From assembly GCA_046563655.1 (NCBI GenBank), contig CM102287.1:4030001-4094000 (forward strand): a stretch of 64,000 bases of DNA, given 5' to 3'. The notes under the pieces are model-generated. The model ran no database searches. It was not told where the DNA came from and saw only the letters and a list, made by a program, of their open reading frames with translations. Source of the DNA: Yuukianura sp. NJ FZ-2021. Its lineage: Eukaryota. Of this stretch, positions 1-64,000 are shown one piece after another. How positions within the stretch are numbered: position 1 is the first letter of the stretch; each line of letters opens with the position of its first letter. A program made the translations under genes and the position numbers.

Positions 1-259
1 TGTCAACCCCAACTGCATTGTCTCCCACGTCGTCACTCGGAATCGCTGCAACTGATCGCTTCACTCCAGCCCCACTTCCGACGGGTGACTTGACTTGTCC
101 AGCATTCAACTCAGGCTGATTCAGTTTCTCTGGAGGCAGCATCACTTCAGGCCGAATTCCAATCCGATGAAATTCTGTGACTAGGAGAAACAGTAACCAG
201 CATATTGGAACCAAAACACACACTTTGTAGAACAGGGACCGTTTTCTTGGAAGGATCAT
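1..259 (-). CDS. 5' end of a type II membrane (Golgi-type, possibly glycosyltransferase such as ppGalNAc-T) protein; continues beyond the window start
   Basis: Frame not in the ORF track because it runs off the window: ATG at 259 gives MILPRKRSLFYKVCVLVPICWLLFLLVTEFHRIGIRPEVMLPPEKLNQPELNAGQVKSP... with no stop to position 1. Short basic tail, single hydrophobic anchor and stem. The family assignment is inferred from topology only. Confidence 0.5.
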   Translation of the reverse strand, partial: MILPRKRSLFYKVCVLVPICWLLFLLVTEFHRIGIRPEVMLPPEKLNQPELNAGQVKSPVGSGAGVKRSVAAIPSDDVGDNAVGVD

Positions 260-3200
260 GATGAATGATGCTGGCGAGTTGTGCTGATGCTGGCAAGTAC
301 TTGGAGGGAAACTTGTGAAGATGCTGGCTAGTACTTGAAGATGAAGTTGTGCTGATGCTGGCTAGGACTTGAAGACTCAAGTTGTGCTGATACGGAAGAT
401 GATGTGTTTTTGTTTAGTTGATACAAAAGATTTGATATGTTTGATTGAATTCTTGAGGCAGGTTTAGCAGTAGTACTTGCGGCAGTGGAGGACAACTGGT
501 GCCCTTGGTTTTCTCTTCCAGGGAGTATGCTGTCCTTTGAACAGCCTGTCCATGACGTGTTCTTTTCAAATACGGTACAAATTAAGTGTAGCCAAAAATT
601 GATGATTGATTGCCACCACCACCACAGACCAGAGCCACTCCAAATGTGAAGAAATGCAAGTAATCCCTCCTGGAATTAAAATAACAATAGGATTTAGTTA
701 TGATTGATGGAGTTTCTACTAAAGAGGTAAAGTCGTGACGAAGCATTCGCTTTATCACTAAAAAGTAACTTCTGATTAAAGCCTAATCTAGAAACGCCGG
801 ATATCTGTGACTTAGGTGTGAAAACTTCAACAAAAGTCTACTGATGTTAATGTGCTTCGTCCAGGACCAGGACACTGAAAACACAAAAATTTTGTTTTCA
901 CAAAAATTTAGGATATGACGTCCGACCAAGCTGCTAATTTCTATTTTAGTCGTGCTGGACTCGACCTCACTCTGTAACTCGTCAGTAGTTAGGAAACAAA
1001 TAAAAACTTGCTTTCGCTTTCCAGAAACATATTGTTCGTCCTTGGTCATAAAAAGTTGCTAGTGAAAGTTATTGGACAACTACTAAAAGCTTATGCGATT
1101 AGTAATCACGAGAGACGACTATCTGGATAGTTAATGGCCCATTGTCCAATCCTGTTCCTCACTAACTTAGGCAGTTAGCTCCTATTTCCTTTCATCTTTC
1201 ATCATGTTCCGATCGTTTACTAAAACAGTTCTCCATTTTTTCTAGAAAAGTTTCATTGTCACAGTCTGTCTGCTCGTCCGTGGTACGAATACGAAAGTAC
1301 ATCAATGTTTACCAGCCATCTAGAAAAAAGAGAGTAATCGAACATTGGACATGCCATAACCTCATCAGTTTGGAAATAGTCGTACGCAGTATGCTCCTGT
1401 GTAAAGCAAATTACCGTTACTCTAGACTGTCCCACGCTCCGCATTGACCAATTTAGTACCAAGGTAGACTTCAAATTAGCTTGAAGTGAAGTAGACACTG
1501 ACACTGCATTGTTATTTGCTCAACCTAAGTGAATTGAAAATTTGAAATCGTCAAATATGCCTGTTCCAAGTTAACGCCTGTCGATGTCACAAAAAGCAAG
1601 AATCATTGTACATTGTTAGCAATTGTTAACAAGCGGGTCGGCTAGTGCTGCTAAACTGAGCCTAATTGTTGAAATTGTTCAGTTCAAGTACAGGCAGAGG
1701 CACAAAGTCTCGTCATTGTTAACGTTAACAATTACGTGACCCAGATTTCATAACTTTTAAACTGACCGAGTTTACCGTGTAGGAAACACCAACGATGAGT
1801 CCGTCCTCTTCGCCAAAATTGCAATTCAGGCTGAAAATTTCGGAAACCACGTCGAAAACGATAAAAATCGTTCAAAAATCATAGCGAAAACGATGAAAAA
1901 ACGTATAAATCTCACATCTTGCACTTATTGTGAGACTGACTGGCTCCTTTTTTTTCTTTGTTTGTCTGTTTTGGTAGAAATTCAAATCCAAAAATTTCCC
2001 GCCTGAATGTTTGCCGTCAAAAATTTGACGCCTGTCTGAAAGCGCGAAATTTGAACCAAAGATAAGCACATTCCTCTACGTTTTCTTTGTTCACATTCCA
2101 TTTCTTACAACTCTTTTTTTAAAAAAAAAAGGTCTTCCAAAACTTCTTTTTCAAAAAAAATGTTGCAAAAATCAAGATAATTTTTGCATTTACTCATCCT
2201 TTTAGTTACTGATCGATTATATCCATAAAAACAGCTTAGCAAAGTACTTTTTGTGTGAGTGACTGTCACTCCCTTACATAATTTGAACGATTACTTAAAA
2301 GTGGGCATGTGAGGACATCTTTAACTATTAAAAAATGCACTCCCTAAATTCTTGTCGTCTTCTTCAACTTTCCATTTCTCTCACGACTAATCGACTTTAC
2401 TTGTGAAGTGACTAATCACGTAATTCCCATCTAACTAACTAACTTATAGAAGGTGACACTTTCATCTTCTTCGAAATTACTGGCAACGCACCAGAGTTAA
2501 CTCATTTAAAGTTAAATGCTAAAGAACTGTACGATAATCAACCAAAAATGAATATGAAATGCATAGTTTTAAAAACAGGCTTTGCAGATTAAAAACACAA
2601 TAGTGAAAGTTACTCGTAGTACGCATAATTATAAAGCTTAATTTTCATTTTAATTGACAATTTTCAGTTTTTAGTCCAAAAGTATTGCATCAACAGAGCA
2701 GTAAAATTTTTCTTACAAAAAAAACATATTATTGCCACTTCTAATAAGCCAATGAAATATGATGTGCCAATTCTAGATGTAATCTTTCGCAACTTGCTCT
2801 AAAACTGAGATGCCTGAAATTTGCAAATTTGCAAATTGGCAACACTCAAGGGGAAGAGCATCTCCATTTAAGTTATTCTGAATTCAGAAATTTCAATGAA
2901 GGAAAGTTAAGGTATTCGCAAGGTTACAAACTGCTTAGTCACACACTCTCTTTTACGCTTTTTACTTGGAACAAAGAGCACTTTAGTATACATAGTCAGC
3001 ATTGTGCAAAATATTGCAAGTGCGGTTTTGTAAAATGAAAATCAAAAGAAAGTTTAGGCTTGATCAAAATTGAATTTCCATTTTTGATCTCTTATGAAGC
3101 AGATACTGTCATCGGATTTCAAAAACTGAAATGCAGAAGGAAGAGATCAGAAATTGCAAATCTGCTTCACTTTAACTGCTCAAGGAAATGAAAGTTTAGT

Positions 3201-6057
3201 GCAGAAATTGGTCAGAAGTGTTTGCCAAAGATAAAGCCATGATGACAGAGGTGAAGATGTGCGAATAATGAGTTTTGCAAATAATGAGATTTTTGCCAAG
3301 GCTTGACCAACTGAAGCATCTTTAAACTTTTAATAAAGATGCGAGCTTCAACAACCCAAAAGAAAAGTGCCACAGTTGAAGTGGGAAGATCAACATACCA
3401 AAAGTACCGTAAAGCTTCCAATTTATGGCCAAGGCGCTTATTCAAAAAAAAAATCGCAAAATCTCAAAATTTTTAAAAACTTGAAGTTATAGACCGCGCA
3501 TGCTACTTAAATTCAAATTCTAACTAGATTCCAAATTACAATATTTAATCATTTCCTTTATTTGTTTTCTTTCTTTATTACAGACTAATTTTGAGAATCT
3601 TTATGGTATTTTGTGTAAATTGTTTTTTTTTAATCTTTTCGCAATTGAAACTTACAAAAAAAAAATTCCTCTTGTCAGCAACTCCATGCTACACTCAAAT
3701 TCTGAGACTGAAAATTCAAAAAAAGAAATGCGTTTCTTTTACTATAGACCGAGTATTTGAAAATTTACGGTATTTTGTGTAAATTTTTAAGATTCTTTTT
3801 CAATTGAGACTTTGTGTATCTCCCGAAGTGCAAATTCGGAGAGTAAAGAAGGATTTGGACGTAAGTTGGTGCAATGTCCTCTGCTGGTCATCACTTCCTC
3901 CACTGAATGCTGCCAACATAACACAAGGTTGAAACTAACTTATTAATTTGCGTGCAGAAATCCACTGCAAAAAAAGTTTTTGCAAAAGATGTTGCTTCTT
4001 CTCAAGTTCGCTCGAGGGAGATTGGTGATTGTTGTCCTACCACTTTTTTGTTTCTTGACTTCTGACAATTGGAACTTGACTTTGGATTATGACAAAAAAC
4101 AACGGGTTCATTTCCTTTTTCAAAATTACATTCTGCAACATTACTCAAATTCCCCAGTTATTGCCAGTTATGCACTTAAGGTGCGGAGTGACCCGAACGG
4201 ACGTACAAATACCGTATCAATTTCATTAGTATACAACTAATACCCTCACCACGCCCAGCCATAACCTAACATTAAAAATTCCTCAGCCAATAATACAAAT
4301 AACACTTAAACTCTCCAGGAATTTCCAATCACACAAAGTGTGAAAGTCCATTTAAAAAAGGCAAAAATTTTTCAAAAAGTCGATACTTTTCACAAAGTTG
4401 GGAAAAACATTAAACAAAATCAGATTAGAATTTGTCTAATGCATTTTTTTAAATAACTTACTCTTGAAACAGTGGAAGAGGAAACCAGTGTAACCACAGA
4501 TTTGAAGTTTTCAAAAATTCAAAATTTTGACTGATAAAATCCTGCGTTGAATTTTGCTCCTCTTCTTATTTCGACTTTTCACATTTTGAACTTTTTTGTC
4601 ACTTGGTTAATCACGGTGCTATTCAAAAAATTTCACGCTTCCTCCAGCGTAAGGAATGAAATAAATGCAGTTATGAAGTCCGTGCTTGTTTTAAAAATCG
4701 GAAAATTTTGAAAAGTTTTTGAAATACTTTGTTTTCAAAATTTGTTGAGGAACAGGTTGATATTTTTTTTAGCACAACAACAGTTTGGAGTGAAGTTAAG
4801 AAAAGGAAGAGGAAATTGATTGATATGTTGTTCCTTCCTGTTCCTTAATCAAGTGTGTTTTGTCCAGTATGCGGAGTACTAAGCTCCAGAACCCAGAGGT
4901 TTCTGGACGAGAGGAGTCGGGTATTGTGGAGATTGAGAAAAATCGAAGGTGGGACCGGCGCGGTGGGACTTTGCGTGTAAGCGAGTCTGCTGCCTTGCAC
5001 AAACTGAACTCAACTTTTCATAGCCACTTCGTGTGCAACTTATTGACGGGGAGAAGAAGGAAGAAGATTTTCGGACGAAGAGAACAATGCAAAAAGCTTC
5101 TGCGCAGACTCAACTTACCTTTGGACAGGTAAGAGTAAGATGAAGATGTAATTAGCACAGGTAGACACATAAGGTTAGACACAATTGAAAAAAAATTCCA
5201 AAGGAAAAAATTTCAAAAAAAAAACCTTTGGGAAAAAAAATTTTTTTTGAACTTTTTCTTTGGAATTTTTTCCAAAGCACAAATAACTGAAGCATCTTCA
5301 CGAATTAATCTGAGATTAACCTTGTAATATGCTTTCTACTAAAAGAAAAATTTCGGCGGCGCGAAGAAATTTCACGATTTCAACGCGCCGAATTTTTTTT
5401 TTCCGGACAACTTTGTATAGTACGCACCAGAATCGATTCGTAACGGAAACGCATGTAAAACTTTTCATTTTTGAATGTGCTTGGTGGAACGTACAAAAAA
5501 AACCCAGTAAGTTTAAGTTTGTAATCTTGAGAGTAAAATTTCTTCAAAATTCGAAATTTGAAAATGACAAAAGAAACTTTTTCGAAAAAAGGAGTGACCA
5601 CATGGAGAGAAAACTTTTTGGTTTGGTTTGAAACGGACTGACGCTTGCGCAAAATAGTGTCATCTTGGTATAAATGAGGAAATTCACACCTAAAGAACAC
5701 TTAAACTTAATTGAAGTTGCTTTTAAGGTGCGAATTTCCTAATTTAGGACCGTAGAGCTTAACGACCAAAAATTTCTCACCAACATCATTCGTACTTCAA
5801 TTTCGAAATCCCCCAAAAAATGAATCCATTCTCGAAATGTATTTCGAAATTCATCATAATTTAAAAAGTGAATCTAAAAACTAAACTCATTGAAATTTTC
5901 TGTCTACTAAAAGTGGATTGTAAAAATTGCGAGTCCGTGTTGGCTTGATGGTGGAAAAAGTTGTAAAAGACTAAAAAACTGTATAGCTACCATTCTTCAA
6001 GTAAATTAAAACTAATTAATTTAACTAATTAATCAAACTTAATTAATTAATTGAGTT

Positions 6058-13295
<7,238 letters not shown>

Positions 13296-14011
13296 GACGA
13301 CTTCTGTCTCCTTCACGGACCGTGAATCACGGTTACTGTCACGGCGCAGTATATCTGGAGGATGTCACACCGTGACAACTACGGTGGACCGTGTTTAGTA
13401 CCACGACCACATGCCGTCATGGGAACTTGAGCTCTGAAAGTCAAAGATTTGTGGGAGATTGGATATCCAAATCCCTTGTATTAAGTTCTTACCCAAAGCA
13501 GGATCCCTCTCCATCTTCTGCCCCTCAGGAAAAATTGACAGTATACACGTAACAAAAAAGTAAATTTTGAAAAGTACCATCACCGTTGTTGTACTAATCG
13601 CGACTGTTGTTTCATTATTTCGTGGTTCAAATTTTGGTTCGTGAAGGCCGTTCGTACCCTCAGGATTTGGACTTGGACATTCATCAAGAACTTTACAAAA
13701 GGAAAAACTTATTGTTCACAAGGCTACACCTTTTCCGTACGATCCGCCCTGACTTCAATTGGAAACTGCCTGACAGCTCACACAGTCGCTCTTTCGTTAT
13801 AGAGTTGAACATCCTCCATTTTAATTGCAAATGGGATTCAAATTATGTCAATCGAGACGTTGTGTGGAATTAATACGACAAATTTAGAGTAAAATACGAA
13901 ATGGACTTTGACCTGTTAGACGTTTGGAGGAGGAGTTTGATGATGGCAATGGTAGTGAGTTGACTTTGACTGGATGTGTGTGGAGAACGCTGAATCGCTG
14001 ATCGCTGATTA

Positions 14012-15693
14012 TCACTGCTGCGGCGGGAAACCATTCATGTCGTTCTCACGTTGCAATCGTAGAGCCACTTCTCGTTGTTTTTGAGACTTCCAGAGCCAAG
14101 TTCGACAGTCTTTTTTGCAATCTCGGAGAATCAGAGGGTGAAGTCTACGATTTAAAAAAATATGATTATTTTAAATAAATTTTAAACTAATATTTAAAAA
14201 ACGATTTGTGAACGTTCCGAAATTGGATGAATCCCGAAAACTTACGTTGCAGAAACGGTACGTGCAACGAAAGAGTGATCAGGTACAGGAACGTCGTCGG
14301 CGCTGAAAAGTTTTATCTCCGGTTTGGCATCCAAGTCAATGTCGTCATCTGGAAGTTAATTAACTTTTGGTTTGATTTGATTAATTAGTTTAATTAACAA
14401 TGAATTCATTTCAATAGAATGAAACTTTACCGTAGTCGACATGAGTAGGATTGATGTTGTCCGTTGGTGGATCTGGAATGTTAAGTGGACGGTCATCTTG
14501 TTGTTGAAGATGGTTTCCAATTGGTGCATTTAAAACTGGCGGAATTGGTTCTTCTTCGTGGTAGTACACAAGTGGATCATTTGGTTGCTTCAATTGATCA
14601 ATTGGTAAACCACAATAGTCTGGCTGAGTCGGTAGCACTTTGCTATCGTTGGCATTCGGAGTAAAAACGTTCGTGGCATTCCGTTCCAGTCGCTCATCAG
14701 CTGAACTCTTCTTGTTTTCGGTTGACACGAGACCATCATCTTTGTTAATCAGGGTTCCAGGGACAGTTTGTTCCTCATTACCGGTAATTACTTCTTGGCT
14801 GGATGAACTTTCTGGAGTGCCACCTTGGTAAAACATTCCAGTTCGACTAGGACTGACGATGTCTCGATTACTTTCAGAATCCCGAAGACGTTTCTGTCCT
14901 TTGCGCTTACAAGATTCAATGTCGACTACCATTGAACTCTGACCTGACAAAAATGGACGGCTGATCGTCGGACCGTGAAGAGAAATCGTTTCTGGTTCTG
15001 GATTAGCAAGGCAAAGTGACATGTGACTTCCAACAGCTTTTGCCTTGACTGCAACGTTACTATCGTCTTGCTGGATCTGTTGACTAGACTCAAATTCATC
15101 CAAATCGACTAGACGATGACATGACGAAAACGTTTCCTCCGACTTCGTCTCTTTGGCATCGTTCCGCTGTGACTCTTCCATTAGTTGGGCACTTGGAGCG
15201 GTAACAGCACGACCAGAACGATATTCCTCCGTAAGTGCTTCACGTGCCGGTGTAGATCGAAGGTCAGCCCAGTTGACCTGGATAAAGACACAAAACATCA
15301 AAATACGTGAACTAAAGTTAGGAAGTTTAAGTTAATCAGCTGGCAACCTACACTTCGTCCAGAATCGCTCCGTGACCCCTCGCGTTCTGGCTCCTCTTCT
15401 ACTTCATTTAGCTCTTGGGTCAATGTACTTGTAGCTTGACCAGCATCTTCAGCATCCAGAACTGATGGTAGCGACTGATTCGGAAAGAAACGGCGACCTC
15501 GACTTCTATGAAGCTCTACTGAGTTTTTGGCACTGAGGAATCGGTTGACCTGGATCGGAACGTTAGTCAGGTCCAAATCAGAAATACTTTCAGCCAAACT
15601 GAGGAGTCCGGCAGGCATGTTACCATTGGCACTTTCGCTTGACCCGTTTCGTGGTGGTGACTGTCCACCTCTTCCAGCTGCTGCAGTCGCCAT
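14012..15693 (-). CDS. Hypothetical, largely disordered protein of ~475 aa, 4 exons, no recognisable domain
   Basis: Exons 15352-15693, ~14431-15277, ~14246-14349 and 14012-~14144 join through GT-AG introns with consistent phases (0,1,2) into one frame: MATAAAGRGG...VNWADLRSTP...DDDIDLDAKPE...LHPLILRDCKKDCRTWLWKSQKQREVALRLQRENDMNGFPPQQ*. Confidence 0.65.
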
Positions 15694-16849
15694 TTTCGTT
15701 TCTTGAGATCTCTTGAACGTTATTCGATTCGAGGTCACTTCAAGTAAGGTCAACTCTTTCCTCGAAGGCAACTTATAAATTCCACCAGGTCATTGTGGCC
15801 AGCTGACGACGATGATGCTGACAAGCGACAAGAAGAGAGATTCCTTGCACATTTTTAATTTCCTTCACTCAATAAAAACTTTTGAAATTTTTTAAATTCA
15901 CGCGCGACCATGAAAACAATAATTCACCGCCAAAAAATCGAATTACTTACGATTTCAGTCTTTTACGAAATCTTTCAAAAAATCTATTTCGATTTCTTTT
16001 GAAAAATCTTAAGATTTTTATAGTTTTTATTCATATTTCATAACCACTCTCTGTACTCTGGTTAACAGTGCACATACTGCTTCTACAGGATGCTGGAATT
16101 TTTTTTGTCTTGAATTCCAGCTGTGTTGTAAACCAATCAGAACTGAGATTTTGCCTCTTCCAACCAATCAGATTGCTTCTTTTTGCATGCTAATTTAACT
16201 CGCGAAATTACTCATGCAAACCACAACTCAAGGTATGAAAGAAGGATAGTAAAATTTATCGTTCACGAATCATCACTCACGACATGATCAAATGAAGATC
16301 ATTATTTGCATGCTAAGACCTCGAAGCCAAATAAATTGCAGGATTGAACTTCTGAGCAAAGTTCACTTTTCATCTTCCCTTTCTTCTCCCAAATTGCAAA
16401 ACACGGTTTTTCGCATCTCCAAGCTCAGATTTTTTATGTGAAGATGAAGAAGATGATGGAGCAACTTATTCCTCCAAATATGTTCAACAACAATGGAATT
16501 CAAGTTTTAAAATCCTCATTCCATTGTTGATTTCCTAACATTACTCTCCCACACCTCCGTAATTGGACAATGACTTATGCAATTTCAAATCCTCTCACTC
16601 TCTTTAGTAACAACAACACAAATGGACAGACTTTGTGTGAGAACCTGCAAAAATTCAGAGTTTTGCAAACAAAAAATTCACCGTTCGTTTCCTTTGTGTA
16701 CAAAAAACGAGAGCGTTCAATTTCCTTAGGGTGTAAAAAATCTTGTTTTTCGGCTCGTTTTAATTCTGAATTTTGTTAAAAATGACTTTGACCTTTGACT
16801 TCTTGAGTTTCTTTTCAACTTCTCTTTGCCCTTTGACATTTTCATGCTT

Positions 16850-20194
<3,345 letters not shown>

Positions 20195-22097
20195 ACTTTC
20201 CCAATAGTTGTACACCTCATGACACTTAAAAATTAAGTTGAGATTAAGTTTATATTAATTAATTAATTAGTTAACAATTCTAAAATCCTAATTTATAGAG
20301 AACAACGTGGAAAACTCCTTATACTGGGGAGGGTAGTTGGAAGGACAAACATTCCAATGTGATGACGTCACAGGGGTAGTGAGCACTTGCACAAAAAAGC
20401 GAGGGACACGGACACCAATGTTTATCCCACCAAACGGCATCTTCTCGCGCGACATTCCACAGGGAAAAACAGGGTTAACGCGTACCCACCCACTCACCCA
20501 TCCAGTGGGTATTTTTCACGTACCAGTGCCACTAAATACAGACGACGCCGGAATTATAAAAAATTCATCCACGTCCAAAAATTAGAGTGCGGATTTTTTT
20601 TACAACTCAACCACGTCCAAAAGTCAGAGTACAGGTGAATTTTTATCAATTCTGGCACGTCGAAAAGTTAAAGTACAATTCCTTTTGCATCTTTATCGGT
20701 TCTTGTTATTGTCTCAGGATGATCAAATTGAATTTTAATTACTCAACTAACCTCCAAACGTTAAAAGCACATGCGATTTTTCCAAATCAGATAAAATTCG
20801 GAAAATAAGGAGCTAATGGTTTCTTTTAAAAGTTAGTTTGTAGCTGAATCCTATAAATATTATAGTGAAGTAACTTACCCTCAAAAGCAAAAAAAAATGT
20901 CAAAGGTCAATGTACCCGTGGGCGTAATACCCGGGAATTGGGTAGTCCTGGCGTGAGCTAAAGGTTCTCTCCGAAGCTCAAGATCAACTTTAAAATCCCT
21001 ACAGAAGCAAATTCCCATCCTGTCACATTCCAATCTCCAAACAACAGGGTCGCTCTAAAACTTATCTCACTAACCCCCGTTTCCCTCTTGCGTAACTTCA
21101 GTGGTGGGAATAACTTTAATCTCAACTTTTAATATAAATTACATTTATATTATTAACATTGGTGTCTGATTCAAAAACATGGTTTCCTATATATTTTTAT
21201 TCAAAGCATACTAAAATATATTATTTGATAAATACAGAACAGATATGTCACAAAGGTCAAAGGTAAACTCTTCTCCCTACTAAATGTTCATAAAAATGCA
21301 ACAAGTGGATGCCCATCTATGGCGTTTGGGTGACAATGCATTATGGTAGCTTTTAGACAGACCCACGGAAAATCCACAGCTTTAACCGCTGCTTTGAATT
21401 GCTGTGTGTAAAGTTCTTGTTCGCTCGTTGTTCAGTGCCAAACCACAGCAAAAAGAGTGGAGCTCACCACTAAAGAGTGTCAGACGGAAAGCGAGAGTGT
21501 GAAAGTGGTTATTAATAAACCTAACCTCGTCTGCTCCCTTCCTCCAACAACATCCAACTTCACTTGTTAATCAAATCACGATTAGTCACTCACTCAACCG
21601 TGTCGGCCACTACAGTTCTGCTCCAATCCAAGACTGGGTGTCTCCTGGGTCGTGTCATCACCTCCACGCACTTGCTACGTCTCCAGATCGATCGTCATCG
21701 CTATTGTTGTCGTGTGAGGCGGAAGTTGCGGTAAACAGGCAAGAAAGAGGGTATTTACTATTTATATTTTATATAATTTCATGAAAAATACGAATACGTT
21801 GCAGGAAGTGGAAGGTGACAGTCACTAATGACGGCAATTTTTGGTTTGAATAAAAACAGGTCAAACAGCGGCGTTGGAAGTCCATAAAGATTTTGCAACT
21901 GACAGGTCATCTGGTATTTATTCGGACGGAATACTCTCACAATCAGTAGAATTGCTTCAAAAGTTGCCCTTTTGAGCTGTTCATTCGGTAAGTCATTGTA
22001 AAATTAGTAAGTAGCATAAAACAGATTTACCGCAAACGTTAATGAACAAGTTTTGGTTTTGCAGTTACACAACTTCCCATAAATTCATCTGATAGCC

Positions 22098-24057
22098 ATG
22101 GACATGGATCCAGCGGAAGTTCTGGACGGTGTAGAGGAAAATGGAAACAACGTTATGCAAGTACCAGAAGTAGAATTGATCATCAAGGTTAGTCAAATTC
22201 AAGTTATGCTAATTGTTAATTATGATCTCAGCTTTAATTACGTCCCACTTAAGTTCTTCCCGGTATTAAAAAAACTTGTAATTGCAGCATGACATGACAA
22301 TTATATCGAAAAACCCTTACATTTTTCAAACCGGATTTTAATGAATAGCCAAAAGTTATAACTTAAATTAAATTCCAAGGAAAGATTACAAAAGCCGGGG
22401 TGTGGATGCATGGTCAATCATTCAACAAATAATTTTATCGTTCCCCAAACTGACGCAAACGTTCGGTGTTGGTGTCAATTCCCTTTGAAAAGCATAACGA
22501 ACAACAATAAAGTAAGATAAGATAGGTTATAGAGGATTTAAAGCCGAATTAACACCAGTACCGACCATTTTAGTTCAAGGAAATGAGATTTTCAAAAAAC
22601 TAAAAATTGTACAAAAGTTATGCAAAAGCACGACGCACCAAATTTTAGTATACGTTCATGAAAAACCCCTCTGAATCACTTTTTTTTTATAAGTCTGCTC
22701 TGCTATGCTGGGGAGATTTTTTTTTAGAAACTGGAAAACCATTTCACCTGTTGAATGCCAGTGGCATTGAATTTACTTTTTTCCATCTGCTGGCATTGGC
22801 ATGACCGACTGTGCTTAATTTTTCCGGTTTCATGTTGATGATGATGAAGAATGTATGATTGTTAATTAATCAAATTTTGTTAATTAACGCGTTTTTAATT
22901 AATTTACAGGCATCAACGATCGATGGACGGCGGAAAGGAGCTTGTTTGTTCTGTCATGAATATTTTATGGACTTGTATCTTCTGGCCGAGTTGAAAACTA
23001 TTTCATTGAAGGGTAAATTTTCCTGTTTCTCTTTCCTTTGAACTAATTTCAATGACCTTTGACCTTCACCTTATTTTTTTTTAGTAACGACAGTGGACAT
23101 GCAACGCCCACCGCCTGACTTTCGATCTAACTTTGAAGCCACTCCACCTCCGATTCTAATCGATGGCGGTCTGGCTGTCCTCGAGAATGAGAAGATTGAA
23201 AGGTGAGTTTCTCATATACGTGATATTCTGTGAACAATCAGACTCTTGTCAGCTTATTATTCATTGTGCGTCAATTGAATCAATTGATTATGATTTTACA
23301 ATCCTTTTGACAGACATATCATGAAGAATATTCCAGGAGGTCATAACCTGTTTGTCCAAGACAAAGAAGTTGCTACGCTCATTGAAAATGTGTATTCGGT
23401 AAACATGAAATTTTAAATTCAAAAGATTTTGCCTCAACTTTATTCTCATGAAACTCTCGTTTTTATATGTCTAGAAATTCAAGTTGCTTTTACTAAAGAA
23501 AGATGAAACGGCAATGAAGAATCTGTTGACTCAGTTGGGAAAAATTGATGATCATTTGGGCAAGAAGGGGTCACGATTCCTTACGGGCGATACACTTTGT
23601 TGTTTTGATTGTGAACTGATGCCAAGACTTCAACATATTCGTGTTGCAGGTCAATTTTTCAAAATTTTGAAAATATCGGGTCATGAAACTTCATAATTTT
23701 GAGCAATACTGATTTTGGATTTGTTTTGTAGGACCGTTTTTTGTTCCAAACTTTGCCGTTCCACATGAACTAACGAATCTTTGGAAATACATGTCCAGTA
23801 TGTACAGTTTGGATGCTTTTACCCAATCGTGCCCTGCTGACCAAGACATTATCAATCACTACAAGTTGCAACAAGTACGTCAAACTTCAAAAGTCAGAAT
23901 TTAGTGAAAGTTTAAAATTCTAGTCACACTTTTGATTTTGGGAAAGTATTACTTTGCTCTACATTTTGGTTTTTTTATGTTTCAGGGCGTGAAGATGTCG
24001 AAACACGAGGAATTGGAGACGCCGACCTTCACGACATCAGTTCCAGAAGGAATTTAA
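22098..24057 (+). CDS. Clic: Chloride intracellular channel (CLIC/EXC-4, GST fold), 7 coding exons
   Basis: PEVELIIK/ASTIDGRRKGACLFCHEYFMDLYLLAELKTISLK/VTTVDMQRPPPDFRSNFEATPPPILID.../RFLTGDTLCCFDCELMPRLQHIRVAG/...FTQSCPADQDIINHYKLQQ/...ELETPTFTTSVPEGI*; canonical GT-AG introns; divergent from wts. Confidence 0.95.
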
Positions 24058-24779
24058 GCGATACAGTTAAGATTGATGTCAAATGCATTTTGTCTAATGA
24101 ACCAAAACATCGTTCTGTCCAGTTCAACCAAAGTGTCTACAACTTATACCAAATTTACTACTTACCAGTGCCCATACAAAATTCAGGTATTTTCAGCGAT
24201 CAGCGTTTTCAGCGATCAGGGATCGGCGGTGGGGGAGAGGAGGGTTAAATCAGAAAGCATGTCGAGACGAAGACGTTAAAACAGAAGTTTAGATTCATTC
24301 CTAATTTTCTTCTTTAACTTTACCTAATATCGTAGTTAAACTAATTTTTTTCCTTGATTAGTTAATCATAATACACAGATTTCATTACCAAATGTAGAGT
24401 TAATTACAAAGTAATCTTTAGTTCCAGTTTAGTTTAAGTTGACTAGACAGTGGGGGTCGAAGAGTGGCAGTGTTAGTGTTCACTTTACGATGTTTCTAGA
24501 TGCAAGGATGCTAAATTGGAAGAGTTACTAATTAATTACCGATTAATTAATTAATTTAGACTGATTAATTGGTTTTAGACAATAACTAAAATTGGCAAAG
24601 CAATTAAAATGTGATTTGGCTGAAATATCATGACGATGAATTATTATTCACGCATGAACAATTTGTTTTCTGCAAATCGGAAAAACTTTTTTCAATTTTT
24701 TTTGAACATTTTTTCAGTTTTGTGAAAACCAATTTTGAAAAAACGTGTTTGGACAAAGTTTGTGCTAGATTTTCTGGAT

Positions 24780-26717
24780 ATGCATGTTGTTGGCCTGTCA
24801 GGGATCGTGTGTCTTCTAGTATTCAACGAAAACCTGCAGATGACCTGCACCCAACCTCCTCGACCTTGTGAACTAGACAAAGCAACTGGAACTTGGCGTA
24901 AGATACACTCTCTGTGACCTTTGACCTTAACAAAACTTAGGTTATAATAAATATATATTATATTGTATTAATATTATATATTATATGAATTGTTTCTCAG
25001 GTTGTGAAACCGTGTATCCATGTGATACGTCCAGACGACAACCAGTATGCCATTGTCCTGCTGCCCGACCAATTTGGACTGGGAATGGAACGGAATGTCG
25101 AAATGCAGAACTCGGTGAACAATGTATTGCGAACTGTAAGGTCGACGTGAATTTCCGCGAAATCCGCGACGTGAAAATTCCCTAAGGCGGTTTATAATTT
25201 CTTTAGACCATTGCACCACTCCCCTTCGCTGCATAAACCAAAAATGTGATTTGATACAAAACGACCAACGTAGCAGTTTAAACGGTTCCTGTGTAGATGA
25301 AAGTACATTGCCAACAATCTTTTGAACTTTTTTACTCTTTCAAAATTTTGATTTTTGAAAATTTTGATTCTTGAAATTTTTAAAGGTTCCTGTATTTCTG
25401 AACAACGTCTGATCTGCACAAACCAGATATGTTCTTGTCCAGTAGGATATGAATGGAACCAGAATGCTTGTGAGAGAAAGCCGAAAAGAACGTTTGGTGG
25501 AGCCTGCAAAACAAGTGGTAAAATTCAAAATTTCAAGAAAAAACAAAGTTTTATGTTTTCGATTTTGAATTTTTTTTTTCATAGACGACTGCACCGCAGA
25601 AAAAGGATTGGTATGCGTTAAACAAACATGCTCGTGTGAACCAGGCTTTATCTGGACCGAAGCCATTTGTGAACCCAAATCGAACCAGCCGCAGTGCGAT
25701 CCATCGGAATCACGTTAGATGACCTTTGACCTTAACAATTTTTTTTCTTGACCTTTGACCTTTATTTAGCAAACGAGTGTGAAAAAAATTCGATGCAAAT
25801 GGAATGTGACAAAACGGAAAGAATTTGTCGCTGTCCAGCAGACATGGAATTCTCTGAAATTACACAAGCTTGTAGGCGGAAAGCTGGAGAGAAGTGTGAG
25901 GTCAACGGTCAAGTGCAAGATGACCTCTGCGCAAGTCAGCATTGCAACAACACACAGATTGCTTATGTCTGCGCATGTCGACATCCCAATGGAGTCGCAA
26001 AAACTTGGTCATCTGATCCTGGTCAGGAGTGTGTCACTGACTACTTCCACATGCCCTGTAATGGTTAGCGACATTAAGAACTTATATTCCCCAAAAATAA
26101 TTTTGTAAAAAAAATTTCGAAATTCATTTTTTTAAATTTTGTTTAGGATCGAATGACGAGTGTCGTCCAGCGACATTCAACGCTAGTCGCGAAGGACTCA
26201 TTTGCAAAGACAATTTGTGTCAATGTGACCCAAAATTAAACTACAGAAGAGGCTACTGCGTCGAAGCCAATCTTCTGTTCGACGAACCGTGTGACTCAAG
26301 TAAGTGACCTTGACCTTTGACCTCAAATTTGGATGACCTTTGACCTGGAGTTAATTTGGATTCACTTTTGTAGATGGATTTCGTCCTACCTGCCGGGGAG
26401 ATGCTGAGACGTCGCTGACTTGTCGAGATGTTGGAGGAGGAGACTTCAGATGCGTGTGTCTCTGGCGTGAAATGACGATACGCGGGAAAAGAGAAACTGT
26501 TGCGTTGAGCTGGAATGCTGCCGAGAAGAAGTGTGACCTCAAACCAACTGGGGAACGCTGCAACGGAAACTATGAGTGTCGAAGTGGCGTGTGTCGTGTG
26601 ACATGTCAAGCTCCCAAGACTGTCCAACACCAAGCGAATTCAACTGGAACGAAAATTAGCAACTTAGTTCTTATTCCATTTAGCACAATTTTCGTAGTTT
26701 CTTTCGGTACGGACTGA
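24780..26717 (+). CDS. Cys-rich EB-module-like surface protein, copy 1 (most divergent), 8 exons, signal peptide and GPI-like tail
   Basis: MHVVGLSGIVCLLVFNENLQ...; exons from 24780, 25001, 25207, 25386, ~25585, ~25770, ~26147 and ~26374, joined by phase-1 GT-AG introns; repeated C-x5-6-C-x4-CxC-x2-G-x2-W-x4-C; hydrophobic C-terminus with no cytoplasmic tail. Confidence 0.85.
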
Positions 26718-26966
26718 ATTAAAAGTTTTTGAATTTCGAAAATTGCCAGATTTCAGGCCAAAAAAATTTCAAAGAGTTTGAAAAATATACAGTAGATACT
26801 ATAAACTAATGCAACGTCGTCTGAGTGATAGCTATTCCCTGACTTATTTTGTTTACTGAATAACCAGTTTTCAAAACAGGAATTCAAATTTTAAAAGTCA
26901 CACATTTTGAAAAACGGAACTTTCTAAAAACAATTCTAAACCTTTAACCAAATTTTTTTTTTGGAA

Positions 26967-29087
26967 ATGTTCTGCGTTCTCTCCGCAATAATTTTCCTTG
27001 TAGTCTTCTACGGAAACCACCTTGAGCAGTCCTATGTCGCCGGTCAGGGTCAAGCACCACCCTGTGAAGAACGTGAACCCGGAAAACAATGTACGTAAGC
27101 TTTTGCGTGACCTTTGACCTTCTCCAAATTGAGTTAAGTTGACCTAGTTATGCTATGAATTGGTATCCTAGGTAATTAGTTTAGACTTGACGTTGCTACA
27201 ACTTAACGACTCGTCATTTCAGTTTGTCAACGCCTTTACCCGTGCACTAAGACTGGTCGGCCATGTTGTCCCTATGGCACACCAATTCGGGAAAAGGAAG
27301 GAACGAGCAACTGTCGCAAAGCCAATGCCGGAGAACCATGCAATGCCGATAGTACAGCAATCACTACATAAATTTTTTTCAAAAAAAAAAATTCAAAAAA
27401 ATGTGTAGTTTTTAAAAGAAAACTTTTTGAACTTTGTTTCTTTTAAAAAACTGTTTTTCTTTTTAGTGCATTGTGCCTCCGCTAATTGTGACATAGTCAA
27501 AAAGCAATGTAATGCGGAAGGGAAGCCAACACAGAATAAGACCGAGAACATCAATGGTCCCTGTGTGGATGACAGTTCGTTTTTGAAATTTTGTTCAAAT
27601 TCTATTCAAATTCTTATCATTTCAAAATTTTAATTCTTTTTTGAAAATTCTGTAGGTTCTTGCGATCGTAAACAAAGTTTGGTCTGCAGGGATAAGAAAT
27701 GTTCCTGCAAATCAGGATTTTTTTGGTCAAAAATCGTATGTGACAGAGTCTCCAAGAAAACGTTTAACGGAACATGCACAACAGACAGTAAATTTGAAAA
27801 AAAGTTGATCTCTTTTTTCAAAATTTTGAGTTTATGCTATTTTTTGAAAAATTAGGCGACTGCATCACAGAGCGACAACTGAAATGTATCAACAAAAAAT
27901 GTGGGTGTGCCAAAGATTTTATTTGGTCCGAACAAATTTGTAAAGCAAAAAAGGAGCAAACAGAATGTGATCCACTTGCCGAAGGTTAGTTGACCTTTGA
28001 CCTAACTTTTTTGATCTTTTGACCTGCTGAGACTTTTGTTTTGTGAATTAGTCAACGAATGTACACAAAAGTCGAACCAAATGGAATGTGACGACAACGA
28101 TCAAATTTGTCGCTGTCCACTGGACATGGAATTTTCTTCAGCGACGCAGTCGTGTAAGCTCCAAGCTGGAAAAAACTGTACGACCAACAACACTATGGAC
28201 CATGACCGCTGTGCAAGTCAACTGTGTGAAGCAAACGGAACAGGTTATATTAAATCTAATAATTATAATCTATAAATTATATTAAATATATAAAATATAT
28301 TAACCTCAGATTATACTTGCGCATGTCCACAAGTCGATGGAGTCACGAAAATTTGGTCATCTGACCCAGAAGGATGTCTCACTGACTACTTCAAGTTCGC
28401 CTGCACACGCACAGGTTGCTCCATATACAAATCTTTTCCTAAAAACCACTTTTTCAAAAAGTTTGAATTTTTGTAACTTCTTCTTTGAATTTTTTACACT
28501 TTTTTTTTTGAATTTTAGGAACTAGCGACGAGTGTCGTCCGGGAAGATTCAACTACAATCGTGAAGGACTCATTTGCAAAGACAATTTGTGTCAATGTGA
28601 AAAAGGTTTGACCTACCGTCGAGGCTACTGCGTCAAAGCTGACCTCCTGTTCAACCAGCCTTGTGACGTTAGTGAGTGACCTTGACCTTTGACCTCAAAT
28701 TTCTTTGCATGATCTTTGACCTCGAGTTAGTTTGGATTCATTTGTACTTTTGTAGATGGAATTCGTCCTACCTGCAAGGCAGATGCTGACTTGACTTGTC
28801 GCGATGTGGGAGGTGGAGACTTCAGATGCGTGTGTCTCTTGCGTGACGTGACCGTGCGAAACAGAAGAGAGACTGTTGCGTTGACGTGGAATGCTGACGA
28901 GAAGAAATGTGACCTCAAACCGCCTGGGGAACGGTGTAATGGAGCCTACGAGTGTCGAAGTGGCGACTGTAAAGTGACATGTCAAGTAGCCTTGCCTAAA
29001 CGACAACGAGCTACCTCGACTGGAACCAAAATCAGGAACTACGTATTTCTTATAATTCTATTCAGTGTGATTGTCACTCATTTTTAA
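26967..29087 (+). CDS. Cys-rich EB-module-like surface protein, copy 2 (extra intron in exon 6)
   Basis: MFCVLSAIIFLVVFYGNHLEQSYVAG...; same exon series; AT-rich intron at 28244-28309; ends ...STGTKIRNYVFLIILFSVIVTHF*. Confidence 0.85.
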
Positions 29088-29239
29088 TATATGTATTGAC
29101 GGCAATAAATAAACCATACGGAAGTAGCAAAAGGAAGAGAAAACAAGCCGGAAGTAATGCACTTCCGGTCAAACCGGAAACGAATTAATCACCCCCAGCC
29201 AGAATTCTCAAAATTTCAAGTTTTTCAAAAAAAAATTAG

Positions 29240-29792
29240 GATCCGCCGACGAGTGTCGTGCAGGAATTTTAACACGCGTCGTCAAGGCCTCATTTGCAAA
29301 AACCACATTTGCCAATGTGATGAAGGTTTGACCTACAAACGAGGCTACTGCGTCCTAGCTAACCTACTCTACGGCGATCCCTGTGACCCGGGTGAGTGAC
29401 CTCGACCTTTGACCTCTAGTTAGTTTAGATTCATTTGTACTTCTTTAGATGGATTTCGTCCCAGCTGTCGGGGAGATGCTGAGACGTCGCTGACTTGTCG
29501 AGATGTGGGAGGAGGAGACTTCAGATGCGTGTGTCTCTGGCGTGAAATGACGATACGCGGGAAAAGAGAAACTGTTGCGTTGAGCTGGAATGCTGCCGAG
29601 AAGAAGTGTGACCTCAAACCAACTGGGGAACGCTGCAACGGAAACTATGAGTGTCGAAGTGGAGTCTGTAAAGTGACATGTCAAGCACCCAAGACTGTCC
29701 AACACCAAGCGAATTCAACTGGAACGAAAATTAGCAACTTAGTTCTTATTCCATTTAGCACAATTTTCGTAGTTTCTTTCGGTACGGACTGA
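29240..29792 (+). other. Orphan 3' half of an array gene (exon 7 plus intact terminal exon); partial duplicate or alternative last exons
   Basis: Acceptor ttag at 29236-29239, exon-7 homolog, intron, then a terminal exon nearly identical to that of copy 1 (…NSTGTKISNLVLIPFSTIFVVSFGTD*); no upstream exons 1-6. Confidence 0.75.
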
Positions 29793-30220
29793 AATAAAGT
29801 TTTCGAATTTGGAAAATTGCCAAAATTGAACAAAAGTATAGCGACTGCAACGAAAGTAAGAAACCACGCATTTCTTAATCCGTTTAGCTTCACGTTCGTA
29901 GTTATTTTTTTGTTTGAATAATTTAAGTTGTTGAAAGTTCAAACAAAAATTTTCAGTGCTAAACATTTCAAAAAGGTTTGAAATTTTCAACGTGTAGTAA
30001 GTACCACCTACTGTGTAAGTAGTATATGCAAATATTTGAAAAACCTGCAGTACTATTTACTATTTAGTGTAACGTCGTCTCGGTGTTGGTAGATTTTCAC
30101 CATTTTGTTTACTAAACAACCAGTTTTCAAAACAAGAATTTCAAAACAGTCTCACATTTTGAAAAACCGAATTTTCAAAAAAACAATTCCAACCTTTATG
30201 TAACCACAATTTTTTTGGAA

Positions 30221-32330
30221 ATGTGTTCTGCTGTCTCCACAATCATTTTCCTTGTAGTCTTCTACGGAAACCACCTTGAGCAGTCCTATGTCGCCGGTCA
30301 AGGTAACGAAGGTGAACCACCACCCTGTATAGGTGAACCCGGACAACAATGTACGTAAGCTTTTGCGTGACCTTTGACCTTTGACCTTCTCCAAATTGAG
30401 TTACTAACCTAGTTATGCTATGAGTTGGTACCCTATGTACTTAGTTTACACTTTACCTTGACAAACCTAACGACTCGTCATTTCAGTTTGTCAAGGCCTT
30501 TACCCGTGCAAGAAGAATGAACGGCCTTGTTGTCCCTTTGAAAAACCAATTCGGGAACAGGAAGGAACGAACAACTGTCGCAAAGCCAATGCCGGAGAAC
30601 CATGCTTAGAGAAGAGTAAAGCAATCACTACATAAATCACATAGATTTTTTCAAAAAAAAATCAAAAAAAAATGTGTAAAGTTTTTAAAAGTAAACTTTA
30701 CATTTTTTTGAATTTTGTTTCTTTTAAACAATTGTTTTTCTGTGTAGAGCATTGTGCGTCTGATAATTGTGACATAGCCAAACAACAATGTAAAGCGGAC
30801 GGGAAGCCACCAAAACAGAATAAGACCGAGAACATCAATGGTCCCTGTGTGGATGACAGTTCGTTTTTGAAATTTTGTTCAAATTCTATTCAAATTCTTA
30901 TCATTTCAAAATTTTAATTCTTTTTTGAAAATTGTATAGGTTCTTGCGATCGTAAACAAAGTTTGGTCTGCAGGGATAAGAAATGTTCCTGCAAAACAGG
31001 ATTTTTTTGGTCAGAAATCGTATGTGACAAAGTCTCCAAGAAAACGTTTAACGGAACATGCACAACAGACAGTATGTTTCAAATTTGAAAAAAAGTTTAA
31101 CCTCTTTTCAAAATTTTGAGTTTATGCTATTTTTTGAAAAATTAGGCAACTGCATCACAGAGCGACAACTGAAATGTATCAACAAAAAATGTGGGTGTGC
31201 CAAAGATTTTATTTGGTCCGAACAAATTTGTAAAGCAAAAAAGGAGCAAACAGAATGTGATCCACTTGCCGAAGGTTAGTTGACCTTTGACCTAACTTTT
31301 TTTGACCTTTTGACCTGCTGAGACTTTTGTTTTGTGAATTAGTCAACGAATGTACACAAAAGTCGAACCAAATGGAATGTGACGACAACGATCAAATCTG
31401 TCGCTGTCCACTGGACATGGAATTTTCTTCAGCGACGCAGTCGTGTAAGCTCCGCGCAGGACAAAACTGTACGACAAATAACACTATGGACCATGACCGC
31501 TGTGCAAGTCAACTGTGTCGAATAAACGAAGCAGAATCAGAATCCACACATTATACTTGCGCATGTCCACAAGTCGATGGAGTCACGAAAATTTGGTCAT
31601 CTGACCCAGAAGGATGTCTCACTGACTACTTCAAGTTCGCCTGCACACGCACAGGTTGCTCCATATACAAACCTTTTACCTAAAAACCACTTATTTCAAA
31701 AAGTTTGAATTTTTGGAACTTTTTTTTTCCGAATTTGTTCAACTCTTTTTTGAATTTTAGGATCCAGCGACGAGTGTCGTCCGGGAACATTCAACCACGA
31801 TCGTGACGGACTGATCTGCAAAGACAATTTGTGTCAATGTGAAAAAGATTTGACTTACCGCCGAGGCTACTGCGTCAAAGCTGACCTCCTGTTCAACCAG
31901 CCTTGTGACGTTAGTGGGTGACCTTGACCTTTGACCTCAAATTTTTTTTCCCTGACCTTTGACCTCGACTTAGTTTGAATTTATTTGTACTTTTGTAGAT
32001 GGAATTCGTCCTACCTGCAAGGCCGATGCTGACTTGACTTGTCGAGATGTGGGAGGTGGAGACTTCAGATGCGTGTGTCTCTTGCGTGAAATAACCGTGC
32101 GAAACAGAAGAGAGACTGTTGCGTTGACGTGGAATGCTGACGAGAAGAAATGTGACCTCAAACCGCCTGGGGAACGGTGTAATGGAGCCTACGAGTGTCG
32201 AAGTGGCGACTGTAAAGTGACATGTCAAGTAGCCTTGCCTAGACGACAACGAGCGACATCGACTGGAACCAAAATCAGGAACTACGTATTTCTTATAATT
32301 CTATTCAGTGTGATTGTCACTCATTTTTAA
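30221..32330 (+). CDS. Cys-rich EB-module-like surface protein, copy 3
   Basis: MCSAVSTIIFLVVFYGNHLEQ...; near-identical to copy 2 over much of its length, but exon 6 is uninterrupted. Confidence 0.85.
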
Positions 32331-32494
32331 TGTTTTGACGGTAATAAATAAACTATCGTAAACGCCATACCTAAGTAGCGAAAGGAAACTAGAGAAGACA
32401 ACCCGGAGGTGGTGCACTTCCGCTCAAACCGGAAACGAATGAATTACCCCCAACCAAAATTTTCAAAATTTCAAGTTTTTCAAAAAAAAATTAG

Positions 32495-32858
32495 GATCCG
32501 CCGACGAGTGTCGTGCAACAATTCTTAACACGCGTCGTCAAGGACTCATTTGCAAGAGCCACATTTGTCAATGTCGTGAAGGTTTGAACTACACGAGAGG
32601 CTACTGCGTCCTAGCTAACTCGTTGTTCGACGATCCCTGTGACCCGGGTGCGTGACCTTGACCTTTGACCTCAACTTTCTTTGCATGACCTTTGACTTCG
32701 AGTTAGTTTGGATTCATTTGTACTTTTGTAGAATGTAAAGTACATGTCAAGCACCCAAGGCTGTCCAACACCAAGCGAATTCAACTGGAACGAAAATTAG
32801 CAACTTAGTTCTTATTCCATTTAGCACCATTTTAGTAGCTTCTTTCGAAACGGATTGA
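32495..32858 (+). pseudogene. Second orphan 3' half; terminal exon with a ~200-nt deletion
   Basis: Exon-7 homolog from 32495. After the acceptor (~32731) the sequence jumps directly to tgtaaagtacatgtcaagcaccc, missing the DGFRP...ECRSG block. Confidence 0.75.
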
Positions 32859-33136
32859 AATAAAGTTTGCGAATTTTGAAAATTGCCAAAGTACAGCGAC
32901 TGCAACGAAAATCAGAAACTACTCATTGCTTCTTCTTATTTCTTATTTTTAAGCATTTCTTATACTTATCTTTACGTTCATAGTTATTAAATTTTTGAAT
33001 TGTAATAAGTGAAGTTTTTGAAAGTTCAAAAATTTTCAGTGCTAAACATTTGAAAAAAGGTTTGAAATTTTCAACGTGTAATAAGTACTATTGTTATGTA
33101 CTCCTATGTAAGTAGTATTTGGAGATTGCTTTTGCT

Positions 33137-33375
33137 CAGCCCACAGCGTTCCTACGTAGCAACCATTGTTGACGCTCAAACTGGGGAATGTGACGTCACT
33201 CGTCGAAGAGGGTGTTTTCTAAGTTTGTTACGAATAATGTTGTTTCATGTTAATGGTGATAGGTAGAGCAGCAGTGAACACACGGTAATTTTTCGAAAAG
33301 TGACGTCACTTGGCGAAAAAACGCCATAGCAACCAAACACCCTCGGACGGCGCCACCTTATATTATAACACCTTG
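33137..33375. mobile_element. Putative small insertion flanked by a 9-bp direct repeat GCTTTTGCT
   Basis: Absent from the paralogous spacer at ~30020-30040; GCTTTTGCT at 33128-33136 and 33376-33384; the two ends do not form a clean TIR. Confidence 0.45.
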
Positions 33376-33570
33376 GCTTTTGCTAATGTTTGAAAAACCA
33401 GCAGTTAGTTAGTGCAACGTCGTCTCGGTGCGGTGTTGGTAGCTTTTCTCCATTTTGTTTACTAAACAAGCGCTTTTCAAAACATGAATAATTCGAATTA
33501 TTCGAGTTTTAAAAGTCACACAGTTTGAAAAACGGAATTTTCTAAAAACAATTCTAAATTTTTTTTGGAA

Positions 33571-35734
33571 ATGCATTCTGTTCTCTCCGCAATCATTTTC
33601 CTTCTAGTCTTCTACGGAAACCACTTTCAGCAGTCCTACGTCGCCGGTCAGGGTCAAGCACCACTCTGCGAAGGTGAACCCGGATGTACGTAAGCTTTTG
33701 CGTGACCTTTGACCTTCTCCAAATTGAGTTAAGTTGACCTAATTAGTTATACTTTAAGTTGGTACCCTATGAAGTTACTTGACGTTGATACAACTTAACG
33801 ACTTGTCATTTCAGTTTGTCAAGGCCTTTACCCGTGCAATAAGAATGAACGGCCTTGTTGTCCCTTTGGAGAACCAATTCAGGAAGGAGAGAGAAGCTGC
33901 CGCAAAGCAAATGGCGGAGAACCATGCGACCGGAATAGTACAGCAATCACTACATAAATTACATACATTTTTTCAGAAAGATGTTTCTAAAAGACAACTT
34001 TACATTTTTTTTAAAATTGTGTTTCTTTTAAAAATCTGTTTTTCTGTGTAGTTCATTGTGAGTCTGCTAATTGTGACAAAGACAAAAAACAATGTGATGG
34101 GGGCGGGGGAGGGAAGCCAAAACAGAATAAGACGGAGGACGTCGATGGGCCATGTGTGGATGACAGTTCGTTTTTGAAATTTCGAAATTTTGTTCTTTTC
34201 AAATTTTTATCATTTCGAAATTTTGATTCTTTTTTGAAAATTCTGTAGGGTCTTGCGATCCTAAACAAAGTTTGGTCTGCAAGAATAAGAAATGTTCCTG
34301 TAAACCAGGATTCATTTGGTCAAAAAACGTATGTGACAGAGTCTTCAACAAAACTTTTAGAGGAACATGCACAAAAGACAGTATGTTTCAAATTTGAGAA
34401 AAAGTGGACCTTTTTTTCAAAATTTTGAGTTTGTGCTGTTTTTGAAAAATTAGGCAACTGCATCACAGAGCGACAACTGAAATGTATCAACAAAACATGT
34501 GGGTGCGCCAAAGATTTTATTTGGTCCGAAGCAATTTGTGAAGCCAAAGTGAAGCAGACGGAATGTGATCCACTTGCCGAAAGTTAGTTGACCTTTGACC
34601 TAATTTTTTTTGACCTTTTGACCTATTGAGGCTTTTTTTGCGAATTAGCAAACGTGTGTACACAAAGTTCAACCCAAATGGAATGTGACGAAAAGGAAAA
34701 AATTTGTCGCTGTCCACTGGACATGGAATTTTCTTCAGCGACGCAGTCGTGTAAGCTCCAAGCAGGAAAAAACTGTACGACCAACAACACTATGGACCAT
34801 GACCGCTGTGCAAGTCAACGGTGTGAAGCAAACGGAACAGGTTATATTAAATCTATAAATATATTAATTATTATCTAATAATTATAATCTATAAATTATA
34901 TTAAATATATAAAATATATTAACCCCAGATTATACTTGTGCATGTGGACAAGTCGATGGAGTTGCGAAAATTTGGTCATCTGACCCAGGTCGAGGATGTG
35001 TCACTGACTACTTCATGCTCCCCTGCACACGCCCTGGTTACTCCATATACAAATCTTGTCCTAAAAAACCACTTTTTCAAAAAGTTTGAATTTTTTACTT
35101 TTTTTTCTTCTAAATTTGTTCAACTTTTTTTGAATTTTAGGATACAGGGACGAGTGTCGCCCGGGGAGATTTAACGCCAGTCGTGACGGACTCATTTGCA
35201 AAGACTATTTGTGTCAATGTGAAAAAGATTTGACCTATCGCCGAGGCTACTGCGTCAAAGCTAACCTCCTGTTCAACGGTCGCTGTGACCCGGGTGAGTG
35301 ACCTTGACCTTTGACCTCAACTTTCTTTGCATGACCTTTGACCTGGAGTTAGTTTGGATTCATTTGCACTTTTTGTAGATGGATTTCGTCCTACCTGCCG
35401 GGGAGATGCTGAGACGTCGCTGACTTGTCGAGATGTGGGAGGTGGAGACTTCAGATGCGTGTGTCTCTTGCGTGACGTGACCGTGCGAAACAGAAGAGAG
35501 ACTGTTGCGTTGACGTGGAATGCTGACGAGAAGAAATGTGACCTCAAACCGCCTGGGGAACGGTGTAATGGAGCCTACGAGTGTCGAAGTGGCGACTGTA
35601 AAGTGACATGTCAAGTAGCCTTGCCTAGACGACAACGAGCTACCTCGACTGGAACCAAAATCCTGAACGGCGCATTTCTGATAATTCTATTTAGCCTGAT
35701 TGCCACTCAAATTTGTGTGCCCAAAGATTTTTAA
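33571..35734 (+). CDS. Cys-rich EB-module-like surface protein, copy 4 (extra intron in exon 6)
   Basis: MHSVLSAIIFLLVFYGNHFQQ...; AT-rich intron at 34841-34928; terminal ORF 35354-35734. Confidence 0.85.
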
Positions 35735-36058
35735 GGGGAGACAGCAGGTCAATAAAAATAACCCCAAATAACGTTTTGTAGACATGGCAACGACTGAGAA
35801 TTGAGAAATCCCACATTACGTAATCATGCAAAACCCGGCCGGGTGGATTCTTTACGATTGAAATTTTGTACAACTCATGCTAACTCGCGAATCACTGCGT
35901 AAAATTTCAAATTTGAGAACCATTCGCGGTTTCTCTAAATAGGCATGGCGAAGTGGGTGAGACATTTCTTAGCCTCAATTCTCAGGTTGCCCCAACTCTT
36001 AGTGACGTAATACGAAATTGTAAATTGTAAACAAGAAATTCGTGAACTCTGACCCAAT

Positions 36059-36375
36059 CTTGTGGTGCATTTCCTGTATGATTGGTTAGGCGCTCAAAAA
36101 ATTACGACCACACTTTTCGCATTAGCATACGCTGCTCCACATCCCGAGAGTTTGCTATTTGACGAATCTTCAACCGTTTTGCCGTACGAAGCAAAAGAAG
36201 GCAGAAATCCAAGGATTTCTGAAACGTCTTCCAGAAAACCTATGTTTTCTGAAGGAAGGGTCTTGTTTTGGTCCGAAAGCAAACTCTCGGGATGTGTAGC
36301 AGCGTATGCTAATGCGAAAAGTGTGGTCGTAGTTTTTTGAGCGACTAACCAATCAGGCAATAAATGCACCAAAAG
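36059..36375. mobile_element. Fold-back/MITE-like element with ~100-bp inverted arms
   Basis: 36059-~36163 is the reverse complement of ~36271-36375 with few mismatches, which is why the ORF track shows mirror-image ORFs. Two small hairpins lie in the loop. No TSD resolved. Confidence 0.75.
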
Positions 36376-36728
36376 TCTTATGTGAAATCGCGTATAAGTG
36401 AATCTGTCTATCCTAATCTTAAAAACAAAAAAAAATTATTAACGAAAAGAAAAAAAAATTGAAATCGTCATGACAACTCTATGTGTGTGCCTTTCTGTAC
36501 ATTTTGATTCATAATTTTTGAATAGGTGAATAATTTGAATAACTACGATGATTTTGTTGTCACTTTTAAGTCGTCATGCGGTTTTAGCATGAGAAATGTA
36601 AGCCTACATTTTTTTTTACTACAAACATTTCAAAGTTCGAAGGGGAGTGATTTTTTTTTGAAATTCGACAGTTTCGACAATTTTTTTTACACTAATTTCA
36701 AATTTTATTAAGTAGATTTTTTTTTGAA

Positions 36729-38683
36729 ATGTACACTGTATGCTCCTTGACCGTTTTCCTTCTAGTTTTCAGCGGAAACTACGTTCAGAAGACATACGCC
36801 GCTACAGAGGATCTCCCACCGTGTGAACTAGTAAAAAAATTCATGTACAAGGATTATCGTAAGCTTTTTGTGACCTTTGACCTTTCAACTTTTGACCTTG
36901 ACACCATTTAACTGATCCATTTGGTAGTTTGCCAAGGTCTATTCCAATGCAATCATAACGTAACTCCACCCGTCTGCTGTCCACGGGAGAAACCATGGCT
37001 GGAGGATGGAGGAAACTGTCGCAAAAGCAAAAAGGGAGATCCATGCACAGAATCATGTACACAAATCACACATTTCCAGAAACTGAAGAATTAAGAGATT
37101 AGTTCTAAAAACTAAAAACTAATTTTTTATTGCAATATTTTTGAAGATCATTGTGAAAATGAGGACTGTGACACCTCAATGGGAAGATGTCGTCACCCCC
37201 CGGATGAACAAAAATTCGGTGAAGGCTGTTTCATTGGATGTTCGTTTTCGAAATTTAGTTCTATTTCAAATTTTTTCAAAATTTTGATTTTTTTTCTAAA
37301 TTATGTATAGTTACTTGCGATGTTAAGGAGCATCTGGCATGCACCGAAAAGAGATGTGTCTGCGAAGAAGGATTTGAATGGAACCAGACGGCATGCGTCA
37401 AAAACAGAGTCCCCAAGAAAACGATTACCGCAGGCTGCGAAACGAATAGTATGCTTCAAATTTAAAAAAATAAAATTCAAAATTTTGAGTTTCTCCTGTT
37501 TTTGAAAACTAGAAGACTGCGACAAAAAGCGACAACTGAAATGTATCAACCAAAAATGCGACTGTGAACCAGGCTTTAGTTGGACAGAAGCAATTTGTAA
37601 AGCCAAATCAGAACTGCCAACATGCGATCCATCCGTATTTCGTAAGTTGACCTTTGACCTTGAAAATGAAGTTGGTTTGACCTTTGACCTTTGGTGTTTT
37701 TTTAACATAGCAAACGAGTGTCCACACGATTCGAAGCAAATGGAGTGTGACAAAGATCAGCTCGTTTGTCGCTGTCCCCAGGACATGGAATTTTCTCCAT
37801 CGATGAAGGCGTGTAAACTCAAAGCAGGACAATACTGTGAGTTTAACGGTACACGCGAACATGACCGCTGCGCAAGTCAACAATGTGGTAGCGAGACAGA
37901 CTCCAGCGATAACAACTGCGCATGTCATCACCAGAATGGAATCACACAAATCTGGTCATCAGGCCAAGGTTGTGTCACTGACTACTTTGGCCTTACTTGT
38001 TCAGGTCACTCCTTACACAAACCTTTTCATAAAAAGGGTCTTCTTTTTAAAGTATTTGAATTTTTTAAATTTCAGGATCCCATTCCGAGTGTCGCCTGGC
38101 GACATTTAACACGAATCGTGAAGGGCTCATTTGCAAAGACAACATTTGTCAATGTGATGAAGGTTTGACCTACCTGAGAGGCTACTGCGTCGTAGCTAAC
38201 CTGACGTTCGGCGATCGCTGTGACCCGGGTGGGTGACCTTGACCTTTGACCTCAAATTTCTTTGCATGACCTTTGACCTCGAGTTAGTTTGGATTCATTT
38301 GTACTTTTGTAGAAGGAATTCGACCTACCTGCAAGACAGATGCTGACTTGACTTGTCGAGATGTTGGAGATGGACTTTATGGAGGTGTTGCACTTGCAGA
38401 CTTTAGATGCGCGTGTCTCTTGCGTGAAGTGCCCGTGCGTGGGACAAGACGTACTTTTTTCTTGAACTGGAATGGTACCCAGAAGAAGTGTGGCCTCAAA
38501 TCTCATGGGGAATGGTGCAGGGGAGACTTCGATTGTCGAAGTGGAGCCTGTAAATTCAATTGTATAGGTGAATATCCAGGTGACCGATCGACTGGAGCGA
38601 CAATCTACGTATACGATACGAAAGTCTACAATAACTACGTATTTCTTATAATCCTATTTAGCGTGATTGTCACTCATTTTTAA
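36729..38683 (+). CDS. Cys-rich EB-module-like surface protein, copy 5
   Basis: MYTVCSLTVFLLVFSGNYVQKTYA...; 8 exons; divergent terminal exon with an 8-aa insertion. Confidence 0.85.
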
Positions 38684-38825
38684 TATATTGCACATTTGGA
38701 AAAAGGAGCCCAAAATGCGACAAGAAATCCCAATTAAACACATGTAAAACCTTGTCACTTTTCGAAGTCCTATTCCCCAATGTGTATTGACGGTTGTAAA
38801 TGAACTGTCGTAAACGCCATACGTT

Positions 38826-39034
38826 AGCGAAAGGAAAGTAGAGGAAACAACCCGGAAGTGGTGCACTTCCGGTCAAATCGGAAACGAATTAATCACTCCT
38901 AGCCTATGATACACTCATCTGCCGAAACAGATTGTAGATTGGTCCAGTGGTTTCAAAATTAGATTGACCAGCAGACAGACAGACAGACAGACTCGGGGTA
39001 AAATATAAAGTAGCTCATACTTTCACTATTCGCT
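38826..39034. mobile_element. DINE-1/Helentron-like non-autonomous remnant
   Basis: Imperfect inverted pair agcgaaaggaaagta (38826) / tactttcactattcgct (39018-39034), hairpin ccggaagt-ggtgc-acttccgg (38852-38872) and (CAGA)5 microsatellite (38972-38992). Truncated copies of the left part occur at ~29110-29195 and ~32360-32450. Confidence 0.5.
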
Positions 39035-39211
39035 TCTTTCAACCGAATCGGTTGTGAATGGCAACTTTATGAGTAAAGCTTGTTTTAAAAAACTGCTGAA
39101 CTTTTTTTTTCAAAATCTGACCATAGTGAAAGGGGAGCAAGAAGAGGGAGTGTTTTTTTTTTCGATATTTTTTTTCACAGTTTTTAATCTTAGTAGAGCT
39201 TTTTTTTTGAA

Positions 39212-41162
39212 ATGTACGTTGTTCGGGCCGCGATCGCTTTCATTCTAGTGTTAAGCGGAAACGACGTTCAGATAACATACGCCGCTACAACAGATCTCCC
39301 ACCGTGTATACAATTAAGTAACGGAGAATATCGTAAGCTTTATCGTGACCTCTTTGACCTTTCAACTTTTGACCTTTGACCTTGACACAACTTAAGTGAT
39401 TCATTTGTTAGGTTGTCAAGATATATTCAAATGCAATCATAATGTAAATCCGCCCGTTTGCTGTCCATGGGATACACCACAAGTTACACCCAAGGGAATG
39501 TGCTTCAAAAGCGACGTCGGGCAACCATGTACTTCACCAGGTACATAAATCACAGATTTCCAAAACAAAAAAAAAGTTTAAAGCTTCTTTCAACTTAGAA
39601 ATTGAAAAATACTTTTTTAATTGCAATATTTTTTTCAGATCATTGTATATATGACCGCTGTGACCGAAAAATTTCCCGATGTGATGTCGCCAGGAAGGGA
39701 ACCTACGGTGCTTCCTGCGCCATTGACCGCGGTATTTGAAATTTGGTTCTATTTCAAATTGTTTTAAAATTTTGATTTTTTTTTAAAATTCGGATTAGGT
39801 TCCTGCAATATTAAACAGAGGCTAGTTTGCGTCAGGATGATATGTCGCTGCGAAGCAGGAACAGAATGGAAAAATAAGACATGCGTCAGCATCACGAAAA
39901 GAACGCATAACAGACCATGCATAACAACCGGTTGCATTCAAATTCAAAACTAAAAAAAATTAAAAATTTTGAATTAACTCTTGTTTTTTGAAAAACTAGA
40001 CGACTGCATCACCGAGCGACAACTGAAATGTATCAAGAAAAAATGCGACTGTGAACCAGGCTTTAGTTGGATCGAAGCAATTTGTAAAGCCAACGCAGAA
40101 CAGACAGAATGTGATCCATTCGTATTTCGTAAGTTGACCTTTGACCTTGGAAATTAAGTTGGTTTGACCTTTGACCTTTGGTGTTTTTTTAACATAGCAA
40201 ACGAGTGCCCACACGATTCGAAGCAAATGGAGTGTGACAAGAAGCTGCGCGTTTGTCGCTGTCGCCAGGACATGGAATATTCTCCGTCGATGAAGTCGTG
40301 TAAACTCAAAGCAGGAGAAAACTGTTTGATCAACAACACTTTGGAGCATGACCAATGCTTAAGTCAAAAATGTGGTAACGAAACAGAGTCCACCAATCAA
40401 ACATGCGCATGTCCACAAGACAATGGAATCCCAGCAATCTGGTCACCTGACCCACCAGGGTCATGTGTCACTGACTACTTCGGCTTTACTTGTACAGGTT
40501 ACACCATACACAAATCTTTTCACAAAATGCGGTTTCTTTTTAAAGTATTGGAATTTTTTGAAATTCAGGATCCAATTCCGAATGTCGCTCGGCAAGATTT
40601 AACAAGACTCGTCAAGGCCTCATTTGCAAAGACAACAATTGTAAATGTGCTGAAGGTTTGACCTACATAAGAGGCTACTGCGTCGTAGCTAACCTGACGT
40701 TCGGCGATCGCTGTGACCCGGGTAAGTGGCCTTGACCTTTGACCTCAAATTTCCTTGCCTGACCTTTGACCTGGATTTAGTTTGTATTCATTTGTACTTT
40801 TTGTAGATGGAGTTCGTCCTACTTGCAAGACAGATGCTGACTTGACTTGTCGAGATGTTGGAGGAGGAGACTTTAGATGCGTGTGTCTCCAGCGTGTAAT
40901 GACCGTGCGTGGGAAAAGACATACTGTGTTGTTGACCTGGAATGGTGCCCAGAAGAAGTGTGACCTCAAATCGCATGGTGAACGGTGTAAGGAAGCCATC
41001 GAATGTCGAAGTGGAGTCTGTCAAGAGACATGTGTAGGCGAACAACCCTTGCGTAGCCGACTATCGACTGGGGCGACAATCTATGAATACAATACGAAAA
41101 TCTACGACAACTACTACTTATTTCTTATTATTCCATTTAGCATGATTGTCACACTCTTTTAA
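39212..41162 (+). CDS. Cys-rich EB-module-like surface protein, copy 6
   Basis: MYVVRAAIAFILVLSGNDVQITYA...; same exon series; terminal ORF ends 41162. Confidence 0.85.
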
Positions 41163-41367
41163 CTTTTTGGTTTGTTCGCCATGTTCTGCAGTCCAGCTGA
41201 ATAAAAAAGTTTCAACTTCAAAATTTACCTCCCTTTTTATTTTTTTTTAAGTTTTTGAAAATGCGTGTACCTCTCTGTATATTTTGTTTCAAAATTTTTG
41301 GAACGATTAGATTCCAAAAAGATGATTTTGTTAGGCAGTCGTCGTGTGGTTGCTGCTTACTGCGAAA

Positions 41368-41960
41368 GCCCGTCTGCTGTCCATGGGAGATTCTAATGCT
41401 GGATGGAGGAGAATGTCGCAAAAGCAAATAAAGATGAACCATGCACTTTGCCAGGTACAGAAATCATACATTTCCAGTTCAAAAAACGTAAAAAAAAATT
41501 TTTTATATACTTAAAAATTGAATAATTACTCTTTTTAATTGAAACATTTTTGAAGTTCACTGTACACTGTAAGACATGCGTCAGAGTCCAGCAGAAAACA
41601 TCAAAATTTTGAATTTGTCGTTTTTTGAAACCAGACGACTGCATCGAAGAAAACGACTAAAGGACCATGCAAAACAAGTGGTGTGTTTTAAATTTCACAA
41701 AATTTTCAAAATTTTGAATTTCTCCTTTTTCGAAAATTTTCTTCCTCCCTACCTGCAAAGCAGATGCTGAGACGTCGCTGACTTGTAGAGATGTTGGAGA
41801 TGGAGATTTTAGATGCTTGTGACTCATGCATGAAATGACAGTGCGTGGGAAATGACATAACGGTGATAGCTACATCGAAAAGATGGAAAATCTGCGTACA
41901 GAATCGGATAACTATGTAGTTTTTTATGTTCCATTTAGCATGATCGTCGCAGTCTTTTAA
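41368..41960 (+). pseudogene. Shattered remnant of an array gene
   Basis: Collinear scraps of exon 2 (gcccgtctgctgtccatgggag), exon 4, the extra exon of copy 9 and the terminal exon, separated by large deletions; no start exon; stops present. Confidence 0.8.
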
Positions 41961-42290
41961 TTTTTTGGTGATAACTGAACAAAAAAATATTTTAAACTTC
42001 GAAATTTAGCTTCTTTCCTTCTACTTTTCTAGTAATTTCAGAAAAAATTGAACTTTTAGAAATACGTTTAGTAGTATTCTATTTACCTTGGTTTCTCCCT
42101 ATATATTCTGCTTCAAAATTTGGTTAGGGGTTGGCCACGTAGTCGCCATGGGGCTACCTTAAACTGATGCAATTGTTTACCACAAACAGTTAAAAGTTCA
42201 AAGCGGATGGAGTGATTTTTTTTTTGAAATTCGAAATTTTTGAGAATAATTTTTTTTTACAATTCCTAGTTTTATTAGATTTTTTTTGAA

Positions 42291-44219
42291 ATGTATGCTG
42301 TTCGCTCCTTGATCGTTTTCATTCTAGTCTTCAGCGGAAACTATGTTCAGAAGACTTTCGCTGCTACAGAGGATCCCCCACCGTGTGAACCAGACAGTGA
42401 AGGGCAATATGGTAAGCTTTTTTATGACTTTTGACCTTTCGACTTTTGACCTTGACACAACTGAATTCATCCGTTTGTTAGGTTGTCAAGGTTTGATTGA
42501 ATGCAAGCCCTTCATCTGCTGTAAACTGGCGGTTCCAAAGCCGGACAGAGGAACATGTCGCTTAAGCTACGACGGGGATCCATGCAAGGAATCAAGTACA
42601 GACATCACACAATTCCAGAAAAAAATGAAAAAACGTTGTTTTTTTTAAATTGGAATTTTTTTTTAATTCCAACACTTTTCAAGATCATTGTACATCCGGT
42701 TCCTGTGACACCAGCAAAGGCCAATGTCGTGGCGGGCATCCACCAAGACTTGGTGATGATTGTGCCAATGAATGTTCGTTTTCGAAATTATGTTCTATTT
42801 CAAATTCTTTCAAAATTTTTTTGATTTTGATTTTTTTTTGTAAATTATGTTTAGTTTCTTGCGATCCTAAGGCTCATATGGTATGCACCAATAGGAAATG
42901 TTCATGCCCAGAAGAATTAGAATGGGACTGGGACGTGACGGCATGCGTCGTCAAAGGAACGAAGAAAACGAAGAAAACGATTAACGCAACCTGCACAGAA
43001 GATGGTAACGTTCAAATTCAAAATTTTTGAAAAAAGTTTTGAATTTTTTGTTTTTTGAAACTAGACGAATGCATCAAAGAGCGGCAACTTAAATGTATCA
43101 ATGAAAAATGCGACTGTGGACTAGGCTTTAGTTGGATCGAAGCAATTTGTAAACCCAATGCACAACAGCCAACATGTGATCCAGCCGTATTTCGTAAGTT
43201 GACCTTTGACCTTGAAAATGAAGTTGGTTTGACCTTTGACCTTTGGTGTTTTTTTAACATAGCAAACGAGTGTCCACATGATTCGAAGCAAATGGAGTGT
43301 GACAAAGATCAGCGCGTTTGTCGCTGTCGCCAGGACATGGAATATTCTCCATCGATGAAGGCGTGTAAACTCAAAGCAGAAGAAAACTGTTTGATCAACA
43401 ACACTTTGGAGCATGACCAATGCTTAAGTCAACAATGTCTTAACGAGACAGGGTCGGCCAATCACACATGCGCATGTAAAGACAACAATGGAATTCCAGA
43501 AATCTGGTCATCTGACCCACCAGGATGTGTCACTGACTACTTTGAGTTTACTTGTTCAGGTCAGTCATACAAATCTTTTCATAAAAAGCGTTTTCTTTTT
43601 AAAGTTATTTGAATTTTTTGAATTTCAGGGTCGGAATCCGAATGTCGCCCGGCGACGTTTAACACGAGTCGTCAAGGCCTCATTTGCAAAGACAGCAGTT
43701 GTAAATGTGCTAAAGGTTTGGCCTACAAGCGAGGCTACTGCGTCGAAGCCAATCGTCTGTTCGACGATCCCTGTGACCCGGGTGAGTGACCTTGACCTTT
43801 GACCTCAAATTCATTTGCATGACCTTTGACCTCGAGTTAGTTTGGATTCATTTGTACTTTTTGTAGATGGAGTTCGTCCTACTTGCAAGGAAGATCTTGA
43901 CTTGACTTGTCGAGATGTTGGAGGAGGAGACTTTAGATGCGTGTGTCTCCAGCGTGTAATGACCGTGCGTGGGAAAAGACATACTGTGTTGTTGACCTGG
44001 AATGGTGCCCAGAAGAAGTGTGACCTCAAATCGCATGGTGAACGGTGTAAGGAAGCCATCGAATGTCGAAGTGGAGTCTGTCAAGTGACATGTGTAGGCG
44101 AACAACCCTTGCGTAGCCGACTATCGACTGGGGCGACAATCTATGAATACCATACGAAAGTCTACCATAACTACGTATTTCTTATTATTTCATTTAGCAT
44201 GATCGTCACACTCTTCTAA
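42291..44219 (+). CDS. Cys-rich EB-module-like surface protein, copy 7
   Basis: MYAVRSLIVFILVFSGNYVQKTFA...; same exon series. Confidence 0.85.
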
Positions 44220-44589
44220 AAAGCCCAACAACTTTTGTAGAGGTCATTTTTTGGGTTGTCTAGAGATGTCATTGACCTTTTTCTCGAAATTTTTCTAAGT
44301 TTTTAACATGCGCCCACATGGATATAATCCAACCACAAATTTCACTAAAAAAAATTCAAGTTTTGAAAATATGTGTACCTCTCTGTAATTATTTTGTTTC
44401 AAAATTTTTGGAACGATTGGATTTGAAAAAAGATGATTTTGTTAGGAAGTCGTCGTGTGGTTGCTGCTTCTATTTTATGTAGTACTTTGTTTAAGTAAAA
44501 ACAACAAAAGTTCAAAGGAGAGTAAATTTTTGTAACCCGTTTTGGAGACATTTTTTTTCTAATCTCTAATCTTGGCAGATATTTTTGAA

Positions 44590-46527
44590 ATGTGCGCTGC
44601 TCGTTCCTTGGTCATTTTCATTCTAGTCTCCAGTGGAAACTACGTTCAGAATACATACGCCGCTACAGAGGATCCCCCACCGTGTACCCAAGAAAGTAAC
44701 GGACAATATCGTAAGTTTTTTTTATGACCTTTGACCTTTGACCTTGACACAACTTAAGTGATTCATTTGGCAGGTTGTCAAAGTGTATTCAAATGCAATC
44801 ATAATGTAAATCCGCCCGTTTGCTGTCCACGGGAGACTCCAATGCTGGATGGAGAAAACTGTCGCAAAGGCAAAATGGGGGATCCATGCACTTCACATTG
44901 TACAGAAATCACACATTTCCAGAGAAAAAAATTCTTTAAGAGAGTTTTTCTTAAAAAACTAAAAACTAATCTTTAATTCCAACATTTTTGAAGATCATTG
45001 TATATCTAATGACTGTTACATCGACATACGGCAATGTCATGACATCAGACCAGACCCTTCATCATTCGGGGCTCAATGTGTCACTGACAGTTCGTTTTCA
45101 AAATTTTGTTCTATCAAATTCGTTCAAAATTTTTATTTTTTTTTCATAATTTCTGTATAGGTACTTGCAATACTCAGAAGCGGCTGGCTTGTAGAAATGA
45201 GAAATGTCTCTGCAAAATAAATGGAACAACGTGGAACAAGAAGGAGGGATGCATAAAAGCCCAAAAGAAAACAATAGACGGATCCTGCAAAGCGAATGGT
45301 GTACTTCAAATTTCAAAAAAATAACAATCAAAATTTTGAATTTCTCATTTTTTGAAAATACAGACGACTGCATCGCCGAGCGAAAACTGAAATGTATCAA
45401 TGAAACATGCGGCTGTGAACCAGGCTTTAGTTGGATCGAAGCAATTTGTAAACCCAAAGAAAAACAGACAATATGCGATCCATTCGTATTTCGTAAGTTG
45501 ACCTTTGACCTTGGAAATGAAGTTGGTTTGACCTTTGACCTTTGGTGTTTCTTTTAACGTAAGCAAACGAGTGTCCACATGATTCGAAGCAAATGGAGTG
45601 TGACAAAAATCAACGCGTTTGTCGCTGTCCCCTGGACATGGAATTTTCTCCAGCGATGAGATCGTGTAAACTCAAAGCAGGAGAAAACTGTTTGATCAAT
45701 GGAACACTGGAACACGACCACTGCGCAAGTCAACATTGTCTAGGCAAGACAGAGTCGACCAATCAAATCTGCGCATGCCCACAAAACAATGGAATCCCAG
45801 AGATCTGGTCATCCGAACCAGGTGAACGATGTGTCACTGACTACTACGGCTTTACATGCTCAGGTCACTCCTTACACAAATATTTTCATAAAAAGACGTT
45901 TTCTTTTTAAAGTTATTTCAATTTTTTGAATTTCAGGAGCCGATTATGAATGTCGCTCGGGAACGTTTAACTCTAGTCGCAAAGGCCTCATTTGCAAAGA
46001 CAACAATTGTCAATGTGATGAGGGTTTGACCTACCTTAGAGGCTACTGCGTCGTAGCTAACCTGACGTTCGGCGATCGCTGTGACCCGGGTGAGTGACCT
46101 TGACCTTTGACCTCAAATTAGTTTGCATGACCTTTGACCTGGAGTTAGTTTGGATTCATTTGTACTTTTTGTAGATGGAGTTCGTCCTACTTGCAAGACA
46201 GATGCTGACTTGACTTGTCGCGATGTTGGAGGAGGAGACTTTAGATGCGTGTGTCTCCAGCGTGTAATGACCGTGCGTGGGAAAAGACATACTGTGTTGT
46301 TGACCTGGAATGGTGCTGAGAAGAAGTGTGACCTCAAATCGCATGGTGAACGGTGCAAGGAAGCCATCGAATGTCGAAGTGGAGTCTGTCAGGAGACATG
46401 TGTAGGCGAACAACCCTTGCGTGGCTCACTATCGACTGGGGCGACAATCTATGAATACAATACGAAAGTGTACAATAACTACGTATTTCTTATTATTTCA
46501 TTTACAATGTTAGTCACACTCTTTTAA
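44590..46527 (+). CDS. Cys-rich EB-module-like surface protein, copy 8
   Basis: MCAARSLVIFILVSSGNYVQNTYA...; same exon series. Confidence 0.85.
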
Positions 46528-46888
46528 TTTTTTGGTGTTCCCCATGTTTATCAGTTGACAAACTGAAGAAAAAATTTTTCAATTTCAATTTCAACATTTA
46601 GCTCTCTTTTTTTTTATTTTTATTTTTTTACACATTTCACAAAAAAAATTCAAGTTTTGAAAATATGTGTACCTGTCTGTATATTTTGTTTCAAAATTTT
46701 TGGAACGATTGGATTCGAAAAATATGATTTTGTTAGGCAGTCCGCAGTCGTCGTGTGGTTGCTGCTTCCATTTATTTATGTAATTTGTTTACTACAAACA
46801 ATAAAAGTTTAAAGGGGGAATGAATTTTTTTTTGAAATTCGAAATTTTTGATAGATTTTTTTTATATTTCTGGCACATATTTTTGAAA

Positions 46889-49009
46889 ATGTACGCTGTT
46901 CGCTTCTTGATCATTTTTATTCTAGTCTTCAGCGGAAACTACGTTCAGAAGACTTCTGCTGCTAGGGGTCCCCCACCGTGTAAACGAGAAAGTAACGGAC
47001 GATATCGTAAGTTTTTCTATGACCTTTGACCTTTCAACTTTTGACCTTTGACCTTGACACAACTGAATTCATCCATTTGTTAGGTTGTCAAGGTGTGTTC
47101 GAATGCAATCATAATGTAAATCCCGCCGTCTGCTGTCCATGGGAGAGACCAATGCTGGACGGGGGGCAATGCCGCCTAAGCAACGTCGGAGAACCATGCA
47201 CTGTTCCATGTACAGAAATCACACATTTCCAAAATAAAAAAAAGTTAAAAAAAATTTTTTAACTAAAAATGAAGCATGTTTTTTTTAATTGTAACATTTT
47301 TGAAGATCATTGTAGAAATGATGACTGTGACACCGGAGTAAGCCAATGTCGTGCTCCGAAACCAAAACCTTCAACATACGGTGGTCCCTGTGTCAATGAC
47401 AGTTCGTTTTCGAAATTTGGTTCTATTTTAAATTTTTTCAAAATTTTGATTTTTTTTAAAAACAATGTGTGCAGATTCTTGCGATACTCAGGAGGAACTG
47501 GTTTGCACAAAAGGGAAATGTTCTTGCAAAGTAGGATCAGAATGGAACAAGAACACATGCGTCAGAGTCCAAAAGAAAAAGCCTAACGGAACATGCACAA
47601 AAAATGGTAACTTTCAAATTCAAAACTAAAAAACATCCAAATTTTGAATTTCTCGTTTTTTGAAACCAGACGACTGCATCACCAAGCGACAACAGAAATG
47701 CATCGACGGAAAATGTTCCTGCCCAGCAGGATTAGAAGGAAAACAGGACGCGTGCTTCGTCCCGAAGAAAACGACTAAAGGACCGTGCAAAACAAATGGT
47801 GTGTTTTAAATTTCACAAAATTTTCAAAATTTTGAATTTCTCTTTTTCTTAAAAACTAGACGAATGCATCAAAGAGCGGCAACTTAAATGTATCAATGAA
47901 AAATGCGACTGTGAACCAGGCTTTAGTTGGATCGAAGCAATTTGTAAACCCAAAGCAGAACAGCCAAAATGCAATCCATCCGTATTTCGTAAGTTGACCT
48001 TTGACCTTGAAAATGAAGTTGGTTTGACCTTTGACCTTTGGTGTTTTTTAACATAGCAAACGAGTGTCCTCATGATTCGAAGCAAATGGAGTGTGACAAA
48101 GATCAGAAAGTTTGTCGCTGTCGCCAGGACATGGAATATTCTCCATCGATGAAGGCGTGTAAACTCAAAGCAGGAGAGAACTGTTTGATCAACAACACTT
48201 TGGAGCATGACCAATGCTTAAGTCAACAATGTGGTAACAAGACAGAGTCCATCAATCAAACCTGCGCATGTCCACAAAACAATGGAATTCCAGAAATCTG
48301 GTCATCTGACCCACCAGGATGTGTCACTGACTACTTCAACCTTCCTTGTACAGGTAACACCATACACAAATCTTTTCATATAAAGTGTTTCCTTTCTAAA
48401 GTTATTTGAATTTTTTTGATTTCAGAATCCGATTACGAATGTCGCCCGGCGACATTTAACACGAGTCGTCAAGGGCTTATTTGCAAAGACAACATTTGTC
48501 AATGTGATGAAGGTTTGACCTACAAACGAGGCTACTGCGTCCTAGCTAACCTACTGTTCGGCGATCGCTGTGACCCGGGTGAGTGACCTTGACCTTTGAC
48601 CTCAAATTTCTTTTTTTGACCTTTGACCTTGAGTTAGTTTGGATTCATTTGTACTTTTGTAGATGGATTTCGTCATACCTGCAACACAGATCTTGACTTG
48701 ACTTGTCGCGATGTTGGAGGAGGAGACTTTAGATGCGTGTGTCTCCAGCGTGTAATGACCGTGCGTGGGAAAAGACATACTGTGTTGTTGACCTGGAATG
48801 GTGCCCAGAAGAAGTGTGACCTCAAATCGCATGGTGAACGGTGTAAGGAAGCCATCGAATGTCGAAGTGGAGTCTGTCAAGTGACATGTGTAGGCGAACA
48901 ACCCTTGCGCAGCACACTAGCTACCGACAGGGGCGAAAATCTACGTATACAATATCCTAATTCCGTATTTTTTATTGTTCCATTTAGCATGATCGTCACA
49001 GTCTTTTAA
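46889..49009 (+). CDS. Cys-rich EB-module-like surface protein, copy 9 (9 exons, one extra module)
   Basis: MYAVRFLIIFILVFSGNYVQKTSA...; additional in-frame 129-nt phase-1 exon at 47670-47798. Confidence 0.85.
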
Positions 49010-49224
49010 TTTTTTGGTTTAACTGAACAAAAAATATTTTAAACCTCGAAATTTAGCTTCTTTTCTTCTAATTTTAGAAAAAAATTGAAGTTTTAAAAAT
49101 ACGCTTTTTTCTTTATATTTTGCTTCAAAATTTGCTCAGGGGTCGGTCGGCCGCGTAGTCGCCATGGGACTGCCTTAAACTGACGCGTTTGTTTACCACA
49201 AACAGTTAAAAGTTCAAAGTGGAG

Positions 49225-49656
49225 CACAGTGGGGCCGAATCAAAAATAACGCGCCACCGTTGTTAGGGGAAACGTGAAGTTAAATTTTGCAATTACATTA
49301 AAAATGAATGTCAAAATCAGGGTTTAGAAAGATCAAATCGTCCAAAAATGTCCATTACCTACAGGTAACCTGAATATCGTAATAAAAACTAGACAGCATC
49401 ACGTACCAAGTCCGACCGCCACTTGGCGCCACTTTACCAATTTAGTATTTTTAACCGATTTTTGAAGTTGGTGAAAAATTTGGTGAATGGGGGGTCAGCT
49501 AGGTCACCACGCATAAAAATTGAAGGCGCATAGTGTTTACAGTTGCTATGCCGATAATTTAGCGATTGTTTCGCCTCCATAATTGTGTATTTTTCAACAC
49601 TTAATTTGTTTCCCCCGAAACGCTTGTCGTTGTTTGTATGAATCGACCCCACTGTG
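49225..49656. mobile_element. Non-autonomous Transib-type DNA transposon (432 bp)
   Basis: TIRs CACAGTGGGGCCGAATCA / (reverse complement) CACAGTGGGGTCGATTCA; 5-bp TSD TGGAG at 49220-49224 and 49657-49661; empty site aaagTGGAGggagtga in the paralogous spacer at ~54124-54139. Confidence 0.88.
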
Positions 49657-49743
49657 TGGAGGGAGTGATTTTTGTTTGAAATTCGAAATATTTTAGACTA
49701 ATTTTTTGATTCACAATTCATAATTTTATTCCATGTTTTTGAA

Positions 49744-51704
49744 ATGTACGCAGTTGGCTCCTTGATCATTTTCATTCTAGTCTTCAGCGGAAGCTACGTT
49801 CAGAAGACTTCCGCTGCTATACAGAATAGCCCCACGTGTGAACCAAACAGTGAAGGACAACTACGTAAGCTTTTTATGATCTTTGACCTTTCAACTTTTG
49901 ACCTTGGCACAACTGAATTTATCCGTTTGTTAGGTTGTCAAGGTTTGTTCAAATGCGATCATAGTGTAAATCCGCCCGTCTGCTGTGCAGGGGACGCTCC
50001 AATTTTGGACAGAGGATACTGTCGCAAAGGTTACGGCGGGGAACTATGCACAAACTCATGTACAGAAATCACACATTTTCAGATCAAATGAAAAAAAAAG
50101 TTTGTTTTTTTAACTTAAAAATTGCAAAACGTTTTCTTTTTTTTTCTTTTTTTTTATAATTGTAACATTTTGGAAGATCATTGTAAATCCGGCAACTGTG
50201 ACACCAGTCAACGCAAATGTACTGGTCCGAACCCAAATGATGCAAAATTCGGTGCTCCTTGTATCGATGACGGTTCGTTTTCGAAATCTGGTTCTTATTT
50301 CAAATTCTTTCAAAATTTTGATTTTTTTTTGTAAATTATGTGTAGTTACTTGCGATCCTAAGGCGAATCTGGTATGCACCAATAGAAAATGTTCATGCCC
50401 AGAAGAATTAGAATGGGACGTGACGGCATGCGTCGTCAAAGGGACGAAGAAAACGAGGAAAACGATTAACGGAACGTGCACAGCAGATGGTAACCTTCAA
50501 ATTCAAAACTTTTGAAAAAAGTTTTGAATTTTTTGTTTTTTTTTTAAACTAGACGAATGCATCAAAGAGAGACGCCTGAAATGTATCAATGAAACTTGCA
50601 ACTGTGAACCAGGCTTTAGTTGGATCGAAGCAATTTGTAAACCCAAAGAAAAACAGACAACATGTGATCCAGACGTATTTCGTAAGTTGACCTTTGACCT
50701 TAGAAATCAAGTTGTTTGACCTTTGACCTTTGGTGTTTTTTTAACATAGCAAACGAGTGTCCACATGATTCGAAGCAAATGGAGTGTGACAAAGTTCAGA
50801 AAGTTTGTCGCTGTCGCCAGGACATGGAATATTCTCCATCGATGAAGGCGTGTAAACTCAAAGCAGGAGAAAACTGTTTGATCAACAACACTTTGGAGCA
50901 TGACCAATGCTTAAGTCAAAAATGTGGTAACGAAACAGAGTCCACCAATCAAACATGCGCATGTCCACAAGACAATGGAATCCCAGCAATCTGGTCACCT
51001 GACCCACCAGGGTCATGTGTCACTGACTACTTCGGCTTTACTTGTACAGGTTACACCATACACAAATCTTTTCTTAAAATGCGGTTTCTTGTTAAAGTAT
51101 TTGAATGTTTTGAATTTCAGGATCCAATTCCGAATGTCGCCCGGCGACATTTAACACGAGTCGTCAAGGCCTCATTTGCAAAGACAACTTTTGTCATTGC
51201 GAGGAAGGTTTGACCTACCTGAGAGGCTACTGCGTCGTAGCTAACCGGACGTTCGGCGATCCTTGTGACCCGGGTGAGTGACCTTGACCTTTGACCTCAA
51301 ATTCCTTTGCATAACCTTTGACCTCGAGTTAGTTTGCATTCATTTGTACTTTTGTAGATGGATTTCGTCCTACTTGCAAGACTGATGCTGACTTGACTTG
51401 TCGCGATGTTGGAGGAGGAGACTTTAGATGCGTGTGTCTCCAGCGTGTAATGACCGTGCGTGGGAAAAGACATACTGTGTTGTTGACCTGGAATGGTGCC
51501 CAGAAGAAGTGTGACCTCAAATCGCATGGTGAACGGTGTAAGGAAGCCATCGAATGTCGAAGTGGAGTCTGTCAAGTGACATGTGTAGGTGAACAACCCT
51601 TGCGCAGCACACTAGCTACCGACGGGGGCGAAAATCTACGTATACAATATCCTAATTCCGTATTTTTTATTGTTCCATTTAGCATGATCGTCACAGTCTT
51701 TTAA
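49744..51704 (+). CDS. Cys-rich EB-module-like surface protein, copy 10
   Basis: MYAVGSLIIFILVFSGSYVQKTSA...; same exon series. Confidence 0.85.
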
Positions 51705-51986
51705 TTTTTTGGTTTAACTGAACAAAAAATATTTTAAACTTTTTTCTTCTAATTTCAGAAAAAAATTGAAGTTTTAAAAATACGTTGTTTTTTATATGTT
51801 TTGCTTCAAAATTTGTTCAGGGGGCTGGTCGCGTAGTCGCCATGGGACTGCCTTAAACTGACGCGTTTGTTTACCACAAAACAGTTAAAAGTTCAAAAAA
51901 GAGGGAATGATTTTTTTTTGAAATTCGAAATTTTTGAGAGTATTTTTTTTTTTACAATTCCTAATTTTATTAGATTTTTTTTTGAA

Positions 51987-53923
51987 ATGTACGTTGTTCG
52001 CTTCTTGATCGTTTTCATTCTAGTCTTCAGCGGAAACTGCGTTCAGAAGACTTCCGCTGCTGAAGAGGATCGCCCACCGTGTGAACAAAACAGTGAAGGA
52101 CAATATCGTAAGCTTTTTTTTATGACTTGTGACCTTTCGACTTTTGACCTTGACACAACTGAATTTATTCGTTTGTTAGGTTGTCAAAGTTTGTTCGAAT
52201 GCGATCATACTGTAAATCCGCCCGTCTGCTGTCCATGGAACGCTGCAATCATGGACGGAGGAAACTGTCGCACAGGCCACCACGGGGAACCTTGCACAAA
52301 ATCATGTACAGAAATCAAACATTTTCAGAACAAATGAAAAAAAAAGTTTTTTTTAACTTAAAAATTGCAAAATGTTTTTTTTATAATTGTAACATATTTT
52401 TGAAGATCATTGTGCATCCGGCACCTGTGACACCAAAAAACGACAATGTCGTGGCCAGAACCCAAATACTTTAAAACTCGGTGATCCTTGTATCGATGAC
52501 TGTTCGTTTTCGAAATCTTTTTATTTCAAATTCATTCAAAATTTTGATTATTTTTTAAATGTTGTATAGATTCTTGCGATAGTGCGATCCAGGAGCGACT
52601 GGTCTGCAGCAATGGGAAATGTTCATGCCCAGGAGGATTAGAATGGAACCAGGCGGCATGTGTCGTCAGAGGCCCGAAGAAAATGATTAACGGAACCTGC
52701 TCAATAAGTGGTAACGTTCAAATTCAAAACTACAAAAAAAAATAAAAAGTTTGAATTTTTTGGTTTTTGAAACTAGACGAATGCAGCGGAGAGCGACAAC
52801 TGAAATGTATCAATAAAACATGTAACTGTGATCCAGGCTTTAGTTGGACCGAAGCAATTTGTAAAGCCAAAGCACATCAGACAAAGTGCGATCCATCCGT
52901 ATTTCGTAAGTTGACCTTTGACCTTGAAAATGAAGTTGGTTTGACCTTTGACCTTTGGTGTTTTTTTAACATAGCAAACGAGTGTCCTCATGATTCGAAG
53001 CAAATGGAGTGTGACAAAGATCAGAAAGTTTGTCGCTGTCGCCAGGACATGGAATACTCTCCATCGATGAAGGCGTGTAAACTCAAAGCAGGAGAGAACT
53101 GTTTGATCAACAACACTTTGGAGCATGACCAATGCTTAAGTCAACAATGTCTTAACGAGACAGGGTCCACCAATCACACATGCGCATGTAAAGACAACAA
53201 TGGTGTCTCACAAATCTGGTCATCAGGCGAAGGTTGTGTCACTGACTATTATCGCTTTACCTGTTCAGGTCACTCCTTACACAAATCTTTTCACAAAAGG
53301 CGTCTTCTTTTTAAAGTATTTGAATTTTTTGAATTTCAGGATCCGATTCCGAATGTCGCCCGGCAACATTCAACACTAGTCGTCAAGGGCTCATATGCAA
53401 AAACCACATTTATTGTCAATGTAATGAAGGTTTGACCTACCTGAGAGGCTACTGTGCCGTAGCTAACCGGACGTTCGGCGATCGCTGTGACCCGGGTAAG
53501 TGACCTTGACCTTTGTCCTCAAATTAGTTTGCATGACCTTTGACCTGGATTTAGTTTGGATTCATTTGTACTTTTGTAGATGGAGTTCGTCCTACTTGCA
53601 AGACAGATGCTGACTTGACTTGTCGAGATGTTGGAGGAGGAGACTTTAGATGCGTGTGTCTCCAGCGTGTAATGACCGTGCGTGGGAAAAGACATACTGT
53701 GTTGTTGACCTGGAATGGTGCGCAGAAGAAGTGTGACCTCAAATCACATGGTGAACGGTGCAAGGAAGCCATCGAATGTAGAAGTGGTGTGTGTCAAGAG
53801 ACGTGTGTAGGCGAACAACCGTTACATAGCCGACTATCGACTGGGGCGACATTCGATACGAAAGTTTACAATAACTACGTATTTCTTATTATTCCATTTA
53901 GCATGATCGTCACACTCTTTTAA
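51987..53923 (+). CDS. Cys-rich EB-module-like surface protein, copy 11
   Basis: MYVVRFLIVFILVFSGNCVQKTSA...; same exon series. Confidence 0.85.
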
Positions 53924-54219
53924 TTTGTTTGGTTTTAACTGAACAAAAAAATTTTAAACTTCGAAATAAGCTTCTTTTCTTCTAATTTCAGAAAAAATTT
54001 GTAGTTTTAAAAATATGTTTCATTCTACTATATATTTTGCTCCAAAGTTTGGTCAATGATCAGTAGTCGCCATGGGACTACCGTAAACTGACGCATTTGT
54101 TTACCACAAACAGTTAAAAGTTCAAAGTGGAGGGAGTGATTTTGTTTTTCGAAATTGGAAATATTTTAGAGTAATTTTTTTTTGATTCACAATTCATAAT
54201 TTTATTCCATTTTTTTGAA

Positions 54220-56164
54220 ATGTACGTTGTTCGCTTCTTGATCATTTTCATTCTAGTAGTCTTCAGCGGAAACTACGTTCAGAAGACTTCCGCTGCTACA
54301 CCGTACACCCCACCGTGTGAACCAAACAGTGAAGGACAATTACGTAAGCTTTTTATGACCTTTGACCTTTGACCTTTGACCGTGGCACAACTGAATTTAT
54401 CCGTTTGTTAGGTTGTCAAAGTGTGTTCGAATGCGATCATAATGTAAATCCGCCCGTCTGCTGTCAAATTGGCCAACCAATTAAGGCCAAAGGAGAATGT
54501 CGCACAGCCTACGCCGAAGAACCATGCACAGAATCATGTACAGAAATCACACATTTTCAGAACAAACAAAAAAAGTTTTTTTTTAACTTAAAAATTGAAA
54601 AAAATGCTTTTTTTTTAATTCCAATATGTTTGAAGATCATTGTGCATCCGGTGACTGTGACACCAGCCAACGCCAATGTCGTGGCGAGAAGCCAAATCTT
54701 TCAACATACGGGGGCCAGTGTATCAATCACTGTTCGTTTTCGAAGTTTGGTTCTTTTTTCAAATTCTTTCAAAATGTTGATTTTTTTTAAATTCTCTATA
54801 GATAATTGCGATGAACAGGATCTGTTCTGCATCAAAAACAAATGTTCATGCCCAGCAGGATTAAAATGGAACCAGACGTCATGCGTCGCCAGAGGCCCGA
54901 AGAAAACGATTAACGAACCCTGCTCAACAGATGGTAACGTTCAAATTCAAAAGTGAAAAATAAATAAAAATTTTGAATTTTTTGTTTTTCGAAAAACTAG
55001 ACGACTGCATCACCGAGCGACAACTGAAATGTATCAACCAAAAATGCGACTGTGACCCAGGCTTTAGTTGGACCGAAGCAATTTGTAAAGCCAAATCAGA
55101 ACTGCCAACATGCGATCCAGACGTATTTCGTAAGTTGACCTTTGACCTTGGAAATGAAGTTGGTTTGACCTTTGACCTTTGGTTTTTTTTTTAACATAGC
55201 AAACGAGTGTCCTCATGATTCGAAGCAAATGGAGTGTGACAAAGATCAGAAAGTTTGTCGCTGTCGCCAGGACATGGAATACTCTCCATCGATGAAGGCG
55301 TGTAAACTCAAAGCAGGAGAAAACTGTTTGATCAACAACACTTTGGAGCATGACCAATGCTTAAGTCAACATTGCGGTAACGATGAGAAAGACTCCACCG
55401 ATCATAACTGCGCATGTCAACACCAGAATGGAATCCCCGAAATCTGGTCACCAGGCACACCAGGCAGTTGTGTCACTAACTACTTCGACTTTACCTGTTC
55501 AGGTCACTCCTTACGCAAACCTTTTCATAAAAGGCGTTTTCTTTATAAAGTATTTGAATTTTTGGAATTTCAGGATCCAATTCCGAATGTCGCCCGGCGA
55601 CATTTAACACGAGTCGTCAAGGGCTCATTTGCAAAAACAACATGTGTAAATGTGAAGAAGGTTTGACCTACATAAGAGGCTACTGCGTCGTAGCTAACCG
55701 GACGTTCGGCGATCCCTGTGACAAGGGTGAGTGACCTTGACCTTTGACCTCAAATTAGTTTGCATGACCTTCGACCTGGATTTAGTTTGTATTCATTTGT
55801 ACTTTTTGTAGATGGAATTAGTCCTACTTGCAAGATAGATGCTGACTTGACTTGTCGAGATGTTGGAGGAGGAGACTTTAGATGCGTGTGTCTCCAGCGT
55901 GTAATGACCGTGCGTGGGAAAAGACATACTGTATTGTTGACCTGGAATGGTTCTCAGAAGAAGTGTGACCTCAAATCGCATGGGGAACGGTGTAAGGAAG
56001 CCATCGAATGTCGAAGTGGAGTCTGTCAAGAGACATGTGTAGGTGAACATCCTGTGCCTATCCGACGATCGACTGGGGCGACAATCTACGCATACGATAC
56101 GAAATTCTACGATAGCTACGTATTTCTTATTATTCCATTTAGCATGATCGTCACACACTCTTAA
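54220..56164 (+). CDS. Cys-rich EB-module-like surface protein, copy 12
   Basis: MYVVRFLIIFILVVFSGNYVQKTSA...; same exon series. Confidence 0.85.
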
Positions 56165-56452
56165 ATTTTTGGTTGTAACTGAACTAAATAATTTTAAACT
56201 TTGAAATTTAGCTTCTTTTCTTCTAATTTCAGAAAAAATTTGAAGTTTTAAAAATACGTTTCTTTCTATATATTTTGCTACAAAATTTGGTTACGAGTTG
56301 GCCGTGTAGTCGCCATGGGACTGCCGTAAACTGACGCAGTTGTTTAGCACAAACAGTTAAAACTTCAAAGTGGATGAGTGATTTTTTTTTAAATTCGAAA
56401 TATTTGAAAGTATTTTTTTTTAAATTCCTAATTTTATTAGATTCTTTTTGAA

Positions 56453-58411
56453 ATGTATGTTGTTCTCTCCTTGATCATTTTCATTCTACTCTTCAGCGGA
56501 AACTACGTTCAGAAGACATACGCCGCTTCCGCTCCAGATATCCCACCGTGTAAAAAAGACAGTGAAGGACAATTACGTAAGCTTTTTATGACCTTTGACC
56601 TTTCAACTTTTGACCTTGGCACAACTGAATTTATTCGTTTGTTAGGTTGTCAAGGTGTGTTCGAATGCAATCATAATGTAAATCCGCCCGTCTGCTGTTC
56701 ATTGGTGGCTCCAATTATAGACGGAGGAGAATGTCGCAAAGCCAACGACGGAGAACCATGCAGAGAAAATTGTACAGAAATCACACATTTTCAGAACAAA
56801 GGAAAAAAAAACTTTTTTTAAGTTAAAAATTGAAAAATGTTTTTTTTAATAATTGTAACATTTTTGAAGATCAATGTCAAGCCGGTTACTGTGGTCCCAC
56901 CAAACATTGTCGTGGCGGGGTCCCATATATTTCACCATACGGTGGTCCCTGTCTCACTAACAGTTCGTTTTCCAAATTTGGTTCTTATTTCAAATTCTTT
57001 CAAAATTTTGATTTTTTTTTGAAAATTCTCTATAGATTATTGCGAGCCTCAGAAACAACTGGTTTGCTTCCAGAAGAAATGTTCCTGCCCAGAAGGATTA
57101 AAATGGAACCAGGAGACATGCTTCATCAGAGGCCCGAAGAAAACGATTAACGAATCCTGCTCAAAAACTGGTAACGTTCAAAGTTAAAACTAAGAAAAAA
57201 AAATAAGAATTTTGAATTTTTCGTTTTTTGAAACTAGAGGAATGCAGCACCCAGCGACTACTGAAATGTATCAACCAAACATGCGACTGTGAACCAGGCT
57301 TTAGTTGGACCGAAGCAATTTGTAAAGCCAAATCAGAACTGACAACATGCGATCCAGACATATTTCGTAAGTTGACCTTTGACCTTGGAAATTAAGTTGG
57401 TTTGACCTTTGACCTTTGGTGTTTTTTAACATAGCAAACGAGTGTCCACATGATTCGAAGCAAATGGAGTGTGACAAAGTTCAGCGCGTTTGTCGCTGTC
57501 GCCAGGACATGGAATATTCTCCATCGATGAAGGCGTGTAAACTCAAAGCAGGAGAAAACTGTTTGATCAACAACACTTTGGAGCATGACCGCTGCGCAAG
57601 TCAACATTGTGGTAACGATGAGAAAGACTCCACCGATCATAACTGCGCATGTCCACACAACAATGGAATCCCGGAAATCTGGTCACCAGGCGCACAGGCA
57701 GGTTGTGTCACTGACTACTTCGAATTTTCCTGTTCAGGTCACTCCTTACACAAATCTTTTCCCAAAAGGCTGTTTCTTTTTAAAGTAATTTGAATTTTTT
57801 GAATTTCAGGATCCGATTCCGAATGTCGCCCGGCAAAATTCAACACTAGTCGTGAAGGGCTTATTTGCAAAGACAACTTTTGTCATTGTGAAAAAGGTTT
57901 GGCCTACCTTAGAGGCTACTGCGTCGTAGCTAACCTGACGTTCGGCGATCGCTGTGACCCGGGTGGGTGACCTTGACCTTTGACCTCAAATTTCTTTGCA
58001 CGACCTTTGACCTCGAGTTACTTTGGATTCATTTGTACGTTTGTAGATGGAGTTCGTCCTACCTGCAAGCCAGATGCTGGTTTGACTTGTCGCGATGTTG
58101 GAGGTGGAGACTTTAGATGCGTGTGTCTCGTGCGTGAAATGACCGTGCGTGGGAAAAGACACACTGTGTTGTTGACCTGGAACGGTGCCGAGAAGACGTG
58201 TGACCTCAAATCGCATGGGGAACGGTGCAAAGAAGCCATCGAATGTCGAAGTGGAGTCTGTCAAGAGACATGTATAGGTGAACAACCCTTCCGTAGCCGA
58301 CTATCGACTGGGGCGACAATCTACCTGTTCAATACGAAAGTTTACAATAACTACGTATTTCTTATTATTTCATTTAACATTACCCTCACACTATTAAATT
58401 TTTGGTGGTAA
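56453..58411 (+). CDS. Cys-rich EB-module-like surface protein, copy 13
   Basis: MYVVLSLIIFILLFSGNYVQKTYA...; same exon series. Confidence 0.85.
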
Positions 58412-58659
58412 CTGAAGAAAAACTTTTTAAACTTCCTTTAGCTTCCTTTTTTTAAAATTTTAGAAAAAAAAAAGAATTTGAAGTGTTGAAAATAAATACA
58501 TGTATCTCCCTGTATATTCTGTTTCAAAATTGTTGAAACGATTGGATTTGAAAAAGATGATTGTGTTGGTGCCAGTCAGTCGTCGTGTGGTTGCTGCTTA
58601 CAATAATAATAAACCGGTTGTAAACCGCATATAATGAAGATAGCTCAGCGATAAGGCGT

Positions 58660-58850
58660 TGGAGGGGGGGGGGGTCTCCCGGGGGGTGCGGGGGTGAGCT
58701 CCCCCCGGGGTTGTAGGGGTAGGTTCCCACGGGTGTGCGGGGGTGGGATTCTCCCAGGGGTGTGGGATGTGTCCCTCTATGGGTGTGTGGGGCGGGTCCC
58801 CCAGGGGTGTGGGGTGGGTCCCCCAGGGGTGTGGGCGTGTGTTCCCCCCA
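58660..58850 (+). repeat. G-rich degenerate minisatellite (~21-23-nt unit CCCCAGGGGTGTGGGGTGGGT, ~8 units) within a ~470-bp foreign insert
   Basis: Visible directly; strongly GC-rich against the AT-rich background; repeated at ~61945-62135. Confidence 0.8.
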
Positions 58851-59159
58851 CTTCTCCGCTGGCAGGACGTTGAAATGAAAAAAGAAGTTGACCTTTGACC
58901 AAGAACAAGGCCACTTGGGGTAATGTGATGGACACAAAAGTTGTTGGACTCGATGAGACGAACAACTTGTGTAGAAGTCATTTTCCATGTTGCCGGGGCT
59001 GAAACCGGTTGACCTTGACCTTTGACCCAGAAGGAGTTTAGCCACCGGGATCATATTCAATAGTGATCATGTCACAGTCTTTTAATTTTTTGTGGTTACT
59101 AACTGAACATAAAAATTTTCAAGTTCGAAATCTTAGCTTCTTTTTTTCTAATTTCAGAA

Positions 59160-59452
59160 TTTTTTTTAACTAATCGTAAGTACTATAAAATTATATTTAT
59201 TAATAGAAAAACAGTTTCATGATACTTATGGGCTAAAGGTAGTATACTCCGTATAAATCTTCGCCGGGTGGAAGAGTTCCTAAGATGAAGGCACAATTTC
59301 CTGTTTGAATGCCAATGCTGATTGTTGGTAGCAGAAAAGCAGTGGCTCTTGGTTCTCCAGTGTATTCAACAAGGCGTCGACTTCAGTAGCTTCAACCCTT
59401 CGTTTCCGAAAACTCCAGTAGATTCAACAGCGATGATTAAAACGATGAAGTG
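59160..59452 (-). mobile_element. 5'-truncated non-LTR retrotransposon (CRE-like clade, C-terminal restriction-like endonuclease region)
   Basis: Minus strand reads IAVESTGVFGNEGLKLLK/(frameshift)RRLVEYTGEPRATAFLLPTISIGIQTGNCAFILGTLPPGEDLYGVYYL*, then AATAAA and an A-run; TSD ATTTCAGAA at 59151-59159 and 59453-59461. Confidence 0.75.
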
Positions 59453-59757
59453 ATTTCAGAAATTTTTTTGGAGTTAGGTTAGGTTAGGCAGGTTGAGAGA
59501 TTTAAGAAATGTCGTTAATGATTAAAGCATGTAGATTTCGTAGAGTTCTTTTTTTTTTTTGCTTCAAAATTTGATTAGGGGTTGGCCGCGTAGTCGCCAT
59601 GGGACTACCTTAAACCGACGCATTTGTGTACCACAAACAGTGAAAAGTCAAGAAGGAGGGAGTGATTTTTTTTTGTTTTTTTGAAAATAGAAATTTTTGA
59701 AAGTAAATTTTTTTTTCAATTCCTAATTTTATTAGAATTTTATTCCATGTTTTTGAA

Positions 59758-61682
59758 ATGTACGCTGTTCGCTCCTTGATCGTTTTCATTCTAGTCTTCA
59801 GCGGAAGCTACATTGAGAAGACTTCCGCTGCTACAGAGGATCCCCCACCTTGTGAACCAGACAGTGAAGGGCAATATGGTAAGCTTTTTTATGACTTTTG
59901 ACCTTTCGACTTTTGACCTTGACACAACTGAATTCATCCGTTTGTTAGGTTGTCAAGGTTTGATTGAATGCAAGCCCTTCATCTGCTGTAAACTGGCGGT
60001 TCCGAAGCCGGACAGAGGAACATGTCGCTTAAGCTACGACGGGGATCCATGCAAGGAATCAAGTACAGACATCACACAATTCCAGAAAAAAATGAAACAA
60101 CGTTTCTTTTTTAAATTGCAATTTTTTTTTAATTCCAACACTTTTCAAGATCATTGTACATCCGGTTTCTGTGACACCAGCAAAGGCCAATGTCGTGGCG
60201 GGTATCCACCAAGACTTGGTGATGATTGTGCCAATGAATGTTCGTTTTTGAAATTATGTTCTATTTCAAATTCTTTGAAAATTTTGATTTTTTTTTGTAA
60301 ATTATGTATAGTTGCTTGCGATCCTAAGGCGCATATGGTATGCACCAATAGGAAATGTTCATGCCCAGAAGAATTAGAATGGGACAGGGACGTGACGGCA
60401 TGCGTCGTCAAAGGAACGAAGAAAACGAAGAAAACGATTAACGCAACCTGCACAGAAGATGGTAACGTTCAAATTCAAAATTTTTGAAAAAAGTTTTGAA
60501 TTTTTTGTTTTTTGAAACTAGACGAATGCATCAAAGAGCGACTACTGAAATGTTACAATGGAACATGCGACTGTGAACCAGGCTTTAGTTGGATCGAAGC
60601 AATTTGTAAACCCGTAGCAGAACAGACAAAATGCGATCCAAACACATTTCGTAAGTTGACCTTTGACCTTGAGAATGAAGTTGGTTTGACCTTTGACCTT
60701 TGGTGTTTTTAACATAGCAAACGAGTGTCCTCATGATTCGAAGCAAATGGAGTGTGACAAAGTTCAGAAAGTTTGTCGCTGTCGCCAGGACATGGAATAT
60801 TCTCCATCGATGAAGGCGTGTAAACTCAAAGCAGGAGAGAACTGTTTGATCAACGGTACACTGGAGCATGACCAATGCTTAAGTCAACAATGTGGTAACA
60901 ATGAGAAAGAGTCCACCGATCATAACTGCGCATGCCACAACCAGAATGGAATCCCGGAAATCTGGTCATCAGGCACACCAGGCAGTTGTGTCACTAACTA
61001 CTTCGACTTTACCTGTTCAGGTCACTCCTTACGCAAACCTTTTCATAAAAAGCTTTTTCTTTTTAAAGTATTTGAATTTTTGGAATTTCAGGATCCAATT
61101 CCGAATGTCGCCCGGAGACATTTAACACGAGTCGTCAAGGGCTCATTTGCAAAAACAACATGTGTAAATGTGAAGAAGGTTTGACCTACATAAGAGGCTA
61201 CTGCGTCGTAGCTAACCGGACGTTCGGCGATCCCTGTGACAAGGGTGAGTGACCTTGACCTTTGACCTCAACTTTCTTTGCATGACCTTCGACCTGGATT
61301 TAGTTTGTATTCATTTGTACTTTTTGTAGATGGAATTAGTCCTACTTGCAAGATAGATGCTGACTTGACTTGTCGCGATGTTGGAGGAGGAGACTTTAGA
61401 TGCGTGTGTCTCCAGCGTGTAATGACCGTGCGTGGGAAAAGACATACTGTATTGTTGACCTGGAATGGTGCCCAGAAGAAGTGTGACCTCAAATCGCATG
61501 GTGAACGGTGTAAGGAAGCCATCGAATGTCGAAGTGGAGTCTGTCAAGAGACATGTGTAGGCGAACAACCCGTGCCAATCCGACGATCGACTGGGACGAC
61601 AATCTACGTATACGATACAAAAGTCTACGCTAACTACATATTTCTTATCATTTCATTTAACATGATCCTCACACTCTATTAA
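59758..61682 (+). CDS. Cys-rich EB-module-like surface protein, copy 14 (chimera of copy-7-like 5' half and copy-12-like 3' half)
   Basis: MYAVRSLIVFILVFSGSYIEKTSA...; same exon series. Confidence 0.85.
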
Positions 61683-61944
61683 ATTTTTGGTGGTAACTGA
61701 AGAAAAACTTTTTAAACTTCCTTTTAGCTTCCTTTTTTTTTAAATTTTAGAAAAAAAAAGAATTTGAAGTGTTGAAAATAAATACAGTGTATCTCCCTGT
61801 ATATTCTGTTTCAAAATTGTTGAAACGATTGGATTTGAAAAAGATGATTGTGTTGGTGCCAGTCAGTCGTCGTGTGGTTGCTGGTTACAATAATAATAAA
61901 CCGGTTCTAAACCGCATATAATGAAGATAGCTCAGCGATAAGGC

Positions 61945-62135
61945 GTTGGAGGGGGGGGGTCTCCCGGGGGGTGCGGGGGTGAGTTCCCCCCGGGGTTGTA
62001 GAGGTAGGTTCCCACGGGTGTGCGGGGGTGGAATTCTCCCAGGGGTGTGGGATGTATCCCTCTATGTGTTCGTGGGGCGGGTCCCCCAGGCGTGTGGGGT
62101 GGGTCCCCCGGGGGTGTGGGCGTGTGTTCCCCCAC
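61945..62135 (+). repeat. Second copy of the G-rich minisatellite insert
   Basis: Near-identical to 58660-58850; part of a ~1.1-kb duplicated spacer. Confidence 0.8.
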
Positions 62136-62442
62136 TTCTCCGCTGGCAGGACGTTGAAATGAAAAAGAAGTTGACCTTTGACCAAGAACGAGGTCACTTG
62201 GGGTAATGTGATGGACACAAAAGTTGTTGGACTCGATGAGACGAACAACTTTTGTAGAAGTCATTTTCCATGTTGCCGGGGCTGAAACCGGTTGACCTTG
62301 ACCTTTGACCCAGAAGGAGTTTAGCCACCGGGATCATATTCAATAGTGATCATGTCACAGTCTTTTAATTTTTTGTGGTTACTAACTGAACATAAAAATT
62401 TTCAAGTTCGAAATCTTAGCTTCTTTTTTTCTAATTTCAGAA

Positions 62443-62736
62443 TTTTTTTTTAACTAATCGTAAGTACTATAAAATTATATTTATTAATAGAAAAACAGTT
62501 TCATGATACTTATGGGCTAAAGGTAGTATACTCCGTATAAATCTTCGCCGGGTGGAAGAGTTCCTAAGATGAAGGCACAATTTCCTGTTTGAATGCCAAT
62601 GCTGATTGTTGGTAGCAGAAAAGCAGTGGCTCTTGGTTCTCCAGTGTATTCAACAAGGCGTCGACTTCAGTAGCTTCAACCCTTCGTTTCCGAAAACTCC
62701 AGTAGATTCAACAGCTATGATTGAAACGATGAAGTG
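62443..62736 (-). mobile_element. Second (co-duplicated) copy of the truncated CRE-like non-LTR fragment
   Basis: Near-identical to 59160-59452 with the same TSD ATTTCAGAA (62434-62442, 62737-62745). Confidence 0.75.
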
Positions 62737-62993
62737 ATTTCAGAAAATTTTTTGGAGTTTTAAAAATACGTTTTTTTATTATTTTGCTTCAAAATTTGAT
62801 TAGGGGTTGGCCGCGTAGTCGCCATGGATGGGACTACCGTAAACCGACGCATTTGTGTACCACAAACAGTGAAAAGTCAAAAAGGAGCAGGAGGGAGTGA
62901 TTTTTTTGTTTTTTTTTGAAAATAGAAATTTTTGAAAGTAAATTTTTTTTTTCAATTCCTAATTTTATTAGAGTTTTATTCCATGTTTTTGAA

Positions 62994-64000
62994 ATGTACG
63001 CTGTTCGCTCCGTGATCATTTTCATTCTAGTCTTCAGCGGAAACTACGTTCAGAAGACTTCCGCTGCTGAAGAGGATCTCCCACCGTGTGTAAAAGACAG
63101 TGAAGGACAAGATCGTAAGCTTCTTTATGACTTTTGACCTTTCGACTTTTGACCTGGCACAACTGAATTCATCCGTTTGGTAGGTTGTCAAAGTGTGTTC
63201 AAATGCAATGATAAGGTAAAACCGCCCGTCTGCTGTCCATGGAACGCTCCAATTATGAGCGAAGGAAAGTGTCGCGCAGGCCTCGGCGGCGTGGATCCAT
63301 GCACGGAACCAAGTACAGAAATCACACATTTTCAGAACAAACAAAAAAAAGTGTTTTTTAACTTAAAAATAGTTTTTTTTTTAAATTGAAAAAATGTTTA
63401 ATTGTAAGAATATAAATATTCTTTTTTTAATAATTGTAACATTTTTGAAGATCATTGTATATCCGGTGACTGTGACACCAGCCAAGGCGAATGTCGTGGC
63501 GGGAGACCAAATCTCTCAACATACGGGGGCCATTGTATCAATAAAAGTTCGTATTCGAAATTTGATTCTATTTCAAATTATTTCAAAATTTTGATTTTCT
63601 TTTTAAATTCTGTATAGATAATTGCGATCCTAAGGAACTGGTCTGCACCAATACCAAATGTTCATGCCCAGCAGGATTAAAATGGAACCAGACGGCATGC
63701 GTTGCCAGAGGCCCGACGAAAACGATTAACGAACCCTGCTCAACGGATGGTAACGTTCAAATTCAAAACTAAAAAATAGAAATTTTTTTGAATTTTTTGC
63801 TTTTTGAAAAACTAGACGACTGCATCACCGAGCGACAGCTGAAATGTATCAACCAAAAATGCGACTGTGACCCAGGCTTTAGTTGGACCGAAGCAATTTG
63901 TAAAGCCAAATCAGAACTGCCAACATGCGATCCAGACGTATTTCGTAAGTTGACCTTTGACCTTGGAAATTAAGTTGGTTTGACCTTTGACCTTTGGTGT
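62994..64000 (+). CDS. Cys-rich EB-module-like surface protein, copy 15 (exons 1-5, cut by the window end)
   Basis: MYAVRSVIIFILVFSGNYVQKTSA...; the window ends in intron 5. Confidence 0.8.

What the first reader, a model, noticed from the sequence alone, without database searches (positions are those of the whole stretch)
24780..64000. Large tandem array of modular Cys-rich, probably GPI-anchored surface proteins: candidate undescribed diversified recognition/defence system
Seen: at least 15 head-to-tail genes of roughly 450-500 aa, each with a signal peptide, a string of Cys-rich modules and a terminal hydrophobic stretch after a small-residue STG site with no cytoplasmic tail. Most copies appear intact and are interspersed with partial and dead copies. 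Known: the C..C..CxC..G..W..C spacing resembles the EB module (Pfam PF01683), whose function is poorly understood, and birth-and-death tandem arrays with variable distal domains typify invertebrate immune and allorecognition loci. Inference: a lineage-specific variable surface receptor or ligand family; no function can be read from the sequence itself.
Basis: partly seen in the sequence, partly recalled or inferred. Interest (0 to 1): 0.85.

Follow-up and report, generated by a model that had tools for sequence, protein, structure and literature searches.

The report
Fast-evolving tandem surface-protein gene array
An arthropod carries twenty side-by-side copies of a gene for a cysteine-rich, probably lipid-anchored surface protein whose outer end changes unusually fast, as expected of proteins that bind something that keeps changing, but what they bind is unknown.

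Summary
The array is real and larger than reported. Fifteen intact genes start in the window (465-478 aa, 50-52 Cys, 8-9 exons, all phase 1, GT-AG), with five remnants between them. Five more genes follow over the next 18 kb, and five paralogues lie on two other contigs. Gene bodies are 75-95% identical, so this is not a duplicated haplotype. Each protein has a hydrophobic leader, EB-like six-cysteine modules and a GPI-type tail (judged by hydropathy only). New here: in the 11-copy subfamily, the membrane-distal exons 2-4 show positive selection (42% of sites at dN/dS about 3.4, 2dL 71; it survives gap trimming, multi-base changes and recombination simulations). They also diverge faster than neighbouring introns, while exons 6-8 are under purifying selection. 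Copies are recombinant mosaics. Simple counting gives only dN/dS 1.09 (0.84-1.43). No full-length relative was found in protein databases, and the nearest clusters are arthropod EB/PQN-25-like proteins. Best reading (about 0.5): a diversifying surface binding or decoy family facing microbes or parasites; a reproductive role is the main rival. No expression data could be obtained. The scan had noted probable paralogues on other DNA of this genome.

The parts
24780..26717 (+). Gene 1, 8 exons, 466 aa; long-branch member at the 5' edge of the array
26967..29087 (+). Gene 2, 9 exons (extra intron in exon 6), 467 aa; subfamily A
29236..29792 (+). Remnant: exons 7-8 only, like gene 1; exon 7 has a 1-base frameshift (read by eye)
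30221..32330 (+). Gene 3, 8 exons (30221-30350, 30487-30615, 30748-30858, 30940-31071, 31146-31274, 31343-31654, 31761-31913, 31999-32330), 475 aa; subfamily A; hand-built reference model
32494..32858 (+). Remnant: exon 7 plus an internally deleted, frameshifted exon 8
33571..35734 (+). Gene 4, 9 exons, 473 aa; subfamily A
36059..36375 (.). MITE-like insertion with 108-nt inverted arms, 89% complementary
36729..38683 (+). Gene 5, 478 aa; first of the 11-copy subfamily B
39212..41162 (+). Gene 6, 470 aa
41253..41960 (+). Dead remnant: promoter piece and fragments of exons 2, 4/5 and 8 with stops and deletions
42291..44219 (+). Gene 7, 468 aa; exons 2-4 are 1-2% from gene 14, exons 5-7 are 13-18% from it (mosaic)
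44590..46527 (+). Gene 8, 471 aa
46889..49009 (+). Gene 9, 465 aa; no STG, tail shared with gene 10
49744..51704 (+). Gene 10, 471 aa; no STG
51987..53923 (+). Gene 11, 468 aa
54220..56164 (+). Gene 12, 471 aa
56453..58411 (+). Gene 13, 475 aa
58533..59159 (+). Dead remnant: promoter piece, G-rich insert and 3' end piece; its 1.07-kb spacer is 97.5% identical to 61697-62759
59758..61682 (+). Gene 14, 470 aa
61820..62442 (+). Dead remnant, recent duplicate of 58533-59159
62994..64000 (+). Gene 15, exons 1-5 in the window; complete (470 aa) with the adjoining genome stretch L001
22098..24057 (+). Clic chloride-channel gene flanking the 5' end of the array (not part of the family)

Best explanation
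A lineage-specific family of GPI-type cell-surface proteins built from EB/EGF-like six-cysteine modules. The membrane-proximal modules (exons 6-8) act as a conserved stalk and anchor. The distal modules (exons 2-4) are the binding end and are driven to differ between copies. Unequal crossover and gene conversion create, delete and recombine copies; because every exon is phase 1, modules can be duplicated or swapped in frame. Most likely the distal end binds microbes or parasites at an epithelial or blood-cell surface, as a capture molecule, decoy or attachment site. With no cytoplasmic tail it would need a co-receptor or shedding to signal. Shown: gene anatomy, mosaicism, selection pattern, module-number change. 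Inferred: GPI anchoring, stalk role, expression, ligand and immune role.
For: Non-Cys identity among 11 subfamily-B copies is 0.46, 0.34 and 0.40 in exons 2-4 against 0.77, 0.76 and 0.79 in exons 6-8. Codon model M2a vs M1a on exons 2-4: 2dL 71.2, 42% of sites at omega 3.4; each exon alone is significant (15.6, 23.7, 32.5); M0 omega is 1.40 there against 0.46 and 0.56 in exons 6 and 7-8. The signal stays after removing gapped columns with 2-codon padding (30.5), allowing multi-base changes (27.1) and using 7 close copies (33.8-40.0); exons 6-8 give 3.2 under padding plus multi-base changes. Null simulations with recombination reached at most 5.5 (14 runs) and 11.4 (14 runs) against 55.6 observed. 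Exons 2-4 differ by 28-34% against 13-23% for introns 1-4. Recombination: PHI-like test, 0 of 500 permutations reach the observed value. Downstream copies carry 10-11 exons with extra modules. A TGTTTAC motif lies 103-132 bp upstream of the ATG in 9 of 21 upstream regions, across three subfamilies, which hints at maintained promoters. [quoted passage not shown]
Against: No ligand, tissue or infection data. Pairwise counting gives dN/dS 1.09 (95% bootstrap 0.84-1.43) for exons 2-4, which does not exclude neutrality; exon 5 also gives 1.13. The codon tests are my own code with fixed branch proportions and naive Bayes, and alignment error was not simulated. Short introns are themselves constrained, so they are an imperfect neutral yardstick, and synonymous divergence is also higher in exons 2-4 (0.355 vs 0.214). 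No kappaB-like site in 0 of 21 upstream regions (recalled motif). Positive selection with tandem duplication fits reproductive proteins equally well (own knowledge). Where EB-module transcripts have been placed, it was secretory tissue: wasp venom gland (PMC8228208 passage) and Anisakis pharyngeal region (PMC5763927 passages).
Confidence: 0.5

Rival explanations
1. Reproductive recognition proteins on sperm, egg or spermatophore, diversifying through sexual selection or conflict.
For: The same selection signature and GPI-type layout are typical of gamete-surface proteins (own knowledge). Two EB-module genes are female-specific in Cotesia, though in the venom gland.
Against: Twenty co-existing paralogues with mosaic distal ends suit a repertoire of specificities better than a single cognate partner. 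No expression data either way.
Confidence: 0.2
2. Barrier or matrix proteins (gut lining, cuticle, junction) amplified for dosage, with distal modules drifting under relaxed constraint rather than being selected.
For: Counting dN/dS of about 1 in exons 2-5. GPI-anchored Ly6 clusters in Drosophila include septate-junction proteins (PMC6600238 passages). Tick Bm86 has the same overall layout on midgut cells (PMC10537462 passages).
Against: An omega>1 class is significant in every test on exons 2-4 and is not reproduced by neutral simulations. Exons outrun their introns. All cysteines and reading frames are kept.
Confidence: 0.12
3. Shed or secreted effectors (antimicrobial, inhibitor or gland secretion) released from a membrane precursor.
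For: Basic residues sit just before the tail in most copies and in the C1 paralogues. Exons 2-4 have a positive net charge in 12 of 16 models. The C-terminal cap gives weak knottin-like structural matches (rmsd 0.8 over 24 residues, E 2.4; Z 2.2).
Against: A strict RxxR-before-STG pattern occurs in only 2 of 20 models. The structural matches are not significant.
Confidence: 0.1
4. A self-recognition or cell-identity code (allorecognition or neuronal wiring) using homophilic binding of the distal modules.
For: Diversified distal ends on a common stalk, in one cluster.
Against: Each gene has its own promoter, leader and tail, with no shared constant exon or cassette splicing. There is no signalling tail. 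Allorecognition loci are usually polymorphic between individuals rather than amplified (own knowledge).
Confidence: 0.08

Closest known systems
Arthropod EB-module proteins (Pfam PF01683; automatic name 'prion-like-(Q/N-rich) domain-bearing protein 25')
   Same: Six-cysteine modules with C-x-C and an aromatic residue before the last Cys. These are the nearest ESM Atlas clusters for two exon queries (0.86-0.89, lead level only). Lineage-specific EB families exist in Orchesella cincta (10 members, PMC4987106 Table S5 rows), with 3 adjacent genes in Microplitis demolitor (PMC4169385 supplement).
   Different: Here 20 tandem copies, one module-length exon each with the intron inside the module, and a positively selected distal end. 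Exon pieces stay below the Pfam cut-off. A profile of exon 6 found only two short unnamed relatives (E 7e-6 and 3.5e-4) and one repeat-protein hit among 1.84 billion representatives.
Drosophila Eater/Nimrod phagocytosis receptors
   Same: String of EGF-like repeats with microbe binding at the N-terminal end; positive selection reported for phagocytosis receptors.
   Different: No NIM consensus or CCxGY motif in 0 of 20 models (recalled motifs). No transmembrane segment with a cytoplasmic tail.
Tick Bm86/ATAQ
   Same: Signal peptide, EGF-like repeats, about 10% Cys, GPI anchor.
   Different: No sequence relationship was found. Bm86 is not described as a large tandem array in the passages read.
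Insect Ly6/uPAR gene clusters
   Same: GPI-anchored, Cys-rich, clustered by repeated duplication.
   Different: Different domain; no CCxxDxCN motif in 0 of 20 models (recalled motif).
Sea urchin Sp185/333 (SpTransformer)
   Same: Clustered genes with mosaic sequence from conversion and recombination (PMC3342357 passages).
   Different: Unrelated two-exon genes with demonstrated bacterial binding; no such evidence here.

Membership tests
EB module (PF01683) | Whole-protein score over the Pfam cut-off of 24.3 bits | tested here: inconclusive
   Only unspliced exon pieces could be scanned. 9 of 14 family exon pieces hit EB at 12.1-17.3 bits, nearly all on model positions 25-52, because introns cut each module. 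1 of 11 array ORFs hit. 12 array matches at 16.8-18.5 bits, none over the cut-off.
EB module (PF01683) | Module sequence resembles EB modules beyond cysteine spacing | tested here: met
   A profile was built from 37 modules of 10 EB-positive ORFs of this genome plus P0005 and P0006 (L014 and L015 left out as EGF-like and duplicate). It scores 15 of 16 spliced models at 15.9-28.7 bits and one at -1.0. 320 shuffles with cysteines fixed: mean -40.6, maximum 15.6. The signal comes mostly from two modules per protein.
EB module (PF01683) | EGF-like small beta-hairpin fold | tested here: inconclusive
   AlphaFold models of exon 6 (pLDDT 60) and exon 8 (pLDDT 78) are almost all short beta strands. 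Best matches are fibrillin, Pfs25 and thrombomodulin EGF domains at non-significant levels (E>=0.84, Z<=2.6). PMC-held preprint 10.1101/2024.07.08.602367 treats EB and EGF as a continuum (passage).
GPI-anchored proteins | N-terminal signal, small-residue omega site, spacer, terminal hydrophobic stretch without cytoplasmic tail | tested here: met
   Hydropathy only: N-terminal 11-mer mean 2.4-3.6; C-terminal 13-mer 2.2-2.8 ending 1-8 residues from the end in 15 of 15; STG at -23 to -35 in 13 of 15.
GPI-anchored proteins | Predictor call or PI-PLC release | not testable with these tools
   No SignalP or NetGPI available; no wet data.
Nimrod/Eater | NIM repeat consensus and CCxGY motif | tested here: not met
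   0 of 20 models (motifs recalled from memory).
Nimrod/Eater | Transmembrane segment with a cytoplasmic tail | tested here: not met
Ly6/uPAR | LU domain with terminal CCxxDxCN | tested here: not met
   0 of 20 models (recalled motif); no LU hit in Pfam scans of exon pieces.
Diversified invertebrate immune receptor families | Expression in immune or barrier tissue, induction, or microbe binding | not testable with these tools
   No RNA run was listed.
Diversified invertebrate immune receptor families | Multigene cluster with recombination and positive selection on the exposed domain | tested here: met

The most novel reading that the evidence does not exclude
A germline-encoded, combinatorially shuffled recognition repertoire of a soil arthropod built on EB modules rather than Ig, lectin or LRR domains. 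Phase-1 exon modules are swapped and duplicated between 20 tandem genes to give GPI-anchored binders of distinct specificity against microbes or parasites. It would be the first functional role for the EB module in immunity that my searches could find.
Probability: 0.25. Interest if true: 0.8.

Novelty: new variant of a known kind. Interest (0 to 1): 0.52.

Why it matters
The EB module is widespread in arthropods and nematodes but has almost no assigned function (22 papers in the library mention it). This array gives a ready test set: 20 natural variants with a shared stalk, a mapped hypervariable end and about 30 candidate selected sites. It makes the question 'what do EB proteins bind' directly testable, and would add a non-Ig scaffold to the short list of diversified invertebrate recognition families if the immune reading holds. 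Tandem, fast-evolving surface-protein clusters as such are common, which caps the score.

Tried and rejected
Assembly duplication: rejected, since the highest gene-body identity is 94.5%. Dscam- or protocadherin-like cassette splicing: rejected, since each copy has its own leader and tail. Introns as crossover anchors: breakpoints of the 20 strongest pairs fall in exons as often as in introns, and the max-chi test is confounded by rate differences, so this is not supported. TGACCTTTGA motif as array-specific: enriched (87 in 57 kb, all on the coding strand) but also found elsewhere. Word-index homologue searches with an exon 5-6 stretch and with the exon 8 alignment found nothing (weak evidence). 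P0001 (Biomphalaria repeat protein) was judged a chance hit by eye. The only metagenome match, L023, is a 15-residue match inside a Cys-poor, bacterial-looking ORF and was rejected. PDB sequence searches with both alignments gave nothing significant; fold searches gave no significant match, which excludes nothing. RNA: no RNA holder was listed, which is no evidence either way. Literature: ten searches found no description of this family or of selection on EB proteins; most subscription papers are not held. The Folsomia candida supplements had no EB term. One Orchesella supplement file was not searchable and another was cut. bioRxiv supplements were closed.
Full report
Setting. The window is G000:C5:4030001-4094000 of a 98.7-Mb, 22-contig animal genome. 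The flanking Clic exon matches Drosophila CLIC at E 5e-22 and nematode EXC-4 at 9e-8, so the host is an arthropod.

Observation. A self-comparison shows a unit of about 2.2-3.3 kb repeated from 24.8 kb to the window end. I built one gene by hand (30221-32330, 8 exons, 475 aa) and projected it with a spliced aligner. Fifteen full-length genes start in the window. All 15 have open frames, GT-AG introns, phase-1 junctions throughout, 465-478 aa and 50-52 cysteines. Genes 2 and 4 have an extra intron in exon 6. Five remnants lie between them, and a MITE-like element sits at 36059-36375. Gene bodies are 75-94.5% identical and proteins 48-90%, which rules out a duplicated haplotype.

Extent. The array continues about 18 kb beyond the window with five more genes. 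One has 8 exons, one 10, two 11 (563-612 aa, extra modules from exon duplication), and one lacks exons 2-3 and carries a Tc1/mariner-type insertion in an exon. Three searches of the genome found the same five further paralogues, four on C1 and one on C6 (counts are lower bounds). A tree of the last three exons of all 25 groups physical neighbours: subfamily A (genes 2-4), B (genes 5-15) and C (the last four), each with support 98-100, and the C1 genes apart. The places of C6 and gene 1 are unsure (long branches). This is local expansion with gene death.

Protein anatomy. Each protein has a hydrophobic leader, one or two shortened modules, six complete six-cysteine modules, a four-cysteine cap, a spacer and a 13-15-residue hydrophobic end (read from the alignment). 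There is no internal hydrophobic segment and no cytoplasmic tail; STG is present in 13 of 15. This is the GPI layout, but only hydropathy was computed. Introns fall inside modules, so single exons match only the second half of Pfam EB, below the cut-off (9 of 14 family pieces; 12 array matches). A profile built from 37 modules of EB-positive proteins scores 15 of 16 spliced models at 15.9-28.7 bits, against a maximum of 15.6 for 320 cysteine-fixed shuffles. The nearest language-model clusters are arthropod EB/PQN-25-like proteins, at lead level only. The genome holds many other EB genes: 28 of 66 matches pass the cut-off, none in the array. Structure models of exons 6 and 8 show short beta hairpins with only non-significant EGF-like and knottin-like matches.

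Relatives elsewhere. A full HMMER search with the exon-6 alignment returned 3 proteins at E<=0.001 among 1.84 billion. Two are short unnamed fragments with the same cysteine pattern, and one is an unrelated repeat protein. Word-index searches found none, and the metagenome scan gave one chance match. The subfamily therefore seems restricted to a poorly sampled lineage.

Evolution. In the 11 copies of subfamily B, non-cysteine identity is 0.34-0.46 in exons 2-4 and 0.76-0.79 in exons 6-8. Pairwise counting gives dN/dS 1.09 (0.84-1.43) for exons 2-4 and 0.56 (0.44-0.70) for exons 5-8; taken alone the first figure does not exclude neutrality. Site models, in my own implementation on IQ-TREE trees, give 2dL 71.2 for M2a over M1a in exons 2-4, with 42% of sites at omega 3.4 and 32 of 118 sites above 0.9 posterior. 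Weaker signals appeared in exons 5, 6 and 7-8 (8.8-10.6). With gap padding and multi-base changes, exons 2-4 keep 27.1 (11 copies) and 33.8 (7 copies; genes 5, 6, 8 and 14 left out), while exons 6-8 fall to 3.2. Neutral simulations with separate exon trees or six permuted blocks reached 5.5 and 11.4 at most (14 runs each) against 55.6 observed. Exons 2-4 differ by 28-34% while introns 1-4 differ by 13-23% and introns 5 and 7 by 3% and 8%; short introns are constrained, so this is supporting rather than decisive. The copies are mosaics: genes 7 and 14 differ by 1-2% in exons 2-4 but 13-18% in exons 5-7, and other pairs share exon 5, 6, 7 or 8. A PHI-like test is beyond all 500 permutations. Breakpoints are not confined to introns.

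Expression. No RNA run was listed, which says nothing. Indirect signs are intact frames under purifying selection, and a forkhead-like TGTTTAC motif 103-132 bp upstream of the ATG in 9 of 21 upstream regions (10 of 21 anywhere in 260 bp; 0.06 expected per region, but copies are not independent; motif name recalled).

Mechanism. Shown: a conserved proximal part, a selected distal part, in-frame module gain and loss, and exchange between copies. Inferred: the proteins sit on a GPI anchor, the proximal modules are a stalk, and the distal modules bind a fast-changing partner. A microbe or parasite partner is my best guess (0.5), by analogy with Eater, whose N-terminal EGF-like repeats bind microbes (PMC3048390, passages), and with Sp185/333 mosaics (PMC3342357, passages). 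A reproductive role (0.2), a barrier role with drift (0.12), shed effectors (0.1) and a self-recognition code (0.08) remain open.

Comparison with what is known. It works like other clustered, diversifying surface families. It is not a Nimrod or Ly6 member by recalled motifs (0 of 20). It is best filed as an EB-like subfamily, with formal Pfam membership unresolved. Precedents for EB expansions: a 10-member lineage-specific family in Orchesella cincta (PMC4987106, supplement rows only); nine EB-module genes, three adjacent, in Microplitis demolitor (PMC4169385, passages and supplement). EB transcripts were placed in wasp venom gland (PMC8228208, one passage) and Anisakis pharyngeal tissue (PMC5763927, passages). 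Bm86 shares the overall layout (PMC10537462, passages), as do Drosophila Ly6 clusters (PMC6600238, passages). Ten literature searches found no account of this family or of positive selection on EB proteins, within a library that lacks most subscription papers; one Orchesella supplement and all bioRxiv supplements were unseen.

Verdict. A real, well-preserved array with solid evidence of diversifying selection on its distal modules; function untested. New variant of a known kind; interest 0.52.

Noticed in passing
window 6061-19733, - strand: Large gene with an FYVE_2 exon (12942-13217, E 6e-10), a 1487-aa low-complexity exon (7872-12332) and two C2 exons: synaptotagmin-like/rabphilin-type layout (family name recalled).
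   Followed up: partly
window 22098-24057, +: Clic gene directly upstream of the array.
   Followed up: partly
introns 1, 5 and 7 of the array genes: TGACCTTTGA occurs 87 times in the 57-kb array, always on the coding strand; intron 5 is only 3% diverged while its flanking exons are 13-14% diverged. Unexplained.
   Followed up: partly
about 100-170 bp upstream of each ATG: Two conserved islands (a GTCGTC/GTCGCC motif and TTGTTTAC) persist across subfamilies in otherwise poorly alignable flanks.
   Followed up: partly
window 58660-58860 and 61940-62140: G-rich degenerate 22-25-bp tandem repeat inserted in two dead remnants that are 97.5% identical.
   Followed up: no
L001 about 8285-9707: Tc1/mariner-type element with terminal inverted repeats and TA target duplication inside an exon of the array gene starting at L001:7458.
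   Followed up: partly
L005 4697-7785: The single C6 paralogue (414 aa, 5 exons, Pro/Gly linker) lies just downstream of a gene that looks like uricase (recognised by eye, not tested).
   Followed up: partly
L016, L017, L019, L020, L022: A separate family of long, largely single-exon EB-module ORFs (290-665 aa) is spread over C1-C7; one has a 49% identical unnamed relative in a metagenome.
   Followed up: partly
window 2-361, - strand: ORF beginning with a short basic tail and a hydrophobic segment, like a type II membrane protein; no Pfam hit.
   Followed up: no

Follow-up and report, generated by a model that had tools for sequence, protein, structure and literature searches.

A tandem animal gene family with probable diversification of its N-terminal modules and homogenisation of its C-terminal modules

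A cluster of cysteine-rich genes in Yuukianura sp. NJ FZ-2021 is probably a tandem animal multigene family in which N-terminal modules diversify and constant C-terminal modules are homogenised. It lies in a 64,000-nucleotide stretch of contig CM102287.1 (assembly GCA_046563655.1), hereafter the window. The encoded proteins, about 470 aa long, would form a rod of EGF/EB-like six-cysteine modules, one per phase-1 exon. In exons 2-4 and the end of exon 1, selection would keep the scaffold cysteines and let roughly a third of the loop codons be replaced faster than synonymous sites; in-frame indels would likewise accumulate in the three N-terminal modules, as expected of diversifying selection among paralogues. 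Exons 5-8 would be under purifying selection (omega.4-.6) and, together with several introns, would be kept alike by recurrent gene conversion or unequal crossing-over among members. The same exchange would move entire 5' and 3' halves, as well as individual exons, from gene to gene.

Organisation of the array

Positions 36729-64000 hold, head-to-tail on the + strand, ten complete genes and one cut-off gene built on the same 8-exon plan. The array runs beyond the window, so that eleven is a minimum. Introns are in phase 1 without exception, and the lengths of all 64 internal exons are multiples of 3. Splice donors are GT in 74 of 75 cases and GC in the remaining one; acceptors are AG in 74 of 74. 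The complete genes encode 465-478 aa with 50-51 Cys in intact ORFs, and inspection by eye suggests for each protein an N-terminus resembling a signal peptide and a hydrophobic stretch at the C-terminal end.

36729..38683, +, gene g1: 8 exons, 478 aa, 51 Cys; exon 2 at 36928-37056, exon 8 at 38313-38683
39212..41162, +, gene g2: 8 exons, 469 aa; GC donor after exon 3
41407..41975, +, gene fragment, probably a remnant: pieces of exons 2, 4 and 8
42291..44219, +, gene g3: 468 aa; 5' half almost identical to that of g10
44590..46527, +, gene g4: 471 aa
46889..49009, +, gene g5: 465 aa in the 8-exon reading
49744..51704, +, gene g6: 471 aa
51987..53923, +, gene g7: 468 aa
54220..56164, +, gene g8, reference model: 471 aa, 50 Cys
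54220-54343, 54412-54537, 54636-54731, 54802-54933, +, exons 1-4 of g8
55001-55129, 55200-55502, 55574-55726, 55812-56164, +, exons 5-8 of g8
56453..58411, +, gene g9: 475 aa
59758..61682, +, gene g10: 470 aa; mosaic with a g3-like 5' half and a g8-like 3' half
62994..64000, +, gene g11: exons 1-5 only, cut by the window end

An additional in-frame six-Cys module exon is present in g5 at 47670-47798 and would yield a 9-exon, 508-aa form.

Upstream, at about 25.0-35.7 kb, lies an older and more divergent sub-array whose exon plan is the same as that of g1-g11.

25001..35714, +, older sub-array: o1-o4 plus two fragments
about 25001-26706, +, o1
26967-29081, +, o2; exon 6 with in-frame stops
29259-29765, +, first fragment
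about 30211-32324, +, o3
32497-32643, +, second fragment
33571-35714, +, o4

The array might be a product of misassembly, or consist of dead copies, and its pattern would then have no biological meaning; in favour of this, public short-read contigs are fragmented over the stretch. Against it, each of the 10 complete copies keeps an open frame of 465-478 codons, canonical splice sites and 50-51 cysteines despite 12-35% nucleotide divergence, omega is significantly below 1 in exons 6-8 (see below), and parts of the stretch are present in DNA runs from two studies. We regard an artefact or dead copies as scarcely credible. Contigs of two DNA runs aligned to 49700-58500 were short and cross-mapped between paralogues. 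Minus-strand ORFs in the array spacers gave no Pfam match.

Module type and predicted anchoring

The pattern C-x-C-x2-[GP]-[aromatic]-x4-8-C is the PROSITE EGF_2 signature. When it was loosened to allow L and x4-9, it matched 35 times, always on the + strand and always inside the array (25.4-64 kb). An alignment of the modules of exons 4, 5 and 7 shows invariant Cys and a near-invariant Gly, and the six-cysteine signature of the EGF-like superfamily is thus present. Exon-wise profile scans, in which modules span exon junctions, gave cEGF (PF12662) at E.005 and 17.1 bits against a cut-off of 26.6, and hEGF at E.15. The EB profile (PF01683) matched three of seven exon translations, at best with 18.6, 15.3 and 15.0 bits, below its gathering cut-off of 24.3; these matches cover only the C-terminal half of the profile, and scanning by exon weakens the test. 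The nearest neighbours in a protein atlas, taken as leads only, were arthropod EB-module clusters (.89-.91). Arthropod and nematode EB/EGF-like extracellular proteins resemble the array proteins in their six-cysteine modules, the CxCxxG[FLY] motif and the layout of one module per phase-1 exon, but differ in that no exon translation here reaches the Pfam cut-off. To our knowledge, EB proteins have not been described as hypervariable arrays, and our literature search found no EB-module family with a description of selection, tandem arrangement or GPI anchoring.

Searches of two large protein libraries and the PDB found no sequence relatives of the array proteins; in the PDB, the module and exon-8 profiles had no match below E.6. 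A word-index search of a protein library likewise found no longer proteins with exon 8 or exon 6. HMMER comparison of the exon-8 profile with 1.84 billion representatives returned three matches, which we rejected as chance 'VRGKRHTVLLTWNG' matches: two carry RCC1 repeats and the third has only stray partial matches. The AF2 model of the 43-aa exon-4 module reached pLDDT 81.5; Foldseek found no match to it at E <=.001, nor VIA at Z >= 2. The model of exon 8 (pLDDT 43) was unusable.

Exon 1, as judged by eye, opens on a basic residue, after which comes a hydrophobic core of 10-12 residues, and exon 8 ends with a conserved S-T-G, a polar spacer and about 14-15 hydrophobic residues. The proteins are probably secreted and GPI- or tail-anchored, and from this orientation we infer that the variable modules lie farthest from the membrane. 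The terms 'ligand-binding tip' and 'membrane-proximal', used in a preliminary description of this DNA, are suppositions drawn from the signal-peptide-like start and the hydrophobic tail. One may speculate that the variable modules bind something that itself changes fast: the surface of a pathogen or symbiont, a ligand of a parasite, or a partner in mating or self-recognition. If its proteins are expressed on a surface, the array would be a candidate invertebrate recognition or arms-race locus, whose products might serve in immunity as receptors, be targets to which pathogens attach, or act in mating or self-recognition.

Variability falls along the gene

The preliminary description reported hypervariable exons 2-3, a near-invariant exon 8 and conserved flanking introns. 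All seven exon-2 peptides that it quoted were found on the + strand where it had placed them, one of them common to g3 and g10. With three more loop variants at 44821, 47131 and 63231, the 11 genes carry 10 distinct exon-2 loops, so the loop does differ in almost every copy. Likewise, the quoted 34-residue core of the terminal exon occurs exactly eight times, and its DNA differs on average by 1.0 per 102 bases among the 8 copies. The quoted start of intron 2 was found at 12 sites with <=3 mismatches, four of them exact (0.00 expected from 100 shuffles).

36975, 39459, 42517 (g3), 49981, 52227, 54459, 56693, 59984 (g10), +, the seven quoted exon-2 peptides
54412..54933, +, variable block of g8: exons 2-4 with introns 2-3
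54538..54557, +, quoted conserved start of intron 2 in g8
55850..55951, +, near-invariant exon-8 core of g8, 102 nt

Mean pairwise nucleotide distances are.19,.28,.35,.29,.135,.134,.13 and.123 for exons 1-8, and.136,.22,.134,.166,.03,.125 and.077 for introns 1-7. At the protein level the distances are.46-.57 for exons 2-4 against.20-.22 for exons 6-8. Hypervariability of exons 2-3 is real, but it is not restricted to them: it extends through exon 4 and also takes in the end of exon 1. The variable/constant arrangement is a real layout. In the variable exons these tandem paralogues differ more than in the introns alongside: exon 2 exceeds both of its flanking introns in 42 of 55 gene pairs, and exons 3 and 4 do so in 51 of 55 each. 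Exons 5, 6 and 7 exceed both neighbours in only 19, 26 and 24 of 45 pairs. No indel in the variable exons breaks the reading frame, and the cysteine scaffold is kept in these exons, with one Cys displaced in exon 4 of g4.

Codon models support diversifying selection on exons 2-4

Likelihood tests were run on per-exon trees with an in-house implementation rather than codeml or HyPhy. Under M0, omega for exons 2, 3 and 4 is 1.10, 1.39 and 1.37 (p.65,.18 and.12 against 1). Exons 6, 7 and 8 have values of.42,.50 and.56, the only ones significantly below 1. In exons 2-4 whole-exon omega is thus about 1 and does not significantly exceed it, yet site models strongly favour a class with omega > 1. In exons 2-4 M2a surpasses M1a with 2dlnL 51.4 (p 7e-12), placing 38% of codons at omega 3.1; the M7/M8 and M8a/M8 comparisons give 53.0 and 50.8, and M1a/M2a with full branch optimisation gives 53.6. 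Each exon alone also prefers M2a (16.9 for exon 2, 25.3 for exon 3, 18.6 for exon 4). A posterior probability of at least.95 for omega > 1 marks 20 codons in exons 2-4 (127 aligned) and one in exons 6-8 (281); six of the seven such sites in exon 2 lie inside the two inter-cysteine loops quoted in the preliminary description. Diversifying selection on exons 2-4 is supported by these codon site models.

The same exons might be under no adaptive diversification at all, their constraint being relaxed outside the scaffold and their sequence escaping conversion, while conversion keeps the 3' half alike, so that the site signal would be an artefact of recombination, alignment or saturation. Such an account fits the exon-wide omega of about 1 and the close, independent paralogue pairs, where pN/pS is.89 and 76 of 99 changes are non-synonymous (.79 expected, p.54), indistinguishable from neutrality. 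It also fits the divergence at 4-fold sites,.266 in exons 2-4 against.142, which is about 1.9 times higher in the 5' half. Intragenic recombination inflates codon site tests, and recombination is demonstrated here (see below). The exon trees are 5-7.7 substitutions per codon long, and gamma rate variation halved the test statistic, to 25.8 (p 2.5e-6) for exons 2-4, and made the class estimates unstable. Yet M2a stays ahead under that rate variation, with six half-exon trees (49.3) and with gap-free columns (46.9), and only one of 27 null simulation replicates exceeded 5.99, the maximum being 6.05. By NG86, dN is 3-4 times higher in exons 2-4 than in exons 6-8, against 1.2-2 times for dS. The in-frame indels and the retained cysteine scaffold also speak against mere relaxation, which we consider an unlikely explanation, though one to be taken seriously.

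The preliminary description had held that dN/dS at or below 1 in exons 2-3, with synonymous divergence equally raised, would mean merely less gene conversion at the 5' end. Read literally, half of this was found, since omega over whole exons lies near 1 and does not significantly exceed that value. Because synonymous divergence is raised in exons 2-4, part of the contrast along the gene does reflect less homogenisation at the 5' end. The description had also argued for diversifying selection from coding sequence diverging faster than the neighbouring intron; the site models support such selection, but the argument as put is unsound, in part because the introns are themselves constrained or preferentially homogenised and offer no neutral comparison.

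A mutational process aimed at exons 2-4 (hypermutation or error-prone repair), raising silent and replacement change alike, with selection only purging scaffold breakers, would account for synonymous and 4-fold divergence there (.266) being higher than that of the introns between them (.13-.22). Such a process would have to skip these less-diverged introns of 70-100 nt between the variable exons, and no repeat or motif was seen marking the exons. Moreover, an omega > 1 class is still needed when sites may be fast in both types of change. We judge targeted mutation very improbable.

Paralogues exchange sequence

Trees of the 5' and 3' blocks reject each other (deltaL 336 and 173; AU p 2e-82 and 2e-49). 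The trees of the two halves being incompatible, paralogues must have exchanged sequence. The pair g3 and g10 illustrates this mosaicism, with a distance of 0-.06 from exon 1 to intron 4 and of.13-.17 in exons 5-7. Synonymous distance has valleys at intron 5 and at intron 7/exon-8 core. Exon 8 is indeed near-invariant, but not by protein-level constraint alone: its synonymous sites are near-invariant as well, so concerted evolution or DNA-level constraint contributes. Together the incongruent trees, the mosaic pairs and the exon-8 core DNA indicate that exchange between paralogues homogenises the constant parts. Spacers can be alike as well: those downstream of g9 and g10 share 84-99% identity in seven matched blocks (93-99% in the four longest), and the genes adjoining them are far more diverged.

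58418..59764, +, spacer after g9; its counterpart is the spacer after g10, 61704-63000

Conserved introns carry a repeated 12-mer

Introns 1, 5 and 7 contain conserved TGACCTTTGACC repeats on the sense strand.

55130..55199, +, intron 5 of g8: two TGACCTTTGACC copies; mean pairwise distance.03 among 10 genes
55727..55811, +, intron 7 of g8: two motif copies

Between the old and young sub-arrays intron 7 is 92% identical, against 77-82% for its flanking exons. The array is a clean case of an intron more conserved than the adjoining coding exons across old paralogues; it is a warning not to take introns as the neutral standard, and suggests that they hold an element so far unrecognised. A mirtron, snoRNA or other structured RNA was rejected as the cause of this conservation: Rfam gave 0 matches across the whole window, and the predicted folds of introns 1, 5 and 7 are no more stable than those of shuffled sequences (z +1.05 to +2.35).

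The conserved introns with paired TGACCTTTGACC might be functional joints of a variable-tip/constant-stalk receptor system undescribed in invertebrates, which strikes us as a doubtful proposal. On one version, they would be preferred starts of gene conversion or unequal crossing-over, and variable-module exons would be swapped as cassettes, giving germline combinatorial diversification of a surface receptor. On the other, they would be shared intronic control elements of nuclear-receptor type (direct repeat, one-base spacing) that co-regulate all copies while the tips diverge.

Relation to known systems

The evolutionary pattern of diversifying selection combined with concerted evolution in tandem families is already known, and the array adds to it. 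Our literature search on conserved introns with hypervariability and gene conversion found only other systems. In vertebrate MHC genes (peptide-binding exons), cone-snail toxin genes and snake-venom PLA2 genes, exons are diverse and flanking introns homogenised; diversifying selection acts on coding loops, the selected exons have raised synonymous divergence, and recombination or conversion keeps introns and constant parts alike. Their protein folds and biology are unrelated to those of the array, where the genes compared are tandem paralogues of a single haplotype.

Chen et al. (2010, PMC2955719) describe positive selection with concerted homogenisation of non-coding parts in the tandem SSSGP families of the Hessian fly. 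As described there, the SSSGP paralogues are likewise in tandem, within about 15-30 kb, and likewise set a diversified coding part beside conserved non-coding parts, intron included. A codon class with omega > 1 is found in the array too, with exon-wide omega about 1. The SSSGPs are small secreted salivary effectors whose whole mature peptide varies (PMC2955719), unlike the modular, apparently anchored proteins of about 470 aa predicted here. Only three N-terminal modules vary in the array, five exons making up a constant stalk, and its intron conservation is tied to the repeated 12-mer. This would amount to a division of labour between a diversifying tip and a stalk held constant together with the introns.

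Tandem eight-exon genes and their neighbours

The window holds animal DNA with short GT-AG introns, and the genes beside the array, listed below, show it to be metazoan. Starting near 25.0 kb and running as far as the window reaches, related units of 2.2-3.3 kb each lie head-to-tail on the + strand. One unit was read by eye as an eight-exon gene, and its borders were then projected onto the remaining units. The reference unit has 8 exons, all introns in phase 1, and a coding sequence of 1416 nt encoding 471 aa with 50 cysteines. Projection yielded ten complete genes (g1-g10) and one truncated by the window end (g11), forming the younger sub-array. Splice donors were GT in 74/75 cases and GC in one, acceptors were AG in 74/74, all 64 internal exon lengths were divisible by three, and frames were open in 10/10 complete genes (465-478 aa, 50-51 Cys).

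Features outside the younger genes
6061-13217, minus strand: synaptotagmin-like/rabphilin-like gene, upstream of the array
12942-13217, minus strand: FYVE_2 of this gene
7872-12332, minus strand: 1487-codon disordered exon of this gene
6061-6824, minus strand: two C2 exons of this gene
18302-18640, minus strand: protein-kinase exon
25001-35714, plus strand: older sub-array o1-o4, exon plan as in the young genes
41407-41975, 29259-29765 and 32497-32643: partial gene copies between complete genes, made up of parts of exons 2, 4 and 8 or of parts of exons 7-8

Within the older sub-array, exons 3-5 of o2, o3 and o4 resemble one another far more closely than those of the young genes do. In o2, an insertion in exon 6 brings two in-frame stops, pointing to either a pseudogene or an additional intron.

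By eye, exon 1 resembles a signal peptide. The six-cysteine modules encoded by exons 4, 5 and 7 are homologous and share the signature CxCxxG[FLY]. Searching the window with an EGF-type pattern, a loosened version of the PROSITE pattern, gave 35 matches, all on the + strand and all within the array. Pfam scans, run on single exon translations, returned EB/cEGF matches below threshold only. The nearest protein-atlas clusters to exons 6 and 8 were arthropod EB-module clusters (.89-.91), to be taken as leads only. In exon 8, again by eye, a conserved S-T-G is followed by a polar spacer and then by a terminal run of ~14-15 hydrophobic residues, consistent with a putative GPI signal or tail anchor. 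No relatives were found in the protein libraries searched, but these appear to cover the lineage thinly, since the gene next to the array drew only two matches. HMMER matches of exon 8 to bacterial RCC1-repeat proteins were spurious, reflecting chance resemblance and not homology; they were drawn by profile positions some of which fall in the invariant core (55850-55951).

A variable block of three exons

The preliminary description had set hypervariable exons 2-3 against a near-invariant exon 8 and conserved introns, and had taken this to suggest diversifying selection. All the exon-2 peptides it quoted are present in the sequence; one occurs in both g3 and g10, thus the 11 genes carry 10 distinct exon-2 loops. 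Eight genes carry the exon-8 core without a single change, and the quoted intron-2 start has 12 matching sites where none is expected. Amino-acid distance, exon by exon from 1 to 8, was.33,.46,.57,.51,.27,.21,.22 and.20, showing that the variable block is exons 2-4. Hypervariability therefore holds for exons 2-3 but is not limited to them, since exon 4 and the end of exon 1 vary too. Cysteines are invariant except in exon 4 of g4, where one is displaced, and every length change in the variable exons keeps the reading frame. Exon divergence exceeded that of both flanking introns in 42/55 (exon 2), 51/55 (exon 3) and 51/55 (exon 4) pairs; for exons 5, 6 and 7 this held in only 19/45, 26/45 and 24/45.

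Site models support selection that exon averages do not show

Pooled Nei-Gojobori dN/dS was.92 for exon 2, 1.17 for exon 3 and 1.16 for exon 4, against.45-.55 across exons 6-8. Codon likelihoods, computed with our own maximum-likelihood code on one IQ-TREE tree per exon, gave M0 omega values of 1.15, 1.10, 1.39, 1.37, 1.08,.42,.50 and.56 for exons 1-8, significantly different from 1 only in exons 6-8. Among close independent pairs, pN/pS was.89 in exons 2-4 (76/99 changes were replacements, p.54 vs neutral) and.42 in exons 6-8 (p 9e-7). Thus, as averages, the variable exons look neutral and not positively selected.

Site models of exons 2-4 favored M2a over M1a (2dlnL 51.4, p 7e-12), with omega classes of.10 (21% of codons), 1 (42%) and 3.1 (38%). 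The statistic was 53.0 for M7/M8, 50.8 for M8a/M8, 53.6 with all branch lengths freed, 46.9 with gapped columns removed, and 49.3 with six half-exon trees, which served as a conservative control for recombination. Single exons gave 16.9 (exon 2), 25.3 (exon 3) and 18.6 (exon 4). Gamma rate variation, which lets one site be fast in silent and replacement change alike, left 25.8 (p 2.5e-6) and shifted the class estimates. Null data generated under M1a with these trees gave a statistic above 5.99 in 1/27 replicates (maximum 6.05). Exons 6-8 showed a small class of 4.4% of codons (2dlnL 13.1). Posterior support of at least.95 for omega > 1 was reached by 20/127 codons in exons 2-4 vs 1/281 in exons 6-8, and 6/7 such sites in exon 2 fall within the two loops initially quoted. 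Diversifying selection on exons 2-4 is thus supported by the site models and their variants, although exon-average omega is not significantly above 1.

Mosaic genes and uneven homogenisation

Four-fold sites diverge by.266 in exons 2-4 vs.142 in exons 5-8, indicating that the contrast stems partly from older coalescence, that is, less homogenisation, at the 5' end. Were this the whole explanation, omega at or below 1 would, according to the preliminary description, go with equally raised silent divergence. An omega near 1 and raised silent divergence are indeed seen, but dN is up 3-4 times in the variable exons and dS only 1.2-2 times (NG86; 1.9 times at four-fold sites), thus replacement and silent divergence are not equally elevated.

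The family genes are mosaics. Genes g3 and g10 differ by 0-.06 from exon 1 through intron 4 and by.13-.17 in exons 5-7; further matches join g10 to g8 in exons 6-8, g8 to g11 in exons 3-5, and g6 to g3/g10 only around exon 4. Trees of the front (5') and rear (3') halves of the genes were mutually rejected (deltaL 336 and 173, AU p 2e-82 and 2e-49). The exon-8 core averages 1.0 difference per 102 nt of DNA across 8 copies, and there are two troughs in silent divergence, one near intron 5 and the other near intron 7 and this core. Concerted evolution or DNA-level constraint therefore adds to the constant part.

The partial gene copies are probably leftovers of unequal crossing-over. Intron 4 of g5 harbors an extra in-frame 129-nt six-Cys module (47670-47798) bounded by AG/GT, with which g5 would have 9 exons and a 508 aa protein. 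The module is a chimera, starting like exon 5 and ending like exon 4. Module number would thus vary through unequal exchange. The spacers after g9 (58418-59764) and g10 (61704-63000) share seven blocks of 84-99% identity, with 93-99% in the four longest, whereas the adjoining genes are 12-37% different. Minus-strand ORFs of 133-180 codons in these spacers had no match in a Pfam search.

The closest documented case found is that of the Hessian fly SSSGP families. In these tandem genes the coding parts are diversified and the introns conserved, which was attributed to positive selection combined with concerted homogenisation (PMC2955719), an evolutionary pattern common to SSSGP and the array. 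In contrast, the array proteins are long, modular and apparently anchored, and only the three N-terminal modules diversify. We read the array as a real and probably functional gene family of the recognition type, its tip variable and its stalk constant. The original reading stands in substance, but constrained introns and gene conversion confound the exon-against-intron comparison from which it was drawn.

Conserved introns carry a repeated motif

The family introns do not behave as neutral sequence. Across 10 genes, the distance in intron 5 is only.03. Comparing old with young sub-array copies, identity is 92.3% for intron 7, vs 76.8% for exon 7 and 81.7% for exon 8 (40 pairs).

Intron 7 and the motif
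55727-55811: intron 7 of g8; counterparts at 26300-26373, 28672-28755, 31914-31998 and 35294-35378
24915-63992, plus strand: span of TGACCTTTGACC; examples at 55136-55147, 55166-55177 and 55738-55749

The motif, a TGACCTT heptamer repeat, occurs 87 times at no more than one mismatch (70 exact;.47 expected), 84/87 on the + (sense) strand and 82/87 at or beyond 24915. It is almost confined to introns 1, 5 and 7, with two copies in intron 5 (11/11 genes), two in intron 7 (10/10) and one to three in intron 1, and is also kept in the old sub-array. Motif-bearing introns had no match in Rfam and fold worse than shuffled sequences. Read on the opposite strand, the motif forms two AGGTCA-type half-sites with a one-base gap, the layout of nuclear-receptor elements of the direct-repeat-1 type. 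Among the papers listed as containing the 12-mer, most are PPAR/RXR studies. The motif may act as an enhancer, and could equally be a splicing signal or a favored recombination site. Each long spacer, after g9 and after g10, carries two further copies.

What the first reader, a model, noticed from the sequence alone, without database searches (positions are those of the whole stretch)
39212..64000. Array copies are exon-level mosaics of non-adjacent paralogs
Seen: copy 14 exons 1-4 match copy 7 (GLIECKPFICCKLAVPKPDRG; DTSKGQCRGGxPPRLGDDCANE) while its exons 6-8 match copy 12 (GTPGSCVTNYFDFTC; DGISPTCKIDAD). Copy 10 has a copy-7-like exon 4, a copy-6 exon 6 (NETESTNQTCACPQDNGIPAIWSPDPPGS) and a copy-9 tail (LRSTLATDxGENLRIQYPNSV). 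Copy 15 exons 3-5 resemble copy 12. Inference: ongoing gene conversion or unequal crossover generates combinatorial module diversity.
Basis: partly seen in the sequence, partly recalled or inferred. Interest (0 to 1): 0.72.

Follow-up and report, generated by a model that had tools for sequence, protein, structure and literature searches.

The report
Patchwork tandem surface-protein gene array
About twenty neighbouring copies of a cysteine-rich cell-surface protein gene in a small arthropod have repeatedly copied pieces of DNA into one another, so several copies are patchworks; this is real but is an ordinary process, and the pieces mostly do not follow exon borders.

Summary
The mosaics are real. 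All 11 core copies modelled (c5-c15) are intact 8-exon genes (c9 has 9) for 468-508-aa Cys-rich proteins with signal peptide and GPI-like tail. Against about 85% background identity, c14 carries a c7 tract (97.6%), a c12 tract (97.1%) and a c15 tail (100%); c10 carries c7/c14, c6 (99.2%) and c9 (99.4%) tracts. Segment trees conflict and clonal simulations do not reproduce the signal. One c14 junction is bridged by a public-run contig. 'Exon-level' is wrong: 12 of 18 located tract ends lie inside exons, 4 in introns, as intron length alone predicts. Best reading: germline interlocus gene conversion plus unequal crossover, homogenising the membrane-proximal half (92-94% aa in two blocks) while the N-terminal half stays near 50%. 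dN/dS there is 1.13, not significantly above 1. The family has no convincing homologues outside this genome. An immune or recognition role is possible but untested. The scan noted conversion patchwork in another array of this genome and in other genomes.

The parts
24780..35731 (+). Outer copies c1-c4 of the same family, with an orphan 3' fragment at about 29236-29789; older subfamily, also sharing high-identity blocks (27815-28227 vs 31105-31518, 97.6%)
   Evidence: full gene models not built
36729..38683 (+). Copy c5, 8 exons, 478 aa, intact
39212..41162 (+). Copy c6, 470 aa, 50 Cys; exons 39212-39332, 39412-39540, 39639-39731, 39799-39930, 40000-40128, 40198-40497, 40569-40721, 40807-41162; all introns GT-AG, phase 1
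41253..42027 (+). Decayed remnant between c6 and c7: fragments of flank, of a c9-type extra exon (41645-41729, 96.5% to 47763-47847) and of exon 8 with 2 stops
42291..44219 (+). Copy c7, 468 aa; 5' part shared with c14
44590..46527 (+). Copy c8, 471 aa
46889..49009 (+). Copy c9, 508 aa, 9 exons
47670..47798 (+). Extra in-frame 129-nt exon of c9: starts like exon 5, ends like exon 4; adds one 6-Cys module (inferred unequal exchange between modules)
49744..51704 (+). Copy c10, 471 aa, mosaic
50312..50573 (+). c10 tract shared with c14/c7 (exon 4 with flanking intron; 93.5% and 92.7%); the one tract with both ends placed in introns
50849..51084 (+). c10 tract shared with c6 (99.2%; 88 variable sites in a row without a mismatch); begins inside exon 6
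51389..51704 (+). c10 tail shared with c9 (99.4%); begins inside exon 8
51987..53923 (+). Copy c11, 468 aa
54220..56164 (+). Copy c12, 471 aa; shares tracts with c14, c15 and c13
56453..58411 (+). Copy c13, 475 aa
58348..59475 (+). 1.13-kb spacer duplicated at 61631-62759 (97.1%); marks a recent tandem duplication or long exchange around c14/c15
59758..61682 (+). Copy c14, 470 aa, three-way mosaic
59826..60539 (+). c14 tract shared with c7 (10 mismatches in 388 variable sites); the upstream DNA is only 84% c7-like, so the tract is an internal patch
60862..61451 (+). c14 tract shared with c12 (97.1%); both ends inside exons (6 and 8)
61558..61682 (+). c14 tail identical to c15 (125 of 125)
62994..64000 (+). 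Copy c15, 470 aa; continues 974 bases beyond the window (L001:2001-2974). Tract 63633 onward is 94.2% c12, with exon 5 at 99%

Best explanation
A lineage-specific tandem array of about 20 genes encodes secreted, probably GPI-tethered proteins built of small disulphide-braced (EB/EGF-like) modules. Because the roughly 2-kb units are 80-92% alike and lie head to tail, they misalign during germline DNA repair or meiosis. Strand invasion into a non-allelic copy overwrites 60-800-base patches (interlocus gene conversion); occasional unequal crossovers add or delete units or modules (the duplicated 1.13-kb spacer, c9's extra exon, the remnants). Patches start and stop without regard to exon borders. 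Frames survive because all copies share one exon and cysteine scaffold. Shown: mosaic tracts, conflicting trees, intact frames, sub-exonic ends, a conserved membrane-proximal half and a divergent N-terminal half. Inferred: conversion as the mechanism of each tract, its direction, germline timing, the GPI anchor, and the N-terminal half as the ligand-facing part.
For: Tracts of 97-100% against 85% background. Internal patches with unshared flanks: c14/c7 upstream only 84%; c10/c6 bounded on both sides. 7 segment trees, 42 of 42 cross-tests rejected (highest AU p 0.022); pairs c7+c14 (100), c12+c14 (100), c14+c15 (100), c6+c10 (99), c9+c10 (100) in different segments. Incompatibility rises steadily with distance, 0.34 to 0.54. 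Clonal simulations fall far short. 11 of 11 modelled copies intact; 49 of 50 cysteines invariant over c6-c15. Contig in run X3, 60387-60591, 0 differences, joins 154 bases identical to c7 to 51 bases that differ from every other core copy at 5 or more places. Conversion is reported mainly above 80% identity (PMC3924818, passage).
Against: A single assembly cannot separate conversion from double or serial unequal crossover, nor give donor and recipient: both c7 and c14 score as recombinants. Only 1 junction was seen bridged among the listed pieces; the runs are short contigs and 5933 pieces were not shown. The 7 segments were chosen after seeing the tracts, which favours rejection. The simulations had fewer informative sites than the data (121 against 268). 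Many shared blocks in exon 8 may reflect conservation rather than exchange. Tract ends are not significantly enriched in conserved stretches (0.869 against 0.846, P 0.14). No RNA evidence for splicing or expression was obtained.
Confidence: 0.85

Rival explanations
1. Exon shuffling: whole exons are exchanged as cassettes by recombination in introns.
For: All introns are phase 1, so any exon swap keeps the frame. c10's exon-4 tract has both ends in introns. Introns 5 and 7 are very alike (about 95%). c9 has gained one module-sized exon.
Against: Of 18 located ends of 10 chosen tracts, 12 are inside exons, 4 in introns, 2 straddle; introns are 27% of the gene (512 of 1925 bases). Same-exon site pairs are as incompatible as cross-intron pairs or more in 4 of 4 distance classes (0.45/0.42, 0.54/0.45, 0.54/0.48, 0.58/0.51). 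c9's extra exon is itself a hybrid joined inside exons.
Confidence: 0.05
2. Assembly artefact: reads of different paralogues or haplotypes were stitched into chimeric copies; c14/c15 with the duplicated spacer could be a false duplication.
For: Some tracts are 99-100% identical (c10/c6, c10/c9, c14/c15). The spacer duplication is 97% alike, within the range of differences between the public runs and the assembly. Most junctions were not seen bridged.
Against: The long tracts carry 2-7% differences, including amino-acid changes, so they are not copies of one read set. Every copy, not only c10 and c14, shows switching. The c14 exon 4/5 junction is in a public-run contig; those runs hold only 0.23-0.60 of the sampled words, so they are probably not the assembled individual. 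Frames are intact in 11 of 11. The contig is 10.7 Mb without N in the window.
Confidence: 0.05
3. Selected diversifier: the array is a pathogen- or self-recognition receptor family, and exchange is favoured because it recombines variable N-terminal tips with constant stalks.
For: N-terminal mature part 50% aa identity with 16 of 17 Cys invariant; blocks in exons 6 and 8 at 92-94%. dN/dS 1.13 in the N-terminal part, 1.37 without Cys columns (bootstrap P 0.01), 0.50 in exon 5 to exon 8 core. No broken frame among 11 core copies. Surface-protein layout. Similar pattern to APL1 (abstract) and SpTransformer (passages).
Against: Over all N-terminal codons dN/dS is not significantly above 1 (P 0.19); dropping Cys columns biases it upward, and recombination disturbs such tests (own knowledge). 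dS is also higher there (0.33 against 0.19), as expected if that half simply escapes homogenisation. No expression, induction or binding data. No homology to a known immune family. This reading adds to the best explanation; it does not replace it.
Confidence: 0.25
4. No exchange: a clonal birth-and-death array in which patchy rates and convergent substitutions mimic mosaics.
For: Identity varies strongly along the gene (0.64 to 0.99 in 40-column windows).
Against: Tracts include introns and silent sites (I1 and I4 of c7/c14 100%). 0 of 200 clonal simulations with patchy rates approach either statistic.
Confidence: 0.01

Closest known systems
Interlocus gene conversion between duplicated genes (review PMC3924818; passages read)
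   Same: Patches copied between paralogues above about 80% identity; detected as over-long shared fragments.
   Different: Nothing in the mechanism. Here at least ten copies act as one exchanging pool, so three- and four-way mosaics are visible in a single haplotype.
Anopheles funestus APL1 paralogues (bioRxiv 10.1101/2021.11.25.470000; abstract and outline read)
   Same: Arthropod paralogues on one chromosome whose diversity is attributed to gene conversion.
   Different: APL1 is a leucine-rich-repeat protein with a known immune role and population data; four paralogues. Here about 20 Cys-rich, GPI-type genes with no tested function.
Sea-urchin SpTransformer (Sp185/333) family (PMC8634487; passages read)
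   Same: Clustered invertebrate genes with mosaic sequence; conversion and unequal crossover invoked.
   Different: SpTrf has two exons, presence/absence elements, flanking microsatellites and shown microbe binding. Here the module layout is fixed (8 exons), and none of those features was found or tested.
EB-module proteins (Pfam PF01683; arthropod proteins auto-named 'prion-like-(Q/N-rich) domain-bearing protein 25')
   Same: Repeated 6-Cys modules; weak EB hits in 4 of 11 exon translations; nearest Atlas cluster for exon 6 scores 0.91.
   Different: No exon reaches the EB cut-off (best 15.3 against 24.3 bits); Atlas sharing is 152 of 256 features, below the usual 170; no alignable homologue outside this genome.

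Membership tests
Interlocus gene conversion mosaic | High-identity tracts between non-allelic copies above background | tested here: met
Interlocus gene conversion mosaic | Incongruent trees along the gene | tested here: met
   (42 of 42 cross-tests rejected; segments chosen after seeing tracts)
Interlocus gene conversion mosaic | Tract is an internal patch with unshared flanks | tested here: met
   c14/c7, c14/c12, c10/c6, c10/c7; the tails c10/c9 and c14/c15 run past the stop and could be crossovers
Interlocus gene conversion mosaic | Non-reciprocal transfer with known donor | not testable with these tools
   needs meiotic products or outgroup haplotypes; both partners score as recombinant
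Interlocus gene conversion mosaic | Paralogue-specific variants segregating between individuals | tested here: inconclusive
   joint 49151 to 51830 in 3 of 4 runs, 2 studies; may be a c10 allele or a deletion
Exon shuffling | Symmetric intron phases around exons | tested here: met
   all introns phase 1
Exon shuffling | Junctions in introns; exons inherited whole | tested here: not met
   12 of 18 ends in exons, 4 in introns; same-exon pairs no more compatible
EB module proteins (PF01683) | Match at the Pfam gathering score | tested here: inconclusive
   single exons only: best E 0.021, 15.3 bits against 24.3; hits cover profile positions 25-52 only, so modules straddle introns; the spliced protein was not scanned
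EB module proteins (PF01683) | Fold shared with a solved EGF/EB-like domain | tested here: inconclusive
   exon-8 model pLDDT 83; best Z 2.4, no Foldseek hit at E 0.001
GPI-anchored surface proteins | Hydrophobic N-terminus, no internal membrane segment, hydrophobic C-terminus without cytoplasmic tail, small-residue site upstream | tested here: met
   11 of 11: N-terminal 15-mer hydropathy 1.9-2.8, C-terminal 1.65-2.4, internal at most 1.35; the spacer is longer than the textbook one (recalled) in c5-c15; no predictor was run
GPI-anchored surface proteins | Release by PI-PLC | not testable with these tools
   bench test
Diversified invertebrate immune families (APL1, SpTrf type) | Positive selection on the exposed part | tested here: inconclusive
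   dN/dS 1.13 (P 0.19); 1.37 without Cys columns (P 0.01, biased)
Diversified invertebrate immune families (APL1, SpTrf type) | Induction by, or binding to, microbes | not testable with these tools
   no RNA holder listed

The most novel reading that the evidence does not exclude
An undescribed, lineage-restricted family of GPI-tethered Cys-module receptors in a basal hexapod-like arthropod uses frequent segmental exchange among about 20 tandem genes to recombine hypervariable N-terminal tips and a second variable patch (3' half of exon 6) on a homogenised stalk, giving a population-level recognition repertoire that differs between individuals; a counterpart of SpTransformer or APL1 built on a different scaffold.
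Probability: 0.2. Interest if true: 0.7.

Novelty: new member of a known kind. Interest (0 to 1): 0.35.

Why it matters
The process is textbook, so the mosaics alone would not surprise a specialist. The value is the case: eleven intact 2-kb genes, each spannable by one long read, where tract ends can be mapped to tens of bases, with a sharp contrast between a variable N-terminal half and a homogenised stalk. If the proteins prove to bind microbes or mediate self-recognition, this would be a new diversified recognition family in a little-studied arthropod group. If not, it is one more concertedly evolving array.

Tried and rejected
Homologue searches: exon 6 and the exon-8 profile found none at E 0.001 among longer proteins; the full HMMER scan gave 7 weak hits (E 1e-6 to 8e-4) over 21-33 residues of generic Cys repeats, unnamed or hypothetical, not taken as homologues. 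Folds: exon-8 model gave no significant match (weak rows were EGF-type and knottin-type domains); the exon-6 model was poor (pLDDT 60) and was not searched. No RNA holder listed. Contig depth was not used as copy number; it did not settle whether the 1.13-kb spacer is duplicated in the public samples. The idea that tract ends favour conserved stretches was tested and not significant (P 0.14). Identity falls only weakly with distance in the array (rho -0.26, P 0.08). c1-c4 and c16-c20 were left out of the recombination statistics (too divergent, not fully modelled); c9's extra exon was left out of alignments; c5 was left out of dN/dS. Literature searches with no paper: EB module + Collembola; springtail + EB domain; six-term array search; GPI + variant surface + mosaic genes. 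These cover open-licence papers only, so absence from print is not shown. The Folsomia candida genome paper (PMC5490193, passages) discusses conversion for palindromes, not this family. No supplements were read. Complex prediction was not used: no binding claim is made.
Full report
Setting. The window is G000:C5:4030001-4094000 of a 98.7-Mb, 22-contig genome. The gene upstream of the array encodes a CLIC chloride channel whose best named relatives are from Thermobia and Orchesella at 82%, so the organism is a pancrustacean arthropod, plausibly a basal hexapod; this is an inference from one exon. A protein search with exon 8 found 27 matches: 22 in this locus (one a remnant with 2 stops, one an orphan 3' fragment), 1 on C6 and 4 on C1. 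The array thus holds about 20 genes, from window 24780 to about 18 kb beyond the window's end.

Gene models. All have GT-AG, phase-1 introns and an open frame of 468-508 residues with 50-56 cysteines. c9 has a ninth, 129-base exon that begins like exon 5 and ends like exon 4. Each protein has a hydrophobic start, no internal hydrophobic segment and a hydrophobic end with little or no tail, the layout of a GPI-anchored protein (no predictor run). Pfam gives only sub-threshold EB hits on 4 of 11 exon translations, the Atlas points to EB-rich arthropod clusters at 0.82-0.91, a lead only, and no convincing homologue was found outside this genome.

The observation. Painting each copy from the others gives for c14: c7 over 779 bases (97.6%, next best 82.8%), c12 over 590 bases (97.1%, next 90.2%), c15 over the last 125 (100%, next 86.4%). 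For c10: c14/c7 over 262 bases (93.5%), c6 over 236 (99.2%, next 89.8%), c9 over 316 (99.4%, next 92.1%). For c15: c12 over 434 bases (94.2%). Background identity is 85%.

More than chance. A GENECONV-like test found 18 mismatch-free and 23 mismatch-tolerant fragments among 55 pairs; those in exon 8 may partly reflect conservation. 125 of 499 triplets reached the permutation floor. Seven segment trees rejected one another in 42 of 42 tests, with the key pairs at 99-100 support; the segments were chosen after seeing the tracts. Incompatibility between sites rises from 0.34 at under 25 bases to 0.54 beyond 800. In 200 clonal simulations with locally varying rates neither statistic came near the data (5.95 against at most 2.74; -0.125 against at least -0.036), although the simulations held fewer informative sites.

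Not exon-level. For 10 tracts that I picked from the painting, 18 ends could be placed: 12 inside exons, 4 inside introns, 2 straddling; introns are 27% of the gene. Site pairs within an exon were as incompatible as pairs across an intron, or more, in 4 of 4 distance classes. Only c10's exon-4 tract fits a cassette swap. Ends were not significantly enriched in conserved stretches.

Conversion and crossover. The c7 tract in c14 is an internal patch: the upstream DNA is 84% c7-like but 91.5% c15-like. c14 and c15 share promoter and tail, and the 1.13-kb spacers on either side of c14 are 97% alike. The simplest history, inferred, is a recent tandem duplication giving c14 and c15, then overwriting by c7-type and c12-type tracts; direction cannot be fixed. 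c9's hybrid exon and the remnant at 41253-42027 show unequal exchange as well.

Read check. Five DNA runs of two studies hold 0.20-0.60 of the sampled words; none is on record as RNA. Four were laid, all as short contigs. One X3 contig (60387-60591, 0 differences) joins 154 bases identical in c7 and c14 to 51 bases private to c14, supporting that junction. Other junctions were not seen bridged among the pieces shown. A join of c9's 3' flank to c11's promoter (49151 to 51830) appears in X1, X3 and X4; it may be a haplotype lacking c10 or a c10 allele with a c9-type flank, since all four runs also carry c10-like 5' sequence. It is a weak hint that the array varies between individuals.

Selection. 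Over c6-c15 the N-terminal mature region is 50% identical in protein, the first half of exon 6 92%, its second half 68%, the exon-8 core 94%; 49 of 50 cysteines are invariant. dN/dS is 1.13 in the N-terminal region (P 0.19 for exceeding 1), 1.37 without cysteine columns (P 0.01, biased upward), and 0.50 from exon 5 to the exon-8 core; dS is 0.33 against 0.19. This fits diversifying selection but also relaxed constraint with less homogenisation.

Comparison. The mechanism is interlocus gene conversion as reviewed in PMC3924818 (passages). Arthropod and echinoderm immune families with the same signature are APL1 (abstract) and SpTransformer (PMC8634487, passages); this array works like them in how copies exchange, but membership in an immune class is untested. 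Four searches found no paper on this family, within open-licence papers only. Earlier AI notes of this scan report a conversion patchwork in another array of this genome and a transposon in an outer copy of this array; they were leads, not support.

Verdict. Observation confirmed; interpretation partly supported. A clean, dense example of an ordinary process in an orphan surface-protein family. Interest 0.35; the recognition-repertoire reading has about a one-in-five chance and would deserve 0.7.

Noticed in passing
window 23053-63992: The 12-mer TGACCTTTGACC occurs 70 times, all on the + strand (0.01 expected), mostly in introns 1, 5 and 7 of the array but also in a CLIC intron. Counts are inflated by the duplications. 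It reads as the reverse complement of an AGGTCA direct repeat (nuclear-receptor site; recalled), or may be a genome-wide intron motif.
   Followed up: partly
window 49226-49657: About 430-base insertion between c9 and c10 with imperfect terminal inverted repeats (seen; missed) and high contig depth: MITE-like, inside c10's promoter.
   Followed up: partly
window about 28250-28310 and 34840-34930: In c2 and c4, exon 6 is interrupted by a short AT-rich stretch that starts with GT and ends with AG; c3 lacks it. Possible intron gain.
   Followed up: no
L001:5975-10000 and L002:1-9750: Outer copies c17-c20 have several more N-terminal module exons than the core copies; module number varies along the array.
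   Followed up: no
L002:296-1713: An insertion with inverted ends interrupts a module exon of an outer copy; noted earlier as a Tc1/mariner element (e1-7496434).
   Followed up: no
window 58660-59060 and 61945-62345: GC-rich minisatellite next to a very high-copy repeat inside the duplicated spacer.
   Followed up: no
window 36059-36375: 108-base inverted repeat (89%) between c4 and c5.
   Followed up: no
L004:5240-6770: A single, shorter family member on C6, downstream of a gene that reads like uricase (recalled motif, not searched); candidate outgroup for rooting the array.
   Followed up: partly
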